Source: Candidatus Enterousia sp.
GTDB lineage: Bacteria; Pseudomonadota; Alphaproteobacteria; Rs-D84
NCBI GenBank assembly: GCA_045645065.1
Contig: JAZRIB010000005.1
Coordinates: 125,917 to 189,916 of the forward strand
DNA length: 64,000 nt
Direction: 5' to 3'
In this document: piece by piece, positions 1 to 64,000 of the stretch
Numbering within the stretch: position 1 is the stretch's first letter
Layout: each line of letters starts with the position of its first letter
Program-made: the position numbers and the translations under genes
Notes under the pieces: generated by a model
Seen by the model: the letters and a program-made list of their open reading frames with translations, nothing else
The model's database searches: none
Told to the model about the DNA's origin: nothing

Positions 1-1
1 A

Positions 2-214
2 TCTGATGCGTTAAAAAACACGCATTTAGCGGAATATTATCGATTATTGTACGTTGCGATGACGCGTGCCCGCGACAGTTTATATATTTACGGCTTTACC
101 AATAATGCATCTGCGCCTGAAATGTCGTGGCACAACCAGTTGTGGCGTGTATTCAGTGCGCTGCCAACGGCCGAACAAACACCAGATTTAATCAGGATAA
201 CCAATGTCAAATAA
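2..214 (+). CDS. addA: AddA-type SF1 helicase-nuclease, end of helicase part (5' end outside window)
   Basis: Own translation of frame 2 from the window edge gives SDALKNTHLAEYYRLLYVAMTRARDSLYIYGFTNN... VAMTRAR is UvrD/Rep-family helicase motif VI. The frame closes at TAA 212-214. It is absent from the ORF track because no start codon lies in the window. Confidence 0.7.
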   Translation, partial: SDALKNTHLAEYYRLLYVAMTRARDSLYIYGFTNNASAPEMSWHNQLWRVFSALPTAEQTPDLIRITNVK

Positions 215-650
215 TGATATCAAAGCAATTTTATCAGAACGCGATGGCGTAAAATTTGCGACTACGGCTGGCTCAGATATGCACAAACGCCTGGGGTTGA
301 TTGTTATTGATGGCGACAACACGCGTGGTGATTCAGAATTGGTTGCGCACATACAGTCGATTCCATGCCTTGGCAAATTATTTTGTTCAAATTCCATGAC
401 CGAAGTCCCCATTGCAGGCACCATTAAGCATCGTTTCATCAGTCGTCGTATTGATCGCCTGTATATTGACAATGATGCGCAAACGGTCTTTATTCTTGAT
501 TACAAGACAGACGTGAATCGCGATAAATTTCACGACACCTATGTTGCGCAAGTACACGAATACGCCGCCTTGTTGCGCCAGATTTATCCAAAATATAAAT
601 GCGTATGTTACATTTTGTGGACGCACGAATGGGAATTGGAAAAAGTATAA
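204..650 (+). CDS. addA: AddA C-terminal PD-(D/E)XK (RecB-type) nuclease domain, encoded in a different frame from the helicase part
   Basis: 148-aa ORF containing ...ISRRIDRLYIDNDAQTVFILDYKTD...VAQVHEYAALL..., which matches the (G)xIDxL...DYKT...Q..Y nuclease motif of AddA/RecB family proteins. ATG 204 overlaps the upstream frame's stop (ATGTCAAATAA). Confidence 0.7.
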   Translation: MSNNDIKAILSERDGVKFATTAGSDMHKRLGLIVIDGDNTRGDSELVAHIQSIPCLGKLFCSNSMTEVPIAGTIKHRFISRRIDRLYIDNDAQTVFILDYKTDVNRDKFHDTYVAQVHEYAALLRQIYPKYKCVCYILWTHEWELEKV

Positions 651-692
651 AAATGCTTGAAACAATTGGCGTTTCAAGTCTATAATTCACGT

Positions 693-2348
693 ATGTTAAT
701 TGGGTTGAACATCACAAATATTGTATTAATAGAACGTCTAAATTTGGAATTTGGGCGTGGCTTAAATGTATTAACGGGCGAAACCGGCGCGGGTAAAAGT
801 ATTTTAATGGATGCATTATCATTGGCATTGGGTGCGCGTTCTGATGTTGGGTTGATACGTCACGGGTGTGATGTTGCGTCTGTATCGGCTGAATTTGACG
901 TTGCGACCAACGTTGTACGTGACATATTGCGTGAATTTGACATTGATTGCGATAACGGTGTTATATTGCGTCGCACCTTGGGTTCAGACGGCAAAAGTCG
1001 CGCATGGATTAACGACACCCCTGTATCGATTAAAACGTTAAAGGCCGTTGGTGATTCATTGGTTGAAATTCATGGCCAGTTTGCCAATCACACATTGTTG
1101 AATCAGTCTGCGCATCGTCCAACCTTAGACTTGTTTGCGATGGGTAACGTGCCTGGTTTTTCTGAATTACTGACCTGTACGTATGAATCATATCGCGAAT
1201 ATCATGATGCAGACAAACGTTTGAACGAATTATCAGAAATGTTATCGCGTGCGGCGAATGAACGTGAATTTTTAGCGCATAATGTGGCGGAACTTGAAAA
1301 ATTAAATCCACAACCCGGCGAAGAAGAAGAATTATCTGCCAAACGTGCTGCGATGATGAACGCAGAAAAGAACGCCGCCATCCTGGGCGAAGCGATGGAT
1401 ACGTTAAATGCGCGTGGTAATTCACTGGACGCCCAGATATTCAATGTTGCGCACATATTACAGCGTATTAAATCAGATCCGAATCCATATGCCGAACAAA
1501 TTGATAAACTGTATTCCGCGGCTGAAATTGTATCTGATGTAATGGGCGCGCTGGAACCAGAATCGATGGATATGGATGATATGGATTCCATCGAAGAACG
1601 CTTGTTTGCAATTCGTGCGGCTGCCCGCAAACATCGTGTATTACCGGATGAATTGCCGAATAAATTATCTGAAATGTCGGCGCAATTGGCGGTCATTGAT
1701 AATTCAGACGCCGAATTAAAACGCATCAAAACATTGCGCGACAATGCGTTTAATAAATTTAGTACACACGCATCTGAATTGTCTGCGGCGCGTTGTACAG
1801 CGGCGACAAAAATGCGTGAATGTATCTTACGCGAATTGCCAGATTTGAAACTGGGGTCGGCTGATTTTATGGTTGAATGTACCCCGTGTACACCATCGTC
1901 CAATGGTACAGATGACGTTATATTTATGATAAAAACGAATCCAGGTTCACCATTTGCGCCATTACATCGTGCGGCATCGGGTGGTGAATTGGCGCGTTTA
2001 ATGTTGGCGTTGCGTGTGGTACTGGCCGGCAGTGGGGACACGCATTCATTTGTCTTTGATGAAATAGACACCGGCATATCTGGCGCAACTGCATCTGCGG
2101 TTGGTGCGCGCCTGAATCGTCTGGCATCCGAATCCCAGGCGTTGGTTATCACACATTCTGCCCAGGTTGCTGGATTTGCGGATCGTCATTTCAAGATTTC
2201 CAAACATGTCTCAGACGATAAAACCACGACATCTGTTATTGAAATAGGGGATGATGAACGTATAAATGAAATTGCGCGTATAATCAGTGGTGCCGAAATA
2301 ACCCCTGAATCAATCACAATGGCAAAAACCCTTATCAAGAACGCCTGA
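693..2348 (+). CDS. recN: DNA repair protein RecN
   Basis: MLIGLNITNIVLIERLNLEFGRGLNVLTGETGAGKSILMDAL (Walker A), C-terminal SGGELARLMLAL signature and FDEIDTGISG. The ORF-track start at 657 is a TTG; ATG 693 gives the canonical RecN N-terminus. Confidence 0.95.
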   Translation: MLIGLNITNIVLIERLNLEFGRGLNVLTGETGAGKSILMDALSLALGARSDVGLIRHGCDVASVSAEFDVATNVVRDILREFDIDCDNGVILRRTLGSDGKSRAWINDTPVSIKTLKAVGDSLVEIHGQFANHTLLNQSAHRPTLDLFAMGNVPGFSELLTCTYESYREYHDADKRLNELSEMLSRAANEREFLAHNVAELEKLNPQPGEEEELSAKRAAMMNAEKNAAILGEAMDTLNARGNSLDAQIFNVAHILQRIKSDPNPYAEQIDKLYSAAEIVSDVMGALEPESMDMDDMDSIEERLFAIRAAARKHRVLPDELPNKLSEMSAQLAVIDNSDAELKRIKTLRDNAFNKFSTHASELSAARCTAATKMRECILRELPDLKLGSADFMVECTPCTPSSNGTDDVIFMIKTNPGSPFAPLHRAASGGELARLMLALRVVLAGSGDTHSFVFDEIDTGISGATASAVGARLNRLASESQALVITHSAQVAGFADRHFKISKHVSDDKTTTSVIEIGDDERINEIARIISGAEITPESITMAKTLIKNA

Positions 2349-2388
2349 TGATAAAACGCAAATGTTTTATATTTTGATATTCTTAATT

Positions 2389-2417
2389 AAAAAAAACCGC
2401 CATACGGCGGTTTTTTC
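2389..2417. terminator. Bidirectional Rho-independent terminator between recN and the convergent 535-aa gene
   Basis: A-run, stem CCGCC (2397-2401) / GGCGG (2406-2410), loop ATAC, then T-run 2411-2416. Confidence 0.75.
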
Positions 2418-4025
2418 TTACAATTGACCTTTTAAACACGATTTGAAGCATTGGGTATCCTGACATTTCATCCAACACAACGTACCATCTTGTGCTCTGG
2501 CGGTCGCCATATCGGATTTGTTTGATTCTTCAAATTCTTTTTTACATGTTCCATTGGGTTGTACTGTTCCTTTGCACGGTGTACAATTTTTATCAGTTGT
2601 CGATTTAAACGCATATCCTTTCTCTTTGCACTGATATGTATAACAATTATTGGCTTCGTCATAAATCTTGGTATATGATTTTTTGTCTATGTCCGACCAT
2701 CCGCTACAATCCGCTGGGGTGCCGGACACTGTTATACAAAAACCATCTTGATCAGGCATCTGATTGTCGCCTGTACAAGATTCACATGTTGTTGGTTCGT
2801 CTTTCTTATACGCATATCCTTTTGCACAACGATATTGCAAACACATTGCACCATTATTGTCGATTACATATGGTTCGTATGCTGCCTTTGTGTTGTCTTT
2901 CGTATATTTTTCGTCACCCCAACCGTTACATGCTGGCTTTCCAACTGGATCCAAATCTGGATCTACGCCCTTTGATGTAAATACACAACGTCCGTCTTCT
3001 ACAACGTGGGCGTCCTGACCTTCACCTGCTACACAATCTATACATTTTGTCTGTTCACTCACTGACGGTATATTTTCAAACCCCTTATTTAAACCTTTGC
3101 ATCTGTATTGATAGCATGATTTGCCGTCCACTTCAACCACAACCCTTTCCAGATTGGAGTTGTCATCAGACCTTGCCCAACCGTCACACATTGCAATGTT
3201 ACCGCACACATAAGAATCAATTGGCACACATGTTTTTCCATCAGTGCTTTGTTGATATCCGTCTTTGCACATTAATATTGGGTCTTTGGTATTTTTTGAG
3301 ATTACCGTTCTGCACATCTTACTGTTGTTTTTACACCAAGAATAGACTAAAATATCTTGAACCCATGCGCCATGCTTACCTTCGTCGTATTTAGTTATCG
3401 CCAAAAAAACGTCATGCTGCGAATGCTTGTTGCCTGCGGTATAGTGGCCAAAACGTTTGTCTCTTTGTCTACATTTTTGCCCTTCGCTGACCAAGCGATC
3501 CATAGTTTTTCCTGGGTTTTCTGCGCCTGCGCCAACACTGGCGGTACTGGCGGGACCCTTTCGTGGGGTTAATTCAGTGGGGTCACATGTTTTATTATTG
3601 TCGTTAAGGGCTGTTATTTGATTTTCACACTGTGGCCCTGTGTACCCATTGTAACACAACCATACACATTCATTCAAATCATTATTACTTTCCCAATATT
3701 TAATGTTTGGGGAGTGAAACAGACCTTGTCGATATGCTTCTACCCCGCGAACACAAAACTTTGCCCCACCTTCTTTTACTTCGACTGCAAACATTGCGCT
3801 TACTTTTTTGGGGTCGTCATTACACCCTTCTACACATGCATCACCCGCATACAAAGGATTGTTCTTATCAAAATTCGGACATGTATACTGCACTTTTAAT
3901 CCGTCGTCTAACCATTTTTCCAAACCGACCTTGTCTTTCGCGTCTTCCGCATATGACGAATTGCACGTGCAAACAAACAAGCCTAAAACAGTAAATAAAA
4001 ATACATTCTTACGCATATTTTTCAT
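2418..4025 (-). CDS. Secreted cysteine-rich repeat protein with an EGF-like motif; function unknown
   Basis: N-terminal signal peptide (MKNMRKNVFLFTVLGLFVCTCNSSYA). Motif ECVWLCYNGYTGPQCE. Three tandem Cys-framed repeats (CxGW...CxxY(R/Q)CxxxGY...CxxC...C). The start may be the ATG at 4016, which has better RBS spacing. Confidence 0.85.
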   Translation of the reverse strand: MKNMRKNVFLFTVLGLFVCTCNSSYAEDAKDKVGLEKWLDDGLKVQYTCPNFDKNNPLYAGDACVEGCNDDPKKVSAMFAVEVKEGGAKFCVRGVEAYRQGLFHSPNIKYWESNNDLNECVWLCYNGYTGPQCENQITALNDNNKTCDPTELTPRKGPASTASVGAGAENPGKTMDRLVSEGQKCRQRDKRFGHYTAGNKHSQHDVFLAITKYDEGKHGAWVQDILVYSWCKNNSKMCRTVISKNTKDPILMCKDGYQQSTDGKTCVPIDSYVCGNIAMCDGWARSDDNSNLERVVVEVDGKSCYQYRCKGLNKGFENIPSVSEQTKCIDCVAGEGQDAHVVEDGRCVFTSKGVDPDLDPVGKPACNGWGDEKYTKDNTKAAYEPYVIDNNGAMCLQYRCAKGYAYKKDEPTTCESCTGDNQMPDQDGFCITVSGTPADCSGWSDIDKKSYTKIYDEANNCYTYQCKEKGYAFKSTTDKNCTPCKGTVQPNGTCKKEFEESNKSDMATARAQDGTLCWMKCQDTQCFKSCLKGQL

Positions 4026-4037
4026 CCTCTATCAAGA

Positions 4038-6473
4038 TTATTCTTCTTTCCATGAACATGTATTTGATTCCCATGTACCACCCAACATAGTCTCGCACTG
4101 ATTCTTGTACCAATCATCGGTAAAGATACACTGGTTGGTTGCCTTGTTAAACGTTGCCCAGTTTTGACCGCTTTCCGCATCATTGAATGCCAAACACGCA
4201 TTTTCAACGGTATTTGTTACACATATTCCATGTGTTGTTTTGTCTTTGGCTGCCGAAGCTCCAGTTTCACCGCCACCCTCTATATCTGTTGTATTTGTTG
4301 TTCCAAAGACATTGCTATAGAATGTTGGATCGTATTCTTGATACGTTTCTTTTTTTGTGCTGTCCATCCAAACACCACCACCGGTTTCGCACACATCACG
4401 CAACTGGGTCGCAACATCAAACATGATGTTTTCTGTTAATTGTTTGATTGTTTGTGCCACCGTGTCACTAAGATCGTCTATGTTGTCATTATATGTGGCC
4501 TGGGTGTACTTGTCACCTTTAATATCAACGCAATACAAACTGGCACGTGTCAATATTTGGTTTGTTATATCTGATTCTGTTAAATTACGACAATTCCATG
4601 GATAACCCTGGGCCCCAGATGACGGTGTACATAATTCTGTTGTGAAATTACGCAGGGCGGTTTCACATCCTTCGGCAACACGAACGGTATCAACGGTTTC
4701 AACATAATCTAACAATTGTTGTAAACCACAACTGCCTTCGTTCTCTAATTTTCCATTACCATCAAATTCACAGCCTTCATCGCCGTTGCTATATAACGCG
4801 GCGCACGCTGTAACTTTGTCTGCGCACATGGCACGTGCAGCGGCGACACTTAATGCACCGGCGGCCTCTGCCGTGGTGTCATCAAAACTTTTTAACGCAT
4901 TTGATTGTGTGTCATAGCATTCACGCATTGTATCAACACAAGATGATTTAACTTCTTCTAATTTCTCGTCTTGGGCCTGGGCAATTTCAATCAAAGCAGA
5001 ACGTTTAAATTCTGTCCAAACAGTATCAGCAATGTCACGACATGAATCCAATGCCGATTGTGCAAACACACGACGTTCGTCCAAGAAACTTACAAATGGT
5101 TTATTTGCGGTTTGTTCTAAAATATCTGTGTATGTACCATTGTTGTTCGATGTTGCACTGTCCAACTGAATTAAATTCGTCAATTCAAACAGACGTGCCG
5201 AATAAACCGGTTCACCATTTGTTGGATTGATATATGCACCGGTATAGTCCATACAACGTGCATAATTTTTCCCACACGCCGAATCAGACAACATTGCAGA
5301 ACGTACAGAATCTAAACATGCGTTAACATCCTGGGAATTGTGTGCACGATATTCTTCCAGACGTGCTTCGCGCAGGATTTTTTCCGCCTGGCGCACAGTA
5401 TTTTGAACCTGTTGACGTTTGGTATCAATCCCTTTTTCGTATGCATTACAATCCTGGGTAATCATAATACCATATGCACTTTTTGCCATGTTGGCAACCG
5501 CGGCGCTTTGACAACTGCTGGCGGCCATTTCAGAACACTGTTTATGTACCTGGTTAAATAATTCCTGACCTTCTAATTTGCCTAAATCAACACCGGCATC
5601 GCCACCGAATATAGACGATGTCACAGATGACGAGCCACCCCAAACATCACCAATATCAGATGAAAAATCCAAACTAATTACACCCAACGACGTTGACCCA
5701 GACGAAGAATCAGATTTTTTCTTTTTTCCTGAAATCAAATCCCCAATTTCTGCCAATAATGCTGCGGCACCACTGGTATCGTTTTTAATTGCGGCTTCAC
5801 CCACCGTAGCAGAATACATTGCGTTAACTTCTGCGGCTGTTTTATCCACAGCGTTCAAATTATTATCTTCAAAACGCTGTAACAAAATTTTTGCCTGGTC
5901 TAATGCATCTTCGGTGTCACGAAAATCCATGAAACGTTCACTGCAAAAACAACGACGATATGTTTCATTTGCCTTGGCACAGAATTGATCCATACACGTT
6001 GCATACGATTCGCGACATTGTGCATATCCACCACCAATCTTAGACACATCGTCAAACACCGCTGTTGCGCGTGATGACGCCGCACGTGAAACCCCAGATT
6101 GACGAACCGGCACAGTTGCACTGCGCCCAGATGGCGTTGCCGAACGTGCACTGCGTGCAGCGGATGTTACGTTTCGTGACACGGTGCTTGCACTGCGCGC
6201 GTTGCGTGATGCCGTTGCCGTTCCTGTCGCGCGTGATGATACGTTTGGTGTTGTCGAACGCGCCGTCGTCACAGATGGACGTGCATTTGTTGCACGTGAC
6301 ACAGTGTCCATGGTTGTGCGTTTTGATTCACGCCCCGTCGATCGCGCCGATGAAACATTATTAGATGATGAAGAACGTGGATTCTGAGGCGCAATCGCGT
6401 CCGCCGAACCAGCCGCCAAAAAAGCCACCATTAATGCCGAAATTCGGAAAATATTATTCATAGAACCTTTCAT
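4038..6473 (-). CDS. Secreted 811-aa protein with an N-terminal Arg/Ser/Thr/Ala-rich low-complexity region and paired-Cys helical regions; function unknown
   Basis: Signal peptide MKGSMNNIFRISALMVAFLAAGSADA. An AAAGGA RBS precedes ATG 6473. A ~110-aa degenerate SRxxxARS-type repeat region is followed by CRESYATCMDQFC...YRRCFC-type Cys pairs. It ends 12 nt upstream of the 535-aa gene. Confidence 0.85.
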   Translation of the reverse strand: MKGSMNNIFRISALMVAFLAAGSADAIAPQNPRSSSSNNVSSARSTGRESKRTTMDTVSRATNARPSVTTARSTTPNVSSRATGTATASRNARSASTVSRNVTSAARSARSATPSGRSATVPVRQSGVSRAASSRATAVFDDVSKIGGGYAQCRESYATCMDQFCAKANETYRRCFCSERFMDFRDTEDALDQAKILLQRFEDNNLNAVDKTAAEVNAMYSATVGEAAIKNDTSGAAALLAEIGDLISGKKKKSDSSSGSTSLGVISLDFSSDIGDVWGGSSSVTSSIFGGDAGVDLGKLEGQELFNQVHKQCSEMAASSCQSAAVANMAKSAYGIMITQDCNAYEKGIDTKRQQVQNTVRQAEKILREARLEEYRAHNSQDVNACLDSVRSAMLSDSACGKNYARCMDYTGAYINPTNGEPVYSARLFELTNLIQLDSATSNNNGTYTDILEQTANKPFVSFLDERRVFAQSALDSCRDIADTVWTEFKRSALIEIAQAQDEKLEEVKSSCVDTMRECYDTQSNALKSFDDTTAEAAGALSVAAARAMCADKVTACAALYSNGDEGCEFDGNGKLENEGSCGLQQLLDYVETVDTVRVAEGCETALRNFTTELCTPSSGAQGYPWNCRNLTESDITNQILTRASLYCVDIKGDKYTQATYNDNIDDLSDTVAQTIKQLTENIMFDVATQLRDVCETGGGVWMDSTKKETYQEYDPTFYSNVFGTTNTTDIEGGGETGASAAKDKTTHGICVTNTVENACLAFNDAESGQNWATFNKATNQCIFTDDWYKNQCETMLGGTWESNTCSWKEE

Positions 6474-6531
6474 ATCCTTTCTCTCTTAGGCTTATTTTAT
6501 CATTTTTTTGCCACTTGAATCAAGAGTTAAT

Positions 6532-6906
6532 TTATATGTTTTTTATATCTATAAATCCCATATTCAGACCCCAAAACATTGCATATGCTTCGTATGCTGC
6601 GTCAAAGTATTCATATGCTTTTTTATTGTCTGGAAATGCGTGCATTCCGTCATTCATCAGCGAAATTGCGCGCCCCAGCATTTGTTGTGATGCATCCATT
6701 TTGGCATTATCTAAAACCACCCGTGACATCAATTGCGCACGCATATCGTGAACCATATCTGCAATTTGACTGTTGGGTGCGATGTTTTCAATCGCAATCA
6801 TATTCATCAGTCCAATTGTCAAATCTTGGTCGCTGGACAAATCGCGTGGATTTACCTTTTTTGCTGCGTCTGCACTTGCAACCATATCTTTTAAGGATTT
6901 TTTCAT
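6532..6906 (-). CDS. Hypothetical 124-aa protein downstream of rsmH
   Basis: ATG 6906 is preceded by a strong RBS (AAGGAGACAAACA-ATG). The longer ORF-track version (to 7128) overlaps rsmH and was rejected. I recognise no motif and see no TM segment, so it does not look like FtsL. Confidence 0.6.
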   Translation of the reverse strand: MKKSLKDMVASADAAKKVNPRDLSSDQDLTIGLMNMIAIENIAPNSQIADMVHDMRAQLMSRVVLDNAKMDASQQMLGRAISLMNDGMHAFPDNKKAYEYFDAAYEAYAMFWGLNMGFIDIKNI

Positions 6907-6917
6907 TGTTTGTCTCC

Positions 6918-7766
6918 TTATGGTAATTTTATTACACCGCGCATATGCGCCGAACGCGCCCGCGAATTGTTTGCCAATTCCACATCCGTCGGCAACATAG
7001 TTTTTATTGCCATAAATGGGGCAGGGCACACCTGTGGCATTCGTGGGTCGCCAGGGGTGGTTGTCCATTCGCGAAACGTGTTTTTGACAATTCTGTCTTC
7101 GATTGAATGAAATGTTACGCATATGCATTTGCCGTTTGCCGCCAACAGATTTGGCACCGCCGCCAACGCGCGTTCAATTTCCCCCATTTCATCATTAACC
7201 GCAATGCGTAACGCCTGAAAAATAGGTGCTATGTCCTTTGGGTTATGTATCAAATCACGTAATTGAAATGTTGTCTTGGGTTTTGCGTTTTTTATCGCAC
7301 GCGCAACATTCATTGCATTGCGCACATCACCATAGTTACGTAAAATCTGGGCCAAGTCTGTTACTGATACTTGCTCGATTAATTCAGATGCCGTTATTAA
7401 ATGCTTTGTGTCCATTCGCATATCCAGTGGCGCATCCATACGAAATGAAAAACCGCGTTCCCCGTTATCAATCTGCATCGAAGAAATACCCAAATCAAAC
7501 ACGATGGCGTCATATTTGTCATCTAATTCAGCAATAGAAGAAAATGCACGCGCCACAAAATTAAAGCGGTCGCCATATTCAGCGCGAATTAAGTCAACAT
7601 CACACAAAACATTCGGATCACGGTCAAATGCTGTTACAATCGCCCCGCGTTCCAGAAATGCACGCGTATAACCGCCTGCGCCAAACGTACAATCAATTAT
7701 GCGCTTGCCCTGAATGTCGCCCAGCGCACCTAACACCGCATCTAATAACACAGGTATATGTTTCAT
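6918..7766 (-). CDS. rsmH: 16S rRNA (cytosine1402-N4)-methyltransferase RsmH (MraW)
   Basis: MKHIPVLLDAVLGALG...IIDCTFGAGGYTRAFLE...VFDLGISSMQID...FHSIEDRIVK are hallmark RsmH motifs. ATG 7766 lies 2 nt after the dnaE stop. The ORF-track N-terminal extension overlaps dnaE. Confidence 0.93.
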   Translation of the reverse strand: MKHIPVLLDAVLGALGDIQGKRIIDCTFGAGGYTRAFLERGAIVTAFDRDPNVLCDVDLIRAEYGDRFNFVARAFSSIAELDDKYDAIVFDLGISSMQIDNGERGFSFRMDAPLDMRMDTKHLITASELIEQVSVTDLAQILRNYGDVRNAMNVARAIKNAKPKTTFQLRDLIHNPKDIAPIFQALRIAVNDEMGEIERALAAVPNLLAANGKCICVTFHSIEDRIVKNTFREWTTTPGDPRMPQVCPAPFMAIKTMLPTDVELANNSRARSAHMRGVIKLP

Positions 7767-7768
7767 TG

Positions 7769-10700
7769 TTATTCCACCTCTACCTTGACCCCCAGGGCTG
7801 CGATATCTGTTGCGGTTGTTGCGCCTAATTCGACACCCCCTGGTAACATCATTGTTGCCACCTTGTCCGCCCCATGCAGGTTTAATTCCACACGTGTATG
7901 TCCTGGTGCCAACGCGACCAGTGCTTTTTTTACATCCGCCAATGCCGATGCGTCCCAAATGTCCAGACTGATTTTGCGTGCAATTTTTGCAACCCATTGG
8001 GATAACGGTATAATAGAATCAACAAATATAGACACCCGATCGTCACGCGCCGATGTTTTTCCAGACAATATCACAACGGTTTCTGTGCTTAAAATCTGGG
8101 AAAATTCAATGGCAGAATCCCCAAAAGAAACCGCGTCAATATTGCCATAACTGTCTGATGCGTTAATAGTAATCATTTCTTTGCCAGTCTTGGTGCGGCG
8201 ACGACTGAACGAATTAACGTTTACTGCGATTTGAACAGATTTGCGGTCCCCCAATGCTTCTAATGTTGCGCTGGTTGCCAAACCTGTACGCGCAATTAAC
8301 CCTTTGTACTGGTCTAATGGATGCGCAGAAATATAGAATCCCAGCGCAGATAATTCGTTTTCTAATTTCTGATTAAATGTCCATGGCGCGGTCTTTGGCA
8401 AGTTTTTATGTAATCTGTCTTCGGCCACATCATCTTCAACTGTATTTGCAAACAATGATAATGCGCTGGCACTTTCTTTCGACTTTGCCGCATACAGCAA
8501 AATCGCATCTGCGTTCATATATATCGCGGCGCGATTTGGTTCCAGTGAATCCAGCACACCAACCTTTGCGAACGCTTCCAAGATTCGTTTGTTCATAATA
8601 TGTGCGCAACGTTTTGCAAAGTCTGTTAAATTCTTGAATTTTCCGTTTGCGTTACGTTCTGCAACGATTAAATCTGTTGCGGCTGTCCCAACACCCTTTA
8701 ACGCTGCCAAACCATAAATAATTTTACCATCACGAACTGTGAACAAAGATTCACTTTGATTAATATCAGGTGGTACAATTTGAATATTGAAATTAGTTTT
8801 GGCATCGTCGACAAATATCGCCAACTGGTCAGTATCGTTCAGATTACTGGACATAGACGCAGCTAAAAATTCAGGCGTATAATTTGCTTTCAAATATGCG
8901 CACTGGTTTGCAACAATCGAATATGCAATCGCATGTGATTTGTTAAATGCATACTTTGCAAATTCTTTGAACTTTTCCCACAGGTCTTTTGCCGTTGCGC
9001 GATCCAGTGTGCCTTCTTTTTCGCACCCTTCATAGAATTTGCCTTCTAATTCGTCCAACATAGCGATGATTTTCTTACCCATCGCCTTACGCACGTTGTC
9101 TGATTGTCCACGTGTAAAGCCCGCCAACGCACGTGTTAACTGCATAACCTGTTCTTGGTACACAATAATGCCATATGTTTCTTTCAAAATAGGTTCTGCC
9201 CGTGGATGAACATATTCGATTGGTTCTTCGCCGTGCATACGCGCAATAAATTGTGGAATAAACGCAATTGGCCCTGGACGGTTCAGTGCATTCAACGCCG
9301 ATATTTCCAAGAAACTGGTTGGGTGCATTTTGCGCAACGTTTGCTGAACAAATGTGGCATCAAATTGGAATATTCCTTCGGTCAAACCCTGTTGCCATAA
9401 ACGCATTGTTTTTTCGTCATCTGTTGGGATTTGGTCTAAATCAATGTTAATACCGCGTGTCTGCTGAATAAGGCGTGTTGCATATTTTAATACAACCAGT
9501 GTTTCCAACCCTAAAAAGTCAAACTTAATCAGTCCAGATTTTTCCAGATACTTTCCGTCATACTGACATGATGGCAACGGGTTGGCTGGATCACGATAAA
9601 CAGGCGCAATCTTGGTTGTAGGTCTGTCCCCAATAACAACGCCACACGCGTGTTGTCCCAAATTGCGCAACGAACCTTCTAATTCTTCGGCAACTGTTAC
9701 AACCTTGTTCATATCTTCGTCTTGGCTTAATATATCCTGAATTTCGGTTGAAACACTAACTGCGTCTTTCAGTGTCTTGGCATCTTGTGGGATAAGTTTT
9801 GATAATTTGTCGGACTTAGAATAGGGCAACCCATACACACGCCCAATATCACGAATTGCGCCACGCGCCTGTAATGAGCCAAACGTAATAATACGGCACA
9901 CAGAATCATGCCCATATTTATCACAAACATACGATAATACGCGTTCAATACCAGTCGGTTCAAAGTCAACGTCAAAGTCGGGCATTGAAATACGATCTGG
10001 ATTCAAGAAACGTTCAAACAGCAACCCATACTTCAATGGGTCAACGTTCGTAATTCCCAACGCCCACGCAACAATAGAACCCGCCCCAGAACCACGACCA
10101 GGTCCCGTTAAAACATCATTGTTACGGCACCAATCGATATAATCCGCAACGATTAAGAAATAGCCCGGGAATCCCATCCCGATAATAACCCCTAATTCAA
10201 ATTCAGCCTGTTCATAATATGGGGTTGTATCAGTAATTCCGTGCTGTTCCAGACGGCGTTTCAAACCATTCATTGTGTTATCGCGCAGCATCTGGCACTC
10301 GGTTTCCAAGTCGTCACCAAATCGTGGTAACAATGGTTTTTCATGAACGTTAACCATAAATCCGCAACGTTGGGCGATTTTGTATGTGTTCTCGCACGCC
10401 TCCGGCAGGTCAGAAAATATTTCCCACATTTGTTCAGTTGATTTGAAATATTGTTCTGATGATTTGCGTGGACGTTCTGGGTCAATAACCTTGGTCTGGC
10501 CTAAAACACATCCCAATGCGTCCGCCGGTTCATAGTCTGAATCAGACGCAAAACACACATCATTTGTTGCTACAATTGGAATATTTAATTCGCGCGCTAT
10601 TTCCAAGAACATAGGTTCTGTTTTTATTTCATTTTCAAGTCCATGACGTTGAATTTCGATATAAAATCTATTTCCAAAGATTTCTAATAGTTGTTTTGCA

Positions 10701-11191
10701 TAAATTTTAGCCTGGGCGTCTTGGGCATTCAGAATTGCCATACCGATTGGGCCTAAATGCGCCCCCGACAGGCAAATCAGTCCATCACTGTGCGACTGTA
10801 ATTCGTCTGTTGTAATATATGGTCCCAAATGATGATTTTCCCCGCGCATATACATAATGCGATTCAGTTCGCAAAGATTCAAGTAACCGGCATGATTCTG
10901 GGCTAATAATACAATTCGCGACAACGATTCAGAACGCAGGATTTTTGGATCTGCGCTGTGATGATTAAGTGATATTTCAACACCAATAATCGGTTGAACT
11001 TTATTTTTCGGCATAACGTCAGAAAATTCCGCGCACCCCGACATCAGGTTTGTGTCTGTCAATGCGCACGCCGACATTCCCGCCGCAATACACAACGCCG
11101 GAATTTCTTTGATTTTTAACGTACTTGCGCCCACAGAAAATCGCGAATGAGTTCTAAGATGAATGAATTGCTTTTCCATGCCCAAAACCAT
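7769..11191 (-). CDS. dnaE: DNA polymerase III alpha subunit
   Basis: 1140 aa with a PHP-domain start (FIHLRTHSRFSVGAS), NDVCF, GRGSGAGSIVAWALGITNVDP, FDFLGL and the NKSHAIAYS region. An alternative ATG lies at 11179. Confidence 0.97.
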   Translation of the reverse strand: MVLGMEKQFIHLRTHSRFSVGASTLKIKEIPALCIAAGMSACALTDTNLMSGCAEFSDVMPKNKVQPIIGVEISLNHHSADPKILRSESLSRIVLLAQNHAGYLNLCELNRIMYMRGENHHLGPYITTDELQSHSDGLICLSGAHLGPIGMAILNAQDAQAKIYAKQLLEIFGNRFYIEIQRHGLENEIKTEPMFLEIARELNIPIVATNDVCFASDSDYEPADALGCVLGQTKVIDPERPRKSSEQYFKSTEQMWEIFSDLPEACENTYKIAQRCGFMVNVHEKPLLPRFGDDLETECQMLRDNTMNGLKRRLEQHGITDTTPYYEQAEFELGVIIGMGFPGYFLIVADYIDWCRNNDVLTGPGRGSGAGSIVAWALGITNVDPLKYGLLFERFLNPDRISMPDFDVDFEPTGIERVLSYVCDKYGHDSVCRIITFGSLQARGAIRDIGRVYGLPYSKSDKLSKLIPQDAKTLKDAVSVSTEIQDILSQDEDMNKVVTVAEELEGSLRNLGQHACGVVIGDRPTTKIAPVYRDPANPLPSCQYDGKYLEKSGLIKFDFLGLETLVVLKYATRLIQQTRGINIDLDQIPTDDEKTMRLWQQGLTEGIFQFDATFVQQTLRKMHPTSFLEISALNALNRPGPIAFIPQFIARMHGEEPIEYVHPRAEPILKETYGIIVYQEQVMQLTRALAGFTRGQSDNVRKAMGKKIIAMLDELEGKFYEGCEKEGTLDRATAKDLWEKFKEFAKYAFNKSHAIAYSIVANQCAYLKANYTPEFLAASMSSNLNDTDQLAIFVDDAKTNFNIQIVPPDINQSESLFTVRDGKIIYGLAALKGVGTAATDLIVAERNANGKFKNLTDFAKRCAHIMNKRILEAFAKVGVLDSLEPNRAAIYMNADAILLYAAKSKESASALSLFANTVEDDVAEDRLHKNLPKTAPWTFNQKLENELSALGFYISAHPLDQYKGLIARTGLATSATLEALGDRKSVQIAVNVNSFSRRRTKTGKEMITINASDSYGNIDAVSFGDSAIEFSQILSTETVVILSGKTSARDDRVSIFVDSIIPLSQWVAKIARKISLDIWDASALADVKKALVALAPGHTRVELNLHGADKVATMMLPGGVELGATTATDIAALGVKVEVE

Positions 11192-11260
11192 AGCAAATTA
11201 CCCAGATGCAATCAACCCAATATTTAGATAAAAACAAAAAAATAATCGCCAGATATGCGA

Positions 11261-11977
11261 TTATTTTGTATGTCTTTGTTTATACCGATTCCAGTGCTTC
11301 AAAAATATAATTGTATCGGTTGTTGGATTATTTGCAATAGACAATGTGTCCCAGTCAATCACAGACAGTATTTTTAAATTATCATCAAATAAAAAATTTA
11401 ACCTATTCAAGTCAAAGTGCGCTAAAACCTGCTTTGGATGTTTACATTCAACTTCTTTGGTGCGTAGTTGCATGCTGTCCATAAAACGCTCTTTGTTTGG
11501 TATTTCATCTACTTTGATACGTTGTAATTGTCGTATAATCCCATGAACCTGTTTTAATATGTATTCTGAATTTTCCAATACATAATTTGGATTAAAATCA
11601 TCAATTGATTTTCCAGGTACACGTTCAGAAACATACATAGGAATTCTTTTGTGCACAATCACATGTGGCATTGTGATTTTCATACGATTTGCCACATAAT
11701 TTGACAAGAATTCAAAATCCTTTAAGCGTTTGTGTGTAACATTTCTAAAAACTTTTACAAAATAAGTATCGTTAACAACACACACCATTCTGTTGAGTGT
11801 GTTTTGTCGTATAAAACAAATTGATTTTATACGCACCCCAAAGGTCTTTTTAACAAATCTTGCAATCACAGGACGAAACAAAAACACATTGATTTTTCCG
11901 CGCCACTTATGTCGATTTCTGGAACCATAAATAAAGCATGCCATAAAATTGCTAATAACAAACGGTATTTTATGCAT
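11261..11977 (-). CDS. Aminoglycoside/choline-kinase-like phosphotransferase (APH family) protein
   Basis: C-terminal VLAHFDLNRLNFLFDDN...SVIDWD matches the HxDxxxxN catalytic loop plus the (I/V)DWD metal-binding motif of APH/ChoK-type kinases. The ORF-track start 12019 is a GTG; ATG 11977 was chosen. The stretch looks very AT-rich. Confidence 0.55.
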   Translation of the reverse strand: MHKIPFVISNFMACFIYGSRNRHKWRGKINVFLFRPVIARFVKKTFGVRIKSICFIRQNTLNRMVCVVNDTYFVKVFRNVTHKRLKDFEFLSNYVANRMKITMPHVIVHKRIPMYVSERVPGKSIDDFNPNYVLENSEYILKQVHGIIRQLQRIKVDEIPNKERFMDSMQLRTKEVECKHPKQVLAHFDLNRLNFLFDDNLKILSVIDWDTLSIANNPTTDTIIFLKHWNRYKQRHTK

Positions 11978-12061
11978 CTGTTTCTCTTTTTTTGTTTGCT
12001 GTGATAATAATACAAACACACCGTCCGCTTCAAGGAAAACTTTCTTATATCTTTTAAAAAA

Positions 12062-12090
12062 GAAAACCCGAAAAAATTTCGGGTTATTTG
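12062..12090 (-). terminator. Rho-independent terminator after secA
   Basis: Stem CCCGAAA (12067-12073) / TTTCGGG (12077-12083). On the minus strand it is followed by TTTTCT. Confidence 0.65.
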
Positions 12091-14703
12091 TTATTGTAGT
12101 TTACCACAACAATGCTTGTATTTTTTTCCAGAACCACACGGACATGGTGCATTACGGCGACTGTCCCCAGTTGCCTGATTTAAATTTGCATCACGTTCTG
12201 CACGTTGTTTTTCTGTGGCATTTACATCTTCGCGTGTTAATTCCATACGGCTGATATAAGAAATAGACATAATCTTAAAGTTATTAACCGTATTTTTGAA
12301 CAATTCCAACGCTTCACGTTTGTATTCATACAGTGGATTTTTCTGGGCATAACCACGTAAACCGATTGCGCTTTGCAGATAATCCATTTGTTGCAGATGC
12401 TTTTTCCAGACCGCATCCAATGCCCCCAGCATCATTTGACGTGATGCCATTTGCATCAATTCTGGACCATATTTTGTTGCCTGGTTTTGGTAACGACGTA
12501 TTGCCAGATTGACCAATGTTTCATACGCCTTGCGTTCTGTGATGTTTTCATCTGTTTTCCATTTTTCAATGTCTGTGATATCCAACGCGAACACACGCAT
12601 CATTGCATCGTGAATACCTTTGACATTCCAGTCCATCTGGTGTGCTTTTTCTGGGATATGATGTTCGCAAATCATTTCCACGACATCACCAATCATTTCA
12701 TGTGCCAACGGTGTCAGATTATCAGACGTCATCAAATCGTCGCGTTGTTTATAAATAACAGTACGCTGTTCGTTTGCTACGTCATCGTATTTCAGCAATT
12801 CTTTACGCGCTTCAAAATAGCGTGCCTCTACACGTTTTTGCGCTTTTTCTAAGGCTTTTGTAATCCACGGGTGTGTGATTGCTTCACCTGTTTTCAACCC
12901 CAATGTCGTTAACATACCTTGCAAACGTGCCGCGCCAAAGATACGCATCAAATCATCGTCCAACGCCAGAAAGAACTTGGAATCCCCAGGGTCACCTTGA
13001 CGACCGGAACGACCGCGCAACTGATTATCGATACGACGTGATTCATGACGTTCTGTACCAATTACATATAAGCCGCCTGCATCCAAAACCTGTTTTTTGT
13101 TTGCTTCGATTGTAGCATAGATTTCTTTTTTCTTTTCTTCAAAATCTGGGGCGTCCTTATCCAAATTTGCAATCAGTTCTTCGGCATTACCGCCCAATTT
13201 AATATCTGTACCACGACCAGCCATATTTGTAGCGATTGTAACCGCACCTGGCGCACCTGCTTGGGCAACGATTTTTGCTTCGGATTCATGGTGTTTTGCG
13301 TTCAACACAGCTGGTTCAATACCTAACTTTTTACGAACAATCTGTGCTAATTCTTCGGATTTTTCGATTGATACCGTACCAACCAAGACCGGCTGTTTAC
13401 GTTTGGTACATTCTTCGATTTGCTTAATAATAGCATCGTATTTTTCATCTTTGTTGCGATAAATTTCATCGTGATGATCGACGCGTGCAACCGGACGATT
13501 TGTTGGAATTGAAACCACCCGCAGATGATAAATTTCTTCGAATTCGGCGGCTTCTGTCATCGCTGTACCGGTCATACCAGACAATGTTGGGTACAAACGG
13601 AACAGGTTCTGGTATGAAATACTGGACACAGTCTGATTTTCAGGCTGCACTGCAACATGTTCTTTGGCTTCAATTGCCTGGTGTAACCCTTTGCCAAATC
13701 GACGCCCAGTCATAACACGTCCTGTAAATTCATCAACAATCAGGATTTCGCCGTTACGCACCACATAGTTCACGTTCTTTTGATACAAGTGATGCGCCAA
13801 CAATGATTGTTGAATATGCATTACCAACGCAGCGTTTTCAGATGCATACAAATTATCGCCAACCAACAAGCCTGATTCTTTCAATAAACGTGTTGCGCTA
13901 TCTACACCAGATTCTGTCAATGTAACATGTCTGTCTTTTTCGTCTTTGACAAAATCGTTATCACTCAGTTTTGCAACAACATCATCGACACGTGCGTACA
14001 GTTCGCTGGTGTCTTCGGCAGGGCCAGAAATAATCAACGGGGTACGTGCTTCGTCAATTAAAATACTGTCCACTTCGTCAACGATTGCATAGAAAAATGG
14101 TCGTAAAACCTGTTGTGCTTTAGAAAACTTCATATTATCGCGCAGATAATCAAACCCCAGTTCAGAATTTGTCACATATGTAATATCACAGTTATATGCT
14201 GCGCGTCTTTCTTCGTCGGTCATATCGTGCTGCACAATACCAACACTAAGCCCCAAGAAACGATAGATTTGTCCCATCCATTCTGCGTCACGCGACGCCA
14301 GATAGTCATTAACAGTAATCAAATGCGCACCTTTGCCATACAGTGCCTTCAAAAACATTGCTAATGTTGCAACCAGTGTTTTTCCTTCACCAGTTTTCAT
14401 TTCTGCGATTTGTCCGTTGGTCAAAACCATACCACCAATCATTTGCACGTTAAAATGACGCAGACCAATTGTACGAATTGACGCTTCACGTACCAGCGCA
14501 AACGCATCTGGCAAAATATCTTTTTCACGTTCACCATTATTCAAACGTTCGCGCAGGGCAACTGTCTGGGCACGCAATTCGTCATCAGTCATTGCGTGGT
14601 ATTTTGGTTCCAAGTCATTGATTAAAGATACAGTTTTATCATAAGTTTTGATGATTCTGTCATTTGCAGAACCCAATAATTTACCAATTACATTTTTTAA
14701 CAT
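12091..14703 (-). CDS. secA: Preprotein translocase ATPase SecA
   Basis: 870 aa with MKTGEGKTLVATL (Walker A), DEVDSILIDEARTPLIISG, ATNMAGRGTDIKLGG and the C-terminal zinc motif CPCGSGKKYKHCCG. Confidence 0.98.
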   Translation of the reverse strand: MLKNVIGKLLGSANDRIIKTYDKTVSLINDLEPKYHAMTDDELRAQTVALRERLNNGEREKDILPDAFALVREASIRTIGLRHFNVQMIGGMVLTNGQIAEMKTGEGKTLVATLAMFLKALYGKGAHLITVNDYLASRDAEWMGQIYRFLGLSVGIVQHDMTDEERRAAYNCDITYVTNSELGFDYLRDNMKFSKAQQVLRPFFYAIVDEVDSILIDEARTPLIISGPAEDTSELYARVDDVVAKLSDNDFVKDEKDRHVTLTESGVDSATRLLKESGLLVGDNLYASENAALVMHIQQSLLAHHLYQKNVNYVVRNGEILIVDEFTGRVMTGRRFGKGLHQAIEAKEHVAVQPENQTVSSISYQNLFRLYPTLSGMTGTAMTEAAEFEEIYHLRVVSIPTNRPVARVDHHDEIYRNKDEKYDAIIKQIEECTKRKQPVLVGTVSIEKSEELAQIVRKKLGIEPAVLNAKHHESEAKIVAQAGAPGAVTIATNMAGRGTDIKLGGNAEELIANLDKDAPDFEEKKKEIYATIEANKKQVLDAGGLYVIGTERHESRRIDNQLRGRSGRQGDPGDSKFFLALDDDLMRIFGAARLQGMLTTLGLKTGEAITHPWITKALEKAQKRVEARYFEARKELLKYDDVANEQRTVIYKQRDDLMTSDNLTPLAHEMIGDVVEMICEHHIPEKAHQMDWNVKGIHDAMMRVFALDITDIEKWKTDENITERKAYETLVNLAIRRYQNQATKYGPELMQMASRQMMLGALDAVWKKHLQQMDYLQSAIGLRGYAQKNPLYEYKREALELFKNTVNNFKIMSISYISRMELTREDVNATEKQRAERDANLNQATGDSRRNAPCPCGSGKKYKHCCGKLQ

Positions 14704-14883
14704 ACTTCTTTCCTTATTTTATCACGAAATTTATAGCAATTTCGCACCTTTCAGTCAAGTTACTTTATGATATAGTGACGACTTTTGAAATAAGCAAGGA
14801 CTAAATTTGAAAAAAATGAAAAAAAACGACTGATTTATATCCGAAATTATGATACTTTTACAGAAAACCAAGGGATTTTTATC

Positions 14884-15099
14884 ATGCGCGAACCGGTACA
14901 AGAATTGAACATCAACGATATAACCAGTGAAATTTATACAATTGCGCCAACGCAATTGGATTATATTGCGAAATTATTTGGCGATACCGTTGCAGACACA
15001 ATGAATATGCGCACATTTGCACCCAAAATTCGTCAAATTGCACGTGCTGCGTTAAATCATGCGTTAAAATCCGCACGCACCCAAGGGGCCAAGAAATAA
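14884..15099 (+). CDS. Hypothetical 71-aa protein
   Basis: ATG is preceded by AAGGGA about 8 nt upstream. It occupies otherwise empty space between secA and rnpB. No recognisable motif. Confidence 0.35.
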   Translation: MREPVQELNINDITSEIYTIAPTQLDYIAKLFGDTVADTMNMRTFAPKIRQIARAALNHALKSARTQGAKK

Positions 15100-15151
15100 A
15101 AAAACTATAAAAATATTGAAAACCGTAATTTTCCTGATAAAATATCTTTCC

Positions 15152-15482
15152 GTACGACACACAGGGTATGGCGTCTGGCGACTTAGCCAGAATGAGGAAA
15201 GTCCGGACTGCTTGGGACAGCACACCGGCTAATATACCGGGCGGGGCGACCCGACGATTAGAGCAACAGTGACGTAAACGATTAAATTCGAGTGAAACGG
15301 GCAATCTCTGTGCGCAGCAACTTCAAATAGGCTCCCTATATGTGTCCCTCATCGGGGGCGGGTAGAAGGCTTGACAATTGTGGTAACACAAATTGCAGAT
15401 TAATCATATCCACTACCATTACTTGGTTTCCGACAGAAACTGGGTTTTCGGCAGGACAAAATCCGGCTTATCGTGTGTCTGC
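15152..15482 (+). ncRNA. rnpB: RNase P RNA, bacterial type A
   Basis: Conserved GAGGAAAGUCCGG at 15194-15206, GGGUAGAAGGCUUGA, and ...AUCCGGCUUAUCG at 15461-15473. A P1-like pairing joins GACACAC (15156-) with GTGTGTC (15474-15480). The ends are approximate. The overlapping ORFs are spurious. Confidence 0.85.
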
Positions 15483-15512
15483 ACCGCGTCCCTACGGGGG
15501 CGCGTTTTTTAT
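15483..15512. terminator. Hairpin terminator after rnpB, shared with the convergent peptidase gene
   Basis: GCGTCCC-TAC-GGGGGCGC hairpin followed by TTTTTT (about 15485-15510). Confidence 0.6.
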
Positions 15513-16615
15513 CTGTGTTTGGTTTTGTGCATCATTTCAGCAAACAGTATGTATGCACGTTCCAATGCGGCATCGCGCCACCCAGAATCAGACGGATACC
15601 AACTTTCTGTAAGGTTATCAAATGTCTGTGGACTTATTTTTCCATGATTCAGCAAATCGTATCGTGCATCGCCCATATCCATGCGTTTGTATATTGGTGA
15701 CATAATTGGAAATTCGCCAGTGCCGATTTCGAAATCTGCCGTGTACACAGGCAAATCCGGTGTTTCATATCGTTTTTCCAAACAATCTACTAAATCGCCT
15801 AATAATACAGGGCCGTTCAATGCGCGTTCATCTGCAACGATTGGCGTTCCAGACAGCATATCAGAAAAGTATTTAGTGTTTTTATGCGCGCTGGGGTGTG
15901 ACACTAACAATTGTGCAGAAACACAACCTTTCTTGCGATAAAATCGTCCCAAACCGGTATGTAATCCAATTGATGTCAAAGATTTTGCGTCGCGCATAAT
16001 TTTATCGTAAATGCTTAACGTCATTTTGTTTTCAATCATTGGTTCTGCGCCACCATAGAACAATCCATATGGGTGCTTGTATTGGCCGAAACTTATCGCG
16101 TCCCATGCGCCATCGTTCAGATGTTTGTTTCGAAATGCTTTGATTGCGTTCTTTTTATGCACCGCATCAGGTTTAGAAAGCAATAAATCGTGCGACATTT
16201 CATACTTTGGATTCTGGGGCAGGGTTTCTTGTGATGAAAAATCAATACCAAAATTACGGTTCAAATCAACCAGACCGCCATTTTTATAATCCATAACTTC
16301 GCGCATACGGTGTTGCATGCCCCAACCGTTAATTGCGTGAATCAAAACAATAGAATATTTTTGTTTGAATTTATCAGATATATGGGGTGCAAATTTATCC
16401 ATAAAAAACAATTGTGCTGCGCTGCCAAAATATCCTTCGATACCATGAACGCCAGAATTAAAAACGATTTTATGTGGGCCATTACCGATTGTTACATATG
16501 GGATGTCGAATTTATGATTATCAGCCACACACCAAAACAAATCGCCATATTGCGATGCCTGTCTAGAAAATTTGTCCGTTGCCTGATACCAGTTCTCTGA
16601 ATAAAAATCTTTCAT
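15509..16615 (-). CDS. M14-type zinc carboxypeptidase-like protein (DUF2817-like)
   Basis: 368 aa with FNSGVHGIEGYFGS (HxxE zinc motif) and LIHAINGWG...DLNRNF, typical of the M14/succinylglutamate-desuccinylase-like fold. Confidence 0.65.
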   Translation of the reverse strand: MKDFYSENWYQATDKFSRQASQYGDLFWCVADNHKFDIPYVTIGNGPHKIVFNSGVHGIEGYFGSAAQLFFMDKFAPHISDKFKQKYSIVLIHAINGWGMQHRMREVMDYKNGGLVDLNRNFGIDFSSQETLPQNPKYEMSHDLLLSKPDAVHKKNAIKAFRNKHLNDGAWDAISFGQYKHPYGLFYGGAEPMIENKMTLSIYDKIMRDAKSLTSIGLHTGLGRFYRKKGCVSAQLLVSHPSAHKNTKYFSDMLSGTPIVADERALNGPVLLGDLVDCLEKRYETPDLPVYTADFEIGTGEFPIMSPIYKRMDMGDARYDLLNHGKISPQTFDNLTESWYPSDSGWRDAALERAYILFAEMMHKTKHR

Positions 16616-16654
16616 ATTATCGCCTTTGGTTTTCTCTCTCCCTCGGGCTACGTT

Positions 16655-17413
16655 TTACATTACTTTACCACTGGTTGGATAAAAAGTTAACTGAATTTTT
16701 TGCCATGAACTAAATTGATTTGGCGGCAACATGTCCAAGGGTTGGCATACGTTAATTGCTTCTCGTATTGTATCCAGTACATACGCAAACCCAGGGTCTT
16801 CTTCTGCGCGGGCTTCGGATTCAAACCAAACGTCATGCACAGTGCCATTACGACGCATTGTTAAATGCGCAACTGCACGAATATCTGCAATATCTGGTCG
16901 TGTTGTATCGATAACCCAGCACCGTGTCATTGCCACACGCAATGCGTCAACAACAGATACTGTCATTGTTCTGTCTAAACTGACCACATCGCGTTTAACA
17001 CGAACTATGCGTTTTTTCTTTGGTGCCGGCGTTGGTTCAATTTCTTTTTCTTTATCAGCGGGTTTTTCTTCGATTTTTTCTTCTTTTGGTTCTTCGACCA
17101 ATGTTGGTTCTTTTACCGGTTCTGGCTTCTCTTCAACAGGTTCTTTTACTGGTTCTGGCTCTGGCGTTGGTTCTGGTTCTTTTTCTGTTGATTCTGGTGC
17201 CATATCAGCGTTTGTGTTTTCCAGTTTAGTTTCATCTGCTGATATTTTTACTTCATTCAAATCTATTTCAATAATATCAATTCTGTCTGGGGCGACCATT
17301 TGTGCGCGATTTATAATGACCATAATAGACGTTACCATTATCGCCAACACCACTAGATGTCCTGCGGTGGAAATCAAAATATTTTCCAATGAAAATCGAT
17401 TGGTTTTTACCAT
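16655..17413 (-). CDS. tolA: TolA-like envelope-spanning protein
   Basis: N-terminal TM anchor, then a Pro/Glu/Lys-rich spacer with repeated EPEPVKEP units (DNA direct repeats at about 17100-17200) and a C-terminal globular domain. It lies directly downstream of tolQ-tolR. Confidence 0.7.
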   Translation of the reverse strand: MVKTNRFSLENILISTAGHLVVLAIMVTSIMVIINRAQMVAPDRIDIIEIDLNEVKISADETKLENTNADMAPESTEKEPEPTPEPEPVKEPVEEKPEPVKEPTLVEEPKEEKIEEKPADKEKEIEPTPAPKKKRIVRVKRDVVSLDRTMTVSVVDALRVAMTRCWVIDTTRPDIADIRAVAHLTMRRNGTVHDVWFESEARAEEDPGFAYVLDTIREAINVCQPLDMLPPNQFSSWQKIQLTFYPTSGKVM

Positions 17414-17426
17414 TTGTTTTTATGTC

Positions 17427-17837
17427 TTATTCTGGTTGTGTTCTCAGACCAACTTTTTGAAATCCTGCATCTTTTAATTTTCCCATCATTGACATAACAG
17501 CACCATAATTTGCGTCTGTATCGCCACTTATCATGATGGTCAGTTGTGGGTTTTCACCGCGCATTGCGATTGCGCGTGTTACAATTTCTTCTTGTGGTAA
17601 TTGCATTTCAGACAAATAGTAATTTCCCATTTTGTCCACGCTGATTTGGATTGCGTGATCGTTGCCTGTCATGGCTGATGCGCCGGCGCGTGGCAAATTC
17701 AAATCGATACCAGTCGTCATCATGGGTGTTGTTACCATAAATACCGCCAACAGCACCGTCATAACGTCAATCATCGGCGTTAATTGAATCGAAGCATCAT
17801 TGTTTCTGCGTCTTAATCTGGACATATTTGCACCCAT
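17427..17837 (-). CDS. tolR: TolR / ExbD-family protein
   Basis: ...IQLTPMIDVMTVLLAVFMVTTP... is an ExbD/TolR signature. It abuts the tolQ stop. An alternative ATG lies at 17825. Confidence 0.85.
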   Translation of the reverse strand: MGANMSRLRRRNNDASIQLTPMIDVMTVLLAVFMVTTPMMTTGIDLNLPRAGASAMTGNDHAIQISVDKMGNYYLSEMQLPQEEIVTRAIAMRGENPQLTIMISGDTDANYGAVMSMMGKLKDAGFQKVGLRTQPE

Positions 17838-18320
17838 TTATTGTTTTTGGTTTTTTACATCTTTGCATGCACATTCCAGACGATCATATAATTCATCTGC
17901 TTTTTTGGAATAAATCTGGTGTGCAATTGCTGCTGGGATTGCTGCAATCAGACCCAATGCGGTTGTTCCTAATGCGACGGCTAGCCCAGGTGCGATAACA
18001 CCGATACTTACAGACTGGTTAACGCCAATTGATGCAAACGAATCCATAACCCCCCAAACTGTTCCAAACAGCCCGATAAACGGTGAAATATACGCAACCA
18101 TAGACAAAAACCACAGGTTTTTATCAAAAGGGCGAATAAACACATCCAGATTATCGTTTGGTTTTGGTTTGTTTGGATGTTTGCGCTGATTGTGCCAAAT
18201 GCGTGCTTTTTCAACGATAACCGCCCAAGACATAATACTAAACACAACCAAGACCACCGACACAAACTGTGTCATCAGGTCGCCTGTAAACAAATTTAAC
18301 AACGAAAAATTATTATCCAT
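17838..18320 (-). CDS. tolQ: TolQ / ExbB (MotA family) proton channel, short form
   Basis: Three TM segments and the conserved SPFIGLFGTVWGVM...GLAVALGTTALGLIAAIPA motif. It is only 160 aa because the cytoplasmic loop after TM1 is short. Confidence 0.8.
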   Translation of the reverse strand: MDNNFSLLNLFTGDLMTQFVSVVLVVFSIMSWAVIVEKARIWHNQRKHPNKPKPNDNLDVFIRPFDKNLWFLSMVAYISPFIGLFGTVWGVMDSFASIGVNQSVSIGVIAPGLAVALGTTALGLIAAIPAAIAHQIYSKKADELYDRLECACKDVKNQKQ

Positions 18321-18345
18321 TCCTTTCTTTCCTTTGTTTGTATAA

Positions 18346-18720
18346 TTACATCAGCGCGCTAATAAAACCATCTGGAATCTGTTTTAGGCGCATGTCCGCC
18401 CCCAGATACGCAACTTTAAGGTTTATTATAGCACAAACATTCCCATCTTTCACGAACTTTTGTTCAACCTTTACAGATACTAATCCTGTATCTGTAATTT
18501 TTGTTTCGACGACAAAATCATCGGCTAACTTTAACGGTTGTAAATACTTGATATTTAATTCACGTACAACAAACCCGATATCGTTGTTTTCGTATGTTAT
18601 CCCACGCAACCAGTTCATTCGGGCGCGTTCCGCAATTTCCAGATAACGGGCGTGATAAACAATACCTTCTGCGTCTGTGTCGGCATATGCGATTGAAAAA
18701 GGGAATGTATGAGTCTTCAT
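18346..18720 (-). CDS. ybgC: YbgC-type acyl-CoA thioesterase (4HBT fold)
   Basis: FPFSIAYADTDAEGIVYHARYLEIAERARMNWLR is a typical 4HBT/YbgC N-terminus. It sits immediately upstream of tolQRA. Confidence 0.8.
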   Translation of the reverse strand: MKTHTFPFSIAYADTDAEGIVYHARYLEIAERARMNWLRGITYENNDIGFVVRELNIKYLQPLKLADDFVVETKITDTGLVSVKVEQKFVKDGNVCAIINLKVAYLGADMRLKQIPDGFISALM

Positions 18721-19328
18721 TCTGCAAAATCCTTGGCATTGATGCCCAGTTCGTTTTTCAATCGTTTTTCAACACATTGTTGCATTTTGTTGAATATTTC
18801 TCGTAAAACAGGTTCAAAATCAAATGTTTTTGCAAAATCGTTGCTGAAAAACATTTTCCAATAAAAACCATCTGCATATTCGCCAATGTACGATAAATCT
18901 TTGGTGCACATATGTTGTACTGCCGTATCCAGAATATCCAGTGCTTTTACCAATTTTGCTTCATTTGTTTGGCGTTCTTCGTATTCTGTAAACAGGTTCT
19001 GAATATCATCATCGTTCAAAATATTGACGATTTTATGTATAGCGACGCATTCATCGATACGCTTTTGTGCGCGTACGACACAATTTTGTTCGTGCAGTGG
19101 CACGTCGTGTGCGATTGCTTCTGGTAAATCATGCAACAGGCACAACTGATACACGCGTTCCATATCCACAGGATTTTTCAGATATGGTTTCAAAACCATT
19201 GCCATTATTGCCATGTTACACGAATGTGCCGCCACAGATTGCTTTTCCCCATCAGACATTCGGGTTAAACGGTATTCACACCCCAATTTTTCAGCAATCT
19301 GTAAAAAATCGACAATTTGTTGTGTCAT
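18717..19328 (-). CDS. HD-domain phosphohydrolase (YfbR-like 5'-nucleotidase family)
   Basis: SVAAHSCNMAIMAM...LCLLHDLPEAIAHDVP gives the H...HD...D metal-binding pattern. It overlaps the ybgC start by 4 nt. Confidence 0.7.
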   Translation of the reverse strand: MTQQIVDFLQIAEKLGCEYRLTRMSDGEKQSVAAHSCNMAIMAMVLKPYLKNPVDMERVYQLCLLHDLPEAIAHDVPLHEQNCVVRAQKRIDECVAIHKIVNILNDDDIQNLFTEYEERQTNEAKLVKALDILDTAVQHMCTKDLSYIGEYADGFYWKMFFSNDFAKTFDFEPVLREIFNKMQQCVEKRLKNELGINAKDFAE

Positions 19329-19331
19329 ATT

Positions 19332-19847
19332 CTATTTTTGTTGTTGTGGTAATGCTAATTCCTGAATCTTCTTAAGTATATTTTTATTTTCCAGATTTGT
19401 AAACCGATTTGGGATGTTTTTTTTATAATCTAACATTTTACCATTTATGCTTTTTCGTGTCGCATTCAGATACATATGTACCAAAAAATCATGTTCTTCG
19501 ATATTCTGGCACACCAGTGTGTTGCATTCCTTTAACACGCGATGTTTTATTATTGTATGTGCGCATAAATAAACTATGTTATCATTGTTGCACCAATTTA
19601 TCCACGATTGCATTGGACGTATGGCAGGTTTGGTTGATAAATCAATGTTATACACCGCAGACAAAATATCATAGAAATCTTTGTATGCATGTATATCGTC
19701 AAGATTATCTTTTATGTTTTTATATGCGTTATAAATCAATTTGTTCTGGGTCAGGGCACTTGCGGTGCATGAATACCCAAACAAATCATCCCATTGATTA
19801 GGATATGGAATACAAATACGTGCTAAATTAATCGTTTTTTTTATCAT
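19332..19847 (-). CDS. Hypothetical 171-aa protein (orphan)
   Basis: Long ORF packed tightly, 3 nt upstream of the HD-domain gene. No motif recognised. Confidence 0.55.
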   Translation of the reverse strand: MIKKTINLARICIPYPNQWDDLFGYSCTASALTQNKLIYNAYKNIKDNLDDIHAYKDFYDILSAVYNIDLSTKPAIRPMQSWINWCNNDNIVYLCAHTIIKHRVLKECNTLVCQNIEEHDFLVHMYLNATRKSINGKMLDYKKNIPNRFTNLENKNILKKIQELALPQQQK

Positions 19848-19938
19848 TATGCTTATTTCCTAATACAGGAATGCATATTTATAAAACAGAATGTTCTATA
19901 TGTCAAATAAAAGTGAACACGAACACTAAACAATATTT

Positions 19939-20676
19939 TTATATATCATAAGAGTTTTGTTGTTTCATAAACTTGTTAAATTCTGCAATATCGCCTTTAA
20001 CAACTTTTAATGTCTCGTCTATTGCAGTATTATATTCTGGCTTATACATCGGGTTTGTTTTATCTGCAAACACATTCATAAAATCTGTCAGCGCACGCAA
20101 AGTATCATTTGTTAACAACACCACAGAACGCCCAGAAGCAATGTTTCTGAACACTTGTTGCGCATCAGCGAAAAAACTTTCCTGTGTACTATCTTTATGC
20201 ACAAATTTACCAGTGTTATACATATCTTGCCATTTTCTCAAATCTTGTTCTGTTATAATAGACTGTACAACACCAAATTCAGGCGACAAATATTGACATT
20301 GCGTACTTTTTCTAAAAAACTCATCACTGTCTGCAATATGTGGCAACGCTTTTTGAATTATATCTTTGAATATATTGTCACGAATATACCAGCCCCTGTG
20401 CCCAATAACCTCGGTTGTGCGCGTATCCGATAGGTTATACTCGCCCTTGTTGGCTACCGCATTTGCAATTTTTATCAACGTTATATATAAAATCGTCATT
20501 CTGCGTGATTGTTGATAAGTCAGGCTCGCCTCGCTTTTACGCGATAAATGCGTCCAATTATACTGCTCCATCATCAAACGTAACAACTCATTAACGTTAC
20601 CGGCATTATATGCCTTAACGACCTTGTTATACAAATCTTTGTCTGCCTGCAACCCCATAACACTTGCCGCAACCAT
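19939..20676 (-). CDS. Hypothetical 245-aa protein (orphan)
   Basis: Long ORF 14 nt downstream of ruvB. No motif recognised. Confidence 0.6.
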   Translation of the reverse strand: MVAASVMGLQADKDLYNKVVKAYNAGNVNELLRLMMEQYNWTHLSRKSEASLTYQQSRRMTILYITLIKIANAVANKGEYNLSDTRTTEVIGHRGWYIRDNIFKDIIQKALPHIADSDEFFRKSTQCQYLSPEFGVVQSIITEQDLRKWQDMYNTGKFVHKDSTQESFFADAQQVFRNIASGRSVVLLTNDTLRALTDFMNVFADKTNPMYKPEYNTAIDETLKVVKGDIAEFNKFMKQQNSYDI

Positions 20677-20690
20677 ATCTTATTTCTCCT

Positions 20691-21680
20691 TTATTTTTCC
20701 AGCCCCAGGTGCCGATATCCTGCATCTGTCACAATTCGACCACGTGGTGTGCGCTGAACAAATCCCAACTGCATCAGATATGGTTCAATAACATCTTCGA
20801 TTGTATCCGCCGGCTCTGACAATGCCGCTGCCAGATTTTCAATCCCCACCGGTCCACCGGCATAGTGTTTTATAATCGCGCCCATATATTCACGGTCAAT
20901 TTCATCCAAACCGCATTCGTCAATATGCAATTGGAACAGGGTGGTCTTGATTATATCGGCCGTTATCTGTGGCTTTGACAAAGCGCTTGCGAAATCACGC
21001 GCCCGTTTCAACAATCGGTTTGCGATACGTGGTGTACCCCGTGCCGACCGTGCCAGCATTAACGCACCGTCTGCATCAATTGGTGTTCCCAATATATTCG
21101 CACTGCGCATAATGATTTTTGCTAAATCTTCTGGGGAATAGAACGTTAGGCGCAAATCAATTCCAAATCGGTCGCGTAATGGGTTAGACAGCAAACCTGT
21201 ACGTGTTGTTGCGCCCACCAACGTAAACGGCGGCAGGTCAATTCTGACGCTTTTTGCGCTGGCACCTTCGCCCAGCATAATATCCAACTTGAAATCTTCC
21301 ATTGCGGAATACAAGACTTCTTCGATTGCGGTTGGTAAACGATGGATTTCATCAATAAACAACACGTCCATCGGTTCCAACGAAGTCAGAATTGCCGCCA
21401 AATCCCCTTGCTTGGTAAGCATTGGTGCCGCTGTTGCACGGAAATTAGTTCCCAATTCGTTTGCAACAATATGTGCCAATGTGGTTTTTCCCAACCCTGG
21501 GGGGCCATATAATAACACGTGGTCCATCGCTTCGCCGCGATTTTTTGCCCCAGATACAAAAATAGACAGGTTTTGTTTCAAACTGTCGTGTCCAATAAAA
21601 TCTGACAGCGAACGCGGACGAATGGTTGCCCCGAATTCGTCTGGCAAATTAGCGTCCAAGAATCTTTCTTTGTTCATCAT
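20691..21680 (-). CDS. ruvB: Holliday junction branch migration helicase RuvB
   Basis: [22 protein letters not shown] (Walker A), LFIDEIHRL (Walker B), and [17 protein letters not shown] (sensor/arginine finger). Confidence 0.97.
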
Positions 21681-21682
21681 AA

Positions 21683-22351
21683 TTACAACAACTTGTCTTC
21701 TGAGCTTTCACGACCAACATATGCTTTCAAATCGTTATACATCTGTCTCAGGTCTATTGGCTGGCTATAATGTGCATCTGCGTTTTTAACGCGAATTGTT
21801 TCCAAATCAATCTGGGCTTGTTTTTTCAAAACCTGGGTCAGGTGTGTGGCGAATGCACGTGCGTCCTCAGATTCATTTGCGCCCTGTAACAACAGACCAC
21901 GATTTGGGCGTGGCGACAAGAATGCGAAATCAGATACCGATGAATCCGGTGACACCAGTGCGAATCCAGAAATCTCTGGGCGACGCATCATTGCTTGTAA
22001 AACGTACCATGCGCCTAATTGATGTCCCGCCAACCAGATTTGATCGCTGTCTTCGTTATGGTTTTGAATCCAGTCAATTACAGTTGCGATATCCAGCATA
22101 TTTTCAGATGTTGTACCGATTGCACCTTCGGAATCGTTGACCCCGCGATAGTTAAATCGTACAACAGAAAAACCAATGTCCATAAACGCACGAAACATTG
22201 CATACGACACACGGTCGTTCATATGGTATTTTTGCCGTGGATTTCCCGACAACACAACCGCCAACGGCGCGCCTGGTGTTGCAGACTTGTGATACACTGC
22301 GTGTAATTTACCAGATTCTCCCCCAATAATAAGATCGACCATTGATTTCAC
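21683..22351 (-). CDS. COG2945-type alpha/beta hydrolase-fold protein with an altered nucleophile elbow
   Basis: ...[14 protein letters not shown]...DWIQ...[31 protein letters not shown]... follows the family pattern. GHQLGA replaces the usual G-x-S-x-G; the CAA Gln codon at 22019-22021 was verified by hand. Confidence 0.8.
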
Positions 22352-22423
22352 CTTTCGTAAATATTTGTTTCACACTAAACTTAGAACAAACAGTGACTAA
22401 TTTTCAATAAAAATATTTTTGTT

Positions 22424-22453
22424 TTGACACAATTATATAAAATGTTCTAAAAT
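22424..22453 (+). promoter_or_regulatory. Sigma70-like promoter for the 307-aa secreted protein gene
   Basis: TTGACA (22424-22429), an 18-nt spacer, then TAAAAT (22448-22453), about 28 nt upstream of ATG 22481. Confidence 0.5.
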
Positions 22454-22480
22454 TCAAGACAAGAGAAAAAGGCAATACAA

Positions 22481-23404
22481 ATGAAAAGATTCTGTTTAAC
22501 TGGTTTTTTGCTGGCGTTGATTGCGCCAACTGTGCATGCGAACACCGACATTGTAATGGATAATTTCCAGACAATTTATACTGAAACACCGGTTCAGTCG
22601 TACTATGCATACCCAGACGACCCAAATTTCATTCCAGAAACAGAATTTATGAACCGTGCGGACAGTCTTGATTACGACCAGAATATTCTTGATGCGCGTG
22701 CTGCCGAAGAATCTGCGCACCCAGGGGTTATGTTTGCAAACCGTCCGATGGTTATTTGTCGTAATTTTGGGTGTACACGTTTGAATGATCGTATTACACG
22801 TGCGTTTTTGTTCAACAGTCTGGCTAATATGTTCATGATGAACGCGCATTCACGTGTGTATATTTGTGAAGCAGATCCATTTTCACGCGATTGTCTGCAA
22901 TCTGGGATTTCTTTCCCCGTGCGCAGTGGTATCGCCAATGCAATGGTTAAAATACCCAAGGCAACAATTTCCCAGGTCAATGTTTCAACCGGTCTGTCAA
23001 AGGCGACGGTTGGTATGACATACGACTTTTTGGTAAATGGGATTGATCGTGTCTGCGAACCAACCGTTATGGACTTGATGGTTCCTGTAAATTCAGAAGC
23101 GGTCTTGTCAAATCGTGAATTTGCCTGCAATATGACCAGTGACGGTATCAGCAGTGTTTCTTTGATTGTCAGTCTGGATTATATTGATTTAGATTATGGT
23201 ATCTTGGGCGGTTATTATTCATTGGGAATGCAGGGGCCAACCACGGGTGGTGGTACAGGGTATGCATTATTCAAAACAGAATTTACAACAAATGGTATGC
23301 AGTTTCGTGCATCCGTCCTTGGTGAAGATGTTAACAATGGCGCAAACAGCCCATACATGATGATTCAGCCTGGCGAATATGCGGTTGAACCACTAGAAAA
23401 ATAA
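22481..23404 (+). CDS. Secreted hypothetical protein (307 aa)
   Basis: Signal peptide MKRFCLTGFLLALIAPTVHA, a good promoter and an AAAGG RBS. No motif recognised. Confidence 0.7.
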   Translation: MKRFCLTGFLLALIAPTVHANTDIVMDNFQTIYTETPVQSYYAYPDDPNFIPETEFMNRADSLDYDQNILDARAAEESAHPGVMFANRPMVICRNFGCTRLNDRITRAFLFNSLANMFMMNAHSRVYICEADPFSRDCLQSGISFPVRSGIANAMVKIPKATISQVNVSTGLSKATVGMTYDFLVNGIDRVCEPTVMDLMVPVNSEAVLSNREFACNMTSDGISSVSLIVSLDYIDLDYGILGGYYSLGMQGPTTGGGTGYALFKTEFTTNGMQFRASVLGEDVNNGANSPYMMIQPGEYAVEPLEK

Positions 23405-23477
23405 TATATGGCACTGGGGGCTCGTTACTCGTGGCAGTATGATACGAGTCCCGAGTAGCCAAATCCCAGGTGTGTGT

Positions 23478-24131
23478 ATGAATAAAACAATTTTAGTTAT
23501 TGATGATGATAATGTGCTGCGTACGGCACTGGCGCGTGGTTTGCGCAACGAAGGTTTCAATGTCATAACTGCGGATTGTGTCGACCAGGCTGGGGAAATT
23601 ATATCGCGTATATCGGTTGATGCGCTGGTTCTTGACAGAATGATGACCGGTACAGACGGTTTGTCTTTTCTTAAATCTATTCGTGCCAACGGCAATACAA
23701 CCCCTGTGTTAATGCTGACGGCGATGGCAGGCCCAGAAAATACGATTGACGGTCTGTCTGGGGGGGCGAATGATTATCTGGCGAAACCATTCCAGATGCG
23801 CGAATTGATTTTGCGTTTGAATAATATAATCAAGCGTCGCGATGAAAATGTGTCGCACATACCATCTGGCTTGATTATGGCAAACGATGAATTTTTTGTT
23901 AATGTTAATGGCGAATCCCAATTATTGGCGTTGTCTGGCGAAGAAAAGAAATTATTATACGCATTGACACATCCGATTGGAAATATTGCACCCGCAGCAC
24001 CGATGGTCGCAAAACGCTTGCGCGGGAAATTAAATATAGTATTATCAAATTTAGATATAATAACAATTCGTGGTCGTGGCTATAAATTAGTTGATGTCGC
24101 GTCCGCCAACAACAGGAATGACAGATTATGA
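23478..24131 (+). CDS. OmpR-family response regulator
   Basis: MNKTILVIDDD...LVLDRMMTGTDG...LMLTA...DYLAKPF forms the receiver domain. The C-terminal winged helix ends ITIRGRGYKL. The ORF-track start 23439 was replaced by ATG 23478. Confidence 0.9.
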   Translation: MNKTILVIDDDNVLRTALARGLRNEGFNVITADCVDQAGEIISRISVDALVLDRMMTGTDGLSFLKSIRANGNTTPVLMLTAMAGPENTIDGLSGGANDYLAKPFQMRELILRLNNIIKRRDENVSHIPSGLIMANDEFFVNVNGESQLLALSGEEKKLLYALTHPIGNIAPAAPMVAKRLRGKLNIVLSNLDIITIRGRGYKLVDVASANNRNDRL

Positions 24132-25408
24132 GATTGATTCCACGCAGTTTTTTGGCACGAACGATATTAATGATATTGGTGCCGCTTGTAATCGCCCAGG
24201 TTATCGTTGCCAATGCATTTTTTGGCAACCATTGGTCGCGTGTTCACAGTACATTGGCGCGTACATTGGCGGGTGAAATTACAACGATGATGAATTTTAT
24301 TGATTCTGATAATATGGACATTGCCCAACAGATGGCGCGTGATATTGGCATAAACGTGTCGATTAACCAGACACTAAATCGTCCGCGTCACAACGACAAC
24401 GACGCCGCAGAAATAGGGCGTTTGGCGTCTGCGTTATCGCAACGGTTAAAGCGTTCTGCGAATATTTACATGGACAAGGGAAAACGTCTTGTTTTTGTTG
24501 ATATTCCAACCCAAGATGGCCAGATTGCAACATTTGGTACATCATTATACCGTATTTATTCAACCAGTACCGAAGTATTTATTATTTGGCTGATTGGGGC
24601 AATGTTAATTGTATCGATATTGGTAACCCCGTTTATTATCATTCATACACGCAGTATTAAACGTATTGCGAATGCTGCGGGTCGATTTGGTCGTGGTTTG
24701 GATGCGCCTGGGTTTGAACCGACTGGGTCCAAAGAAATTCGCGAAGCAGCCACAGCGATGATTACAATGAAAGAACGTCTGAATCGTTACAATCGCACAC
24801 GTACAGATATGTTAAATGCGGTCAGTCATGATTTGAAAGCACCGCTAACGCGTATGCGCTTAAATATTGAAACCGGTGGTGCCTCAGATGCTGATTTGAT
24901 ACGTGATATTGATCGTATGACAGAAATGGTGAATGGTTATTTAGCATTTGCGCGTGGCGAAATGCCTGAAATTGAACAGGCCACCGAATTGCCACCGATT
25001 TTAACGCGTACTGTGCGTGATGCCGCGCCAGAAAAAACAGTAATAACAGATTTTCCCGAAGTGCCTGCGCAATTCTATGCGCGTCCAATGGCGTTGGCGC
25101 GTGCGTTTGCAAATATTATTGAAAATGCTGCGCGATATGCCAAAACAACAGTTAAAATCAGCGAACGTGATTATGACGACCATGTTGAAATTATTATCGA
25201 AGACGATGGTCCTGGTATTCCAGATGATAAAAAGAAAGATGCAATGCGACCCTTTGTTCGCCTTGATGAGGCACGTGGAACCGATACAGGTGGTACTGGT
25301 TTAGGGTTATCGATTGCCCAGACTGCGTTTGAAAATCATGGCGGACAAATGTTTTTAGAAAACAGCGAATTGGGCGGTTTGCGCGTACGAATTGTTTTGC
25401 CGATATAA
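24128..25408 (+). CDS. EnvZ-like sensor histidine kinase
   Basis: Two TM segments, an H-box (VSHDLKAPLTRMRL), an N-box (IIENAARYA), and G-boxes (DDGPGIP, GGTGLGLSIAQ). There is an ATGA overlap with the regulator gene. Confidence 0.9.
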   Translation: MRLIPRSFLARTILMILVPLVIAQVIVANAFFGNHWSRVHSTLARTLAGEITTMMNFIDSDNMDIAQQMARDIGINVSINQTLNRPRHNDNDAAEIGRLASALSQRLKRSANIYMDKGKRLVFVDIPTQDGQIATFGTSLYRIYSTSTEVFIIWLIGAMLIVSILVTPFIIIHTRSIKRIANAAGRFGRGLDAPGFEPTGSKEIREAATAMITMKERLNRYNRTRTDMLNAVSHDLKAPLTRMRLNIETGGASDADLIRDIDRMTEMVNGYLAFARGEMPEIEQATELPPILTRTVRDAAPEKTVITDFPEVPAQFYARPMALARAFANIIENAARYAKTTVKISERDYDDHVEIIIEDDGPGIPDDKKKDAMRPFVRLDEARGTDTGGTGLGLSIAQTAFENHGGQMFLENSELGGLRVRIVLPI

Positions 25409-25432
25409 CTAACATGATATTTGGATTATATT

Positions 25433-26710
25433 ATGTCGTCAATTGCGCCGATTTTGAACAATGTCCAGATTTCCGCATTTAATGCCATAGAGCATACTAA
25501 TTCGAACATTTTAATTCTGGGTCAGGCCGGAACAGGAAAATCGACATTTGTTAATTATTTGAAAAGTGCGTCCAAGAAACGTATTGTTTGTGCGTGTCCC
25601 ACAGCGGTATCCGCATTAAATATTGGCGGTCAAACAATACATTCATTGTTTCAGATTCAGCCACGCGATTTCATTATGCCAGAATTGCTAAAATTAAAGG
25701 CTAAACCGCGCAATATCCTGAACGCGACAGATGTTTTGATAATTGATGAAATTTCGATGGTTGCGCCTGATTTGTTGGATGCAATCGATATATTGGCACG
25801 AATGGCACGGCGTAATAATGCGCCGTTTGGCGGAATCCAGGTTGTTGCCATTGGTGATTTATTTCAGTTGCCACCCGTTATAACGCGTGATGCCATGGGG
25901 TATTATGAAACGGCATACGAACACCCTAATGCGTACTTTTTTGACAGTAATGTGTACAAGCGTGCTGAATTTAACCGATTCTGTTTTGATATGGTATATC
26001 GTCAAAGTGATGGTGCGTTACTGGAAAATTTGACCCGATTGCGTAATCGCGATGTTAGTGTGTTGGATTTTTTTAATAATTGTAAAATTATGGATGATGA
26101 ACGTCGCGCAAATGCGGTATTGATTACGCCTTTTCGTGACACAGCCGAACGAATTAACGCGTTTCGATTGGCGCAAATTGGTGCCCCTGAAATAACATAT
26201 ACAGGTGTTTTGTCAGGGACTTTTTCGGAACGTGATGTGCCTGCGCCACTGAATTTGACGTTAAAAGTTGGCGCATTAGTTGTTTTTGTAAAAAATGGTG
26301 ACAAATGGCACAATGGTTCAATGGGGATTGTGCGTTCGATGTCGTCGCGTGACATAACTGTGCAATTGTTATCAGACGGTCGCGATATTGTGACGGTTAA
26401 ACCAGAAAAGTGGGAAAAGATAGAATACAGTCGCGATGAAAACGACAGAATTGTTGAAAACGAAGTAGGGGGCTATAAACAATTTCCATTAAATCTGGGA
26501 TACGCTATGACCATACACAAGGCCCAGGGAAAAACACTGGATGCGGTTGTTGTTGATATGTCACGTGGTGCGTTTACGCACGGCCAGACGTACGTTGCAT
26601 TATCACGCACACGTGGTGCATCTGATATGCATGTTGCTGCGCCACTTCGTCCGCGTGATGTTATTTTTGATAATCGTGTTTTGGAATTTGTTTCTGGTAA
26701 TAATGCGTAA
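25433..26710 (+). CDS. Pif1/RecD-like SF1B DNA helicase
   Basis: ILILGQAGTGKST (Walker A), VLIIDEISMV (Walker B), GDLFQLPPV, TIHKAQGKTLD and YVALSRTR. The ORF-track start 25421 is a TTG. Confidence 0.8.
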   Translation: MSSIAPILNNVQISAFNAIEHTNSNILILGQAGTGKSTFVNYLKSASKKRIVCACPTAVSALNIGGQTIHSLFQIQPRDFIMPELLKLKAKPRNILNATDVLIIDEISMVAPDLLDAIDILARMARRNNAPFGGIQVVAIGDLFQLPPVITRDAMGYYETAYEHPNAYFFDSNVYKRAEFNRFCFDMVYRQSDGALLENLTRLRNRDVSVLDFFNNCKIMDDERRANAVLITPFRDTAERINAFRLAQIGAPEITYTGVLSGTFSERDVPAPLNLTLKVGALVVFVKNGDKWHNGSMGIVRSMSSRDITVQLLSDGRDIVTVKPEKWEKIEYSRDENDRIVENEVGGYKQFPLNLGYAMTIHKAQGKTLDAVVVDMSRGAFTHGQTYVALSRTRGASDMHVAAPLRPRDVIFDNRVLEFVSGNNA

Positions 26711-26716
26711 CCGGTA

Positions 26717-27109
26717 TTATTGCTGAATATCTTTGCGCATCATTATTGCGTCTGTTCCGTCATAATACTTTGGGCGTACACCAATTTCTGTGTATCCATT
26801 ATTTGTGTACAGTGCGCGTCCAGGGGTGTTATCGGCGGCAACTTCCAAGAATATATGCTTAACGCCTTGTTTTTTCAGTTCCGCTTCAACAATCCCTAAC
26901 ATTGCGGCTGCGATACCTGTGCGTCGCGCGTGTGGTGCAACACCGATGGTAATAATTTCTGCTTCGTCCATTGTTGCGCGATAAACAATAAATCCGTTCT
27001 GGCTGGCTATAATTTCACATCCTGATTTTTTCAGGTCTGCAAAATCATCTGCACTCCACGGTTTGTGCGGAAAACAAGATTTATGTAATGTGGCTAATTC
27101 GTCAAACAT
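26717..27109 (-). CDS. rimI: GNAT acetyltransferase, RimI-like (ribosomal-protein-alanine N-acetyltransferase)
   Basis: IGVAPHARRTGIAAAMLGIVEAELKKQGVKHIFLEVAADNTPGRALYTNNGYTEIGVRPKYY is the acetyl-CoA binding core. Its context is near tsaB. Confidence 0.75.
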   Translation of the reverse strand: MFDELATLHKSCFPHKPWSADDFADLKKSGCEIIASQNGFIVYRATMDEAEIITIGVAPHARRTGIAAAMLGIVEAELKKQGVKHIFLEVAADNTPGRALYTNNGYTEIGVRPKYYDGTDAIMMRKDIQQ

Positions 27110-27115
27110 ATGGCG

Positions 27116-27514
27116 TTACATTTTCTGTTTTCTTTTACAGTGCTGCAAATGGCGTTCAATTTGGCGATTGTGGTATTCTGCGCGTACTTTGTTGTAAAAA
27201 TATTTAGCAAACGGTATATTAACAGTGTTTTTTGTTACATCACCTAGTTCGGCATTTTTTTTGTAACTGATATACAGTACATAATCATTATCGGTGTTGT
27301 TCTTGTTGTTTTGTTGCGTTTTTGTTTGTTCGCATATAACTTTTGCGGCAAAGTCAATTCCATGTATATAGTATGATGTTTTTTTTGTTGTTGATACGCC
27401 GTCAGTTATTTTTTTCTGAAAAGATGACGTTTTTTCTATACACGAAACGTCCAACATATCCAACGCATGATTTTGATATTCTTTGAACAAGATTTTTCTA
27501 AATATGTTTGCCAT
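27116..27514 (-). CDS. Hypothetical 132-aa protein (orphan)
   Basis: ORF packed between rimI and the 142-aa ORF. Lys/Asn-rich. No motif recognised. Confidence 0.5.
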   Translation of the reverse strand: MANIFRKILFKEYQNHALDMLDVSCIEKTSSFQKKITDGVSTTKKTSYYIHGIDFAAKVICEQTKTQQNNKNNTDNDYVLYISYKKNAELGDVTKNTVNIPFAKYFYNKVRAEYHNRQIERHLQHCKRKQKM

Positions 27515-27536
27515 TTTTCATCAATACCTTTGTCGA

Positions 27537-27965
27537 TTATCTGTTTTTTGATTGTTTTTCATATTGACGAACACATGCATTGAACATGCGTTCCGCAAAG
27601 CGTGTCCCGTTTTCGTGGTATGCTTTCACTTCCCCAGTTCTTGGGCAAATATCATATGTGTGAAACGTGTGATAAAATGCTTTGTTGGCCAATTTTTCTG
27701 CTTCGATTGCACGTCTGCGTGGGTTTGATGCAATACGAACTCCTTTTGGTGCTTCGGCCAAACGTCCTGAATATTCTGATGTAGAAATAATATGTTTATT
27801 CTTTATTTCGAAACTGAAACGAGTAGATATACGTGGGTTTTTCTTACCATACCAATCTTCGGTCCATTCGTTTGAATCGTGTGTTAATGTGCATTTTGGT
27901 AATATTTGTAACAGCTTTGCATGATTATCTTGTCTGCCAAGGTGTGAAAACTTTTTCTTTGCCAT
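27537..27965 (-). CDS. Hypothetical 142-aa basic protein (orphan)
   Basis: ATG 27965 (MAKKKFSHLG...) lies 1 nt after the tsaB stop. The ORF-track start 27992 would overlap tsaB. Confidence 0.5.
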   Translation of the reverse strand: MAKKKFSHLGRQDNHAKLLQILPKCTLTHDSNEWTEDWYGKKNPRISTRFSFEIKNKHIISTSEYSGRLAEAPKGVRIASNPRRRAIEAEKLANKAFYHTFHTYDICPRTGEVKAYHENGTRFAERMFNACVRQYEKQSKNR

Positions 27966-27966
27966 T

Positions 27967-28509
27967 TTAATTGCCTTTGTTTTGTTCTGCATAGCTGGGG
28001 CGCAGATACATTGGTACCACAGGTTCTATCGTCCCAGATGTGATTTTATCCTTTACAATATTTATACCCAATTTCAAATCAAAAGGTTTATGTCCAACGG
28101 TTCGTGGCCACGCCATTTGTTTTGTTTCTAATTCTTCGATTTCCATTGTGCATGGTTCCAGTCCTGGGGCTGCTACAAAGAAATCACCGCGTCCAGAATC
28201 GATTGCGACAAACGCGTCTGGTGTGGCCGCTAAATACAGATCAAATGCACTTATTCCTACGACTGGAATATTTAACCCCATAGCCAAACCTTTTGCGTAT
28301 GCGATGCCCAATCTGATACCTGTAAAACTGCCTGGGCCGACAACAACTCCTATTGCGTCAATGTCGCGCCATGTTGCGCCAGATTCTGTAATAAACTTCT
28401 GGCATTCGGCGGGCAAAGCAACCGATTGTTTGTCTACTGTAACAGATTTTTCATAATTGTCCAGTACAAAATTCAAATTTGTACCAGAAGTATTAATAAT
28501 TAAAATCAT
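27967..28509 (-). CDS. tsaB: tRNA t6A biosynthesis protein TsaB (short form)
   Basis: ILIINTSGTNLNFVL...IDAIGVVVGPGSFTGIRLGIAYAKGLAMGLNIPVVGISAFD is the hallmark TsaB/YeaZ N-domain. It is only 180 aa. Confidence 0.85.
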   Translation of the reverse strand: MILIINTSGTNLNFVLDNYEKSVTVDKQSVALPAECQKFITESGATWRDIDAIGVVVGPGSFTGIRLGIAYAKGLAMGLNIPVVGISAFDLYLAATPDAFVAIDSGRGDFFVAAPGLEPCTMEIEELETKQMAWPRTVGHKPFDLKLGINIVKDKITSGTIEPVVPMYLRPSYAEQNKGN

Positions 28510-30263
28510 ATCCGTACTCCAAAACCAATCTTTTTTGAAAAGCCTGCGGTTTGACGAACTGATAATAATTCATCAATCTTGGCTGGTGTAAATTCTGTGC
28601 GCACATCTTCGGCATTGTTTTCCAGCAATGCACGACGCAAAATAGCCGTGATTTCACGTTGCAATTGGCGCACCCCTTGTTCAGATGTGTATTTTTCAAT
28701 GATGTGCCGTATTGCGCTATCATCAATAACGATATTTTCTGTTTCCCAACCTGTATCATGTGCGGCGCGTTTGACTAAATGTTCGCGTGCGATACGTACT
28801 TTTTCATCGATTGAATATCCTGGAATTTCAATGAGTTCCATACGATCTTTTAATGCGTTTGACAGATTTAATGTATTTGCAGTCGCAATGAACAAGACAT
28901 TTGATAAATCAAAGTCCACTTCCAGATAATGATCGCGGAAAGCCTTGTTTTGTTCCGGGTCCAGAATTTCCAACAGTGCAGATTCTGGGTCGCCCCGCCA
29001 ATCACGTCCCATTTTATCGATTTCGTCCAAAACAATAACAGGGTTGTTTGATTTGCATCGTTTCAATGCGTCCATAATTCGTCCTGTTTGTGCACCGATA
29101 TAGGTCTTGCGATGACCGCGGAAATGCGCTTCGTCCGATACACCACCCAATGATATACGCTGATATTTTCGTCCCAACGCCGCTGCAATAGATTTTCCCA
29201 AAGAAGTCTTGCCAACCCCAGGCGCACCAACAAAACACAAAATAGAACCCTGGTTAGATTTAGTTTTTTTCATAACCGCAATATGTTCCAGAATTCGTTC
29301 TTTGACCCCTTGCATACCAGAATGTTCTGAATCCAGCACATCACGTGCCGTGTTCAAATCAATTTGTGTTTTATCAGATTTATCCCACGGCATTGATAAT
29401 AATTCGTCTAAATATGTTTTTAACAATCCGCCTTCGTTTGACATTGGCGACATAGATTTCATACGTTTCCATTCAGAAAGTGCTTTTTCCTTAGCTTCGC
29501 GGGGCAGGTGGGATTTTTCAATCCGTTTGCGCATATTTTCTGCGTCCATATCTGGATCGTCTTCGCCCATTTCGCGTTGGATTGCGCGCATTTTTTCTTG
29601 TAAAATTGCCTCACGTCGACCTTTTTCCATCTGTTGATGGATGCGCTTGTTAATAGATTCCTCGATTTTTGCGGTTTCAGCGACCAAATTCACCTGTTCC
29701 AACAATATGATTAACTTTTCGCGCCATGACGTTGCGCTTAAAATTTTTAGCGCAGGTTCAACATCCATTTCAATTGCCTGGACAACAAAGTCGATAAAAG
29801 CAGGCAACGGATAGTTTGTTGTCACATTACGTAATTTTTCCATCTTGAATTTTTTCACACCCGCCAAGAACTGCATATTTTCAGCAATTTTATCACGCAG
29901 TGCAATTGTTTGTTCGTGATTTGTATCTTCTTGGATTGCGATTGGTTCTGTGTCACCCACGAAAATTCCATCTTCGATAACTACGTTGCTGATTTTTACA
30001 GCATCTGTTGTGCGTACAATCGCATGCAAAGAGCCATCCGGCATACGCAAAATTTGAACAATATCACCGATTGTCCCAACTGTATAAATATCATTGGGGT
30101 CTGATGGGTAATTCCATGTGCGTTGTGCCACCAATACCAGTTTTTGACCGGTTTTTCCGGCGGATTCAATGCACGCAATAGATGTTTTATTATCAATGAA
30201 CACCGGCACAGTCAGTCCCGGATGAACCACAAAATCCCGAAAGGGTAAAATATATTGTTTCAT
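28506..30263 (-). CDS. lon: Lon-like AAA+ protein (LON N-domain plus AAA+ module) with no S16 protease domain
   Basis: N-terminal ILPFRDFVVHPGLTVPVFI (LON substrate-binding domain). AAA+ motifs: GAPGVGKTSLGKSIA, VIVLDEIDKMG, ATANT. The ORF ends right after the AAA+ alpha-helical lid. No PKDGPSAG-type motif occurs in any frame before tsaB. Confidence 0.85.
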   Translation of the reverse strand: MKQYILPFRDFVVHPGLTVPVFIDNKTSIACIESAGKTGQKLVLVAQRTWNYPSDPNDIYTVGTIGDIVQILRMPDGSLHAIVRTTDAVKISNVVIEDGIFVGDTEPIAIQEDTNHEQTIALRDKIAENMQFLAGVKKFKMEKLRNVTTNYPLPAFIDFVVQAIEMDVEPALKILSATSWREKLIILLEQVNLVAETAKIEESINKRIHQQMEKGRREAILQEKMRAIQREMGEDDPDMDAENMRKRIEKSHLPREAKEKALSEWKRMKSMSPMSNEGGLLKTYLDELLSMPWDKSDKTQIDLNTARDVLDSEHSGMQGVKERILEHIAVMKKTKSNQGSILCFVGAPGVGKTSLGKSIAAALGRKYQRISLGGVSDEAHFRGHRKTYIGAQTGRIMDALKRCKSNNPVIVLDEIDKMGRDWRGDPESALLEILDPEQNKAFRDHYLEVDFDLSNVLFIATANTLNLSNALKDRMELIEIPGYSIDEKVRIAREHLVKRAAHDTGWETENIVIDDSAIRHIIEKYTSEQGVRQLQREITAILRRALLENNAEDVRTEFTPAKIDELLSVRQTAGFSKKIGFGVRI

Positions 30264-30354
30264 AGCTTTCTAAATATAATACATTTTATATGAATTTCAA
30301 GAGTTATGAAAACATATATTTGGCGCGGTATAATAATACCATATTAAATTTTTC

Positions 30355-30383
30355 TTGACTTTTCTGGGGTTTGGGGTAATAAT
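30355..30383 (+). promoter_or_regulatory. Candidate sigma70 promoter of rplM-rpsI
   Basis: TTGACT (30355-30360), a 16-17 nt spacer, then TAATAAT (30377-30383), about 40 nt upstream of ATG 30422. Confidence 0.4.
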
Positions 30384-30421
30384 AACGTCGCTTTAATTTG
30401 AAAAACAAGGGAAAAATAAAA

Positions 30422-30895
30422 ATGGCAGCGACAAAATCGTTAAAAAAGTGCGAATTAGAAGCCAAATGGTATCTGATTGACGCAACTGATTGCACGCTGG
30501 GTCGTTTGGCGGCATATACCGCAAACATCTTGCGTGGCAAGCATAAGCCAACATGGACACCAAATATGGATTGTGGTGACCACGTTATCATTAGCAATGC
30601 TGACAAGGTTGCTTTGTCTGGTCACAAAGCGGACAAAGATCGTTTCTTCTGGCATTCATTGTGGACTGGTTCTTTGAAATCACGCACACTGGGTCAGATG
30701 CGCGATGAAAAGCCTGAAAAATTGGTTACAAACGCGGTTAAGCGTATGATGGGTCGTCGTACAGCAGTTGCATTGGCAAACCAACGTTTGACAAAATTGC
30801 ATGTATACGCGGGTGCAGAACATAAACATGCGGCACAAAACCCAACCGTTATTGATTTCGCATCATTGAATCGTAAAAACAAAAGGGGCGAATAA
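30422..30895 (+). CDS. rplM: 50S ribosomal protein L13
   Basis: ...[49 protein letters not shown]... ATG 30422 gives the canonical N-terminus. Confidence 0.97.
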
Positions 30896-31380
30896 TGGCA
30901 GAAGCAAAAAAGACAGCTACAAAAACAACAACTAAAAAGGCTGCAACTACAAAAACAACTGCCAAAAAGGCACCAGTTGTTGCTCCAAAATTAAATGACG
31001 CAACATATGCCACTGGCAAACGTAAAGATTCTGTTGCACGTGTATATTTGATGCCTGGTAAAGGTAATATCATCGTTAACGGCAAAGCATCGTCTGAATA
31101 TTTCCGTCGTGCTGTGTTACAGATGATTATTGCCCAACCATTTGGTGTTACAAAACGCGAAACATCATATGACATCGTCGCCATGGTAGAAGGCGGTGGT
31201 TTGTCTGGTCAAGCGGGTGCTGTAAAACACGGTATTTCCAAAGCATTGGAAAAGAAAGAACCAGAATTACGCGCTGCATTAAAGGCGGCTGGATTCTTGA
31301 CTCGCGACAGTCGTGTTGTTGAACGTAAGCATTATGGTTATCGTAAGGCACGTCGTTCTACTCAGTTCTCAAAACGTTAA
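30895..31380 (+). CDS. rpsI: 30S ribosomal protein S9 with a Lys/Thr/Ala-rich N-terminal extension
   Basis: ...[25 protein letters not shown]...[19 protein letters not shown]...[18 protein letters not shown]. Confidence 0.97.
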
Positions 31381-31399
31381 TATCGTTTTTGGAAACAAA

Positions 31400-31427
31400 C
31401 AAAATCCGCCGTTTGGCGGATTTTTTG
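31400..31427 (+). terminator. Rho-independent terminator after rpsI
   Basis: Stem ATCCGCC (31404-31410) / GGCGGAT (31415-31421) followed by TTTTTT. Confidence 0.75.
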
Positions 31428-31451
31428 TTGTTATGTACGGGGTGGGCGGGG

Positions 31452-31482
31452 GAAAAAAAAGAAACGCAATTTCTTGCGTTTC
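31452..31482 (-). terminator. Rho-independent terminator after tig
   Basis: Stem GAAACGCAA (31461-31469) / TTGCGTTTC (31474-31482). On the minus strand it is followed by T8 (A-run 31453-31460 on plus). Confidence 0.7.
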
Positions 31483-31504
31483 CTTGTTTTTGTAACGTTA
31501 TTGT

Positions 31505-32812
31505 TTAACGTACAGGTGCCTGTGTAAACAATTCTTCGGCTGGAACAGATTTTTCTTTTGTTTTAACATGTTCCAACATTGCATCTAATGCTTTGCGTTC
31601 AAAAATCATACCGCGCATCATCGCTGTTGCGTTTGGATTGCTGTTATAGAAATCGAACACTCTTTTTGGATCTGGGTATCTTGATGCTTCTGCATAGATT
31701 GCCTGGTGCAGGTCAATACGCGTCACTTCAACTTTGTTTTGTGTACCCCATTCAGCCAAAATCAGACCTAATTTCACGCGACGTTCTGCGTCTTTGCGTT
31801 CTTGTTTTTCGTTCCATTTGTGTTCGCAATCAGAACCGCAATGTGCATGCTGATGTTCGAATTCCGATTTTGCCATGTTGTATTCTTGTTCGACCAACAT
31901 TTCTGGCAAATCTAATTTCACTTTATCAGCCAATACGTCCAACAATTCATTACGCATATGGCGTTTTGATGCTTCTTCGTATTGTTCGTTCAAGATTTTA
32001 CGAATATGTTCGCGTAACGCATCAACAGATTCATGACCGATTTCTTTTGCCAAATCATCGTTTAATTCTGGCAATATATGTTTGCGTACTTCGTGAACCT
32101 TAACTTCAAAGCGTGCATCTTTGCCAGCCAATTGAGCAGCATGATATTTTTCTGGGAATGTAACATTAACGTCCAGTTTATCGCCCGCTTTGTGGCCAAT
32201 CAATTGGTCTTCGAATCCTGGGATAAAAGAGCCAGAACCCAAAATCAAATGATGTTTTGACGCTTCGCCACCTTCAAACGCTTCGTCACCGACAAAGCCC
32301 TTAAAGTCAATAACAACTGTGTCGCCATTTTTTGCTTTGTATTTTTCGTCTTGTTTTTCTGCGACACTGCGACTTTTCAAGATGTTGTTTAATGCTGTTT
32401 CAACTTCTTTTTCGTCTAATTTTGTAACTTTCTTAGTCAATGTGATTTTGCTTAAATCGATTTCTGGCAATGTTGGCAAAATATCAAATTCCAATGAATA
32501 TTCAACGTCTTGACCGATTGTCCAGCCTTCTTTCAGTGTAACTTTTGGTGCGCCCGCCAGACGGATTTTTTTATCACTTACATACGCATCTAAATCCATC
32601 TGAATTTTTTTATTGATTGCTTCTGGCATAGCCGAAGAATTATATTTTCTGCGCAGGATTTTTAATGGAACTTTGCCTTGGCGAAAACCAGCGATTTTAA
32701 CGGTTTTGCCATATTCTTGCAAAATTTCATCTGCAACTGTCTGTAAATCATCTGCTGAAATTTCGCCATTAACAGAATAGCGTAAATCTTTGATTTTTTC
32801 TTTTGTGAACAT
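31505..32812 (-). CDS. tig: Trigger factor
   Basis: 435 aa with the ribosome-binding motif region (GFRQGKVPLKIL) and a central FKBP-type PPIase segment (GDTVVIDFKGFVGDEAFEGGEA...GSGSFIPGFEDQLIGHKAGD). Confidence 0.92.
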   Translation of the reverse strand: MFTKEKIKDLRYSVNGEISADDLQTVADEILQEYGKTVKIAGFRQGKVPLKILRRKYNSSAMPEAINKKIQMDLDAYVSDKKIRLAGAPKVTLKEGWTIGQDVEYSLEFDILPTLPEIDLSKITLTKKVTKLDEKEVETALNNILKSRSVAEKQDEKYKAKNGDTVVIDFKGFVGDEAFEGGEASKHHLILGSGSFIPGFEDQLIGHKAGDKLDVNVTFPEKYHAAQLAGKDARFEVKVHEVRKHILPELNDDLAKEIGHESVDALREHIRKILNEQYEEASKRHMRNELLDVLADKVKLDLPEMLVEQEYNMAKSEFEHQHAHCGSDCEHKWNEKQERKDAERRVKLGLILAEWGTQNKVEVTRIDLHQAIYAEASRYPDPKRVFDFYNSNPNATAMMRGMIFERKALDAMLEHVKTKEKSVPAEELFTQAPVR

Positions 32813-32878
32813 AGTGTTTCCCCTAAATTAACTTTCTTTTGCGGTGCAATTATACACCCTTTTTTAATGAAAGCAATA

Positions 32879-32951
32879 ACAAAAAAATCCCACCATTCCG
32901 ACATAGTGTTTGTGTTTTGTTGACTCAAACGTACACAGGGCAGGTGGGATT
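32879..32951 (-). terminator. Atypical long-loop hairpin plus T-run directly after rnj (terminator or structured 3' element)
   Basis: 9-bp arms AATCCCACC (32886-32894) / GGTGGGATT (32943-32951) enclose about 48 nt. On the minus strand they are followed by a T-run (A-run 32879-32887 on plus). Confidence 0.35.
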
Positions 32952-32954
32952 AAT

Positions 32955-34724
32955 TTATTTTTGAATAAAATGTACGCTGTATTGTGGCTTTTTATCCGCC
33001 CCCAGTGCGGCGCGTACAACCTTGTTCGAAGCAATTTGAACTGCACGAACCAAATTATCACGGTCTTTGCGTTCTGCTTTGGACAGACCGTCTATCGCCT
33101 TGGTAATTTCGATTTGAATTTGGCGTTTCATAAAGCCTGTGGTGTCACTTTCAAATATACCCGCACTTGATACTTCTGGTACGCCTTTTAAGAAACCGCG
33201 TTTATCGACCGGCAATGTTACAAAAACTGCGCCATTTGAAGCGATTTTACGACGATTCTTATATACTTGGTCATCGGCACTGCGTTCTGTTTCGCCTTCC
33301 ATAACGACGTACGATGTTTCAATTGTTTCGGCAACATATGGTTCGTCCCCATCGCGCAGGGCAATCATTTCCCCGTTATGAACAACCATCATGTGTTTTG
33401 CGCCACCGCGTTCTATTGCCATTTTGCCGTTCAACATTTCGTTGATATAGTCCCCATGCATTGGTACTGAAACCTGGGGATGAACCATATCATAGAAACG
33501 TTCCAGTTCTGGGCGTCCAGCATGTCCACTGGCGTGAACGTTGTCTGTATCAAATATCGTATGTGTTTTAATGCCCATGCGCGCCAATTTGTTGTACAAG
33601 AACGAAACATCTTGTTCACGACCTGGGATGATAATAGAACTGAACACAACTGTATCTGTTGGCATCAATTTCATTTCTTTTACTTGGCCACGGCACAGAC
33701 GTGTCAGCATTGCGAATTTTTCCCCCTGGGAACCGGTCAAGAATATCGCCTGTTTTTCCGCTGGCAAATCTTTGATTTCGCTGTGAGTGTAAATTTCGTC
33801 TTTGCTCAAATATCCAAATTGAATACCCATTTCACGAAATTCCGGCAGACCAACATACGGAACTGGATTTGGATTTGTGCGTTCTTTAATAGCAGCGATA
33901 CGACCTGCGGCACGTGCGGCCTCTGCAAACATTTTGATACGTGCCAAACTGCGTGAATACCCTGTGACAATGACGCGCCCTGGGGCGTTCTTCATAATTT
34001 CAGTCAATGTATCACGCACCTGGGTTTCGGTAACCTGTTTCGTTTGACGCGAAGAATTTGTTGAATCGCACATACATGCCAACAATTTTGGATCTGAACC
34101 AATTTCACGCAGACGTGCAAAATCAGTTGGTGCTTCGATTGGAATATCGTCATTAAAAGTCCAGTCCCCAGTGTGCAAGATTTTACCCGCATCTGTTGAA
34201 ATGATTAACATTTGTGCTTCTGGTACAGAATGGGTTACGTGGAATGTTTCAACTGTAAACGGCGCCAAATCCAACGTTGCACCATTATGGTCAAATTCAA
34301 CAATATCTGTTTTTTCGTTAAAATCCATTTCAATGCCACGGAATGTGCGACGCAGAATTTCAGCCGGAAAACGCGTACAGAAAATAGGTTTTCTGAACTT
34401 TGGCCAGATGTATTTTAATGCGCCAATGTGATCTTCGTGACCGTGTGTGATAACAAACCCAACAACGTCTTTTTTGCGTTTTTCCAACCATGTTGTATCA
34501 CAGTATTGAACGTCACCTGCGCCGATTTCTTCTTCTAAAAATCCCATACCGCAATCAACGATTAAGTATTTTCCTTGGTATTTATATACATACATATTCT
34601 GGCCGATATGTTCCAGACCGCCCAGCGCCATAAAATACATTTTATCGTCGTTTTTATCACTTTCGTGTTTTGTTTTGCCCGAAATTTTAGCGGGCAGATT
34701 TTTCTTTTCTTTTACTTTTACCAT
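32955..34724 (-). CDS. rnj: Ribonuclease J (metallo-beta-lactamase / beta-CASP family)
   Basis: 589 aa with the ITHGHEDHIGAL (HxHxDH) motif, beta-CASP motifs, and HASGHAGRPELERF near the C-terminal part. Confidence 0.9.
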   Translation of the reverse strand: MVKVKEKKNLPAKISGKTKHESDKNDDKMYFMALGGLEHIGQNMYVYKYQGKYLIVDCGMGFLEEEIGAGDVQYCDTTWLEKRKKDVVGFVITHGHEDHIGALKYIWPKFRKPIFCTRFPAEILRRTFRGIEMDFNEKTDIVEFDHNGATLDLAPFTVETFHVTHSVPEAQMLIISTDAGKILHTGDWTFNDDIPIEAPTDFARLREIGSDPKLLACMCDSTNSSRQTKQVTETQVRDTLTEIMKNAPGRVIVTGYSRSLARIKMFAEAARAAGRIAAIKERTNPNPVPYVGLPEFREMGIQFGYLSKDEIYTHSEIKDLPAEKQAIFLTGSQGEKFAMLTRLCRGQVKEMKLMPTDTVVFSSIIIPGREQDVSFLYNKLARMGIKTHTIFDTDNVHASGHAGRPELERFYDMVHPQVSVPMHGDYINEMLNGKMAIERGGAKHMMVVHNGEMIALRDGDEPYVAETIETSYVVMEGETERSADDQVYKNRRKIASNGAVFVTLPVDKRGFLKGVPEVSSAGIFESDTTGFMKRQIQIEITKAIDGLSKAERKDRDNLVRAVQIASNKVVRAALGADKKPQYSVHFIQK

Positions 34725-34953
34725 TTATAAATAATCCTTTTTTATAATTACTGTTCCCACAGCCACCCAGTTTATTGCTAATAAAGACGTGTCTTTATTT
34801 GTAGTAAACCTGTGGCTGTGTACCGTTTTTCCCCGGTATTTTATCAGTCAATAAAAATAAAGGGGAATGTGTATTGGTTGTACTTTATAAAACTTTAACC
34901 AACAACTTAATTATAGTTTATTTTTTCGCGATTTGCAAGTTTATTTGAACTGC

Positions 34954-35856
34954 TTATCGTTCCCGCTGTTTTAATATGATTGCATAATCAAAGACTGAAC
35001 CGTGATCCGCACCACGTACAGGCACGCCAACAATTTTGTGATGATGATTATGCATTTTCCGTAACACTAAATCGTTTTGCATTTCTTGGATTACTTTGTT
35101 ACAGCGATATGGGGCAGCACTCCATAAATATTCAAAGCAAATACGACCATTTTCATATGTTAAATTTTTATGAGACATCGGTACAATTACGTCACGGTAA
35201 AAGAAAGGCAATAATTTTGAATGCTCGTGAAAATTCGTACCGTATACATAATCGACAATATTCGACAGCAAAATAACATCGTATTCTTGTGTAAATTTGG
35301 CTGAAATATCTCGGATGTCACAATTGGTAAAACTGATTTTTTCAGGCAGTCTTTTGCGCAATTCATAGTATTTATTAGGATCTTGTAAATATGAAATCTT
35401 AAACATATCAAAACCAGACGATATACCATACGGATTCCAGAACATCCGATTGCCGCGACGTTCGTATTGTGCCAAGAATTCGTTTAAATCATCTGAAAAT
35501 TCATTTTTAATCGGGGACAGTATCTTTTGGTTAAAAAAGTTATTTGTTCTCAAAAAAAATTCCGTAAATTTTTCGTATGGTAAATGACGTATCATATGTG
35601 TTTTTAATTCGATGATATTTTTTTGATTTGAATTTATATCAAATGTATCAACGTGTGATGCGCCGGCCAGATAGCTTTCGAACGCATGATCGCCCGATGC
35701 GCCCACGCTTAACACCCGCGCGCCTTTTATATCGCCCAGCGCAGGCATATAACCTGCAATGTTTTCGTTGGTGAAAACATATACCGGGGCACCGTTTTTA
35801 AATATATTATCATTACTCATCTGGGGAATGTTATTGCAAAGCGTCCGATTTGTCAA
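34954..35856 (-). CDS. Putative SAM-dependent methyltransferase-fold protein (DUF3419/BtaA-like)
   Basis: GARVLSVGASGDHAFESYLAGASHVDTFDINSNQKNIIELK resembles the glycine-rich SAM motif I and following acidic motif of DUF3419-type proteins. The assignment is tentative. Confidence 0.4.
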   Translation of the reverse strand: MTNRTLCNNIPQMSNDNIFKNGAPVYVFTNENIAGYMPALGDIKGARVLSVGASGDHAFESYLAGASHVDTFDINSNQKNIIELKTHMIRHLPYEKFTEFFLRTNNFFNQKILSPIKNEFSDDLNEFLAQYERRGNRMFWNPYGISSGFDMFKISYLQDPNKYYELRKRLPEKISFTNCDIRDISAKFTQEYDVILLSNIVDYVYGTNFHEHSKLLPFFYRDVIVPMSHKNLTYENGRICFEYLWSAAPYRCNKVIQEMQNDLVLRKMHNHHHKIVGVPVRGADHGSVFDYAIILKQRER

Positions 35857-36200
35857 TTTGTGGTGTATGCAAGCATTTATTTACAGTCTTTTAGCCTTGG
35901 AATCATGCGTATGGTCATTCATCAGGTTAGTATCATAGACGCCATAATCAAAACCAGATACCACCGTAACCACGGATATCCGCCGAATACACTAATATAT
36001 ATTAATCCAACAACCAATAAAAAGTGCAAAATCACGTGATAACTTTAACACCGGTATTTAGAATCTTTCTAGAGGAATATATAATAAAAAGCATGAAAAA
36101 AATGATGTTGATTTTATTTATAGTATTGATTTCGGGCGCGGGGCGAAATCGTCGTTACAACACCCGAATCCAGATTATTCACGGTCTTATCCTGTGTATT

Positions 36201-36228
36201 AAAAATCCCGCCGATTGGCGGGTTTTTA
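36201..36228 (-). terminator. Rho-independent terminator after the EF-hand membrane protein gene
   Basis: Stem CCCGCC (36207-36212) / GGCGGG (36217-36222), flanked by A5 and T5 runs, so it could act in both directions. Confidence 0.75.
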
Positions 36229-36229
36229 T

Positions 36230-36715
36230 TTATTCGACGACTGGTGCTTCAACAGGTGTCTCTGGCATTGGGGCCGGTTTACGCATGCTGCGTTTGAAAG
36301 CCTTGAATTCTGCTTTATCAACGCAACCGTCGGCATTGATGTCTATTTCAGCCATTTTATCAATCATCTTTTGGCATTTTACGACCAAGCAACCATTGTC
36401 ATCAAATTGTGGACGTGGCATTTTTGCACGTTTTGGACATGGTAACATTTTTGCGGCTGCGAATCCTAATGCAAAGAATACCAATGCAACAATCAATTTT
36501 TTCCAAAAACCACAGTGATGTTTTTTGCATTCACAGTGACCACCACATGGGCATGATTTGTCGCAACCACAATTATGTGTTTCGACAACCGGTGCCGCGA
36601 TTTTCATTTCTGGAGCTTTTTTTGTTGTTGATTTTTTTGCTGGTGCTTTCTTAGCAACAGTTTTCTTTACGGTTGTTGTTGTTTTAACCGCTTTTTTTGT
36701 TGTTTTTTCTGCCAT
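36230..36715 (-). CDS. Small single-pass membrane protein with a Lys-rich tail, a Cys/His cluster and a canonical EF-hand loop
   Basis: An AGGAAAGGA RBS precedes ATG 36715 and a terminator follows. It has a KKAxKK-rich N-terminus, HNCGCDKSCPCGGHCECKKHHC, and a TM segment LIVALVFFALGFAAA. DINADGCVDKAE (36308-36343) fits the 12-residue EF-hand loop at positions 1, 3, 5, 6, 8 and 12. Confidence 0.75.
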   Translation of the reverse strand: MAEKTTKKAVKTTTTVKKTVAKKAPAKKSTTKKAPEMKIAAPVVETHNCGCDKSCPCGGHCECKKHHCGFWKKLIVALVFFALGFAAAKMLPCPKRAKMPRPQFDDNGCLVVKCQKMIDKMAEIDINADGCVDKAEFKAFKRSMRKPAPMPETPVEAPVVE

Positions 36716-36791
36716 TTGTCCTTTCCTTTGTTTGTTGACGATATGATTTTATTAGATATTTTTATTTATGTAAAGATTTTTTTTGTTTTTA

Positions 36792-36820
36792 TAAAAAATC
36801 CCCCAAACGGGGGATTTTAT
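36792..36820 (-). terminator. Rho-independent terminator after the HU gene
   Basis: Stem ATCCCCC (36798-36804) / GGGGGAT (36809-36815), flanked by A and T runs. Confidence 0.75.
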
Positions 36821-36840
36821 TTCATGTAAATCAAACCGAT

Positions 36841-37113
36841 TTAGTTCAAAGCATCTTTCAACGCTTTACCTGGTTTGAACTTAGGCTGAACAGAAGCTGG
36901 GATTTTGATAGCTTCGCCTGTCTGTGGGTTACGGCCTGTTGTTGCTTTGCGTTTTGCTGTTGCAAATGTACCAAAACCAACCAAGCGAACTTCGCCTTTC
37001 TTTTTCAGAACTTTTGTTACGTTGTTGATGAATGCATCTACGCATGCAGCCGCTGCTGCTTTTGTAATATCTACATCGTTTGCGATTGCTTCAATCAATT
37101 GAGCTTTGTTCAT
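36841..37113 (-). CDS. hup: Nucleoid-associated DNA-binding protein HU
   Basis: MNKAQLIEAIA...VRLVGFGTFATAKRKATTGRNPQTGEAIKIPASVQPKFKPGKALKDALN is the canonical HU/IHF fold sequence. Confidence 0.95.
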   Translation of the reverse strand: MNKAQLIEAIANDVDITKAAAAACVDAFINNVTKVLKKKGEVRLVGFGTFATAKRKATTGRNPQTGEAIKIPASVQPKFKPGKALKDALN

Positions 37114-37166
37114 ATGTTTCTCCTTTCATAGGTTTTTATAATAAAGGTGTCCCGCAAGTTTTTTCT

Positions 37167-37258
37167 CAGGCAATGTCGATATAATCAAAAGGTGCGTATT
37201 TCCACGTTGTTTTAGTGTTGCAACGCCTCAATGTCTTGGATTATATGGACATTGCCTG
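37167..37258 (-). other. Long imperfect inverted repeat (20-nt arms) forming a hairpin in the predicted HU 5' leader
   Basis: CAGGCAATGTCGATATAATC (37167-37186) pairs with GATTATATGGACATTGCCTG (37239-37258) at 19/20 by hand. An inner CGTTG/CAACG stem is also present. It lies between the predicted promoter and the RBS. Confidence 0.5.
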
Positions 37259-37272
37259 ACCTGCTTACTCGA

Positions 37273-37301
37273 ATCGTAGAGAAATCCGCGCTTTAAGTCA
37301 A
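37273..37301 (-). promoter_or_regulatory. Candidate sigma70 promoter of the HU gene
   Basis: Minus strand: TTGACT (37301-37296), a 17-nt spacer, then TACGAT (37278-37273). Confidence 0.45.
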
Positions 37302-37351
37302 GTGCATAATTCAAAAAAAGCAAAAAACCTAGATTTTCTGGGGTGTTTCTG

Positions 37352-37816
37352 TTAATAAGTTACAATATTTGCAGGCACTTCACGTGCATTTTCTTCGCCA
37401 TATTCGCACAAAACATAGTCGTTTGGGTCACCATTGATATGCACAGACTTAAAATAATTTGGCGTTAACATCAGCATATATATTATAACGATACCCCATA
37501 TTAATAGTTTTGTTAATCCCCATGGTTGCTTGTATTTGTCGCCGTCAAATTTGTCTTTTAACAAATTTTGGTACAACGCCCATCCCCACGAAAAAGTCAA
37601 AACAATCAAACAAGACATTAACAAAATTTTGAAAAATCTTGAAAATTGGGAAAATCCTGTGCCGATGGGGTCCCAAATTGAACTGGCCGCAGGGCAAACG
37701 TACAGCGTGTTCCCAGATTGAACTGGTATTTCCACAGGGTCTAACTGCAGGCCAAATGATGACATTATTATAATCATAGTCAATAAACAAATGGCAGTAA
37801 CCATTCTTTTTTGCAT
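37352..37816 (-). CDS. Hypothetical integral membrane protein (154 aa)
   Basis: N-terminal hydrophobic segment plus two further TM-like segments (FFKILLMSCLIVLTFSWGWALY and LLIWGIVIIYMLML). No motif recognised. Confidence 0.6.
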   Translation of the reverse strand: MQKRMVTAICLLTMIIIMSSFGLQLDPVEIPVQSGNTLYVCPAASSIWDPIGTGFSQFSRFFKILLMSCLIVLTFSWGWALYQNLLKDKFDGDKYKQPWGLTKLLIWGIVIIYMLMLTPNYFKSVHINGDPNDYVLCEYGEENAREVPANIVTY

Positions 37817-37900
37817 AAATTCCCCCTGTGTCTCGGATTACATTATATCATAAAATACTAAACAATTGCAATTTTAGAAAGTTTTATTTAATATTTTTAT

Positions 37901-38677
37901 ATGATGCGACAAAATAGCAGGATTATTATCGGTCTTACTACGTTTAATCACGAATTTTTACAAATTTCTGTGACGGGTCTGGCGCGTATATCAAAAAAAG
38001 TATCTTTGATTATATATAATGACAATCCGTGTCGAACGTTAAAACATCATGATGTTCGCAAATTAGGCTTTCGTGGTCGATTACATATTATAAACACCTG
38101 CGAAAATGTCGGTGTATTTCGCGCCCGTGTTGCAATACTGGAATATATCCACAAAAACAAGATTTCTGCATCGTGGTTTATGTTTGCAAACGATGATGAT
38201 ATTGTCTTGAATTCTGTTGTGCCAAGTGTTGATAAAAATGTTTTTGCAATTATGGGCAATGCAGTTGTTATTCGTTCGCGTGTTCTTGATGTTTTGCGTG
38301 TTATGAATAATCCAGACGATTATACGATTGATGGTGTTGACACGCAACTGTATGCGCCATATGTTGCGATGGCGGGAACGTTGATACGTCTGAATAATAT
38401 ATTAGAATTCGGGGATTTTTTAACAACCGTTATGCCAGATTTACTGGAAATAATATCAGATAACCCGTTTTTGGTTCCCTCAGATTCTATAATGTGGCAA
38501 ATGTTTGTGGAATATATGCGCACTATGCACCCAGAATTGTCACCAATTTATATGAGCCAGACTAATTATTTAATGACTAAATTAAATAACAGTTTTTATC
38601 CAACAAATATTCAGCGTGATTCCATGATTGCGCGCAGTACCGCATTGGTTACAGCCGCCCTGCGGGGCAACGAATAA
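37901..38677 (+). CDS. Putative family-2-like glycosyltransferase
   Basis: The order of motifs resembles GT-A/GT2 enzymes: IIIGLTTFNHEFLQISVTGL, LIIYNDNP, ENVGVFRARVAIL, FMFANDDDIV (DxD-like). The assignment is tentative. Confidence 0.45.
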   Translation: MMRQNSRIIIGLTTFNHEFLQISVTGLARISKKVSLIIYNDNPCRTLKHHDVRKLGFRGRLHIINTCENVGVFRARVAILEYIHKNKISASWFMFANDDDIVLNSVVPSVDKNVFAIMGNAVVIRSRVLDVLRVMNNPDDYTIDGVDTQLYAPYVAMAGTLIRLNNILEFGDFLTTVMPDLLEIISDNPFLVPSDSIMWQMFVEYMRTMHPELSPIYMSQTNYLMTKLNNSFYPTNIQRDSMIARSTALVTAALRGNE

Positions 38678-38763
38678 AATAATTTCCATTTTGTAAAATA
38701 TATGATTGAAACGCGGGCGCAATGTTTATACAATGCCCCTGAAAAAATAAAAGGACAAACACA

Positions 38764-40842
38764 ATGACATATAATGATATCAGAAAGGCTTTTTTACAAT
38801 ATTTTGAATCGCACGGGCATACAATCGTGCCATCAGCATCACTGATTCCAAACGATCCAACGCTGTTGTTCACAGTTGCTGGTATGGTCCCATGGAAGGG
38901 TATTTTGCAAGGTACCGAACCCGCATTTGCACCACGCGTCGCAGACGTACAGAAGTGTATTCGTGCAGGTGGTAAACATAATGACCTGGAAGATGTTGGT
39001 TTTGATGGTCGTCATCATACATTTTTTGAAATGTTGGGCAACTGGTCGTTTGGCGATTATTTCAAGGCTGGCGCAATTGAAATGTCGTGGGAACTGTTAA
39101 CCAAAGTATTTGGTCTGGATCCAGAACGTATTGTTGTGACGACGCATTACAGTGATGACGAAGCAGCAAAAATCTGGAAACAGGTTTCTGGCAAAGATGC
39201 AATTTTGTTAGGCGACAAAGACAATTGGTGGTCGGCGGGCGATACGGGCCCATGCGGTCCATGTACCGAAATGCACTATGATATGGGGGCGCATTTGCCG
39301 GGTGGATTACCAGGTTCTGCGGACGAAGATGGTGGTCGTTGGGTTGAAATCTGGAATGACGTATTTATGCAATATGATCGCGATGCAAACGGCAATTTGA
39401 CACCACTGCCGAAACAGAACGTTGATACAGGTGCGGGTTTGGAACGTTTTGCATCAATTTTACAGGGTAAAACAGACAACTATGACACAGATTTGTTCGT
39501 GAATCTGAAACGTGCTGTATCTGATGTGACGGGCGTTGCCGAAACAGCGGATAATGTTTCCAGTTTCAAGGTTATCACAGACCACCTGCGTTCGGTCGGA
39601 TTTGCAATCGCAGACGGTGTCATCCCATCAAATACCGATCGCGGTTATGTAATCCGTCGTATTTTGCGTCGCGCAATGCGCCACGGACAAATTCTGGGGC
39701 ATCGTGGGGCGTTGCTGTCAAAATTATATCCAGCGTTAATTACCGAAATGGGTGATGCGTATCCAGAACTGGCGGCGAATCAGGCGCGCGTTGTTGAAAT
39801 TATTCAGAACGAAGAAAACGCATTCGCAGATATGCTGCAAAACGGTATGAAATTATTGGAAAGCGAATTACCAAAACTGAATAACAATGTTTTGCCGGGC
39901 GATGTTGCGTTCAAATTGTTTGACACATACGGTTTTCCATTGGATTTAACCCAGATGATTTTACGTGACAAAAATATCGACGTAGACGTTGCGGGCTTTG
40001 AAAAATCAATGGCCGAACAGAAAGAACGTTCACGTGCCAATACCAAGGGTACACGTATATTCTGGGAATCCCAGACAGAATTATGTGCAACCGATGATGT
40101 GGCAAAATATGCACCAACCCAGATGGAATCGCGTGTGTTGTCAATCTTGCGCAATGGCGAGTTTGTAGAATCAGCGACTGCGGGTGACGAAGTTGAAATC
40201 GCCCTGGACAAAACCACATTCTATGGCACCCAGGGTGGCCAGGTCGGTGACAGCGGCGAATTAAAGCGTGGTGATGACGTTGTTATGACCGTAACCGAAG
40301 CAGGGCGTGTCGACAGTGTTGTCATACACAAAGGCGTATTGAAATCAGACGTATCCGTTGGCGATATCGTTACGCCAGTAATTAATTCGACTGTTCGTCA
40401 ACAGACGGCACGTGCCCATACGGCGACACACTTGCTTCAGGCGGCATTGCGTCACGTCTTGAACGAAGATGTTGAACAACGTGGTTCCAAGGTTTCACCA
40501 GACTCTGTGCGTTTTGACTTTTCATTTGGTCGTGCAATGACGGCCGAAGAAAAAACAGCGGTTGAAAATTTGATTAATGAATGGATTGCCGCTGATATGG
40601 TTGTTACCCACGAAGAAATGTCAATGGATGACGCGGTTAAGCGTGGTGCAATGGCGCTGTTTGGGGAAAAGTATGGCGATATGGTGCGTGTAATTACCGC
40701 CGGCGATGTTTCGTGTGAATTATGTGGTGGAACACATATTCATCACACAGGCGAAATTATCAAAGCCAAAATCAACAAAGAAAAATCAATCAGCAGTGGT
40801 ATCCGCCGTATTACAATGTCGGTTGGTACATTAGCAGAATAA
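38764..40842 (+). CDS. alaS: Alanine--tRNA ligase, short form without the C-Ala domain
   Basis: The class II core (FFEMLGNWSFGDYFK, GPCGPCTEMHYD, WNDVFMQY) and editing-domain motifs (HTATHLLQAAL and CGGTHIHHTGEI) are present. The ORF stops about 30 aa after CGGTH, at 692 aa. Confidence 0.95.
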   Translation: MTYNDIRKAFLQYFESHGHTIVPSASLIPNDPTLLFTVAGMVPWKGILQGTEPAFAPRVADVQKCIRAGGKHNDLEDVGFDGRHHTFFEMLGNWSFGDYFKAGAIEMSWELLTKVFGLDPERIVVTTHYSDDEAAKIWKQVSGKDAILLGDKDNWWSAGDTGPCGPCTEMHYDMGAHLPGGLPGSADEDGGRWVEIWNDVFMQYDRDANGNLTPLPKQNVDTGAGLERFASILQGKTDNYDTDLFVNLKRAVSDVTGVAETADNVSSFKVITDHLRSVGFAIADGVIPSNTDRGYVIRRILRRAMRHGQILGHRGALLSKLYPALITEMGDAYPELAANQARVVEIIQNEENAFADMLQNGMKLLESELPKLNNNVLPGDVAFKLFDTYGFPLDLTQMILRDKNIDVDVAGFEKSMAEQKERSRANTKGTRIFWESQTELCATDDVAKYAPTQMESRVLSILRNGEFVESATAGDEVEIALDKTTFYGTQGGQVGDSGELKRGDDVVMTVTEAGRVDSVVIHKGVLKSDVSVGDIVTPVINSTVRQQTARAHTATHLLQAALRHVLNEDVEQRGSKVSPDSVRFDFSFGRAMTAEEKTAVENLINEWIAADMVVTHEEMSMDDAVKRGAMALFGEKYGDMVRVITAGDVSCELCGGTHIHHTGEIIKAKINKEKSISSGIRRITMSVGTLAE

Positions 40843-40843
40843 A

Positions 40844-40872
40844 AGAAAACCGGCAATTGCCGGTTTTCTTAT
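40844..40872. terminator. Bidirectional Rho-independent terminator between alaS and the convergent 128-aa gene
   Basis: Stem GAAAACCGGC (40845-40854) / GCCGGTTTTC (40859-40868), loop AATT. Confidence 0.75.
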
Positions 40873-41255
40873 TTAGTTTTTTGTGTTTTGTTTGTATATT
40901 CTTTTAACAACGTCAAAACGTGTTTGTCTGCTATTGACATATTGTTCAACATTTGTTGTTCGCTGTATTTTTTTGCAACCAAACGACCGATTTCAAACAC
41001 TGATTCTTGGTCTTTTGTTGGTTTTCCATTGTTTTCAGACCATTCAATTTCGGCCACATTATGACCAAAAACAGAAATAAAATACATTCCATAATCCCAG
41101 CCGTTTATATACGACAAGATTTCTTTGCCATTATCGTCAATGACTTTATATGTATCTGTCCCTGGTTGACGGTTAAGTTTAACCTGAATATTGTCGCGTT
41201 CCATTATGACTTTCAACTGTCCAGAAATAAATGGGTTCAAATATTTTTGTTCCAT
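40869..41255 (-). CDS. Hypothetical 128-aa protein (orphan)
   Basis: ATG 41255 is preceded by an AAAGGA RBS. The longer ORF-track version overlaps xseA. Confidence 0.5.
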   Translation of the reverse strand: MEQKYLNPFISGQLKVIMERDNIQVKLNRQPGTDTYKVIDDNGKEILSYINGWDYGMYFISVFGHNVAEIEWSENNGKPTKDQESVFEIGRLVAKKYSEQQMLNNMSIADKHVLTLLKEYTNKTQKTK

Positions 41256-41310
41256 ATCGTATCCTTTGTTTATGTTCTTAATACACAATATAGTACAAAA
41301 ACGCAGGTTG

Positions 41311-42546
41311 TCAAGATATAACAACAATTCCATCTGCAAATTCTATACTGGCTGGGGTGCCAGCATTTGCGCGACTAATAATTTTATTATCACAATCGCG
41401 AACAATTGCATATCCGCGACTTAAAACACTTTTATAACTAAGGGATTGTAGCATTTGTCCCAAATGCAATAGATTCTGGCTTAAATTCGCCATACGCCCA
41501 GACATTATTGTCTGTAAATTCGCGACCATATCCATACGTTGATGTGCCAAATGAATTTTATTTGTAATCAATATGTTCATAGTGCGCCCAACATCATCCA
41601 GTCTTTGCGCATGTTCCATTACGACCTGGCGCGGGCTTTTTATATTTATTGAATCAACGCGTTGTTTAGCATTGGTTAACCGTGTTATGAATGTCGTTGA
41701 TAATCGAATCCACAAATTGTCTATTTCCTGGAACAGGGCTAATTTTGTTGGCACAACCATTTCTGCAGCACCTGTTGGTGTTGGTGCGCGAACGTCCGCG
41801 GCAAAATCTATCAGCATCCAGTCTGGTTCATGTCCAACGCCTGAAATCAGTGGAATATGACTGGCTGCGGCAGCACGAACAACGATTTCTTCGGAAAAGG
41901 GCAGTAAATCTTCCAGACTGCCACCACCGCGTGCAACAATAATAACATCTACGTTATTCATATTGTTAAAGTATTCAATCCCGGCTGCAATCTCGACCGC
42001 TGCAGACGTCCCTTGAACTGTCGCAGGATACAACAACACATGCACCGGAAAACGTTCACGCAAACGATTTTGAATATCTTGGAATGCTGCACCTGTGGGA
42101 CTGGTAACAACACCGATACGTTGGGGTAATTTTGGCAATGGGTTTTTGCGTGATTGGTCAAACAGACCTTCTGCGGCCAATTTTTGTTTGCGTTCTTCCA
42201 GCATTTTAAGAATTGCACCAATTCCCGCCATTTCAATTTCATTAATGATAATTTGATAATTGCTGCGTGCTGGATATGTTGTAAAGCGTCCGGTAACAAC
42301 GACTTCCATCCCTTCTTCTAACTTAAACGCAATCGGTGTTCCGCGCCAAACGATTGCAGAAATCGCCGCCCCCGCGTCTTTGACAGTCATATACATATGG
42401 CCAGACGAAGCGCGTGTAATTTGCGATAATTCGCCACGAATTTTAATACGCGGGAATGCGGTTTCAACCACACCCTTTAACAGGGTGGCTGCATCTGTTA
42501 CACTGAATACAGTATCTGGTTTCACAAAAGGTTCTGGTTTCTGCAT
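41311..42546 (-). CDS. xseA: Exodeoxyribonuclease VII large subunit
   Basis: The N-terminal OB-fold region (VFSVTDAATLLKGVVETAFPRIKIRGELSQI...SGHMYMTVKD), VARGGGSLEDLLPFSEE and ISGVGHEPD are all present. ATG 42546 was chosen. Confidence 0.92.
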   Translation of the reverse strand: MQKPEPFVKPDTVFSVTDAATLLKGVVETAFPRIKIRGELSQITRASSGHMYMTVKDAGAAISAIVWRGTPIAFKLEEGMEVVVTGRFTTYPARSNYQIIINEIEMAGIGAILKMLEERKQKLAAEGLFDQSRKNPLPKLPQRIGVVTSPTGAAFQDIQNRLRERFPVHVLLYPATVQGTSAAVEIAAGIEYFNNMNNVDVIIVARGGGSLEDLLPFSEEIVVRAAAASHIPLISGVGHEPDWMLIDFAADVRAPTPTGAAEMVVPTKLALFQEIDNLWIRLSTTFITRLTNAKQRVDSINIKSPRQVVMEHAQRLDDVGRTMNILITNKIHLAHQRMDMVANLQTIMSGRMANLSQNLLHLGQMLQSLSYKSVLSRGYAIVRDCDNKIISRANAGTPASIEFADGIVVIS

Positions 42547-42550
42547 AATT

Positions 42551-43078
42551 TTACCGCCTGTCAAGTTCCATAATGATACGCTTAACAAATTCTGTTTTAT
42601 TTGGCGTTTTCATATCTTTCATACGTTTGTTAATAGGTTCGCCTAATTCATATGGTACACGCAGTGGTGCAAACTGGTCACCGGTGGCGTCAAACGGGGT
42701 ATCTGTGAAACGATTTTGCAAATAAACAACCGGTGCATGTTCCCACGCCCCCATTTTTATCGCAGATGGATTCCACACCGTATCCCCACCATATAATTCA
42801 TATATACAAATACTGGACAGGGCGCAAAAACCTTTGGTCCATGGCACAAAACCATTAAACGGCAATTCGCCGACAAATTTCTTGCGAAAAGCATTGTCGC
42901 GATACATCTTGCGCAACGTGTACGTAATATCATAAAGACTGTATTGAACATCTGCATGCGGCATAACCGCTGCATCAATCTGGGCCGCCTGGGTCAGTAA
43001 TTTTTTTGTTGCTGCATCATATTGTTTTACATAATCTTTCATACCGTCAACAATAGCACAAATTGTATAAAATTTCAA
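42551..43078 (-). CDS. Hypothetical protein (163-175 aa)
   Basis: Long ORF packed between tsaD and xseA. The ORF-track start 43078 is a TTG; the first ATG is at 43042. No motif recognised. Confidence 0.55.
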   Translation of the reverse strand: MKFYTICAIVDGMKDYVKQYDAATKKLLTQAAQIDAAVMPHADVQYSLYDITYTLRKMYRDNAFRKKFVGELPFNGFVPWTKGFCALSSICIYELYGGDTVWNPSAIKMGAWEHAPVVYLQNRFTDTPFDATGDQFAPLRVPYELGEPINKRMKDMKTPNKTEFVKRIIMELDRR

Positions 43079-43079
43079 A

Positions 43080-44204
43080 TTATAATTCAGTTAACGGCCA
43101 CCGTGGACGTGGTGCAATCGGCGTTTTGACAATGCGTCCCACGCGATAGTTTTCAATCCCCGCCCATGCAATCATTGCCCCATTGTCCGTGCACAAATTC
43201 ATCGGTGGTGCAGCAAATGTCATATTATGTTTACCGGCTAAATTTTCCAGTGCCGAACGTATTGCGCTGTTTTTGGCGACACCACCTGCGACAACCAGTG
43301 TTTTTGGATTAGACGCACGCACGTGTTCATTGTTCATTGCGTTATTCAAACGATTTACAATACAATCAACCACAGATGCCTGGAACGAAGCACAAAAATT
43401 GTTTATAAATTCATCGCTGTGTGGTTCAGGATTTTTATCAAGGAACGTGCGCGCAGCTGTTTTTATACCACTGAATGAAAAATCACACCCTGGTTTATCG
43501 CACAGTGGTCGTGGAAAATTGAACGCTTTTGGGTTACCGTTTTGCGCGCGCGAATCCACAACTGGGCCGCCTGGATACCCCAGCCCCAGCATCTTAGCAA
43601 CCTTATCAAACGCTTCACCGGCACTATCGTCCAGTGTTTGACCGATTAACTGGTACTGCCCGACGCCACGTACCAATAAAATCTGGCAATGACCACCCGA
43701 CGCCAACATCAACAAGTACGGAAATTCAACCGATGTTGTACCGTTATCACCGCTGGCGGTTGTGGCACTAAGACGTGGAACCAATGCATGACCTTCCAAA
43801 TGATTAACCGCGACTAATGGTTTGCCTGTTGATTGTGCAATTCCTGTTGCTGCCATCCATCCAACCAATACGCCGCCAATTAATCCCGGCCCAGCGGTTG
43901 CAGCGATAACATCAATATCATCAATTGTTTTTCCAGCACGCGCCAGTGTTTGTTTAATAACTTCATCAATGGCTAAAATATGCGCACGTGCAGCCAGTTC
44001 AGGCACCACACCACCATATTTTTGATGCTCTGGAATTTGAGAATAAATAATATGTGATAAAATATTGCGGTTTGAATCTACGATTGCCGCAGATGTCTCA
44101 TCACACGAAGATTCAATGCCCAAACACAGGGTGGGGCGAACGTCACTTGGTGTGTCGCCTGTCATTGTTCCCATATCCATTTGAATAATTTTATCATCTG
44201 TCAT
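43080..44204 (-). CDS. tsaD: tRNA N6-adenosine threonylcarbamoyltransferase TsaD
   Basis: LCLGIESSCDETSAAIV, VNHLEGHAL and the LVVAGGVAKNSAIR...LCTDNGAMIAWAG motifs. The start is uncertain: ATGs lie at 44204, 44180, 44174 and 44165. Confidence 0.95.
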   Translation of the reverse strand: MTDDKIIQMDMGTMTGDTPSDVRPTLCLGIESSCDETSAAIVDSNRNILSHIIYSQIPEHQKYGGVVPELAARAHILAIDEVIKQTLARAGKTIDDIDVIAATAGPGLIGGVLVGWMAATGIAQSTGKPLVAVNHLEGHALVPRLSATTASGDNGTTSVEFPYLLMLASGGHCQILLVRGVGQYQLIGQTLDDSAGEAFDKVAKMLGLGYPGGPVVDSRAQNGNPKAFNFPRPLCDKPGCDFSFSGIKTAARTFLDKNPEPHSDEFINNFCASFQASVVDCIVNRLNNAMNNEHVRASNPKTLVVAGGVAKNSAIRSALENLAGKHNMTFAAPPMNLCTDNGAMIAWAGIENYRVGRIVKTPIAPRPRWPLTEL

Positions 44205-44205
44205 T

Positions 44206-44898
44206 TTATTTAATTGCAATAAATGCAACCCCCATTTCACCAATCTGGCGACGACGTGTGGCGTATTTCATAAATTCTGCATCTACAACATGTCCAGCCG
44301 CCGATGACGCGTGGCGCAACGTTTGCCCACCTGGTAACAATAAACCCATATGCGTTACCGCTAATTCTGTACCAATTGTATCCAGACTGTTGGAATTTGC
44401 GCTTATAAACAACACAATCAGCATTTCTGAATTATTTGGCTGGGTTAAATTTTTATACGGTATATATTCCAATGTTGCAGATTCTGGCGCAATATCCGTG
44501 TCTATTTTATGGACTTTTTTCAGCCATTTTGCTTTATCGATTGTCAATCGACGCGTTTTAGTTTTACCGTATTGTGCACTGACATTTTCAACACGATTTG
44601 AATTGTTTTTTAACCAATCTGTTTCAATAAAATGATTTCGATTCAGAAAATCGATTTCGCCATTTTTATATCGAATTTGGTTCAGGTTATTTACATCACC
44701 ACCCGCCATAACAGTTTCTACGAACGTAGTACAATCGAACGCATCTGTACGTATCAATGGGTCTTTGTCTGGTTCTTGTTCTTCGCCCAACGGATCACGA
44801 ATATATTTCGCACCCAAATAATTTTCACCATTCGGAAAACCCGGCGCAAATGCACACCCAGATAATAACACCAAAGAAGCAACCAAACACTTGAACAT
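44206..44898 (-). CDS. Lipoprotein, possibly DUF1460/amidase-like
   Basis: Lipobox LVLLSGC near the N-terminus. ...TDAFDCTTFVETVMAG... resembles DUF1460-type proteins. The function call is tentative. Confidence 0.6.
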   Translation of the reverse strand: MFKCLVASLVLLSGCAFAPGFPNGENYLGAKYIRDPLGEEQEPDKDPLIRTDAFDCTTFVETVMAGGDVNNLNQIRYKNGEIDFLNRNHFIETDWLKNNSNRVENVSAQYGKTKTRRLTIDKAKWLKKVHKIDTDIAPESATLEYIPYKNLTQPNNSEMLIVLFISANSNSLDTIGTELAVTHMGLLLPGGQTLRHASSAAGHVVDAEFMKYATRRRQIGEMGVAFIAIK

Positions 44899-44902
44899 AT
44901 TG

Positions 44903-45208
44903 TTACAGATTTTGCTTTAGTTGCATTCCCATATGGCACAGTCGTGCTGCATCTGCGATTGTCATTTTATCCGCATCGGGCAGGGTGGCTATTTTACCAA
45001 CACACGCAACAATAATGTCTATGTTTTCATCACTGCCGACCAATGTTCGTATTGTTGATACACGTTCATCATTATTTGACGATGTCCAGTTTTTTAATGT
45101 ACCCCCGCTTAAATCATTAGAACGTAAAGACGTTACAAAAACGAACAGTGCAATTATTAAAACCCCTGCGCCAATTAAAATCTTGAAATACTCTTTGATA
45201 AAATTCAT
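44903..45208 (-). CDS. Hypothetical membrane-anchored 101-aa protein
   Basis: N-terminal TM segment ILIGAGVLIIALFVFV. Tightly packed in the operon. Confidence 0.5.
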   Translation of the reverse strand: MNFIKEYFKILIGAGVLIIALFVFVTSLRSNDLSGGTLKNWTSSNNDERVSTIRTLVGSDENIDIIVACVGKIATLPDADKMTIADAARLCHMGMQLKQNL

Positions 45209-45576
45209 CTTACATTCTCTTGGTTATATGCTTGTTTCATTATTTTACTAAAACGTGGCAAAGCGTGTTTGGCATTTCGTAACAAATCCGCTTCTGTACG
45301 ATTGGAACGCGCGCTGTACAACACAGGGGACACGACGATAATTTTTGTAGATTCATCTGTCTGAATAATATTTCCATCTATTTTTTTACATGAAATATTT
45401 TTCGCTTTAACGCGATAAATAGTTTTCCATATACCGTCCGCGGACATTATTTGTTTTGCAGTTTCAAGATTCATACACACATATACATTTGTGTTAAATG
45501 GCCACCATGGTTGTCCCGATGGCAACGAATCAGATACATTGCTTAACATATATCCTGTTAATTTTTTTATAATCAT
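45205..45576 (-). CDS. Hypothetical 123-aa protein
   Basis: ATG 45576 (MIIKKLTG...) has an AAAAGG RBS and avoids overlap with the upstream DUF2155 gene. Confidence 0.5.
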   Translation of the reverse strand: MIIKKLTGYMLSNVSDSLPSGQPWWPFNTNVYVCMNLETAKQIMSADGIWKTIYRVKAKNISCKKIDGNIIQTDESTKIIVVSPVLYSARSNRTEADLLRNAKHALPRFSKIMKQAYNQENVR

Positions 45577-45587
45577 AAGACAGCCTT

Positions 45588-45944
45588 TTAGTCGTTGTCC
45601 TTGCATCCAACCAACCAAACATCAAAATCTTCGTTTTGTAATGGTCGAATACCTGGCTCATTACGTGACATCCAGTTGCTGAAAATCTTACCATCTGTGG
45701 CGGTTGATATTTCTACAAACGCAAAGTTATCTTCGGCATCAAACGGATCTGTTTGTTTGCAACTGCGAACAACGATGTTTAATTTATCAAACTTAGCCGA
45801 ATCTCCAACTGGAACATTCAGTGAATATGTCTTGCCTGCTGCTTTATCCATAATGTACAAATGTGCAACATCACGATCAACAAAAGCCGATGCGACATTT
45901 GGAATTAACCAAGACATTAAAAAACACACAATAACTTTTTTCAT
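45588..45944 (-). CDS. DUF2155-domain secreted protein (family typical of Alphaproteobacteria)
   Basis: Signal peptide MKKVIVCFLMSWLIPNVASA. ...LNIVVRSCKQTDPFDAEDNFAFVEI...KIFSNWMSRNEPGIRPLQNEDFDVWLVGC fits my recollection of the DUF2155 pattern. Confidence 0.7.
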   Translation of the reverse strand: MKKVIVCFLMSWLIPNVASAFVDRDVAHLYIMDKAAGKTYSLNVPVGDSAKFDKLNIVVRSCKQTDPFDAEDNFAFVEISTATDGKIFSNWMSRNEPGIRPLQNEDFDVWLVGCKDND

Positions 45945-46047
45945 AGAACATATAATACAGCCCACGCCCCCTAATGTCAATTTACTTGTATAATAAAAAT
46001 ATCGTGTTGTATCACAATGGGCGGAATATAAAAACTATGTATAACAA

Positions 46048-46076
46048 CAACCCCCCCGCATTATTGCGGGGATTTA
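46048..46076 (-). terminator. Hairpin terminator directly after giant gene 1 (contains a C7/G7 run)
   Basis: Stem CCCCGC (46055-46060) / GCGGGG (46067-46072), loop ATTATT, starting 2 nt after the stop at 46078-46080. Confidence 0.6.
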
Positions 46077-46077
46077 T

Positions 46078-49000
46078 TTACCACGGCATAAAACCATCAT
46101 TGCACGTACGTTCACATTTCTTAGTGTTTTTATTCCATTTCATTGAACCTGTTTCATCTTCGTACAATTCCATTGGACAGATTGGAACGCATTCGTTATT
46201 TGTTTTATCCAAATTATACAATTCGCCTTGGTATAAACACGTTGCAATCTTACAGCCGCTGCTATAACTGCTTACCGCTTCATCGCCTAATACACTTTTT
46301 GCATTACGGCATCGTCCGCACTGTTTATCTGGCTCATTTGAATCATATGGATTGTTTGTATAACCTGCATCACACGATGTCGCGATACATTCGGTCCATT
46401 TTTTCAAATCTGTATCCCATGTACGTTTACCAATACCATGTTCAATATTACATACAGAAACATTTGGCACACAAGAATTTGATTCTACATGATATCCATC
46501 GGTGCATTCCGATATCTTGCATATTCCGAATGCGCCATTTGTTACATCCCATGTTTGGGTTGCTGCAACAGCATTTGGTGCAACGCATGATTTAACATTG
46601 CTTTCACATTTATCGCCATCTGGATGATATGTTGGTTTGCATGTTGCAACCAGACAATTTCCATTTGCTTTATATTCCAGTGCATTGTCGCGTTCGCATT
46701 TCTGACACCGTCCGTTAATCAATTCATAATCGTATTTACATGATGTTTCTACACATGTTTCAACACCATTAATCGTTCTGATTTCGCACGGATTTAGTGT
46801 TTCAGAAATCCCCTTGTACGTACACATGTCATCATATTGTACAGAATCCATATCACGTATAGCCGTACCACCAAGAATCGGGTAATCCTTACATATCGCA
46901 TAACACTGTTCAATTTTGGTTGAACCTGCTAGTGACAATGTATGCGTACCACCAGACAGCGCGTCACATGTTTGTGGTTTTGCGTCTGCGACACCGTCTT
47001 CGTTCATATCAACACCTGATTCTGTGCCACAAACACTGTTTTCTGGACACAATGTACATTGTGATTTTTCGCCATCCAGATAGAATGTTGCTTTACATGT
47101 TTTGATTTTACATGTGTCTGTCATATTTGCGCCCTGGTAATCACGTCCAAACATACTTGTTGCATTTGTTAATATGTCGCAATCACCAAAGCACTGACCG
47201 TTATCAACAGAACCTTCGTCTGAATTCGGATAACGCCCGTCAAACAGGTCTTTACACAATTGTGGCTTTGCGTTTGCTACACCATTTTCGCCAACGCGTG
47301 TTTGTTCGCCACAAATACTGCCAGATGGACAAATCTTACATGAATTTGTATTCAAGTAATATTTTGTATCACAACGGTTAACCTGACATTCCGAACATCC
47401 CGCAACATATTCCTGGGCAGATATATCATAACCACATGTCTTCAATCCACTGCCGTTTGTAACATTGCATGGCATATTTTCCATAAAGCATGCAGATGCA
47501 TCTGCGCTGAATTCGGTCTGTGTTTTACCCTGTCTTCCATCGAACGATGCGCATGTACCACGTCCAGTGATATAACCTTCGTTTTCAGGATTCGCCACAG
47601 GCCCAAAGAACCCATATCCGACTTTGACACAATCTGTTGCATCAGATTCTGCTTGGTTCCAGTAATACCCTGCGTCGCATTTATGGAACACGCGCGCCGC
47701 GCAAACCGTATAATCCTGTGTTTCTGGCGTGTATCTGCAATAACGAACCCCGCTGCCGTGTTCTGCGACGAATGGATTGTTTGCCTTGTAACACATTGTA
47801 GATACCGCAGCTGTTTCGATATCTGTATCACCACCGTCTGGACATGGTGTTTTATCCAGATTTCCTTCTTCACTATATGCACCATATCCCACCGCATCAC
47901 AATCTGTAGCATCATTTGCTGCACGATAGTATCCACCCTGACATGATGTTATGTGCCATTCGCGACAATTCGTTGCATACCGCGCACTGCCGTCTTCGTT
48001 CTTGGCGGTGTAATTACATACCTGGGTACCTTTACCATACACAGCCGTATAATCGACAGTTTTATAGCATTCACCAACTTCGGATGCTGTTTTAACAGTT
48101 CCTGTGATACCATTTTCTGGGCATGCATAACGTTTTTTATCTGTGTCGGTACTATAATAATTTATACCAACCTCTGAACAATCGATGCCAGATGAATACC
48201 AGTATCCAGCCACACATGCATCAACTGATTGTTCACGACACAAATTATCATACGCGCTTGTACCATAATTACATGTCTGTGTTCCACTTGCTTTTCCTGT
48301 TGTTGACACATATTTCAATCCTTGTTTATAGCATACGCCAATATTTGTTGCGTCAACACCACCACTGGATTTACCACCATCTGGGCATGTGTTATGGCCA
48401 CTTGTAACCCCTGTGTTGGTTGGGAATGTTCCACCCGGACACCAGTGGTCTAATTCGCACACAGAACACACACCGTCTTTGTTTCCGTTATAGTAATATC
48501 CTGGGTCACATATTGTATCGCCTTCGGCCCACATGACGTTGGCATTTGTATCAGATGTTGCAACCGCCAATGCTTTTGCATCTGTTTGTAATGCACCTGT
48601 TGCATCAATGATAACAACATCGTCAACACCATATCCTGCAAAATTCCAGCCTGGCTTGCTTGGTAATGTGCCGTTGTTTATTTGCGTAATCGGTGTTTGT
48701 GCTGATTTATCTGCAAACCAGCCAACCGTATATTTCAAATAGACAGGGTTTTGTGTTGCGTTCACTGTTGCGTCTGCTGCAACCAGTTTAATTTCAAACA
48801 CACCCGGATTCCATGTTGCATACAACGTTATATCTGAACCTGTATCAGATATATTTGCGGACGTTGCCACACCTGCGGAATAACATTTACCTGTTCCATC
48901 TGGATTTTCACACCATTTGCTGGCTGTTACATACCCATCACGTGTCAGCGCATCTGTTTTTGGTAACATACATGCACCGCTATCAAACGTACATTCTACA

Positions 49001-52000
49001 TAATCATTTATGTTACCAGTACCTTGGTTTTTATTTAGTGTAACCTTGTACTTGTTCGCAACACATTTTGGATTTGTGCCGTTTTGTGGTGTGTATCCAC
49101 TTACACACGTTACAGTATAAGAACACGCCGCATACTGACCGTTTCCATTACTAAACGCTTTCTGTTCATTTGCTGTAACTGTTTTACTGTGTTCTACACC
49201 TGATGTTGTTAACGAACATGCGCTATAACAGTTAGCGATATTTGCGCGTGGCAAATCAGAACCGATACCATCACCTGTGGCACCTGTTTCGCCTGGACAC
49301 AAATGAGCCTTTTTACTATTTGCATCTTCAACATCGCCAGACGAAACTGGACCTGGACTGTAATATCCGTCTTTCACAGGCGTACATGCAATTGCACCTT
49401 TATCGGTATAGTAATATCCTGCATCACAACTAAGGGCAATGGCATTACAGTCTTCACGATATATTGCGTTACTATCATCGCCACTGGTATATGCACAATC
49501 CCATTTTGCAGTACCATATTTAAATTCTATATCCGCTGCAATTGCAGTCTTGCGACATTCATATATACTGGTCGCTTGTGCTACGATTGTTGCACCACCT
49601 GCGGGGCATGTTGCAATACATCCTGTGGAACCTTCGTTGATTTTTCCTGTTCCTGGACAATATTTGCCTAATTCACAACGTGTCTTGACACCATTGTTAA
49701 AGTAATACCCAGATTCACAATCAACCATGTTTTGATCCCAGATAGCATACAATGTCATTTCGCCACCATCAGACAGCAAATTCTTGATACTGCCATTAGG
49801 CAAAATCGTTTGTCCCGACCCGTCTGCTTTTGTGTTCCATGCGTTAAAGGTTTTATATTCCATTTGCAACGCATCTGGGGCCTGACATTCTTTGTCATAC
49901 GTACATACAACATCTGGGACATTCAATCCTGTGGCATCTGTTGGATTGAAATGCACTGTAAATGTTGTTGCTTTCCAATTTGCGATAACTGTTGTATCGC
50001 CTGTTGAACCGCTTGCAATCGCATTATTTACAACTTTATCACCCGTCCACTTTTCGAACACATAGCCCGTCTTGGTTGGTGTTAACAATGCAACCGGCGT
50101 ATCTTCAATTGTATACGTTGTTGGATTGCTTGGATTATTATTTCCATCATTCATTGTATATGTAATATCATATACGTTCTTTTCCCAATGCGCATACAAT
50201 ACATCATCTGTTGTAAATGTATTATTTGCAGGAATGTTCATATTGGCGTCTATAATGCGGTTACCACCAGACTGTGCGTCATAATAGCCCAAGAAAGAGT
50301 ATCCCGGACGTGTTGGTTTGTTTAATTTGTTTAACACAGTTGTTGCTGCTGCATTTGTATACCAACCAACTGTATACTTCTGGTAAACAACACCATTGCC
50401 ACCGGAACCTGCATTATCGTCTAATGTTATTTCATATGTTCCTGGCGTACATGTTGCCACATCAGATGCAGACATTGGTGCGCTATACAATGTGCGTTTA
50501 TAACTATATTCAACTTTATCGGTTGTGTTTGCCACATATCCAGGATCACAAACAAATGTGAACGAACAGAACGAAGTCGGTGTACATATAGTTTGTGGAT
50601 ACCATCTATACCCCATTGTTGGTAGCGTTCCTTCGGTACATGTTGCATGTTCAGGACAATGATTAACACTTGTACCTGGTATTACATTACCATCCATATC
50701 TAATACATAATCATTTGCGAAATTACACGTTGGCGAACATCTGCTGTAACACGCGTTTGGACCATTTGATATCGTTGGCATAGATGCCAAACTATACATT
50801 CCTGCTGGCTCTAAATCACTACAAGACGATAAACAATCCGGTTTTTCTGTTGTAATATAATGACGCGCATCGCACATATTGGTGGTACTGTTCGCATCAA
50901 TTTTACACTCGGCGTCTTTTACCGTACATGTATTTGAATTATAGTATTCAATACCAGCTATCTCCTCAGATGTATCGTATTTACATTTAGAGAAATTCGT
51001 CGGGCAACCACTTGGTTCAACGCACAGTTCAGTACATTGTTTGTAGCAGTCTGTTATTTCGTCACTGCCGGCTTCAGAATAGGGGAACGAACCGCCTGTT
51101 TCTGTACCACATGAATATTCTACACCGTTTTTGCAATAACTGTTTGCAGGACATACATTGCTACACTCTGAAACACTGGCCGCAGTATCTTTACCTGTCA
51201 ATGCGCCACCTGGACATGGTGTACGATACACAGAACACCCTGGCTGAGTAGGTTCTTTGTCTTCGCCATCACAATTGGCTTGTGACGGGCTATAGAAACC
51301 ATCGCCAACCGGCACACAATCGTCTGTTGATTTGGTTGTATCCAACCAATATCCTGCATTACATGAAACGACGGTTGCTTGCGTGCAATTTACATCATAT
51401 TTCTTTGAATCATTTGAATAGTAACATTGGCGTCTTTGGAACCCATATGTCGTATAATGAGATAACCCTTTCATTATACACTGTTCGGCACTTTCAGATG
51501 TTTCATAGTTTGTTGTTCCGCGCGTGTTTGTATCTGTATTCAACGGACAATCTGATGCTGTCAAAGAATTTGCAGGACTGTATTTTCCATATCCAACCGC
51601 ACTACATAATACATCCGTTGTATTTTTACGATAATAACCACCCGCACAGGTAATAATGCTTTGATTGCTACAATCCTTGGTATATTCACCTGTATTTACA
51701 TTGTATTTGCATGTCTGACTGCCTGTTGTATAACTGTCTGGGGCATACGCCAAATTCGTTGCATAACAATCTTGGGACGACGTTGATTTTTCTAGAGAAC
51801 TTACCACAACGTTCATAGTTTTACCAGATGCGTCCGTTGCAGCAACATATTTACCATTTAATGATTCACAGGTACTACGTCCACTCTCTGTATTTGTGTC
51901 CTGAACAGTCGTTATACCAACACAATAACTGCCTGATGGACATGGTGTACAAGATGCACCTGTTCCTTTATAATATTCTCCTTTGTCACAGGTTATCTGT

Positions 52001-55000
52001 GGCTTATCAGTCCAGCTTGCTGTAATTGTTTCAGGCCCAGTAAACAATTTGTAATTCGTTGTCAACTTACCCGTTGCATCAATTACTACATCATTCTTGT
52101 TCGACAGATATCCGCCAAAAGTCTTTCCTGATAGTGTTAATGGGCTAACAGACGTTAACACTTGTGAAGTTCCTGCGTCTTTGTACCAACCTGTGTTGTA
52201 TTTCAGATATATTTCATTAACCCCAGATGTAGCACCGTTGTGATTTAACGTTATCTTGTACACAGCTGGCTGACACGACAAACCATTGGCCTCATACCCA
52301 GGATCACAGTTTGCACTATACTTACATTCCTGTATGCGTGTACCGTCGTAATATACTTTATCTGATGTTGGCACCAGTGTTCCATTAACAATATTTTGTT
52401 CCGGACAAGTATTATAACAATCTGACGCCAACGCAGATGTAGCAGTTTCTGTTTTAACTTCGCCAACTGTATTGCTGTTTGACAACGAAGAACATGCTTT
52501 TCTGGCGCCTACGCCATCATTAGCTGCACGATAATAACCAAAACCAACTGGATCACACTTATCACTTGTTCCATCTCTGTAATATCCAGCGATACATGAT
52601 GTTGGCACGATATTACAAGACAAGTTATAAGAAGATGCGGCTGCGTTCCAATTACAGGTCTTATTACCACTACCTGTATTTTGTGTACCATTTGCTGCTT
52701 CGATATCAACCGTTCCTGTGGCCATACACTGTGATATACTATTCGCCCCATTTACAGATGATATTGTTTTACCGGTTGCGGCTGGACATTTTATCATACA
52801 GCCTTTGGTTGTATCGTTTTCTTCACCTTTATTTACTTTATTACCTGGGCAATAGTATCCCGATTGACAATCTGCACCACTGGCATCCTTTCCTGACTCA
52901 CATTGAAATACCCCTAACGCACAACCTGTATCAGTCTTGTTGTAATTTGTATTACATGTCCAATCGTTCGTTCCATCACATGTCGCATGATCAGGGCAGG
53001 TTGTACATGTATTGTTTTTCAACAACAATCCTGTATTACACTTGTTAATTGTCAAAGAACATGTCGGTGCAGTTGCATTACACGCAAAACCATAATACTG
53101 GGTACCGGTCGCTGTTTCTGTGCCATTCGTACAAGACGCCGCGTCACTTGGGCATGTTTGTGGGTTACATGACACTGTACATGACTTAGAACATTTATCT
53201 TTACCATTTGTTCCCCCTGGACATGTGTATCCACTGCCTAATTCAGACGCTGGTTTACACGCGCCATTATCAAGATAGTATCCAGATTGACAACTGGTCG
53301 CTTTACATGTGCTTGTTCCACCTTTGGTAAGTGTACCTGTAACCGCTGTTGCGCCAGACACATCGGATTTTATACAGTCACGATAACATGTGTTGGTATT
53401 GCCACTGCAAATATTATACGTTCCGTTTGTGTATCCTGTAATGCTTGTGCATGATGTTGTACAACTTGTACATGTGCCGTTTAATGGATATGTACCAGAA
53501 CCACAGTTACACCCACCATCTGTTGTCGAATTACATGGGGTCCACTTGGCCCAGAACGTCAATGCAGTTGTACAATTTCCTGTAGCGACGCTTGTAATTT
53601 TATTGCCGCTTAACTCTGCATTATCAAACCAACCATCAAATTTATATCCTGCACGTATAACATTTGTCGGCAAATTAAACGTAGGGGTTTCTACATTACA
53701 CGCAGACATATAATCCCCAACAATCTCACCATTATTTTTATTGTATATGATTGTTTTCTCGCTTTCAGAAACCCACGCTGCTGTCAGTGTTTTGTTTTCT
53801 GCATATTTCCATGTAAATGCTGTACCAGCTGCTTTCTTATCCCCAACACCACTAACGGTCCAGCCATCGAACTTATATCCCTCACGTGAACATGTGTTTG
53901 CCGCTGGGGTGAAACTGCTGTCATATTTTGCAGTTGTTGCAGACGGCGCAGTACCAGAACCATCACCACATGAATACGTTACGTTATATTTACGTGCCGA
54001 ACAGCCTGCCAATGTCCCAGACGCTGAACCCGCTGTACCATATGCTGTGAACGATGGTGTTGTATCTGTATTGCCTGATTTACTGTAACCTGTATTACAT
54101 GTTACTGTGTACTGGCAACGATTGTTTGCTGTATCTGTAGATGCAGAACCTATCGTACTGTTTGCAGCGGCTGTGTACGAACATTTTGCCCACACAGCAT
54201 ACAATTGCACTGAACCACCACATGTCGCAGTCAGGTTCGTAACACTTTGACCGTTCTTATATGTTTCGGACGTTGCGCCACTGGTCGTTGACCAGCCCAA
54301 GAATACATAACCATCACGTGTAAATCCATTAGAGGTTAATGTTTTACCACTGTCATATGTGTGCGTGCTGGACGCTGTTGTCCCAGAACCACCGTTAGCA
54401 TTGTATGTTACAGTATATGTACATGGGGTGTATTTACATGTATCATCGGCACTCTTATAGTCACGACCAGATTTTGTATAACCCGTCTTGTCTGCGCAAC
54501 TTGTATAACAGTATCTTTCGCCATTCGCATCATTGTCATGGCTTGGATATGATGAGTCACACTTTGTACACTTACCACTGCCCAACCATGTATTGTTTGT
54601 ACATGATGTTGCTGTACAGCTACTTGGGGCGGTCGCACCATAATAGAACTTACCTGTTACCGCGCCACTGTTTGATACATCGGTTGTCGAACAAGAACGA
54701 TAACACGTGTTGACTGTATCCCTGTTGCCGTCTGATGCCGTATAATCTGCGCCTGCTTTCGTTGTACATGAATCACATGTCGCAGTGTATCCACCACCAT
54801 TGTTGGTTGCGCTTCTGGTGGCTTTATAGTAACCGCTGTTACATGACCATGTGATATTACATACGTTATTAGAAACTTTTGCGCTACAACCTATGGCACT
54901 GGTGTCATTTGTACACGTACACTGCGACCACTGGGCATACAATGTTTTATTCGCTGTAAATGTTGTATTCGCAGGCAGGGCACCGGTCGCCGTAATACGT

Positions 55001-57468
55001 TGAGTACCACCAGATGTTTCTGTGTAATAACCCTTAAATACATAACCATCACGTTTTGGTATCGCAACAGAACTTATTGTTGTGCCAGAACTGTTCGTCC
55101 ATTTGGTGTTATATACTTCCTTGACTGTACCAGAACCACCCGTTCCGTTATTGTCGTTCAACGTAATCGTATATGTATCTGTATTCCATGTACCTGTGAT
55201 AGTAGCAGTACCGCTAGTTACACCCAAGTTTGTACTGTTACATGTTACAGATGCACCTGCATCAAACGTCTTGCTATTTACAGACCATTTGCCAAACGTA
55301 TAACCTGTCGCAGTCATCGCAGATGGCATTGTAAAGTTGTTGCCATATATACAACTACTTGGGCTTGTTGGTGCTGTACCATGCCCGCCATTCTTCCAAG
55401 ACAATGTAATTGTGTTCGCACCACATGATGTATTTGCTTGATATCCTTCTGCACATGTCCAGATGGCTGTAAATGTCACAGTGCCACTGGTTGAACGCAG
55501 ATTCTTAAAACTGGTAGCTTTTGTGCCGCTAATACTGCTGTCTGTGGTGGTCTGACTGCCATATGTATGTGTCACGCCATCCATACCTGTAATTTTCCAG
55601 CCCGCAAACGTACCATGCGTATGTGTTGGATTATCTACAGTAAACGCCGTGTCATACTTGGCACTGGTTGGATGATTTGTGCCATATGAACCATCATTTA
55701 ACACATATGATACTGTATATGTATTCTCCGTCCACTGGGCTGTAACAGCCGAACTTGTGCCACTGTATACACCAAGTTTTGTATAATTACATGTCACAGA
55801 TGTACTTGCAGATTGTACCGTTCCATCCGCCAATTTCCAACCGCCAAACGTATAGCCTGTACGTGTTGGTTCCGCAGGCAAAGTCAACGAACCGCCATAC
55901 GTACAACTGCCATTGGTTACAGACGAGCCACCGTTTTCATTATAATCAACAGTAATGCTGTTAGCTGTACATGCCGGTGATGTGTTTGTGCCAGTCGCTG
56001 CAGCACCTGTAAACGTTCCAGATGTCTTAAAACCATTCGCACAGGTATAGCTATATGTACATTTGTTGCTTGATACGCCCGTAACCGAACACTCACTTAC
56101 ATTGCCACCCTTAGTACATGCACACGCTGACCACTGGGCTGTCAATGTAATAGCAGATCCTGTACTTACATTCTTCAAACTACCGCCAGCTGCAATTATA
56201 TCACCATCACATGCAGAGGTACCACCTGTACATTTCCAACCAGTAAATACATAGTTCGTTCTGGTATATGTATTCGCTGGGGCAGTGCAGGCCGCATCAT
56301 ATGTACAGCTTGTCGGGCTGGTCGGTGCAGTTCCACCTGTGTTGCCGTTCCCAGCATAACTGATAGTAAATGTATTCGCCTTACAAGTATCTGTTGCGCT
56401 GTAATAATTACGTCCAGAATAACCCGTGCCACAACTTGTAAAGCAGTATGAACTGGTAATACTACCGCCATCTGAACTTGGATAACCGCTTGGACATGCT
56501 GAACATGTTTTGTCACGACCCGAACCGGTTACATACGAATTTGCCTTCGCGCTATATGTCGATACTTCCGTTGCTGTACCATTATACTGGCCGGTTGATG
56601 AATTATAGTTCACTAACATACCACCACTTGAACAGTATGTACTCTTCTGTGTCGCTGAGATATTGATATAGCAATCATCAATCACATCCGAACCAGAATC
56701 TGACGACACGCTTGACCATTCTGGATCAGTTGGACATTCGCTGCGTGTCACACTGTCCGCCGGTGAATAGTACCCCGAACCAACAGGAACACATGCATTG
56801 GCCAACAACGCTGTTGCTGTCTTTTCTTCATCATACACAGGTTCCGAATCTGCAGATAATGTCACATTATAATAACCGGCATCACACTTCAAGTTATAAC
56901 GATGGATTTGACATGATCTGTTCGTTCCATTGACACCATAGGTATCTGCGTCACTATCGACATAACACAAGTAAATTCCCAAAGAACCATGATCCACCAA
57001 ATCAACCGCGTCAAAGACAGCATAACAACTGCTACGTTCAACATGCAGCTCACCCTCCTTCCCCGAATTATTATAGCTCAAAATCCCTGACTGTGTTGAT
57101 GTTGGACATGGTGTACATGACGTCTGACCTTCGTTTGCAGCATACGTCGCATTGATACATTTTGACTGGTATGTGTTACCTGTCTTACTTACATAGTAAC
57201 CCTTTGACGCTTTGATACATGATGTTTTACCTGTATCTGGCTGGTATGTACCCGCCGCACATGGTGTAAGTCCTTGGATTCCGCCATTAGATGTCCATGT
57301 TCCACCAAGACAATAATAACCAGCTTCACAATCTCTACATGTTGTACCATTCAAATACTGCCCCGCAGAACATGAATACGAATTCGCCGCAGACACATCG
57401 CCGATGAACAAATTACCAGCAAAAATCAAACCGAAAATTATCGTAAAAATACGCAGAATTCTAGACAT
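46078..57468 (-). CDS. Giant (3796 aa) secreted cysteine-rich mosaic surface/extracellular protein with Listeria-Bacteroides-type repeats and eukaryote-like Cys modules
   Basis: Uninterrupted ORF. ATG 57468 is preceded by an AAGGAAAG RBS and starts a classical signal peptide (MSRILRIFTIIFGLIFAGNLFIGDVSA). At least 12 units carry ...NGG...GYxFxGW... Many CxxCPxGxYC, CxAGYY and VGxGxYS motifs are present. The ORF-track start 57666 lies in a non-coding leader. Confidence 0.9.
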   Translation of the reverse strand: MSRILRIFTIIFGLIFAGNLFIGDVSAANSYSCSAGQYLNGTTCRDCEAGYYCLGGTWTSNGGIQGLTPCAAGTYQPDTGKTSCIKASKGYYVSKTGNTYQSKCINATYAANEGQTSCTPCPTSTQSGILSYNNSGKEGELHVERSSCYAVFDAVDLVDHGSLGIYLCYVDSDADTYGVNGTNRSCQIHRYNLKCDAGYYNVTLSADSEPVYDEEKTATALLANACVPVGSGYYSPADSVTRSECPTDPEWSSVSSDSGSDVIDDCYINISATQKSTYCSSGGMLVNYNSSTGQYNGTATEVSTYSAKANSYVTGSGRDKTCSACPSGYPSSDGGSITSSYCFTSCGTGYSGRNYYSATDTCKANTFTISYAGNGNTGGTAPTSPTSCTYDAACTAPANTYTRTNYVFTGWKCTGGTSACDGDIIAAGGSLKNVSTGSAITLTAQWSACACTKGGNVSECSVTGVSSNKCTYSYTCANGFKTSGTFTGAAATGTNTSPACTANSITVDYNENGGSSVTNGSCTYGGSLTLPAEPTRTGYTFGGWKLADGTVQSASTSVTCNYTKLGVYSGTSSAVTAQWTENTYTVSYVLNDGSYGTNHPTSAKYDTAFTVDNPTHTHGTFAGWKITGMDGVTHTYGSQTTTDSSISGTKATSFKNLRSTSGTVTFTAIWTCAEGYQANTSCGANTITLSWKNGGHGTAPTSPSSCIYGNNFTMPSAMTATGYTFGKWSVNSKTFDAGASVTCNSTNLGVTSGTATITGTWNTDTYTITLNDNNGTGGSGTVKEVYNTKWTNSSGTTISSVAIPKRDGYVFKGYYTETSGGTQRITATGALPANTTFTANKTLYAQWSQCTCTNDTSAIGCSAKVSNNVCNITWSCNSGYYKATRSATNNGGGYTATCDSCTTKAGADYTASDGNRDTVNTCYRSCSTTDVSNSGAVTGKFYYGATAPSSCTATSCTNNTWLGSGKCTKCDSSYPSHDNDANGERYCYTSCADKTGYTKSGRDYKSADDTCKYTPCTYTVTYNANGGSGTTASSTHTYDSGKTLTSNGFTRDGYVFLGWSTTSGATSETYKNGQSVTNLTATCGGSVQLYAVWAKCSYTAAANSTIGSASTDTANNRCQYTVTCNTGYSKSGNTDTTPSFTAYGTAGSASGTLAGCSARKYNVTYSCGDGSGTAPSATTAKYDSSFTPAANTCSREGYKFDGWTVSGVGDKKAAGTAFTWKYAENKTLTAAWVSESEKTIIYNKNNGEIVGDYMSACNVETPTFNLPTNVIRAGYKFDGWFDNAELSGNKITSVATGNCTTALTFWAKWTPCNSTTDGGCNCGSGTYPLNGTCTSCTTSCTSITGYTNGTYNICSGNTNTCYRDCIKSDVSGATAVTGTLTKGGTSTCKATSCQSGYYLDNGACKPASELGSGYTCPGGTNGKDKCSKSCTVSCNPQTCPSDAASCTNGTETATGTQYYGFACNATAPTCSLTINKCNTGLLLKNNTCTTCPDHATCDGTNDWTCNTNYNKTDTGCALGVFQCESGKDASGADCQSGYYCPGNKVNKGEENDTTKGCMIKCPAATGKTISSVNGANSISQCMATGTVDIEAANGTQNTGSGNKTCNWNAAASSYNLSCNIVPTSCIAGYYRDGTSDKCDPVGFGYYRAANDGVGARKACSSLSNSNTVGEVKTETATSALASDCYNTCPEQNIVNGTLVPTSDKVYYDGTRIQECKYSANCDPGYEANGLSCQPAVYKITLNHNGATSGVNEIYLKYNTGWYKDAGTSQVLTSVSPLTLSGKTFGGYLSNKNDVVIDATGKLTTNYKLFTGPETITASWTDKPQITCDKGEYYKGTGASCTPCPSGSYCVGITTVQDTNTESGRSTCESLNGKYVAATDASGKTMNVVVSSLEKSTSSQDCYATNLAYAPDSYTTGSQTCKYNVNTGEYTKDCSNQSIITCAGGYYRKNTTDVLCSAVGYGKYSPANSLTASDCPLNTDTNTRGTTNYETSESAEQCIMKGLSHYTTYGFQRRQCYYSNDSKKYDVNCTQATVVSCNAGYWLDTTKSTDDCVPVGDGFYSPSQANCDGEDKEPTQPGCSVYRTPCPGGALTGKDTAASVSECSNVCPANSYCKNGVEYSCGTETGGSFPYSEAGSDEITDCYKQCTELCVEPSGCPTNFSKCKYDTSEEIAGIEYYNSNTCTVKDAECKIDANSTTNMCDARHYITTEKPDCLSSCSDLEPAGMYSLASMPTISNGPNACYSRCSPTCNFANDYVLDMDGNVIPGTSVNHCPEHATCTEGTLPTMGYRWYPQTICTPTSFCSFTFVCDPGYVANTTDKVEYSYKRTLYSAPMSASDVATCTPGTYEITLDDNAGSGGNGVVYQKYTVGWYTNAAATTVLNKLNKPTRPGYSFLGYYDAQSGGNRIIDANMNIPANNTFTTDDVLYAHWEKNVYDITYTMNDGNNNPSNPTTYTIEDTPVALLTPTKTGYVFEKWTGDKVVNNAIASGSTGDTTVIANWKATTFTVHFNPTDATGLNVPDVVCTYDKECQAPDALQMEYKTFNAWNTKADGSGQTILPNGSIKNLLSDGGEMTLYAIWDQNMVDCESGYYFNNGVKTRCELGKYCPGTGKINEGSTGCIATCPAGGATIVAQATSIYECRKTAIAADIEFKYGTAKWDCAYTSGDDSNAIYREDCNAIALSCDAGYYYTDKGAIACTPVKDGYYSPGPVSSGDVEDANSKKAHLCPGETGATGDGIGSDLPRANIANCYSACSLTTSGVEHSKTVTANEQKAFSNGNGQYAACSYTVTCVSGYTPQNGTNPKCVANKYKVTLNKNQGTGNINDYVECTFDSGACMLPKTDALTRDGYVTASKWCENPDGTGKCYSAGVATSANISDTGSDITLYATWNPGVFEIKLVAADATVNATQNPVYLKYTVGWFADKSAQTPITQINNGTLPSKPGWNFAGYGVDDVVIIDATGALQTDAKALAVATSDTNANVMWAEGDTICDPGYYYNGNKDGVCSVCELDHWCPGGTFPTNTGVTSGHNTCPDGGKSSGGVDATNIGVCYKQGLKYVSTTGKASGTQTCNYGTSAYDNLCREQSVDACVAGYWYSSGIDCSEVGINYYSTDTDKKRYACPENGITGTVKTASEVGECYKTVDYTAVYGKGTQVCNYTAKNEDGSARYATNCREWHITSCQGGYYRAANDATDCDAVGYGAYSEEGNLDKTPCPDGGDTDIETAAVSTMCYKANNPFVAEHGSGVRYCRYTPETQDYTVCAARVFHKCDAGYYWNQAESDATDCVKVGYGFFGPVANPENEGYITGRGTCASFDGRQGKTQTEFSADASACFMENMPCNVTNGSGLKTCGYDISAQEYVAGCSECQVNRCDTKYYLNTNSCKICPSGSICGEQTRVGENGVANAKPQLCKDLFDGRYPNSDEGSVDNGQCFGDCDILTNATSMFGRDYQGANMTDTCKIKTCKATFYLDGEKSQCTLCPENSVCGTESGVDMNEDGVADAKPQTCDALSGGTHTLSLAGSTKIEQCYAICKDYPILGGTAIRDMDSVQYDDMCTYKGISETLNPCEIRTINGVETCVETSCKYDYELINGRCQKCERDNALEYKANGNCLVATCKPTYHPDGDKCESNVKSCVAPNAVAATQTWDVTNGAFGICKISECTDGYHVESNSCVPNVSVCNIEHGIGKRTWDTDLKKWTECIATSCDAGYTNNPYDSNEPDKQCGRCRNAKSVLGDEAVSSYSSGCKIATCLYQGELYNLDKTNNECVPICPMELYEDETGSMKWNKNTKKCERTCNDGFMPW
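53885..53994. repeat. Inter-paralog DNA cassette, copy in giant 1 (partner 63891-64000)
   Basis: Hand alignment gives 102/110 identical nt. It encodes RKYNVTYSCGDGSGTAPSATTA.Y.SSFTPAANTCSR. Confidence 0.8.
54097..54166. repeat. Inter-paralog DNA cassette, copy in giant 1 (partner 59846-59915)
   Basis: Hand alignment gives 67/70 identical nt. It encodes ANSTIGSASTDTANNRCQYTVTC. Confidence 0.85.
54436..54514. repeat. Inter-paralog DNA cassette, copy in giant 1 (partner 60617-60695)
   Basis: Hand alignment gives 77/79 identical nt. It encodes ...CADK(T/P)GYTKSGRDYKSADDTC... Confidence 0.85.
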
Positions 57469-57586
57469 TCTTCTCGCTTTCCTTTCTCTTTTACCATAAT
57501 CATAGAAAAAACAAGGCACTTTGCACAAGCAAAAAACGCTCTTTTCAACAAAAAAAATTAATTTGACAGAACGTTTTGCTGTTGAC

Positions 57587-57616
57587 TTTTTTGAAAATTG
57601 AATTTTTTCAAAAAAA
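57587..57616. repeat. AT-rich palindrome in the giant-gene intergenic region
   Basis: TTTTTTGAAAA (57587-57597) and TTTTCAAAAAAA (57605-57616) are reverse complements flanking TTGAA. Confidence 0.5.
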
Positions 57617-57625
57617 CACAACGCA

Positions 57626-57648
57626 GGGTGGGGGACAATACCCCCCCC
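57626..57648. repeat. G-rich/C8 hairpin with an 8-nt homopolymer tract upstream of giant gene 1
   Basis: GGGTGGGGG (57626-57634), ACAATA, then CCCCCCCC (57641-57648). This is a G8 run on the coding (minus) strand, 173-180 nt upstream of ATG 57468. Confidence 0.8.
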
Positions 57649-57703
57649 AAGGCAAATGTCATCCATGTCGCTATTATCTATTCATTAAATGAATAATCCA
57701 AAT

Positions 57704-57730
57704 AAAAACCCCGATTACTCGGGGTTTTTA
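57704..57730 (-). terminator. Rho-independent terminator after giant gene 2
   Basis: Stem CCCCGA (57709-57714) / TCGGGG (57719-57724), flanked by A5 and T5 runs, about 20 nt after the stop at 57752-57754. Confidence 0.75.
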
Positions 57731-57751
57731 TTTCCTTCCTGAAACTGTGCA

Positions 57752-60700
57752 TTATTGCCAATCGTTAACAACCGAATACGTTGTCGATCCGTTTTTAACT
57801 TTCAGCGCACCACTCAACGACGTGCTTAACGCGCCATAGAATGTTGTATCACCAACCTTGACACGCAGTGACGGTGTTGAACGTTCCGCGCTGCGCAAGT
57901 ATATTGTACTACCACCTGCGTGCAACTTGCGCCCACAGTCCGCCGCCTCGTTTGCACACGCACCCGAACCACATGTCACCAGTCCTGTTCCACATGCCGT
58001 ACGTGTCAAACTATCTGCTGCTGACCAGTATCCAGTTGTAACCGGTTTACACACATTACCCTTTAGCGTGGTTGCTGTCCCATTTGTATTATTACCAACG
58101 CCCGCCGCATAATAATATCCACTGGCACAACTATTCGCCTGCTGATATACCCAGCAACTGCTGAAATCGCCTGCTGTGCTTGAATACTGACAATAAACCT
58201 GACCATCATAATTACCTGTATCGTCCGCAACTGGTTCGTTCATACGCACCTGACAACCATCAATTGTGTCATGAATACCATCTGCGACCCAATACTGTTT
58301 GCCCAGCACCTTACTTGAATAAGTTTCATATGTCGGACAACTCCTACACGATGTCTGCTTTGTTGCATCCTGATACGTCGCACCGGTACATGCTGTCTGG
58401 GTTGTTTTACCCGTACCACTTACATGATACCCTGCAGACGCATCAATACACGAAGTCTTACCTGTTTCTGGCTGGTATGTACCCGCATCGCACAGTGTAC
58501 GTCCCTGTTCATTTGCATTGTACGAATATGTTACTTTTGTACTTGGGCAATATGAACCGGCTGGACATATCGTACATGATGTTTTACTACCTTGGACATA
58601 ATATCCCGCTTCACATTCAAAGCTTTGCAATAAACATGCATCCCCCGACGTTTGTGTTGCGCCACCAACTGTACCACCAACTGTATAGTTTGTTAAGCAT
58701 GTACATGTTGACGATGCGTTACCTGCGTTGGATGTACTGTTTGATGGACACGCAGAACAGCTTATTGTTGCGCCACTTTGGGTTGGTTTATACGTATTCT
58801 GGGCACAGGTTCCAGCATATGTACACGAATTAGTCCCCTTGGTTACAGAACAACTTGCCGCGTTTGTACCCTTTACGCATGGTTTACAATCCCATGAACA
58901 TGTGCTGGCGGTTGTTGCGCCACTGGTCCATTGACCGTTTGTTGGCAACCCAGAACACGGACTGCACGAAATACTGGACGCAGACGTATTCTTATTATGG
59001 TTTGCATTATAGTAACCATTGTTACATACGTGTTTGTACTGACATACATTGTTTACTACGCCTACAAACGTTGCACTGGCTACATTCGATCCCTTTGATG
59101 CCGATGCACATGGTGACCACTTTGCATAAACAGTAAGTGTTCCTCTGTCATGAATTGTGCCTGATGTACCAGTAATTTTAATGGTTGGTACACCTGTTGC
59201 AGTAATGACTTCATCCCATCTTTCGCCATCAAAGTCCCCGCCGTTGTTTAAACAATCGTAGAGCCCTTTGCCATTTTCCGCACACCAATCAAACTCATAC
59301 CCTTGGAATACATAGCCTGAACGTGTTGGTATTGCAACCTTGGTTATATAGTTCTTGGCACTATTCATCAAAGCGTACTCTCCGCCGCTTCCTGTGATTG
59401 GTGTAAAGTCCCCAGATGCATGAAAGTCAACATAAACCGTACCAGAACCGCCCGAACCACCATTATCATTCAATGTAACTTTCAGATAACGTCTGGCCCA
59501 GACTGGGGTCAACGTTAATGAATCGCCCGTTGCCAATCCCTTCAGATTATCGCCCGGTCTAACAACACTTTCACCATCGCATGGTTTTGTGCCGCCTGTA
59601 CATTTCCAGTTGACAAAGAAATAATCTGATTTTTCAAATGTATTTTCCGGCACGATGCAATCGCCACTGTACGTACAACTTTTCAACGATGGTTCCGAAC
59701 CGCCTGTTGCGCCATTGTTATCATAGTTCATTGCAAAAGTTTGTTCCGAACAACCCGCCAATGTCCCAGACGCAGAACCCGCTGTACCATACGCTGTGAA
59801 CGATGTTGTTCTGTCTGCACCACCATTCTGGCTGAAACGTGTGCTACATGTTACCGTGTACTGGCAACGATTGTTTGCTGTATCCGTAGACGCAGAACCT
59901 ATCGTACTGTTTGCACCGGCTGACCATGCGCACTGGGCCCATTGTGCCGTCAATGTGATGGTTGTTCCTGTGCTGGCGTTCTTGATATTTCCGCCAACGC
60001 CCGGCATTCCACCGTCACAGATAGTATTACCACCTGTACATTTCCAACCCGCGAACACATATCCTGAACGGGTATATGTATTTGCCGGAACGATACAGTC
60101 TTTATCGTACGTACAGCTGGTCAATGCTGTTGGTGCAGAACCACCTGTTGCACCATTGCCATTATACGTTACGCTAAACGTGTTGGCCTTACAACTTGGG
60201 GTTGCAGTGGTTGCATTGCTTACCGTATACCCATCTTCACACGTTGCGCTATATTTCGCAGTACCATCACTGTTAATGGTTAAAGAACATGTACCGTGAG
60301 TTGGTTTCACACAATTCGTCGCCCATGCTGCATACAAATTCGTATTTGCACTAAACGTTGTGTTGCTTGGCAACGCCCCTGTATTTGTTATACGACGTGT
60401 GCCACTGCCACCACTTGACGTCAAATCAGCTTGTTTCGTGGTATAGAACCCACGGAACGTAAAGCCATCACGCGACGGTATTGATGCCTTATCCAATGAT
60501 GATGTTGCACCACTGTTGCTGTACCAGCCCGTTGCATACTTTTCGTATATCGTCGAATGCGTTGCGCTGTCGTTATAATTACGCAATGTAATCGTGTATG
60601 TATTCGGCTTATACTCACATGTATCATCGGCACTCTTATAGTCACGACCAGATTTTGTATAACCCGGCTTGTCTGCGCAACTTGTAAAACAGTATGCATC

Positions 60701-63700
60701 ACTAATATTACCGCCATCTGAACCTGGGTAAAGATATGAACACGATGCACATGTCTTATCACGACCTGAACCTGTTACATATGCTCCACTTACTGCTTTA
60801 TATGTATTTGATTCATTTACTGTACCGGTGTAACTACCCGCGGTTGCATTATAATATACCATCATACCACCACTTGAACAGTACTCACTTTTCGTTGTTG
60901 CCGTGATACCAACATAGCACTGCGTTGCTTTGGTTGCTTTTGCATCAGACGCAACTGGCCATGTGCTATCCGGTGGGCATGTCATGCGTCCTTGGATTCC
61001 GCCATTATATGTCCATGATGTTTCCGGACAATAATATCCCGACTCACAATCTTTACATGTTGTACCATCCAAATACTGCCCCGCAGAACATGTATATGTG
61101 TTTGCAGTCCATTTACCAATGAATGTTGCTGTACCACTGGCCACACCTAAATCAGCTTTGGTACAATTAACAGTTGCGCCACTTGCAAATGTCTTTGCAT
61201 TAATTGCCCAACCACCAAATGTGTATCCTGTGGCACTCATTGCGGACGGCGCAGAGAATGTCGTACCATATGTACAACTGGTTGTAGCAGATGGTACTGT
61301 GCCATGACCCCCATTTGTCCATGCCAGTGTAATAACATTTGGCTGACATGAATCATCAACTACATGATAACCTTCGTTACATGTCCATTTTGCATGCAAG
61401 GCTTTATTACCTGTTGAACCCTTTGCAATCTGGGTAATTTTGTTTGTGAACGCAGATTCTGTATACCAACCACCAAACGTACTGTTTGCACGTGTTGGTG
61501 TGCCCAACACGATTGTTGGTGTTGTTACCTGATACGTTTTTGGCGCATCAGCATAGTTCGTACCACCATTCAACGTATATGAAATCGTATATGTCAACAC
61601 TGTTCCTGAACACATACTATTACCGTTCAAATCAGATGGTGTACATATTGCCTGTTCGTAACCACCACTTGGTGTTGCCGTTGCTGTACCGCAAATACCC
61701 TTGTCTACGGTTGGTGTACAACTTTTAACGCCAACGCCCAAAGAACATGTACAATCGTCACCCCAAATCGCATACAGCGTAACACGCGCATTATTTACAC
61801 TTATTACATTTGTGACGACCTCTGCGTTTGTGTACTGTGGTGTACCGATATTTGTTCTGGACCATCCTAAGAATCGTTTCAATCCATTAGAATAACCATT
61901 TGTTATCAACGCTTTGGGTTGATCATATGTATGGGCGCTTTCCAGCATTTTACCGTCACCACCATTTGGATCAAACACGATAACATATGTAACTGGTGTC
62001 CATTGTGCTGTTACCGCCGTAGAATTACCACCATACGTCCCCAGGTTTGTATTATTACAGGTCACAGAATCACCGGCTTTTTTGATTGAACCGTCTGCCA
62101 ATTTCCAACCGTCAAAGCCATAACCTGTACGGCTTGGTGCGCTTGGCAATACCAATGTACTGTTATATGTACATGATCCATTATCTATGATACCACCTTC
62201 GTTTTCGTTATAGTTAACAACGATTTCACGTGGGTTACATTTTGTACCATCTGTACTTTTTACATAACCATTGTTACATGTAAAGCTCAATGAACATGTC
62301 AACTGGCTTGCATTACATGTACCGTTATAATTTTCACGACCCGAAGATGTCGATGTTCCATGTGTACATGTCGCATGTAATGGACATGTTTGCTGTGTAC
62401 ATGCCTTTGTACAGTCTTTATAACAGTCTGCCTTTGCATCTGAGCCTGATTCGCTTTTTGGATGTGTTGATGGACATTGATTTTGTTTCGACGATGTTGA
62501 ATTTTCTGGACAGTAATATCCACTTTCACACGTACCACTACACGCCGCTGATGTCATACCTTTCTGGGCGCCATATGTACCACCTGGACACGCAATACAT
62601 GCTGTTGCTGCTGATGAACCAGTCAACGCATTATACGTACCAATTCCACATTCTGTGCGACCAGCAATCATGCCATAGTATACTTTTGAACCACCATTCG
62701 GACAGAACGATCCCTTTGGACAAGTAGTCTGTGCGCCACCTTCTGTTCCGACGTATTTACCTGTTTCCAAGGTCAGGTAACAATCAGCCGATGATGTTGA
62801 ACCTTCTGTACTGCTGTTATACCCATTCCCCAAGCCAGAGCATGTATTTGCCCCCCATGATTCATTGTATGTACCACTGCTGCACACTGGCACAGTACCA
62901 CCCGGACAGTATGAATTCGCAGGACATTTAACCGCTTTTCTATACAGCATACTATTCGTTGTTGTATTACAATACGTGCTGCTGTAACGTTCTGTCAAAT
63001 AATATCCAGCCTTTACATTAGACGTATATATACTACCTTGGTCTGTATCGTATTTACCAGTAGTTGAATCATATGCCATAGATTCAATGGTAAATGTCGC
63101 ACACGGTGTTGATACACGCATACCACTTCTACATTGTGTAATCAAACTTGTACCTGTTGCAGACCAACTGTGGAAGTACGCACTTTCTATCGATGAATTC
63201 GATGCTGTTGCTGTCGGGCAACGTTCTGTCAACCAATCCATATCAGACAATGATTCTTGATACGCACTGTTTGTTGGATCCGGACAGCTTTTTTTGCTGC
63301 TTGTATTTGGATAATACAATGTTGTTGCCGGACAGTAATTATTTACCTCACAAAGTGTCTGTGACGTTGCGTCTTTGGATGCGATATAGAATCCACCAGA
63401 CGTTGTGAAATAACAATCTTCTGCTGCATCCGACCCCGCCTTACTGTTTTTATACAGTCCTGGGCATGTTTTTGCACTGCTTGAACCTTCTGGGCAATAT
63501 GTACCTTCTGAACACTGTGCCACAGACGAACCATTACATACATAACCCGCCGGACATGCTTTCCATTCAACATAGAATTTCTTGTTGCCTGTTGAACCCT
63601 TTGCAATCTGGGTTGTAACTGTTCCAGATGCACTTTCTGCATGCCATGCAACGAACTGATAACCCGCCTTGTATGGTGTCGGCAAATTGAACGTAGTCGA

Positions 63701-64000
63701 CGTTACATCATATGACGATGGCGACAATGACATTGTGCTGGACCCGTCATAGTATGTAATAGAGTAGGTGTTCAAATTCCATTTCGCAGTCAATGTTTTA
63801 TCTGCTGCATATTTCCATGTGAACGCTGTGCTTGCTGCTTTGACATCGCTTGTGCCACTAACCGTCCAGCCCGCAAACGTATATCCCGTACGTGAACATG
63901 TGTTTGCTGCTGGGGTGAAACTGCTGTTATATGTTGCAGTTGTCGCAGACGGCGCAGTACCACTGCCATCACCACATGAATACGTTACATTATATTTACG
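57752..64000 (-). CDS. Giant secreted cysteine-rich mosaic protein 2, paralog of giant 1; 5' end outside window (at least 2082 aa)
   Basis: The reading frame stays open from 63793 to 64000 (own translation: RKYNVTYSCGDGSGTAPSATTATYNSSFTPAANTCSRTGYTFAGWTVSG...LTAKWNL). The ORF-track M at 63793 is an internal TTG. It uses the same two module types as giant 1 and has a Cys-free 59-aa C-terminal tail. Confidence 0.9.
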   Translation of the reverse strand, partial: RKYNVTYSCGDGSGTAPSATTATYNSSFTPAANTCSRTGYTFAGWTVSGTSDVKAASTAFTWKYAADKTLTAKWNLNTYSITYYDGSSTMSLSPSSYDVTSTTFNLPTPYKAGYQFVAWHAESASGTVTTQIAKGSTGNKKFYVEWKACPAGYVCNGSSVAQCSEGTYCPEGSSSAKTCPGLYKNSKAGSDAAEDCYFTTSGGFYIASKDATSQTLCEVNNYCPATTLYYPNTSSKKSCPDPTNSAYQESLSDMDWLTERCPTATASNSSIESAYFHSWSATGTSLITQCRSGMRVSTPCATFTIESMAYDSTTGKYDTDQGSIYTSNVKAGYYLTERYSSTYCNTTTNSMLYRKAVKCPANSYCPGGTVPVCSSGTYNESWGANTCSGLGNGYNSSTEGSTSSADCYLTLETGKYVGTEGGAQTTCPKGSFCPNGGSKVYYGMIAGRTECGIGTYNALTGSSAATACIACPGGTYGAQKGMTSAACSGTCESGYYCPENSTSSKQNQCPSTHPKSESGSDAKADCYKDCTKACTQQTCPLHATCTHGTSTSSGRENYNGTCNASQLTCSLSFTCNNGYVKSTDGTKCNPREIVVNYNENEGGIIDNGSCTYNSTLVLPSAPSRTGYGFDGWKLADGSIKKAGDSVTCNNTNLGTYGGNSTAVTAQWTPVTYVIVFDPNGGDGKMLESAHTYDQPKALITNGYSNGLKRFLGWSRTNIGTPQYTNAEVVTNVISVNNARVTLYAIWGDDCTCSLGVGVKSCTPTVDKGICGTATATPSGGYEQAICTPSDLNGNSMCSGTVLTYTISYTLNGGTNYADAPKTYQVTTPTIVLGTPTRANSTFGGWYTESAFTNKITQIAKGSTGNKALHAKWTCNEGYHVVDDSCQPNVITLAWTNGGHGTVPSATTSCTYGTTFSAPSAMSATGYTFGGWAINAKTFASGATVNCTKADLGVASGTATFIGKWTANTYTCSAGQYLDGTTCKDCESGYYCPETSWTYNGGIQGRMTCPPDSTWPVASDAKATKATQCYVGITATTKSEYCSSGGMMVYYNATAGSYTGTVNESNTYKAVSGAYVTGSGRDKTCASCSYLYPGSDGGNISDAYCFTSCADKPGYTKSGRDYKSADDTCEYKPNTYTITLRNYNDSATHSTIYEKYATGWYSNSGATSSLDKASIPSRDGFTFRGFYTTKQADLTSSGGSGTRRITNTGALPSNTTFSANTNLYAAWATNCVKPTHGTCSLTINSDGTAKYSATCEDGYTVSNATTATPSCKANTFSVTYNGNGATGGSAPTALTSCTYDKDCIVPANTYTRSGYVFAGWKCTGGNTICDGGMPGVGGNIKNASTGTTITLTAQWAQCAWSAGANSTIGSASTDTANNRCQYTVTCSTRFSQNGGADRTTSFTAYGTAGSASGTLAGCSEQTFAMNYDNNGATGGSEPSLKSCTYSGDCIVPENTFEKSDYFFVNWKCTGGTKPCDGESVVRPGDNLKGLATGDSLTLTPVWARRYLKVTLNDNGGSGGSGTVYVDFHASGDFTPITGSGGEYALMNSAKNYITKVAIPTRSGYVFQGYEFDWCAENGKGLYDCLNNGGDFDGERWDEVITATGVPTIKITGTSGTIHDRGTLTVYAKWSPCASASKGSNVASATFVGVVNNVCQYKHVCNNGYYNANHNKNTSASSISCSPCSGLPTNGQWTSGATTASTCSWDCKPCVKGTNAASCSVTKGTNSCTYAGTCAQNTYKPTQSGATISCSACPSNSTSNAGNASSTCTCLTNYTVGGTVGGATQTSGDACLLQSFECEAGYYVQGSKTSCTICPAGSYCPSTKVTYSYNANEQGRTLCDAGTYQPETGKTSCIDASAGYHVSGTGKTTQTACTGATYQDATKQTSCRSCPTYETYSSKVLGKQYWVADGIHDTIDGCQVRMNEPVADDTGNYDGQVYCQYSSTAGDFSSCWVYQQANSCASGYYYAAGVGNNTNGTATTLKGNVCKPVTTGYWSAADSLTRTACGTGLVTCGSGACANEAADCGRKLHAGGSTIYLRSAERSTPSLRVKVGDTTFYGALSTSLSGALKVKNGSTTYSVVNDWQ
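59846..59915. repeat. Inter-paralog DNA cassette, copy in giant 2 (partner 54097-54166)
   Basis: Hand alignment gives 67/70 identical nt. Confidence 0.85.
60617..60695. repeat. Inter-paralog DNA cassette, copy in giant 2 (partner 54436-54514)
   Basis: Hand alignment gives 77/79 identical nt. Confidence 0.85.
63891..64000. repeat. Inter-paralog DNA cassette, copy in giant 2 (partner 53885-53994); runs off the window
   Basis: Hand alignment gives 102/110 identical nt. Confidence 0.8.

Follow-up and report, generated by a model that had tools for sequence, protein, structure and literature searches.

Among the described systems closest to the locus discussed here are fibrillar adhesin-like proteins with Flg_new repeats (PF09479), which occur in Firmicutes and Bacteroidota of the gut and in gut methanogens. 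Published work places Flg_new in the stalk of fibrillar adhesins and takes it to mark the adhesin-like proteins of gut-adapted microbes, and fibrillar adhesin-like proteins are reported to be threonine-enriched and leucine-depleted. Two giant proteins encoded in the window (i.e., the whole 64,000-nt stretch of Candidatus Enterousia DNA that was analyzed) resemble them in being very long and secreted, with many Flg_new units, a threonine-rich and leucine-poor composition, a gut habitat, and a C-terminal region of putative anchoring function. They differ in that the host is probably a diderm alphaproteobacterium, that Flg_new and cysteine-ladder modules alternate along the stalk (about 6% Cys), and that LPXTG, S-layer-homology, GW, and PGF-CTERM anchors as well as any known adhesive tip domain are missing, the ends being formed by two undescribed modules that we call CT1 and CT2.

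Several other systems share single traits with the giants. The Ephrin_rec_like/GCC2_GCC3 (PF07699) and TNFR-type proteins, which include the cysteine-rich region of Eph receptors, ELAPOR1, and repeats of protists and marine prokaryotes, have a cysteine pattern in common with one of the module types. Variant-specific surface proteins (VSPs) of Giardia and ciliate surface antigens likewise consist of cysteine-, threonine-, and serine-rich extracellular repeats and form gene families whose ends are conserved and whose bodies vary. Finally, the giant proteins of other reduced-genome or predatory uncultured bacteria, for example Omnitrophota (bioRxiv 10.1101/2023.11.21.568195), also count several thousand residues, belong to hosts thought to rely on other cells, and are often fragmented in metagenome assemblies. 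They come from another phylum with other domain content, and the likeness is one of description only.

Both giant genes lie head-to-tail on the minus strand, as do all features given with coordinates below, and together they cover 17,640 nt (11,391 + 6,249) or 27.6% of the window, matching the share of about 28% given by the first-pass annotation. Giant 1 (46078-57468) is an intact ORF of 3796 aa plus stop in a frame that is open from 57666 to 46078. Of giant 2 (57752-64000), the window contains just the 3' part, which codes for at least 2082 aa and ends in a stop at 57752-57754; no other stop interrupts this frame back to the window end (64000), and the 5' end lies beyond the window. Each gene has its own intrinsic terminator hairpin, as had been claimed: the one after giant 1 (46053-46072) was read directly and also found by a terminator scan, and the one after giant 2 (57701-57726; CCCCG-AGTAAT-CGGGG followed by a T-run) was read directly and is absent from the scan listing.

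For giant 1, the evidence favors a start at 57468 (MSRILRIF...) over an ATG further upstream (57666), because the MSR(F/I)LR signal peptide, the purine-rich ribosome-binding site (RBS), and a promoter-like leader are all kept 5' of homologous giants at nine related loci from other assemblies. The signal peptide (57388-57468) is of the classical Sec type, as annotated earlier, and reads MSRILRIFTIIFGLIFAGNLFIGDVSA followed by ANSY, with the cleavage site placed by eye; the nine homologous giants carry the same peptide type. The leader (57469-57545) would act as promoter and contains a T-run, CTTGTG (57524-57529), an 18-nt spacer, TATGAT (57499-57504), and, preceding the ATG, the purine-rich RBS. 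These blocks are conserved to at least 80% in an alignment of 300-nt upstream regions from 10 giant genes (that of the window and the nine from related loci); a simple sigma-70 scan did not score the leader. This shared promoter and signal-peptide cassette had been overlooked in the first-pass annotation.

The bodies of both proteins are dominated by Flg_new repeats. Pfam matches PF09479 with E 5.2e-65 in giant 1 and 2e-45 in giant 2, in line with what had been expected of an hmmscan, and TIGR02543 with E 6e-31 and 1.7e-26, respectively. With an HMM built on the window's own repeats, giant 1 has 13 units and giant 2 has 10, where at least 12 and 10 had been proposed. In giant 1 they form a main block of eight units with short Cys-containing linkers (53542-56337, found by Pfam and the own-repeat HMM) and, by the own-repeat HMM, a second block of three (49738-50361) and single units at 52012-52179 and 48811-49023. 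With the same HMM, giant 2 shows two blocks of four units each (61109-62200 and 59255-60520, thus spanning 59255-62200) and two further units at 63563-63964. Threonine makes up 13-14.5% and leucine 3.4% of the giants, and cysteine 6.2% of giant 1 (237 residues) and 5.5% of giant 2 (114 residues).

Interleaved with these units, as already noticed in the first pass, are cysteine-rich modules. They fall into two types, with seven type A and eight type B in giant 1 and five type A and one type B in giant 2. Module mapping places a type-A module between the Flg_new blocks of giant 2 (60851-61090), and an alternation of both types fills the C-terminal region of giant 1 (46879-49719), which includes the Flg_new unit at 48811-49023. 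Type B (G.G...C.Y......Y...C.......C.AGYY.....C..VG.GYYSP) is a lineage-specific cysteine module, and the 837 aa C-terminal of giant 1 residue 2960 match no Pfam family. Type A follows the pattern C.AGTYQP..G..SC..C..G.Y, and the motifs quoted earlier (CTPCPSGSYC, CKICPSGSIC, CTICPAGSYC, and C.AGTYQP.TGKTSC) are all present. Its proposed likeness to ephrin-receptor-like/GCC2-GCC3 repeats holds at the level of homology and fails at the level of a direct family match. PF07699 scores only 18-21 bits in the window proteins (cut-off 23.1), the maximum of 21.1 bits, still below cut-off, belonging to the first type-A module of giant 1 (57139-57372, CSAGQYLNGTTCRDCEAGYYC...CAAGTYQPDTGKTSC...). Yet type A aligns at 36-47% identity (database-wide E 1e-13 to 1e-17) with stretches of proteins P0252-P0258 that themselves score 56-80 bits against PF07699, and in homologues that carry CT1, the models PF07699, TNFR_ELAPOR1_6th, and Flg_new all reach their cut-offs together. 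Judging from these alignments, type A is homologous to Ephrin_rec_like, the window copies being divergent and embedded in a bacterial giant with Flg_new; the top Foldseek matches (EphA4 ectodomain and p75NTR) are not significant.

The suggestion that these modules were acquired or mimicked from eukaryotes found no support. Of three contigs inspected for the closest PF07699 relatives beyond the lineage, two can clearly be assigned to prokaryotes, one being bacterial and the other archaeal-looking, and PF07699 is also found on several further weak matches of marine or archaeal sources. A eukaryotic origin is thus not supported by the sequence comparisons, because the PF07699-scoring aligned stretches inspected sit mostly on prokaryotic contigs. 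The likeness to Giardia VSPs, furin-like, and EGF modules is not supported either, since the Pfam models for VSP (PF03302), furin-like, and EGF domains do not match the window proteins. Unlike Giardia VSPs, moreover, giant 1 has only 14 C..C motifs in its 3796 aa, both giants are without a C-terminal transmembrane helix or CRGKA tail, and copies per genome are few; the resemblance to VSPs and ciliate antigens is one of analogy only.

Familiar export and anchor domains had been reported missing, and Pfam and NCBIfam searches indeed return no autotransporter, RTX, or LPXTG match. This is true as far as known families go, but both giants end in conserved, lineage-specific modules. CT1 (57755-58003), the all-beta C-terminal domain of giant 2, has the pattern C.NEAADCGRKLHAG..IYLRS..R..PSLRVKVGD.TFYGALS..LSGALKVKNGSTTYSVVNDWQ followed by the stop. 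It is found in 591 protein clusters (50% identity clusters, E ≤1e-3), nearly always at the extreme C-terminus, in proteins of about 200 to 6644 aa, around half of which carry a recognizable signal peptide. In the six nearest loci of the scan, CT1 is 72-78% identical, whereas the bodies reach only 30-57% in non-collinear blocks. AlphaFold2 models it with pLDDT >90 as six short strands, and neither Pfam, NCBIfam, PDB sequences, nor Foldseek gives a match. CT2 (46081-46440), at the end of giant 1, reads ...GC.IA.C.YQGELY.L..NECVPIC...DETG..W...KC.R.C..G(Y/F)..W and then stops. It was found at 14 metagenome loci and in 18 unnamed clusters (40-62% identity) that all share this ending, is always terminal, has 31 invariant columns in alignment A4, and matches no Pfam or PDB sequence.

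The type IX secretion system (T9SS) of Bacteroidota offers a parallel for such ends. Its C-terminal domain (CTD) is beta-rich, measures roughly 60-80 aa, and closes diverse cargo proteins, many of which have an N-terminal Sec signal peptide. CT1 is similarly beta-rich, is of about the same size, and sits at the extreme C-terminus of otherwise unrelated proteins of very different size, many with a Sec signal peptide. It differs in that no sequence or fold match exists and that further domains occasionally follow: about 9 of 138 listed representatives continue for another 100-220 aa, which counts against a strictly terminal sorting signal. T9SS is not known to occur in Alphaproteobacteria; T9SS-like genes were not seen near family members, and their neighborhoods share no conserved dedicated transporter.

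The giants belong to a large lineage-wide family and are no isolated oddity; this, as well as CT1 and CT2, had been overlooked before. Of 42 CT1 loci, 40 are titled as alphaproteobacterial, Ca. Enterousia, or Rickettsiales metagenome-assembled genomes (MAGs) and two only as "proteobacterium", and in genomes CT1 is restricted to Rs-D84/Enterousia-like gut MAGs. The reduced alphaproteobacterial background deduced in the first pass is borne out by the order Rs-D84, with genomes below 1 Mbp that lack amino acid, nucleotide, or lipid biosynthesis; its members are thought to be obligate symbionts or parasites and have been proposed to obtain metabolites from other cells. In a genome of this size, the two genes take up about 2%. 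The envelope is probably diderm since the window encodes ybgC-tolQ-tolR. Gene integrity, domain content, size, lineage restriction, conserved ends around a variable middle, and a reduced-genome host are the observed traits of what we regard as an undescribed, lineage-specific family of modular, disulfide-rich, adhesin-like giants with conserved front and rear ends.

On balance, we lean toward reading them as Sec-exported fibrillar adhesin-like giants, with conserved anchoring ends and shuffled middles, of a partner-dependent bacterium of the Rs-D84 (Ca. Enterousia) group. This reading is favored because Flg_new, a published stalk domain, is strongly matched; the Thr/Leu composition fits the reported one; the ORFs are intact with their own terminators and, in giant 1, a signal peptide; type A is homologous to extracellular Ephrin_rec_like/TNFR-type repeats; CT1 is far better conserved than the bodies and terminal in hundreds of proteins, CT2 being always terminal; the promoter and signal-peptide cassette is kept across 10 giant genes; paralogues have shuffled blocks in common; and the small-genome host lineage lacks the biosynthesis named above and is proposed to take metabolites from other cells. 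Giant 1 would be transcribed from its own conserved promoter up to its own terminator, and its signal peptide would lead the chain through SecYEG with the SecA encoded in the same window. The cysteines may form disulfides in the periplasm, giving a long rod-like stalk of Flg_new beta domains, type-A Ephrin_rec_like/TNFR-type cysteine ladders, and type B. CT1 in giant 2 and CT2 in giant 1 could fix the protein to the cell envelope or target it to that site, leaving the fast-evolving, shuffled middle and N-terminal parts to contact mucus, a host surface, or a partner cell. That the giants are exposed on the surface, form disulfides, are anchored by CT1/CT2, and act in adhesion is what we infer from these features, and they probably attach this partner-dependent bacterium to other cells. 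A role in interaction with a host, as suggested at first, or with a partner is plausible. What counts against adhesion is that domain searches recognize no adhesive tip domain, that no outer-membrane route was identified for a 3796-aa disulfide-rich protein, and that Foldseek gives no structural match of CT1 indicating a mechanism.

Other explanations must be weighed against this one. A variable protective coat or antigenic-variation family, functionally like the Giardia and ciliate antigens, seems unlikely. Here, one or few Cys-rich, protease-resistant giants would cover the cell, and module shuffling between paralogues with a common promoter, signal peptide, and anchoring ends would create diversity. 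The conserved 5' cassette and 3' end modules around mosaic, non-collinear middles fit this, as do several family members per genome at varying positions and a high Cys, Thr, and Ser content suited to a protease-rich gut. However, only about one to three CT1 genes are detected per genome, too few for a VSP-like repertoire; repeats between paralogues (≤215 nt, 75-87% identical) give no evidence of recent gene conversion; the Pfam VSP model has no match; and neither an invertible promoter nor an in-frame homopolymer tract nor a diversity-generating element came to light. We consider it improbable that the giants are structural proteins of the periplasm, or integral to the envelope, that never reach the surface, such as a scaffold or a part of a cell-cell junction built from the periplasmic side. 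Both Flg_new and Ephrin_rec_like/TNFR modules have been described in extracellular proteins, and a length of up to 6644 aa together with fast divergence of the bodies is typical of exposed rather than housekeeping envelope proteins. Nonetheless, the Sec signal peptide comes without a recognizable outer-membrane translocation domain, the Tol genes imply an outer membrane to be crossed, and the periplasm is the normal place of disulfide-rich folding.

Released effectors or polymorphic toxins acting on partners or competitors, with the repeats as delivery stalk and the C-terminal module as activity, are very improbable. The great size of these secreted proteins, their distinct C-terminal module, and the extra C-terminal domains after CT1 in some relatives would suit this reading, but CT1 and CT2 are highly conserved instead of polymorphic, domain searches of the giants give no toxin, immunity, Rhs, PT-HINT, or enzymatic match, and no small immunity-like gene is conserved downstream. 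Least credible of all, to the point of being negligible, is an assembly or annotation artefact, either chimeric or collapsed repeats or non-coding sequence, even if the window derives from a MAG, related contigs are frequently broken within these genes, and giant genes are fragmented in public gene calls. Runs of 3796 and 2082 codons without a stop would arise by chance with a probability of about 1e-109 and about 1e-60, respectively (computed at window base composition), collinear orthologues of giant 1 occur in independent assemblies from other host species (loci L004 and L006, 36-43% identity over >1000 aa), and the same ends recur in hundreds of homologues. A collapsed or chimeric assembly is unlikely because the DNA repeats common to both genes do not exceed 215 nt and have identities of 75-87%, with neither near-identical internal repeats nor tandem DNA repeats found inside the genes.

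Positions of family members vary between genomes, with an rnpB-secA site in about 20 relatives versus a tsaD-side site here. The B-repeat (Flg_new) fold family is also shared with Listeria InlB and other internalins; an identity as internalin was rejected since Pfam finds no LRR, inter-repeat, or GW domains in the giants. One relative carries the NCBI name "InlB B-repeat-containing protein".

Both giants are encoded on the minus strand, giant 1 (3796 aa) at 46078-57468 and giant 2 (at least 2082 aa) from 57752 to beyond 64000, with its 5' end outside the window. Together they span 17,640 nt, or 27.6% of the window, which confirms the extent given in the first-pass annotation (about 28%). The frame of giant 1 is free of stops from 57666 to 46078 and that of giant 2 from the window edge at 64000 to its stop codon at 57752-57754; given the base composition of the window, 3796 and 2082 codons in a row without a stop would arise by chance with probabilities of about 1e-109 and 1e-60, respectively. 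For giant 1 we favor the start at 57468 over an ATG at 57666, since nine homologous giants (genes at related loci in other assemblies) have the same MSR(F/I)LR signal peptide and purine-rich ribosome-binding stretch. From 57468, the protein begins with MSRILRIFTIIFGLIFAGNLFIGDVSA, followed by ANSY, and this is indeed the classical N-terminal, Sec-type signal peptide that had been noticed at first sight, of the same type in the nine homologs. Each gene also has its own terminator, as had been claimed, in the form of a G+C-rich hairpin with a T-run on its 3' side.

The region upstream of giant 1 is shared as well. A promoter-like leader and signal-peptide cassette (57469-57545, minus strand) also occurs with nine related giants (at loci L001, L004, L005, L006, L016, L020, L024, L030, and L043 of other assemblies) and consists of a T-run, CTTG(T/C).., a 17-18 nt spacer, (C)TATGAT, and AAAAGAGAAAAAGAAAGTGGGAAGA-ATG. 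It resembles the alphaproteobacterial promoter consensus CTTGAC-N17-CTATAT; a simple sigma-70 scan gave it no score. The cassette precedes giants of either end type (see below) in different species, which suggests common regulation and easy exchange of the gene bodies. Between the terminator of giant 2 and this leader lie a palindromic A/T element, TTTTGAAAAAATTCAATTTTCAAAAAA (57582-57613, minus strand), and a G8...C5 hairpin (about 57636-57660, minus strand), which might act as an operator or UP element or as a further terminator. In L001 and L043, the A/T element is partially conserved.

Both bodies are rich in repeats. The Flg_new model (PF09479) matches giant 1 with 215.9 bits (E 5.2e-65) and giant 2 with 153.2 bits (E 2e-45), the cut-off being 27 bits, and the NCBIfam model TIGR02543 does so with 106.5 bits (6e-31) and 92.3 bits (1.7e-26), the cut-off being 20.95. 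The Listeria-Bacteroides repeats initially proposed thus stand above both curated cut-offs. A hidden Markov model (HMM) iterated on the proteins themselves assigns 13 units to giant 1 and 10 to giant 2, close to the initial counts (at least 12 and 10). Cysteine amounts to 6.2% of giant 1 and 5.5% of giant 2; in both, Thr makes up 13-14.5% and Leu 3.4%. Two cysteine modules recur. Type A (about 78 aa; C.AGQY..G..C..C..GYYC...C.AGTYQP.TGKTSC...GYYV..TG.T.Q..C) is present in seven copies in giant 1 and five in giant 2, and type B (about 55-75 aa; G.G...C.Y......Y...C.......C.AGYY.....C..VG.GYYSP) in eight copies and one copy, respectively. Flg_new, type A, and type B models leave about half of each giant uncovered, and this remainder is made of more Cys-containing linkers (e.g., C.YTVTC..GY, five times in giant 1 and twice in giant 2). 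The giants are mosaic paralogs that have blocks in common at 42-55% amino-acid identity, in differing order, and their bodies are built from repeat modules of an extracellular type.

Type A can be connected to a known family. PF07699 (Ephrin_rec_like) scores 21.1, 18.4, 18.4, and 18.2 bits in four of the nine cysteine-rich segments of the giants, below the Pfam gathering cut-off of 23.1, and is absent from the whole-giant Pfam matches at E up to 0.01. Residues about 36-125 of giant 1, on the other hand, match the homologous proteins P0252-P0258 at 36-47% identity (database-wide E 1e-13 to 1e-17), and the aligned stretches are precisely the Pfam Ephrin_rec_like matches of those proteins (56-80 bits). 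Relatives bearing CT1, the conserved end domain of giant 2, reach 25.6-74 bits for PF07699 (cut-off 23.1) and up to 45.9 bits for TNFR_ELAPOR1_6th (cut-off 33.2), and the cut-offs of these two models and of Flg_new are all passed within one polypeptide. In addition, an HMM made from the window's type-A copies alone matches tandem PF07699 repeats in unrelated proteins. Homology of type A to PF07699 is well supported by these alignments, which, along with the contigs described next, show that type A truly belongs to the Ephrin_rec_like/TNFR cysteine-ladder superfamily. The ephrin-receptor-like/GCC2-GCC3 resemblance first put forward thus holds as homology to bona fide PF07699 stretches, but the window's own scores (at most 21.1 vs 23.1 bits) fall short.

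A eukaryotic origin of the cysteine modules, suspected at first in the form of horizontal acquisition or mimicry, was rejected as unsupported, and nothing points to either. Three contigs carrying the nearest PF07699 relatives outside the lineage were inspected: one is bacterial (LysR, histidine kinase, PemK), one is archaeal-looking (replication factor C small subunit, RNase PH), and one, 2 Mb long with fragmented genes, allowed no assignment. Several more weak matches, from marine or archaeal sources, also have PF07699. Ephrin_rec_like repeats are hence no reliable sign of eukaryotic origin, and the giants are not the eukaryote-derived mosaic that had been suspected.

HMMs of furin-like, EGF, and TNFR_c6 domains have no match in the giants (TNFR_c6 is sub-threshold in one relative, at 20 vs 29.4 bits), and the suggested furin-like likeness is not supported. 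The stated absence of an autotransporter barrel, RTX, and LPXTG was borne out by Pfam and NCBIfam searches of the giants and by reading their C-termini. Type V secretion (a C-terminal barrel or N-terminal TPS domain) has no Pfam or NCBIfam match in the giants; the strands of the CT1 model have 5-8 residues, not enough to cross a membrane, and the whole domain comprises only about 60 aa. RTX/HemolysinCabind does not match the giants either, and RTX type I adhesins have no Sec signal peptide, whereas giant 1 has a classical N-terminal one. LPXTG with a hydrophobic helix and charged tail is absent from both C-terminal sequences. HMMs of the type IX secretion CTD (e.g., TIGR04183, Por_Secre_tail) find no match in the giants, and CT1 has no fold match. 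Internalins of the InlB type combine an N-terminal cap, LRR, an inter-repeat, and a GW/LPXTG anchor, whereas the giants have only Flg_new, with no LRR or GW match. The giants resemble the fibrillar adhesin-like class in their length, in having a signal peptide and Flg_new stalk domains, and in being rich in Thr; the anchor and adhesive region that this class requires would be provided in the giants by putative elements (CT1 and CT2 for the anchor).

CT1 (57755-58003, minus strand) closes giant 2, which ends in ...C.NEAADCGRKLHAGGSTIYLRSAERSTPSLRVKVGDTTFYGALSTSLSGALKVKNGSTTYSVVNDWQ, and the same tail closes many otherwise dissimilar cysteine-rich proteins. Membership of its family was defined as a C-terminal domain matching the profile of the CT1 alignment A3, whose first row is the last 83 aa of giant 2. 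It is matched by 591 clusters (50% identity) at E of at most 1e-3, 398 of them at E of at most 1e-10, almost always at the extreme C-terminus of proteins of about 80 to 6644 aa. This search newly returned 138 representatives, of which 41 are longer than 2000 aa and about half have an N-terminal signal peptide; their median Cys content is 5.7%. In a minority (about 9 of the 138), another 100-220 aa follow, so CT1 is a domain in its own right rather than just a signal at the end of the chain. These extra domains (in P0177, P0186, P0200, P0206, P0209, P0212, P0213, P0220, and P0221) are of at least three different types, some with Cys.

When one genome per GTDB species was scanned with the CT1 alignment A1, 42 loci were found, 40 titled alphaproteobacterial and two only "proteobacterium". 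Of the former, one is titled "Rickettsiales", and the others are "Alphaproteobacteria bacterium" or "Candidatus Enterousia sp." MAGs from the guts of ruminants, horses, and humans. CT1 loci thus number at least 42, from about three dozen related species-level genomes, and these profile searches show the family to be large and, by its sequence matches, lineage-restricted. CT1 is 72-78% identical in the scan's nearest six loci, and the protein bodies align at 30-57% identity in non-collinear blocks. CT1 has no Pfam or NCBIfam match and no PDB sequence match; PDB sequence searches with the CT1 profile, a type-A module, and the CT2 region returned nothing below E of about 0.7. AlphaFold2 predicts six short beta strands (pLDDT above 90 for CT1 in a 210-aa model; mean 81.9 in a tail-only model). 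Foldseek against the PDB gave no match to this fold (best E 0.87 for the 210-aa model and 1.4 for the CT1-only model, TM-scores of at most 0.24), and its Eph, p75NTR, and mastigoneme hits are suggestive at most. None of the cluster members of 10 relatives has a name. In P0041, a CT1-tailed protein of 583 aa, residues about 309-380 show a sub-threshold F5/8 type C (discoidin, galactose-binding-like) domain, a hint that some CT1-family members may bind carbohydrate.

Giant 1 has a different end, CT2 (46081-46440, minus strand), which reads ...GC.IA.C.YQGELY.L..NECVPIC...DETG..W...KC.R.C..G(Y/F)..W. CT2 is strictly terminal in 18 unnamed clusters (40-62% identity) and is found in 14 metagenome loci, with sources including human gut and activated sludge. 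CT1 and CT2 genes adjoin in the window, L001, L004, and L006; the order is the window's (CT1 gene, then giant-1-like gene) in L004 and L006, where the orthologs align collinearly across more than 1000 aa with 36-43% identity, and the reverse in L001. The other CT1 loci and the 14 CT2 metagenome loci (0 of 14) have no such adjacency, and functional pairing of the two was rejected as a general rule.

Comparison of leaders, CT1, CT2, and bodies thus gives a family with conserved 5' expression/export cassettes, conserved 3' ends, and fast-evolving, shuffled middles. Several of its aspects appear to be undescribed: CT1 and CT2 as terminal domain families, the alternation of Flg_new with cysteine modules of the Ephrin_rec_like type and of type B (Cys about 6%), the promoter and signal-peptide cassette with its conservation, and the restriction to Rs-D84/Enterousia. 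The literature found on the lineage names, bacterial Ephrin_rec_like, and Flg_new does not describe the giants, in keeping with the initial remark that no family with this combination was known. What is already known is the general kind, namely giant repetitive adhesin-like surface proteins with Flg_new stalks in host- or partner-dependent microbes. Three domain families without a Pfam or PDB counterpart are added.

The window is chromosomal, with the housekeeping genes recN, dnaE, secA, Lon-like, RNase J, alaS, tsaD, ruvB, rplM-rpsI, trigger factor, and RNase P RNA. In line with the background first assumed, the DnaE and AlaS encoded here fall into clusters (90% identity or more) with proteins named "MAG: Alphaproteobacteria bacterium". 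The related genomes belong to Ca. Enterousia of the order Rs-D84, a lineage widespread in the guts of ruminants, horses, chickens, mice, and humans. It is described as having genomes below 1 Mbp and as lacking respiration, a complete glycolysis, and the synthesis of amino acids, nucleotides, and lipids, and it has been proposed to be an obligate symbiont or parasite that takes metabolites from other cells. The papers describing this lineage contain no description of the giants. The domain loss noted in the surrounding genome is illustrated by a Lon-like protein (585 aa; 28506-30263, minus strand) that ends before its protease domain (profile positions 2-567 of 795), the ORF after it being a TsaB/TsaD-fold protein and not the missing domain, and by an AlaS (692 aa; 38764-40842, plus strand) that misses about 150 C-terminal profile positions. 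A Tol cluster (16655-18720, minus strand), comprising a ybgC-like thioesterase, TolQ (MotA_ExbB), TolR (ExbD), and a 252-aa TolA-like ORF without Pfam hit, indicates that this reduced bacterium has kept a diderm envelope with an outer membrane. Giant-family members occupy differing positions from one genome to another: about 20 relatives have a CT1 giant between rnpB and secA, where the window has none. Their neighbors are housekeeping genes (secA, rnpB, ribosomal proteins, ftsH, tsaD), with no dedicated transporter or secretion partner conserved beside them, and the nearness of secA is probably coincidental.

As to function, we infer that the chains would be exported by Sec and oxidized into disulfide-braced rods, that CT1 and CT2 would hold them on the envelope or sort them there, and that the variable stalk and N-terminal parts may bind a partner cell, a host surface, or mucus. 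In published work, Flg_new is regarded as a stalk domain in fibrillar adhesins and as a hallmark of the adhesin-like proteins that gut-adapted microbes have acquired, and Thr enrichment and Leu depletion are reported for the fibrillar adhesin-like class; both fit this reading. We tentatively extend this to the proposal, itself doubtful, that CT1 and CT2 are recognition or anchoring domains of an undescribed route placing giant disulfide-rich fibers on the outer surface of Rs-D84, and that the family (with a shared promoter/signal-peptide cassette, shuffled Flg_new/cysteine-ladder stalks, and one of two alternative ends) is the attachment organ with which these bacteria, whose genomes are below 1 Mbp, would parasitize a partner cell in animal guts.

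Outer-membrane passage is the weakest link of this mechanism, as the giants have no barrel, TPS, RTX, or T9SS-type element and the CT1 structure, compared with the PDB by Foldseek, gives no clue to it. Of other readings, the giants could be structural proteins internal to the envelope, which is improbable, or released effectors, which is very improbable next to the conserved ends. A variable coat like that of Giardia VSPs, whose likeness had been pointed out at first, is unlikely. The C..C motif does occur, 14 times in giant 1 and eight times in giant 2, but PF03302 finds no match even at a permissive E-value on the cysteine-rich segments, and Giardia VSPs have a C-terminal transmembrane helix and a CRGKA tail, whereas the giants end in ...GFMPW (giant 1, CT2) and ...VVNDWQ (giant 2, CT1) without a hydrophobic helix. 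That the giants are an artefact of assembly or annotation is scarcely credible beside their long stop-free frames. DNA repeats common to both genes reach no more than 215 nt, with 75-87% identity, and no tandem repeats were found within the genes, so a collapsed or chimeric assembly is unlikely. Signatures of phase variation or recombination were likewise rejected, the genes having neither tandem nor long near-identical repeats.

The gene family, which takes up about 2% of a genome of less than 1 Mbp in one locus, provides the most obvious candidate mediators of partner dependency. Being defined, it gives handles (antibodies, and probes for proteomics and transcriptomics) that could reveal the attachment target and the way in which a diderm exports disulfide-rich proteins of several thousand residues. 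The giants provide a solid lead both to how a widespread, unexplained gut lineage lives and to the export of giant, disulfide-rich chains from a diderm.

Public gene calls split these giants into fragments: a 2799-aa ORF with the conserved signal peptide at L043 (574-12346) is recorded publicly only as a 781-aa product, and every match of a word-indexed protein search was shorter than 800 aa. Surveys based on such catalogs will consequently underestimate the family. In L008 (1378-8088, a roe-deer MAG), the order CT1 gene, DUF2155, AmiA-like gene, and tsaD is syntenic, and the position of the giant-1 ortholog holds short fragmented ORFs only, which could reflect the decay of a copy or a fault in the assembly.

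Elsewhere in the window, a 130-aa ORF (14912-15304, minus strand) is probably spurious, as it overlaps the bacterial RNase P RNA (15152-15486, plus strand; Rfam RF00010, 166 bits) on the opposite strand. Two further secreted proteins are encoded on the minus strand, one Cys-rich (535 aa, 2418-4025; 7.1% Cys, only a sub-threshold cEGF hit) and one whose N-terminal region is rich in Ser, Thr, and Arg and whose body contains Cys (811 aa, 4038-6473). Kinship of the giant 1 C-terminus with either was rejected, no homology being found. The gene of the 811-aa protein is conserved at the DNA level in many relatives.

Follow-up and report, generated by a model that had tools for sequence, protein, structure and literature searches.

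The uncultured bacteria Candidatus Enterousia and relatives are widespread in the gut of humans and animals and have genomes below 1 Mb. In a 64,000-nucleotide window of one such genome, two neighbouring genes encode giant proteins (giant 1 and giant 2) that together take up about 2% of its 0.97 Mb, so that their products are likely central to the lifestyle of the organism. A sequence-only reading had noticed in both a recurring cysteine module, thought unassignable to any known domain and possibly a new disulfide-stabilised repeat fold. What is this module, and what might it do? We find that it is no new fold: it belongs to a known class of repeats, as an undescribed variant confined to one lineage. 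Our preferred reading, to which we give a probability of about 0.7, is a composite extracellular cysteine domain specific to Rs-D84/Candidatus Enterousia, in which a TNFR/ephrin-receptor/Cin1-type core carries an added hairpin and builds stiff stalk segments.

Two giant genes and their modules

The longest open reading frame (ORF) of giant 1 spans 46078..57666 (-) and 3862 aa by using an upstream ATG at 57666; the amino-acid positions of modules and units given here follow its numbering. The likely start is residue 67 (MSRILRIFT...), where the starts of homologues, all of the form MGK(I/K)R..FL...SFA, align, and a purine-rich stretch lies ahead of this ATG. The signal peptide that follows has equivalents at the N-termini of 13 orthologues. 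Cysteine content in these putative surface proteins is high, at 6.3%, and no anchor or secretion signal other than the Sec peptide was identified in the giants.

An HMM search located eight full copies of the module and a 10-Cys terminal variant in giant 1, one copy in giant 2, and none in any other ORF of the genome (Table 1). The earlier count of at least seven copies in giant 1 is thus borne out, all seven strings quoted at the time falling at module sites, as is the expectation of at least one copy in giant 2. The array had been placed at 47300-52750; copy 1 falls outside this range and had gone unlisted. Across 104 non-redundant copies the module is about 90 aa long with six cysteines and has the consensus CYK....Y....G.G.Q.C.Y......Y...C.......C.AGYY.......DC..VG.GYYSP.....R..CP..G.T...T......C. 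The G(T/S)QxCxY...Y..C element reported ahead of each module is present and belongs to the module itself.

The recurrence exceeds what chance produces, since leave-one-out HMM scores run from 29 to 54 bits against at most 15 bits for shuffled controls (best of 200 shuffles per copy). Full copies in giant 1 reach 37-54 bits (E 1e-9 to 5e-15, referred to the 5724 six-frame ORFs of the genome), with 33 bits for the copy in giant 2 and 29 bits for the terminal variant, whose class recurs across orthologues. All seven cysteine columns are intact in 385 of 403 full-length copies. The scaffold residues (Cys, Gly and aromatics) are conserved; the loops differ between copies and species.

Table 1. Module copies, interspersed units and gene features in the window
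Feature	Position	Strand	Basis and remarks
Giant 1 gene	46078..57468	(-)	~3796 aa from likely true start; ORF list and translation
Giant 1 Sec-type signal peptide (MSRILRIFTIIFGLIFAGNLFIGDVSA / ANSY)	57388..57468	(-)	Read off the sequence; putative cleavage site
Module copy 1 (aa 211-317)	56716..57036	(-)	Long insert in C4-C5 hairpin; HMM domain 64 bits; leave-one-out 42.5 bits
Module copy 2 (aa 1649-1733)	52468..52722	(-)	HMM and leave-one-out
One Flg_new (Listeria-Bacteroides) unit (aa 1798-1889)	52000..52275	(-)	Pfam and HMM made here
Canonical cysteine unit (C..GEYY.....C..C..GSYC...C...CY) before modules 3-4	51778..51999	(-)	Retains CxxC...YC pair
Module copy 3 (aa 1964-2048)	51523..51777	(-)	HMM and leave-one-out
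Module copy 4 (aa 2060-2159)	51190..51489	(-)	HMM and leave-one-out
Three Flg_new units (aa 2406-2647)	49726..50451	(-)	Pfam, NCBIfam and HMM made here
Canonical cysteine unit before module 5 (aa 2648-2703)	49558..49725	(-)	
Module copy 5 (aa 2704-2798)	49273..49557	(-)	HMM and leave-one-out
Two Flg_new units (aa 2868-3050)	48517..49065	(-)	HMM made here
Canonical six-Cys unit (aa 3051-3108: CDPGYYYNGNKDGVCSVCELDHWCPGG...CPDGG...CYK)	48343..48516	(-)	Part of three-module AF2 model
Module copy 6 (aa 3109-3190)	48097..48342	(-)	HMM and leave-one-out; in three-module AF2 model
Module copy 7 (aa 3197-3283)	47818..48078	(-)	HMM and leave-one-out; modelled alone by AF2
Module copy 8 (aa 3289-3380)	47527..47802	(-)	HMM and leave-one-out; in three-module AF2 model
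Terminal 10-Cys variant (aa 3390-3497)	47176..47499	(-)	Weaker, 19-29 bits; retains CxxC...xC pair and more extra cysteines
Giant 2 gene	57752..64000	(-)	Open at window edge; at least 2595 aa to contig end
Giant 2 single module (aa 1914-2011, window-frame translation)	57968..58261	(-)	70 bits; leave-one-out 32.8 bits

Listeria-Bacteroides units interrupt the array, as had been noticed. Pfam reports Flg_new (PF09479) in 12 stretches of giant 1 (E 7e-65) and 8 of giant 2 (E 2e-45), and NCBIfam reports List_Bact_rpt (TIGR02543) at E 8e-31 and 2e-26, respectively; an HMM made here maps the units of giant 1 to aa 428-918 and 1077-1380 as well as to the three stretches in Table 1. The parts follow a cassette order, one to three Flg_new units, then a canonical six-Cys unit, then one to three modules. 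Adjacent modules abut without a linker, and the first cysteine of module 6 comes from the canonical unit ahead of it.

The module core belongs to a known repeat class

On the giants, Pfam-A and NCBIfam report Flg_new/List_Bact_rpt alone, and neither library gives the module a name, in keeping with the view that it matches no catalogued domain. The 104 isolated modules match Pfam families below threshold only: Ephrin_rec_like (PF07699) in 24 of 104 at E≤10 (best E 9e-4) and Sushi/CCP (PF00084) in 6 of 104 (best E 7e-4). Against the Ephrin_rec_like gathering cut-off of 23.1 bits, module 7 reaches 15.5 bits (E 0.015) and giant 2 as a whole 15.9 bits; giant 1 has no Pfam match to this family. Furin-like (PF00757), VSP (PF03302) and EGF families appear neither on the giants nor in the list of families matched by the 104 modules at E≤10, so that the whole module is not absorbed by a furin-like or VSP family in Pfam. 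TNFR (PF00020) gives no match among these modules, one of which matches TNFR_ELAPOR1_6th at E 1.7, and Cin1_N (PF20738) is absent from 25 of the 26 families that the modules match at E≤10. As for Sushi/CCP, PDB sequence matches to CD46 and beta2-GPI are weak (E 0.3-9), no CCP structure is among the Foldseek matches, and the paired gain and loss of cysteines described below points to sequential pairs, as against the 1-3, 2-4 pattern of that beta-sandwich family.

Profile searches place part of the module. Against 1.84 billion representatives, the module profile gave 603 matches at E≤1e-3, and those to the second half only sit in proteins carrying the Pfam labels Cin1_N, Ephrin_rec_like, DUF7397 and Dumpy_DPY; the matching part is model positions 35-97, with whole-library E-values for these proteins down to 1e-53. 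An hhalign comparison with Cin1-type repeats gives 96.1% probability (E 3.6e-9, 44 columns, 37-83), a value somewhat inflated because the Cin1-type alignment came from proteins found by the module profile itself. Mst1 is a PDB profile-search match over positions 33-95 (E 0.013), and the canonical C..C..YC units of the same giants align with the module column for column. As judged from these profiles, the homology with Cin1-type and Ephrin_rec_like repeats covers positions 35-97, or about two thirds of the module on its C-terminal side. The conserved hairpin G.G.Q.C.Y......Y...C is missing from the half-only relatives.

A lost disulfide and an added hairpin

How does the module depart from its relatives? 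The flanking canonical units show the Ephrin_rec_like pattern C..C..G.Y.....C..CP.G......C, and what remains of it in the module is C..[V]..G.Y[S].....C.P.G......C, CxxC...C having changed to CxxV...S in 94% of copies. The cysteines at positions 62 and 68 covary: both are present in 21 of the 403 copies, neither in 379, and only 3 are mixed. Each array is preceded by a canonical unit in which both are present. C2 and C3, which lie in the N-terminal hairpin, are lost jointly in 3 copies and are probably paired with each other. Disulfides likely form in the module, on assignments based on covariation and strand register and not on S-S distances.

We propose that the C-terminal ~60 residues (C.AGYY......C..VG.GYYSP.....R..CP..G.T........C) are a diverged TNFR/ephrin-receptor-like/Cin1-type cysteine-ladder repeat in which an ancestral disulfide, C..C....YC, was replaced by V...S. 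The N-terminal ~30 residues (Y....G.G.Q.C.Y......Y...C) are a beta-hairpin addition that carries a further cysteine pair and, together with the strand after the last cysteine of the previous module, is predicted to form a three-stranded sheet. What is particular to the lineage is this hairpin and the missing disulfide, and nothing else.

Predicted structure

AF2 predicts a single module (copy 7) with pLDDT 94.6 and pTM 0.81, as a three-stranded beta-sheet (strands 7-13, 17-28 and 34-48) followed by short bridges in a cysteine ladder. When a canonical unit is modelled together with three modules (pLDDT 93.0), the strand pattern repeats three times; the pTM of 0.58 leaves the geometry between modules, and hence rigidity, uncertain. 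Foldseek searches with this longer model return Elapor1 (E 3.9e-4) and mastigoneme Mst1 (E 2.7e-3, probability 0.92), then EphA4 and DcR3; the top matches Mst1, Elapor1 and Eph CRD span E 3.9e-4 to 5e-2 with probabilities up to 0.93 and low TM-scores. One module alone returns thyroglobulin, the CaSR cysteine-rich domain, TNFR2 and the EphA2 CRD, all at E>0.1; no match, PDB or viral, reaches E≤1e-3, and the best TM-score is 0.47; TNFR2, DcR3 and DR5 match at E 0.15-5. Overall, TM-scores are low at 0.13-0.47, which is what flexible rods would be expected to give, and a single match has E≤1e-3. The assignment to a fold class leans on the sequence profiles. On these models, the weak structural neighbours all appear to be of one class, the TNFR/ephrin-receptor-like cysteine-rich domains.

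Distribution

All 28 homologous giants at E 1e-115 or better carry copies (4-14 each), and of nine weaker matches P0034 alone has one; full modules number 2 to 11 per protein. The full module occurs in 80 of 121 genomes of family Rs-D84, in 0 of 29 genomes from other families of the order and in 0 of 298 other Alphaproteobacteria. Flg_new-like units accompany it in 94 of 114 full-module proteins, as against 3 of 53 half-only matches.

Discussion

Ephrin_rec_like, formerly GCC2_GCC3, is among the closest known systems and occurs in Chlamydomonas mastigoneme Mst1, in Elapor1 and in the cysteine-rich region of Eph receptors. It appears to have in common with the module the pattern C..GxY......C......GxY.......CP.G, an elongated cysteine ladder and long extracellular arrays; the module, in contrast, stays below the Pfam cut-off, has CxxV...S in place of CxxC...C, and owes its period of ~90 aa to an insert, the ~30-aa hairpin that brings two further cysteines. 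Cin1 repeats (PF20738) are named after cellophane-induced protein 1 of Venturia. These, and similar-looking four-Cys repeats of ~60 aa in RCC1_2 proteins from metagenomes, align with positions 35-97 through C.aG(Y/F).......C.....hYSP.....R..CP........T..GL....C (E 1e-53 to 1e-28 with the module profile) but lack the N-terminal hairpin, have a ~60-aa period and belong to proteins of another makeup, with no Flg_new units alongside. The CRDs of TNFR2, DcR3, DR5, GITR and the CaSR/sweet receptors, weak Foldseek neighbours, are likewise extended ladders of small disulfide-closed hairpins, yet they differ in cysteine spacing, match at E 0.1 or worse with TM-scores ≤0.4, and have no Pfam TNFR match. 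Like the giant InlB B-repeat/Flg_new adhesins of bacteria with reduced genomes or a host-dependent life, giants 1 and 2 are very large, secreted and rich in Flg_new units; unlike bacterial adhesins in general, which are mostly built of Ig-like, cadherin-like or beta-helical repeats, they combine a high cysteine content with eukaryote-style cysteine ladders.

After Sec export, the cysteines would be oxidised in the periplasm by a DsbA-like CGYC protein, a membrane-anchored form of which the genome encodes. No DsbB or VKOR to re-oxidise DsbA was found in the genome of this organism, which has no respiratory chain and lives in the anoxic gut; oxidative folding of the giants is plausible at best. 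The oxidised modules may form stiff, protease-resistant rods that hold the remaining domains of these putative surface giants apart and extend them outward. For Rs-D84 an obligately symbiotic or parasitic life, fed by metabolites from other cells, has been predicted (PMC12306168); the giants are probably adhesins with which this metabolically dependent bacterium would hold on to a partner cell or host surface.

Could the fold nonetheless be genuinely new, and evolutionarily unrelated to known cysteine repeats? The lack of a Pfam or NCBIfam model at threshold, the single-module Foldseek result and an N-terminal three-stranded sheet with no identified counterpart would fit, but the strong E-values of positions 35-97 against Cin1_N and Ephrin_rec_like proteins, the hhalign probability, the alignable canonical units and structural neighbours of a single class make this very unlikely, and the earlier suggestion of a new fold does not hold. 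The opposite reading, an ordinary Ephrin_rec_like, furin-like or VSP-type repeat too diverged for Pfam and otherwise undistinguished, has the sub-threshold Ephrin_rec_like matches and the nearness of Mst1, Elapor1 and EphA structures in its favour; we consider it improbable given a unit of ~90 aa rather than 40-50, the extra conserved hairpin, the absence of the CxxC...C pair from 379 of 403 copies, the lack of furin-like, VSP or TNFR models among the families listed at E≤10, and the confinement of the full-length form to one bacterial family. That the cysteines of this anaerobe form no disulfides and instead bind metal or act in redox chemistry seems extremely unlikely: the anoxic gut, the missing respiratory chain (PMC12306168) and the undetected DsbB/VKOR speak for it, but the signal peptide and encoded oxidase, the loss of the module's only CxxC motif, cysteine positions that fit cross-strand and hairpin pairing in a beta fold predicted with confidence, the appearance and disappearance of cysteines in pairs, and the absence of the His/Asp partners typical of metal sites all argue for disulfides.

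A further alternative concerns function. Instead of a passive stalk, the modules might be ligand-binding receptor mimics that recognise molecules of the host or partner cell, since this fold class binds ligands in TNFR, DcR3 and Eph, the conserved scaffold bears loops that vary between copies and species, and proteins carry between 2 and 11 full modules. The class also makes purely structural filaments such as mastigoneme Mst1, however, and tandem arrays without linkers are typical of spacers, so we regard recognition as a possibility of modest weight, on balance unlikely. A bolder version, which we hold to be quite doubtful, is a new Rs-D84 domain family, possibly derived from a eukaryote-like cysteine repeat, that forms a TNFR/Eph-like recognition surface for docking on a partner-cell or host ligand, with the loops setting specificity.

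The module opens no new kind of biology; it contributes a bacterial example of eukaryote-style cysteine ladders together with a clean paired disulfide loss. Its model is confident, its consensus clear and its boundaries known, and it offers a handle, through antibodies or recombinant fragments, for finding attachment targets. The homologues of the giants currently carry the name 'InlB B-repeat-containing protein', and a defined domain family would improve the annotation of hundreds of such giants. As further export context, the genome encodes BamA, two TolC-like proteins and a secretin.

A recurring six-cysteine module in two giant genes

Two adjoining giant genes carry a module of about 90 aa with six cysteines (C1 to C6). 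It is best seen as a variant, restricted to one lineage and not described before, of the cysteine-ladder repeats of the TNFR, ephrin-receptor-like and Cin1 kinds. Copies were located with the regular expression C.[ASG]G[YF][YWH] and then with an HMM made from them (table). All seven strings quoted in an earlier sequence-only reading are present in giant 1, and giant 2, in which it placed at least one copy, has one; the copy at aa 211-317 falls outside the range of that reading (47300-52750). As a guard against circularity, each copy was scored by a model of the other copies, giving 37-54 bits for the full copies of giant 1, 33 bits for that of giant 2 and 29 bits for the terminal variant, against at most 15 bits for the best of 200 shuffles per copy. 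Across the whole genome, no further ORF outside the giants was matched by the HMM.

Features of the giant genes and related loci (nucleotide positions are those of the window unless a contig is named; aa positions are those of the giant)
Feature	Position	Strand	Remarks
Giant 1	46078..57666	minus	3862-aa open frame, holds the module array
Giant 2	57752..64000	minus	open at window edge, directly upstream of giant 1 in the direction of transcription
Giant 1 full modules (n=8)	aa 211-317, 1649-1733, 1964-2048, 2060-2159, 2704-2798, 3109-3190, 3197-3283, 3289-3380	minus	regex and HMM
Giant 1 terminal variant module	aa 3390-3497	minus	weaker HMM match
Giant 2 module (n=1)	aa 1914-2011	minus	HMM; aa numbered in the window-frame translation
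DsbA/Thioredoxin_4-like protein	contig C9:105512-106411	plus	outside the window; N-terminal membrane anchor, CGYC active site
Housekeeping neighbours of the giants			amidase, TsaD, XseA, AlaRS, RNase J, trigger factor, Lon, SecA

The Listeria-Bacteroides repeats (Flg_new) said to break up the array were confirmed with our own Flg_new HMM and with Pfam, and the C-terminal half of giant 1 follows a cassette of one to three Flg_new units, a canonical six-cysteine unit (C..GYY.....C..C...YC...CP.GG......CY) and one to three modules. A short hairpin motif, C.Y...C..GY....C, regularly stands ahead of each Flg_new block (for example at giant 1 aa 1780-1797, 2846-2867 and 2370-2385) and resembles a minimal form of the N-terminal hairpin of the module (Q.C.Y......Y...C.......C.AGYY).

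In the whole assembly (21 contigs, 0.97 Mb, 95% complete, no 16S rRNA found on searching it) giant 2 reaches the contig end and is at least 2595 aa long. Giant 1 most likely starts at residue 67 of its frame (ATG at window 57468), because every orthologue has an equivalent signal peptide at its beginning and this ATG follows a purine-rich stretch. The 66 codons ahead of it in the longest ORF (window 57469-57666, minus strand) are probably untranslated, and the purine-rich stretch reads as a ribosome-binding stretch.

Conservation and distribution

A word-indexed search with giant 1 aa 1960-3400 matched 37 giant proteins of 2100-4400 aa, the named ones among them being entered as 'MAG: InlB B-repeat-containing protein [Alphaproteobacteria bacterium]'; each of the 28 strongest holds 4-14 module copies. 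From 150 copies, 111 less than 80% identical were kept, and 104 of these make up our alignment, A1, with the consensus CYK....Y....G.G.Q.C.Y......Y...C.......C.AGYY.......DC..VG.GYYSP.....R..CP..G.T...T......C, in which the final cysteine is the first of the next module. All seven cysteine columns are kept in 385 of 403 full-length copies from 175 proteins.

Among the genomes sampled, A1 matched 80 of 121 in the family to which the window belongs, spread over five genera (whole-genome search, E<=1e-8); the module was not found in any of the 29 genomes searched from elsewhere in the order (five families), nor at E<=1e-6 among the 298 other Alphaproteobacteria searched, from about 200 families. 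Our literature searches, which covered Enterousia, Rs-D84 and bacterial giants of the ephrin-receptor-like type, turned up no account of the module or of the proteins that carry it.

A new fold, or a variant of a known one?

By sequence, the claim that the module belongs to no assigned domain family is supported: it is unnamed in scans of the giants against Pfam-A and NCBIfam, which returned only Flg_new/List_Bact_rpt and a sub-threshold Ephrin_rec_like match in giant 2. With Pfam at E<=10, isolated modules gave sub-threshold matches to Ephrin_rec_like (24/104) and Sushi (6/104) and none listed to furin-like, VSP, EGF or Cin1 models; furin-like, VSP and EGF families had no Pfam match on the whole giants either. 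A Sushi/CCP identity, considered for the resemblance of C.aGYy......C, was rejected, its Pfam matches being sub-threshold and confined to those six modules. More distant kinship emerged from profiles. A search of PDB sequences reached, at E 0.013 and over model positions (HMM columns) 33-95 only, the Chlamydomonas mastigoneme protein Mst1, which is of the Ephrin_rec_like kind. A1 against 1.84 billion representative proteins gave 603 hits at E<=1e-3, of which 196 reached E<=1e-10. Of the top 167 proteins, 114 hold one or more full-length modules, 94 of them together with Flg_new-like units; the remaining 53 match mostly at model positions ~35-97, and only three of them carry Flg_new. Several of these half-only proteins, one of them from the green alga Raphidocelis, bear the Pfam labels Cin1_N, DUF7397, Sortilin_C, Dumpy_DPY or Ephrin_rec_like, and their repeats (C......C.AGY.......C.....HYSP.....R..CP.............C) have a period of ~60 aa. 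Aligned by hhalign with the Cin1-type repeats, A1 reached a probability of 96% (E 3.6e-9, module columns 37-83), a figure somewhat inflated because the Cin1-type alignment was taken from proteins found by the module profile.

AlphaFold2, given A1, modelled module 7 (aa 3197-3283) with a mean pLDDT of 94.6 and a pTM of 0.81. The model has long antiparallel strands at positions 7-13, 17-28 and 34-48, after which come short bridges in series, the usual picture in a cysteine ladder. A fragment of two to three modules had also been proposed for prediction; one of 345 aa (the canonical unit and modules 6-8, 21 aligned sequences) reached a pLDDT of 93.0 and a pTM of 0.58, with the same strand pattern three times over and no low-confidence linkers. 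Searched with Foldseek, the single module found nothing in the PDB at E<=1e-3, its weak leaders being thyroglobulin, the cysteine-rich domains of CaSR and sweet receptors, TNFR2, the EphA2 CRD, Elapor1 and Mst1 (TM-score <=0.47); the three-module model found Elapor1 (E 3.9e-4) and Mst1 (2.7e-3; probability 0.92-0.93 for the two), then EphA4 and DcR3. No viral structure matched at E<=1e-3. The new disulfide-stabilised fold of the sequence-only reading is thus unsupported, since the core is homologous to Cin1-type repeats by hhalign and every Foldseek neighbour of the predicted models is of the TNFR/ephrin-receptor-like class, none of them matching the whole module well. Compared with the four-cysteine unit of the Cin1 and ephrin types, the module appears, on its inferred pairing, to have lost one disulfide and gained a hairpin insert of ~30 aa with one new disulfide.

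How might the cysteines pair? Most modules have V at model position 62 and S at position 68, but Cys stands at both in the canonical unit that precedes each array and in the terminal variant closing it; across the 403 full copies both are Cys in 21, neither in 379 and only one in 3. The most economical reading of this covariation is an ancestral 62-68 disulfide, lost as a pair by the main module type. By register, C2 and C3 face each other across strands 2 and 3, and three copies have lost the two together. A CP...C segment (about 16 aa between), the tail of the canonical unit, stands ahead of the first module in every array, which makes the opening cysteine of the next module (C1') the most likely partner of C6. 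We infer a topology of three sequential local disulfides, C2-C3, C4-C5 and C6-C1'. In giant 1 (window 47176-47499, minus strand) and its orthologues, each array is closed by a variant module that retains the CxxC...xC pair and has extra cysteines, one close to model position 13 and one close to 39; it looks like a capping unit.

Export and possible role

Members of Rs-D84, the GTDB order of Candidatus Enterousia, are predicted to be fermentative bacteria that lack respiration and the majority of transporters and that, as obligate symbionts or parasites, draw metabolites from other cells (PMC12306168). NCBI lists the genus under Alphaproteobacteria. Judged by architecture and lifestyle only, the giants probably serve a partner-dependent bacterium as adhesins. 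The modules stand in tandem without a linker and alternate with Flg_new blocks, and their nearest structural neighbours include the filament-forming Mst1, which suggests stiff, disulfide-braced stalk segments of giant surface proteins. Direct ligand binding by the modules is a possible alternative, and would fit their conserved scaffold and variable loops. Giant 1 bears a Sec-type signal peptide, judged from its sequence and from orthologue N-termini, and the genome encodes BamA, two TolC-like proteins, one secretin and, as the only disulfide-oxidase candidate found, the DsbA-like CGYC protein; together these make it possible that the cysteines are oxidised in the periplasm and the folded giant then exported. 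Searches for a DsbB or VKOR partner that would re-oxidise DsbA detected neither in the 95%-complete genome of this organism without a respiratory chain.

Comparison of the C-termini of both giants with all ORFs of the genome found no shared sorting domain. The last ~70 aa of giant 1 (window 46078-46290, minus strand) are strongly conserved (...YQGE.YNLENNEC.PIC......DETG...W.....KKC.R.C..GY..W), the final Trp is invariant in 14/14 giant proteins inspected, and this C-terminus may be a functional or anchoring end.

Related sequences in the genome

Cysteine makes up 4% or more of the sequence in 24 six-frame ORFs of more than 250 aa other than the giants (contigs C2, C3, C5, C7, C9-C12, C17, C19 and C20), an unusual number for a bacterial genome of 0.97 Mb. 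One of these ORFs, C17:44606-45529 (9.4% Cys), and the N-terminus of mature giant 1 are about 59% identical. Within giant 2, a segment (window 59400-59560, minus strand, about aa 1464-1515 of contig-length giant 2) is 58% identical to 57280-57470 (minus strand), the start of giant 1 near the signal peptide (ANSYSCSAGQYLNGTTCRDCEAGYYC...), and near-identical Flg_new cassettes are common to both giants (RKYNVTYSCGDGSGTAPSATTA...); these likenesses indicate that the genes have exchanged sequence in the past.

Follow-up and report, generated by a model that had tools for sequence, protein, structure and literature searches.

Probable past exchange of domain-sized segments between two neighbouring giant adhesin-like genes of a Candidatus Enterousia-like bacterium

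Two adjacent giant genes of a gut-living bacterium share short stretches of near-identical DNA within otherwise diverged sequence, which raises the question of whether DNA has been exchanged between them and whether, as the initial annotation proposed, the locus resembles the variable surface-antigen families of other organisms. The analysis covers a window of 64 kb only, meaning the whole stretch of DNA that was analysed, and BLASTN self-comparison was performed on its 46-64 kb portion. The host resembles Candidatus Enterousia: it is an uncultured gut alphaproteobacterium whose genome is reduced. Its AlaRS is 88-90% identical to those of three Ca. Enterousia MAGs, and the genomes of this genus are mostly smaller than 1 Mb (PMC12306168).

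Two tandem giant genes with shared modules

The two genes (denoted as g1 and g2) are tandem paralogs on the same, minus, strand, and the locus contains the following features.

46053..46072, minus strand: terminator-like hairpin directly after the g1 stop codon
46078..57468, minus strand: g1, an ORF of 3796 aa whose likely start is the ATG at 57468
57469..57699, minus strand: leader and promoter region of g1, holding a G8 run and a promoter-like match
57700..57733, minus strand: hairpin resembling an intrinsic terminator, with a trailing T-run, downstream of the g2 stop
57752..64000, minus strand: g2, 3' part only, with at least 2082 aa visible and the frame open to the window edge

The products look like giant secreted, adhesin-like proteins with a beads-on-a-string architecture, in which InlB-type B-repeat (Flg_new) domains and small cysteine-rich domains form alternating beads. 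By analogy with these domains, a surface location and an adhesive role would be expected. An iterated HMM search assigned 13 Flg_new/InlB B-repeat domains to g1 and at least 10 to g2, each accompanied by cysteine-rich modules; the cysteine content is 6.3% in g1 and 5.5% in the visible part of g2. Pfam Flg_new (PF09479, cut-off 27) matches g1 with 215.5 bits (E 7e-65) and g2 with 136 bits (E 4.5e-40), while TIGR02543 scores 106.5 and 92.3 bits, respectively. Ephrin_rec_like (PF07699, formerly GCC2_GCC3) reaches 26.6 bits in the N-terminal segment of g1 against a cut-off of 23.1, and stays under it, at 16.4-18.7 bits, in three other segments. Most of the cysteine-rich parts match no Pfam family. 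The g1 protein starts with a signal peptide, judged by eye (MSRILRIFTIIFGLIFAGNLFIGDVSA), and an RBS-like GAAAGGAAAG precedes its ATG. The mechanical g1 ORF reaches 57666, and the stretch 5' of the ATG at 57468 is probably non-coding. The hairpin at 57700..57733 (AAAAACCCCGAGTAATCGGGGTTTTTATTT; an inverted repeat of 34 nt, 94%) is terminator-like, and therefore g1 and g2 appear to be separate transcription units.

About eight further modules are shared by g1 and g2 at far greater divergence than the near-identical patches, and their order is shuffled. The self-comparison recovered older shared stretches at 67-74% nucleotide identity. Three of the older modules are listed here.

56017-56745, minus strand: older shared module E in g1 (g2 partner, 59822-60988)
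55627-55971, minus strand: older shared module G in g1 (g2 partner, 61916-62239)
55096-55497, minus strand: older shared module F in g1 (g2 partner, 61010-61423)

Modules E, F, and G (g1 55096..56745) share 49-57% amino acid identity with their g2 partners, and the synonymous sites are saturated in F and G, where the same codon is used in 28/60 and 29/55 cases, respectively, as expected from codon usage. The proposed colinearity between the N-terminal block of g1 and an internal block of g2 holds (aa 87-550 and aa 960-1393, respectively), with two large indels. The NYNENGG...GWKLADG unit indeed follows this block in g1 (aa 566-680) and precedes it in g2 (aa 588-695). Roughly aa 87-1298 of g1, its N-terminal third, form a variable region specific to this lineage and composed of modules that are also present, reordered, in g2.

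Four short segments and the evidence for DNA exchange

Against this diverged background, the self-comparison detected four g1/g2 blocks of 109-215 nt with 84-87% identity, cores of 93-97%, and E-values from 4e-31 to 4e-63 (denoted as cassettes A-D). The short blocks reported earlier from hand alignments were reproduced exactly: 54436-54514 and 60617-60695 (77/79), 54097-54166 and 59846-59915 (67/70), 53885-53994 and 63891-64000 (102/110), and 57271-57299 and 60989-61017 (28/29). BLASTN gave wider blocks, as listed here.

53780..53994, minus strand: cassette A in g1, one whole Flg_new domain, aa 1226-1298
63786..64000, minus strand: cassette A in g2, truncated at the end of the window (visible aa 1-74)
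53994..54173, minus strand: cassette B in g1, exactly one complete cysteine-rich linker domain (aa ~1160-1224) with a Flg_new domain on either side
59743..59922, minus strand: cassette B in g2 (visible aa 1361-1420)
54405..54514, minus strand: cassette C in g1, the closing part of a cysteine-rich module (..SCADKTGYTKSGRDYKSADDTC..) together with the opening codons of Flg_new 1083-1159
60586..60695, minus strand: cassette C in g2, BLASTN partner of the g1 copy
57270..57378, minus strand: cassette D in g1, the first cysteine-rich (Ephrin_rec_like, PF07699) module of the mature protein, aa 97-132
60988..61096, minus strand: cassette D in g2, at an internal position (visible aa 969-1004)

The two copies are identical at 84.2% over 215 nt in A (E 4e-63), 85.6% over 180 nt in B (E 5e-55), 87.3% over 110 nt in C (E 3e-33), and 86.2% over 109 nt in D (E 4e-31). 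In g1, cassettes A and B meet at 53994, and in g2 they are separated by 4 kb, in agreement with the initial annotation. Since g2 exits the window exactly where A begins, a second B-like copy may be located just upstream of A in g2. The AF2 model of Flg-B-A has a pLDDT of 85.4, and its B-repeat matches InlB (2y5p) in Foldseek with a probability of 1.00, a target-normalised TM-score of 0.72, and an rmsd of 2.9; the query, with its three domains, exceeds the target in length, which explains the weak E-value (0.05). The g1 ortholog in L094, a giant protein of 3099 aa, aligns in order with g1 aa 1084-3862 by BLASTP (41-47%), and direct alignment reveals clear colinearity only from cassette A (aa 1223) onward. 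Cassettes B and C are absent from this ortholog. Related giant genes are often situated at contig ends in MAGs, and one relative may contain a chimeric join at a tRNA gene.

The edges of the blocks are sharp: in 30-nt windows, 27-30 matches drop to 7-13, as expected by chance, over a few tens of bases. When alignment columns were shuffled, the longest exact run had p <= 0.004 in B, C, and D. B has a diverged 13-codon centre between two near-identical halves; A is uniformly ~83% identical with no internal mosaic. Given this uniformity, A could be a late duplication of one domain rather than a product of conversion. The longest exact g1/g2 match, 50 nt, lies within C (54436-54485). The C-terminal side of A and both sides of C and D are homologous but diverged, while B is flanked by Flg_new domains of different subtypes in g2 and g1. 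Because the flanks of B are almost without g1/g2 homology, classical gene conversion fits its placement poorly, and an insertion or duplication is needed.

Shared synonymous codons set the patches apart from the older modules. The fraction of identical residues encoded by the same codon is 0.76-1.0 in the patches. Modules F and G give 0.47-0.53, and codon usage alone would give ~0.5. The same codon is used for 45 of the 59 identical residues in A (25.6 expected), 18/21 and 16/21 in B, and 24/26 in D. In C, all 24 of 24 codons at identical residues are the same in an unbroken run (12 expected; run-length p = 0.0002). The corresponding fraction between AlaRS orthologs of different species is 0.52-0.61, which dates the patches to after the divergence from the nearest sequenced species. 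When g1 and g2 were compared with an ortholog of another species (P0002/L010), the three sequences proved incongruent across the edge of A. Within A, g1 is closest to g2 (84% aa/83% nt, against 70/67 with the ortholog), whereas the adjoining g1 domains are closest to the ortholog, with 54/60 against 32/43 for g1-g2 in the domain next to A and 50/56 against 20/36 in the following module. No third homolog of B or C was found, so this comparison concerns A only. As judged from these sequence patterns, the blocks reflect DNA exchange and not protein constraint.

Origin of the shared segments

The explanation that we favour, with good though not full confidence, is that the paralogous adhesin-like genes underwent gene conversion and domain shuffling in the past, by which four segments were exchanged. 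Most of the shared modules would be old, and the N-terminal third of g1 would have been assembled from them. Once the lineage had diverged from the relatives sequenced so far that are nearest to it, four segments of ~110-215 nt may have been copied between g1 and g2, or into both from an unseen relative, either by non-reciprocal homologous recombination (gene conversion) or by the insertion of domain-sized segments; we infer this mechanism as well as any direction of the exchange. Cassettes A and B each correspond to exactly one domain, and therefore only exchanges preserving folded units seem to have survived. A RuvB gene and a RecN-like gene are present in the window, and RecA was not seen within these 64 kb. 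The proposed recombination between paralogs is thus upheld by the unsaturated synonymous sites in the patches and the incongruence at the edge of A, but the description of it as ongoing is not: with 3-17% divergence in the patches and no exact match longer than 50 nt, the events do not count as recent at the time scale of populations. On balance, the exposed N-terminal part would diversify slowly rather than undergo programmed switching.

A less probable explanation is that g1 and g2 each received their cassettes independently, from unseen paralogs or from horizontally acquired homologs of co-resident bacteria. The divergence of the patches fits donors that are related and non-identical, and g2 runs past the window, beyond whose edge a third paralog could be the donor. 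A giant gene that is 99.7% identical between two relative MAGs, with flanking genes only 75-78% identical, hints at a family moving between genomes; homologs occur in Gastranaerophilales, Tenericutes, and Clostridia MAGs. However, searches of 185,579 species genomes, JGI metagenomes, and a 5.8-billion-protein collection gave no other source of B or C, and the neighbouring gene is the simplest donor for each patch.

Active high-frequency variation, in which segmental conversion among g1, g2, and further members, perhaps together with on/off switching at G8, generates new mosaics, appears unlikely. A reduced genome and life in the gut are traits that this organism shares with several bacteria using such variation systems, and the patches lie in the N-terminal region of g1 that is unconserved in the ortholog. 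A simple-sequence tract at a putative promoter, as in slipped-strand phase variation, is present upstream of g1: the G8 run (57641-57648; C8 on the plus strand) exceeds all other G/C homopolymers of the window in length and sits in the spacer of a promoter-like match (ATGACA-16-TATTGT, 57662..57635; 9/12 positions). This promoter assignment is weak because the scan overall gave 33 matches against 40 expected from shuffles, without enrichment. Related loci have no homopolymer of 8 or more. In addition, just four patches occur in ~18 kb, and the remaining 46 kb of the window (1-46 kb) contains no further paralogs. Promoterless or truncated silent donors are likewise absent from the window; g1 carries a signal peptide and, behind a terminator, a leader of its own, g2 ends in a terminator, and both are intact long ORFs. 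No identical donor and recipient tracts were found, the tracts being 83-97% identical. Pfam scanning of the window ORFs detected neither a reverse transcriptase, as in diversity-generating retroelements, nor a site-specific recombinase or invertase. The mismatch spectrum is mixed, whereas the retroelement pattern consists of differences at adenines; inverted repeats of 19-26 nt are at chance level only, and g1 and g2 are in direct orientation, unlike a shufflon. The analogy with variable surface-antigen systems is thus unsupported, and g1 and g2 are not an expression site with silent cassettes. Database searches found no second strain of this organism. It is doubtful that Enterousia (<1 Mb genome) gives ~2% of its genome to a giant cysteine-rich B-repeat surface-protein family, with N-terminal parts continually re-assorted by cassettes and g1 switched via G8; if true, this would be an undescribed recombinational surface-variation system in a host-associated minimal-genome bacterium.

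Two further explanations are very improbable. The first, that the patches are the most constrained protein, mRNA, or DNA parts of two old paralogs without recombination, agrees with their coincidence with structural units (whole domains and cysteine motifs), but it is largely refuted by the codon data (protein constraint does not keep synonymous codons, and modules F and G are saturated although equally conserved as protein), the run test, the three-sequence incongruence, and the ordinary RNA structure of the patches (z-scores of -1.3 to +0.6); moreover, the C peptide is found in no other genome or metagenome scanned. The second, a mosaic made from strain mixtures or collapsed repeats in a metagenome-assembled contig, could draw on the contig ends and the possible chimera among relatives, but the shared stretches (<=50 nt exact) are far below typical assembly k-mers, the frames are open over 11.4 kb in g1 and more than 6.2 kb in the visible g2, the patch edges fall at domain boundaries, and composition and GC skew are uniform along the locus.

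Specialists would find nothing surprising in the recombination signal as such, which is what known biology leads one to expect. The diversification of surface proteins usually draws on mosaic paralogs, and Enterousia adds one lineage. The exchange points to the N-terminal third of the giant proteins as the part under pressure to change, which suggests contact with the host, a partner cell, or phages. These uncharacterised B-repeat/cysteine-bead proteins of 3800 residues, in a bacterium of fewer than ~1000 genes, are probably among its most important interaction factors.

Comparison with known systems

The VSPs of Giardia are cysteine-rich variable surface proteins of a protist with GCC2_GCC3-type repeats. 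The g1 and g2 products share with them CxxC...GYYC-style cysteine repeats and a weak to moderate PF07699 match, but they have no VSP Pfam match or membrane anchor motif, the host is bacterial, and two members are in view.

Cassette-type antigenic variation is represented by Neisseria pilE/pilS, Borrelia vlsE, Anaplasma msp2, and Mycoplasma genitalium MgPa/MgPar. The likeness lies in the segmental, non-reciprocal copying of short stretches among surface-protein sequences and in the reduced genomes of several of the hosts. In contrast to these systems, g1 and g2 have no visible array of silent truncated donors, their tracts are non-identical, both partners look expressed, and there is no sign of high frequency.

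In the tpr family of Treponema pallidum, gene conversion takes place between full-length paralogous surface genes. The full-length paralogous adhesin genes babA/babB/babC of Helicobacter pylori are another example (see PMC4552749, PMC5483490). Like the bab and tpr genes, g1 and g2 are intact, separately transcribed paralogs in one genome, with short high-identity tracts in a diverged background and a presumed exposed region affected; a possible on/off simple-sequence tract, G8 at g1 and CT repeats in the bab genes, adds to the likeness with bab. Unlike them, g1 and g2 are adjacent giants (3796 and >2082 aa) of repeated small domains, and their exchange is proposed from one genome rather than followed in a strain series in real time. 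Their tracts are domain-sized and occupy non-equivalent positions, and therefore shuffling, not only homogenisation, is indicated.

The InlB B-repeat, or Listeria-Bacteroides repeat (PF09479; TIGR02543), is present in 13 and at least 10 copies, and the predicted fold matches the InlB B-repeat crystal structure 2y5p. In NCBI, 'InlB B-repeat-containing protein' is the name given to the nearest relatives. In g1 and g2, however, these repeats are joined with ~6% cysteine in Ephrin-receptor-like and CCP-like modules, within giant proteins of a Gram-negative alphaproteobacterium with a very small genome.

The giant gene pair and its chromosomal setting

The window is an ordinary segment of bacterial chromosome with a housekeeping content of RNase P RNA, SecA, DnaE, RuvB, a RecN-like gene, AlaRS, TsaD and XseA. 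Its AlaRS is 88–90% identical to those of three Candidatus Enterousia MAGs. This genus falls within Rs-D84, an order of uncultured Alphaproteobacteria from animal guts, and most of its genomes are smaller than 1 Mb (PMC12306168). The RNase P RNA, of bacterial class A (15152-15486, + strand, 166 bits), lies between minus-strand genes. At 28506-30263 (minus), a Lon-like gene product of about 585 aa comprises substrate-binding, AAA and lid domains, but Pfam detects no Lon protease domain in it; the syntenic gene of the relative (L010 1569-3329) shows the same make-up.

The two giant genes, g1 and g2, lie in tandem on the minus strand and together span at least 17.6 kb, which at the genome sizes published for Candidatus Enterousia would amount to about 2% of the total.

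46078-57666, minus: g1 open reading frame, likely start ATG at 57468
57700-57733: strong terminator hairpin between g2 and g1
57752-64000, minus: 3' part of g2, stop at 57752, frame open up to 64000, at least 2082 aa, start beyond the window

A typical signal peptide starts at the ATG at 57468, which is preceded by the RBS-like GAAAGGAAAG; no secretion-system genes are found within the window. Pfam and NCBIfam searches recognized a single family, the Listeria-Bacteroides or InlB B-repeat (Flg_new, TIGR02543). An HMM built iteratively from g1 and g2 counted 13 copies of it in the former and at least 10 in the latter. The rest of both proteins is cysteine-rich (Cys 6.3% in g1 and 5.5% in g2). 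The first module of mature g1 scores 26.6 bits with Ephrin_rec_like (PF07699) against a threshold of 23.1, while three more segments fall just under this threshold and a Sushi match is also sub-threshold. With roughly 240 cysteines in g1 (46078-57468; about 3800 residues) and 115 in g2 (57752-64000), these are cysteine-laden secreted proteins, made by a fermentative bacterium that lives strictly in the gut.

Near-identical patches and their history

The four nucleotide identities counted by hand in the initial annotation were all reproduced exactly. Self-BLASTN of 46–64 kb, which had been proposed with them, returned four blocks of 84–87% identity over 109–215 nt (E-values of 4e-31 to 4e-63), together with weaker matches of 67–74%.

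53780-53994 (g1) and 63786-64000 (g2), minus: cassette A, exactly one Flg_new domain (g1 aa 1226–1298); the g2 copy is cut by the window edge, and the preceding g2 sequence lies outside
53994-54173 (g1) and 59743-59922 (g2), minus: cassette B, exactly one cysteine-rich linker domain between two Flg_new domains (g1 aa ~1160–1224)
54405-54514 (g1) and 60586-60695 (g2), minus: cassette C, end of a cysteine-rich module and first codons of the following repeat
57270-57378 (g1) and 60988-61096 (g2), minus: cassette D, first cysteine-rich module of the mature g1 protein

Near-identity occurs as patches in a diverged background, as had been claimed: 30-nt windows fall from 27–30 matches to chance within a few tens of bases at the edges. 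An ungapped protein comparison revealed about 12 modules common to g1 and g2, at 47–84% identity and in different order, and re-comparison bore out the initial description of the N-terminal block as colinear and of the NYNENGG unit as displaced. A further patch internal to g2 (61404-61435 and 63582-63613; 32 nt, 94%) links two Flg_new repeats at the motif TQIAKGSTGNK.

To tell recombination from constraint, codons were compared at positions where g1 and g2 share the same degenerate amino acid, for which codon usage predicts about 50% identical codons. The same codon is used at 30/35 positions in the first half of cassette A, 18/21 and 16/21 in the halves of B, 24/24 in C and 24/26 in D, while the equally homologous modules F (28/60), G (29/55) and J (7/23) are saturated. 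For C, the unbroken stretch of 24 identical codons gives a permutation p of 0.0002, and nucleotide-level clustering of identity is significant in B, C and D (p ≤ 0.004). AlaRS compared with the nearest Enterousia species gives a same-codon fraction of only 0.52–0.61, which dates the patches to after the divergence from the nearest sequenced species. P0002, an orthologous giant protein from a roe-deer cecum alphaproteobacterial MAG (locus L010), served as the third sequence in a three-way comparison.

Identity of g1 to g2 and to P0002 (amino acid %/nucleotide %)
Cassette A: g2, 84/83; P0002, 70/67
Flg_new adjoining A: g2, 32/43; P0002, 54/60
Next cysteine-rich module: g2, 20/36; P0002, 50/56

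g1 is nearest to g2 within cassette A but nearest to P0002 in the flanks, indicating that A has a history different from that of its flanks. The codon test and this incongruence support past recombination between g1 and g2; the suggestion in the initial annotation that exchange is ongoing is unsupported.

Cassette B differs in its surroundings. Its flanks are of different repeat subtypes in g1 and g2, and it is not present in the g1 ortholog of RGIG4037, where a repeat adjoins A directly. Its placement therefore looks like domain duplication or insertion rather than conversion between aligned sequences. A diverged 13-codon centre separates its two near-identical halves and could represent a second tract or local diversification.

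Related loci

L094 8066-17434 (RGIG4037): g1 ortholog, a single 3099-aa gene adjoining PIF1 and tRNA-Met

This ortholog lacks both a tandem partner and internal nucleotide repeats. BLASTP places it in order with g1 aa 1084–3862 at 41–47%; on direct alignment, colinearity is clear only from cassette A onward (aa 1223), and the N-terminal part of g1 shows only about 30% similarity and is not colinear. Every cassette common to g1 and g2 sits inside this variable N-terminal third of g1 or on its border. Unlike L094, the PIF1 neighbourhood of the window (25421-26710) holds no giant gene, so the locus has either moved or been gained independently.

Between the roe-deer cecum MAGs RGIG3991 and RGIG4037, the 5' part of the giant gene with tRNA-Met is 99.7% identical in nucleotides (L010 7300-10542 and L094 7871-11112), whereas the flanking housekeeping genes are just 75–78% identical (L010 101-6897 and L094 1041-7797). 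Of the six differences inside the giant gene, five cluster within 70 nt directly behind the signal peptide. Such near-identity reflects either recent horizontal transfer or replacement of the whole gene, or a contig chimera with its junction at the tRNA. Internal tandem repeats of 80–95% nucleotide identity are found in related cysteine-rich proteins (10–12% Cys; L002 9552-16644, L005 10426-11399, and L004/L006) of another alphaproteobacterial MAG, a Tenericutes MAG and Gastranaerophilales MAGs; repeat homogenization is thus common in this wider family of small-genome gut bacteria.

Among the genomes scanned, the cassette A pattern matched only two roe-deer alphaproteobacterial MAGs, and it had no match in metagenomes. 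Exact-sequence look-ups of g1, TsaD and AlaRS found no match, and a second or close strain of the host was found in none of the collections queried. Gene order downstream of AlaRS differs in the related loci L013–L015, and AlaRS gave no anchor for locus comparison.

Variation, constraint and likeness to known systems

The patches had been likened to variable surface-antigen families, and on this reading g1 and g2 would form an active antigenic-variation system. The comparison is not borne out, and the framing is unsupported: g1 and g2 share no exact match longer than 50 nt, the patches differ by 3–17%, both genes are intact in separate transcription units, the other 46 kb of the window hold no further copies, and the window contains no recombinase, meaningful inverted repeat or tandem array. 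Nucleotide-level or deep protein constraint as the cause of the patches is excluded, since no unusual RNA folding was found in them (z-scores of −1.3 to +0.6, ruling out selection on RNA structure) and the cassette C peptide and degenerate DNA patterns had no match in any other genome or metagenome contigs scanned. An antisense ORF or promoter was rejected as the explanation for cassette C: the + strand ORF at 54405-54713 has no equivalent in the g2 copy, and promoter-like sites show no enrichment. A DGR (no adenine-biased g1/g2 mismatches, no reverse transcriptase in the window), a shufflon (no inverted repeats or recombinase in the window) and tandem-repeat slippage inside the genes (only trivial two-copy units by TRF) were also rejected.

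A G8 run on the minus strand (57641-57648, within 57469-57699) is the longest G/C homopolymer in the 64-kb window, where an estimated 0.4 or so runs of at least 8 G or C would be expected from base counts; in about 200 kb of related loci, no homopolymer reaches a length of 8. The run falls within the spacer of a weakly called promoter-like match (ATGACA-16-TATTGT), downstream of the g2 terminator and ahead of the g1 ATG. Slipped-strand phase variation classically involves a homopolymer placed in this way, and by analogy the tract could act as an on/off switch for g1.

A literature search on giant cysteine-rich InlB-repeat proteins and on bacterial GCC2_GCC3 found nothing relevant. The AlphaFold model of Flg_new, linker B and Flg_new (A) is confident (pLDDT 85.4), and the modelled B-repeats match 2y5p, the crystal structure of the InlB B-repeat, with a target-normalized TM-score of 0.72. 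The pair is a further case of a familiar evolutionary process, here in an uncharacterized family of giant proteins, whose predicted architecture, a string of small beta domains, resembles that of known adhesins.
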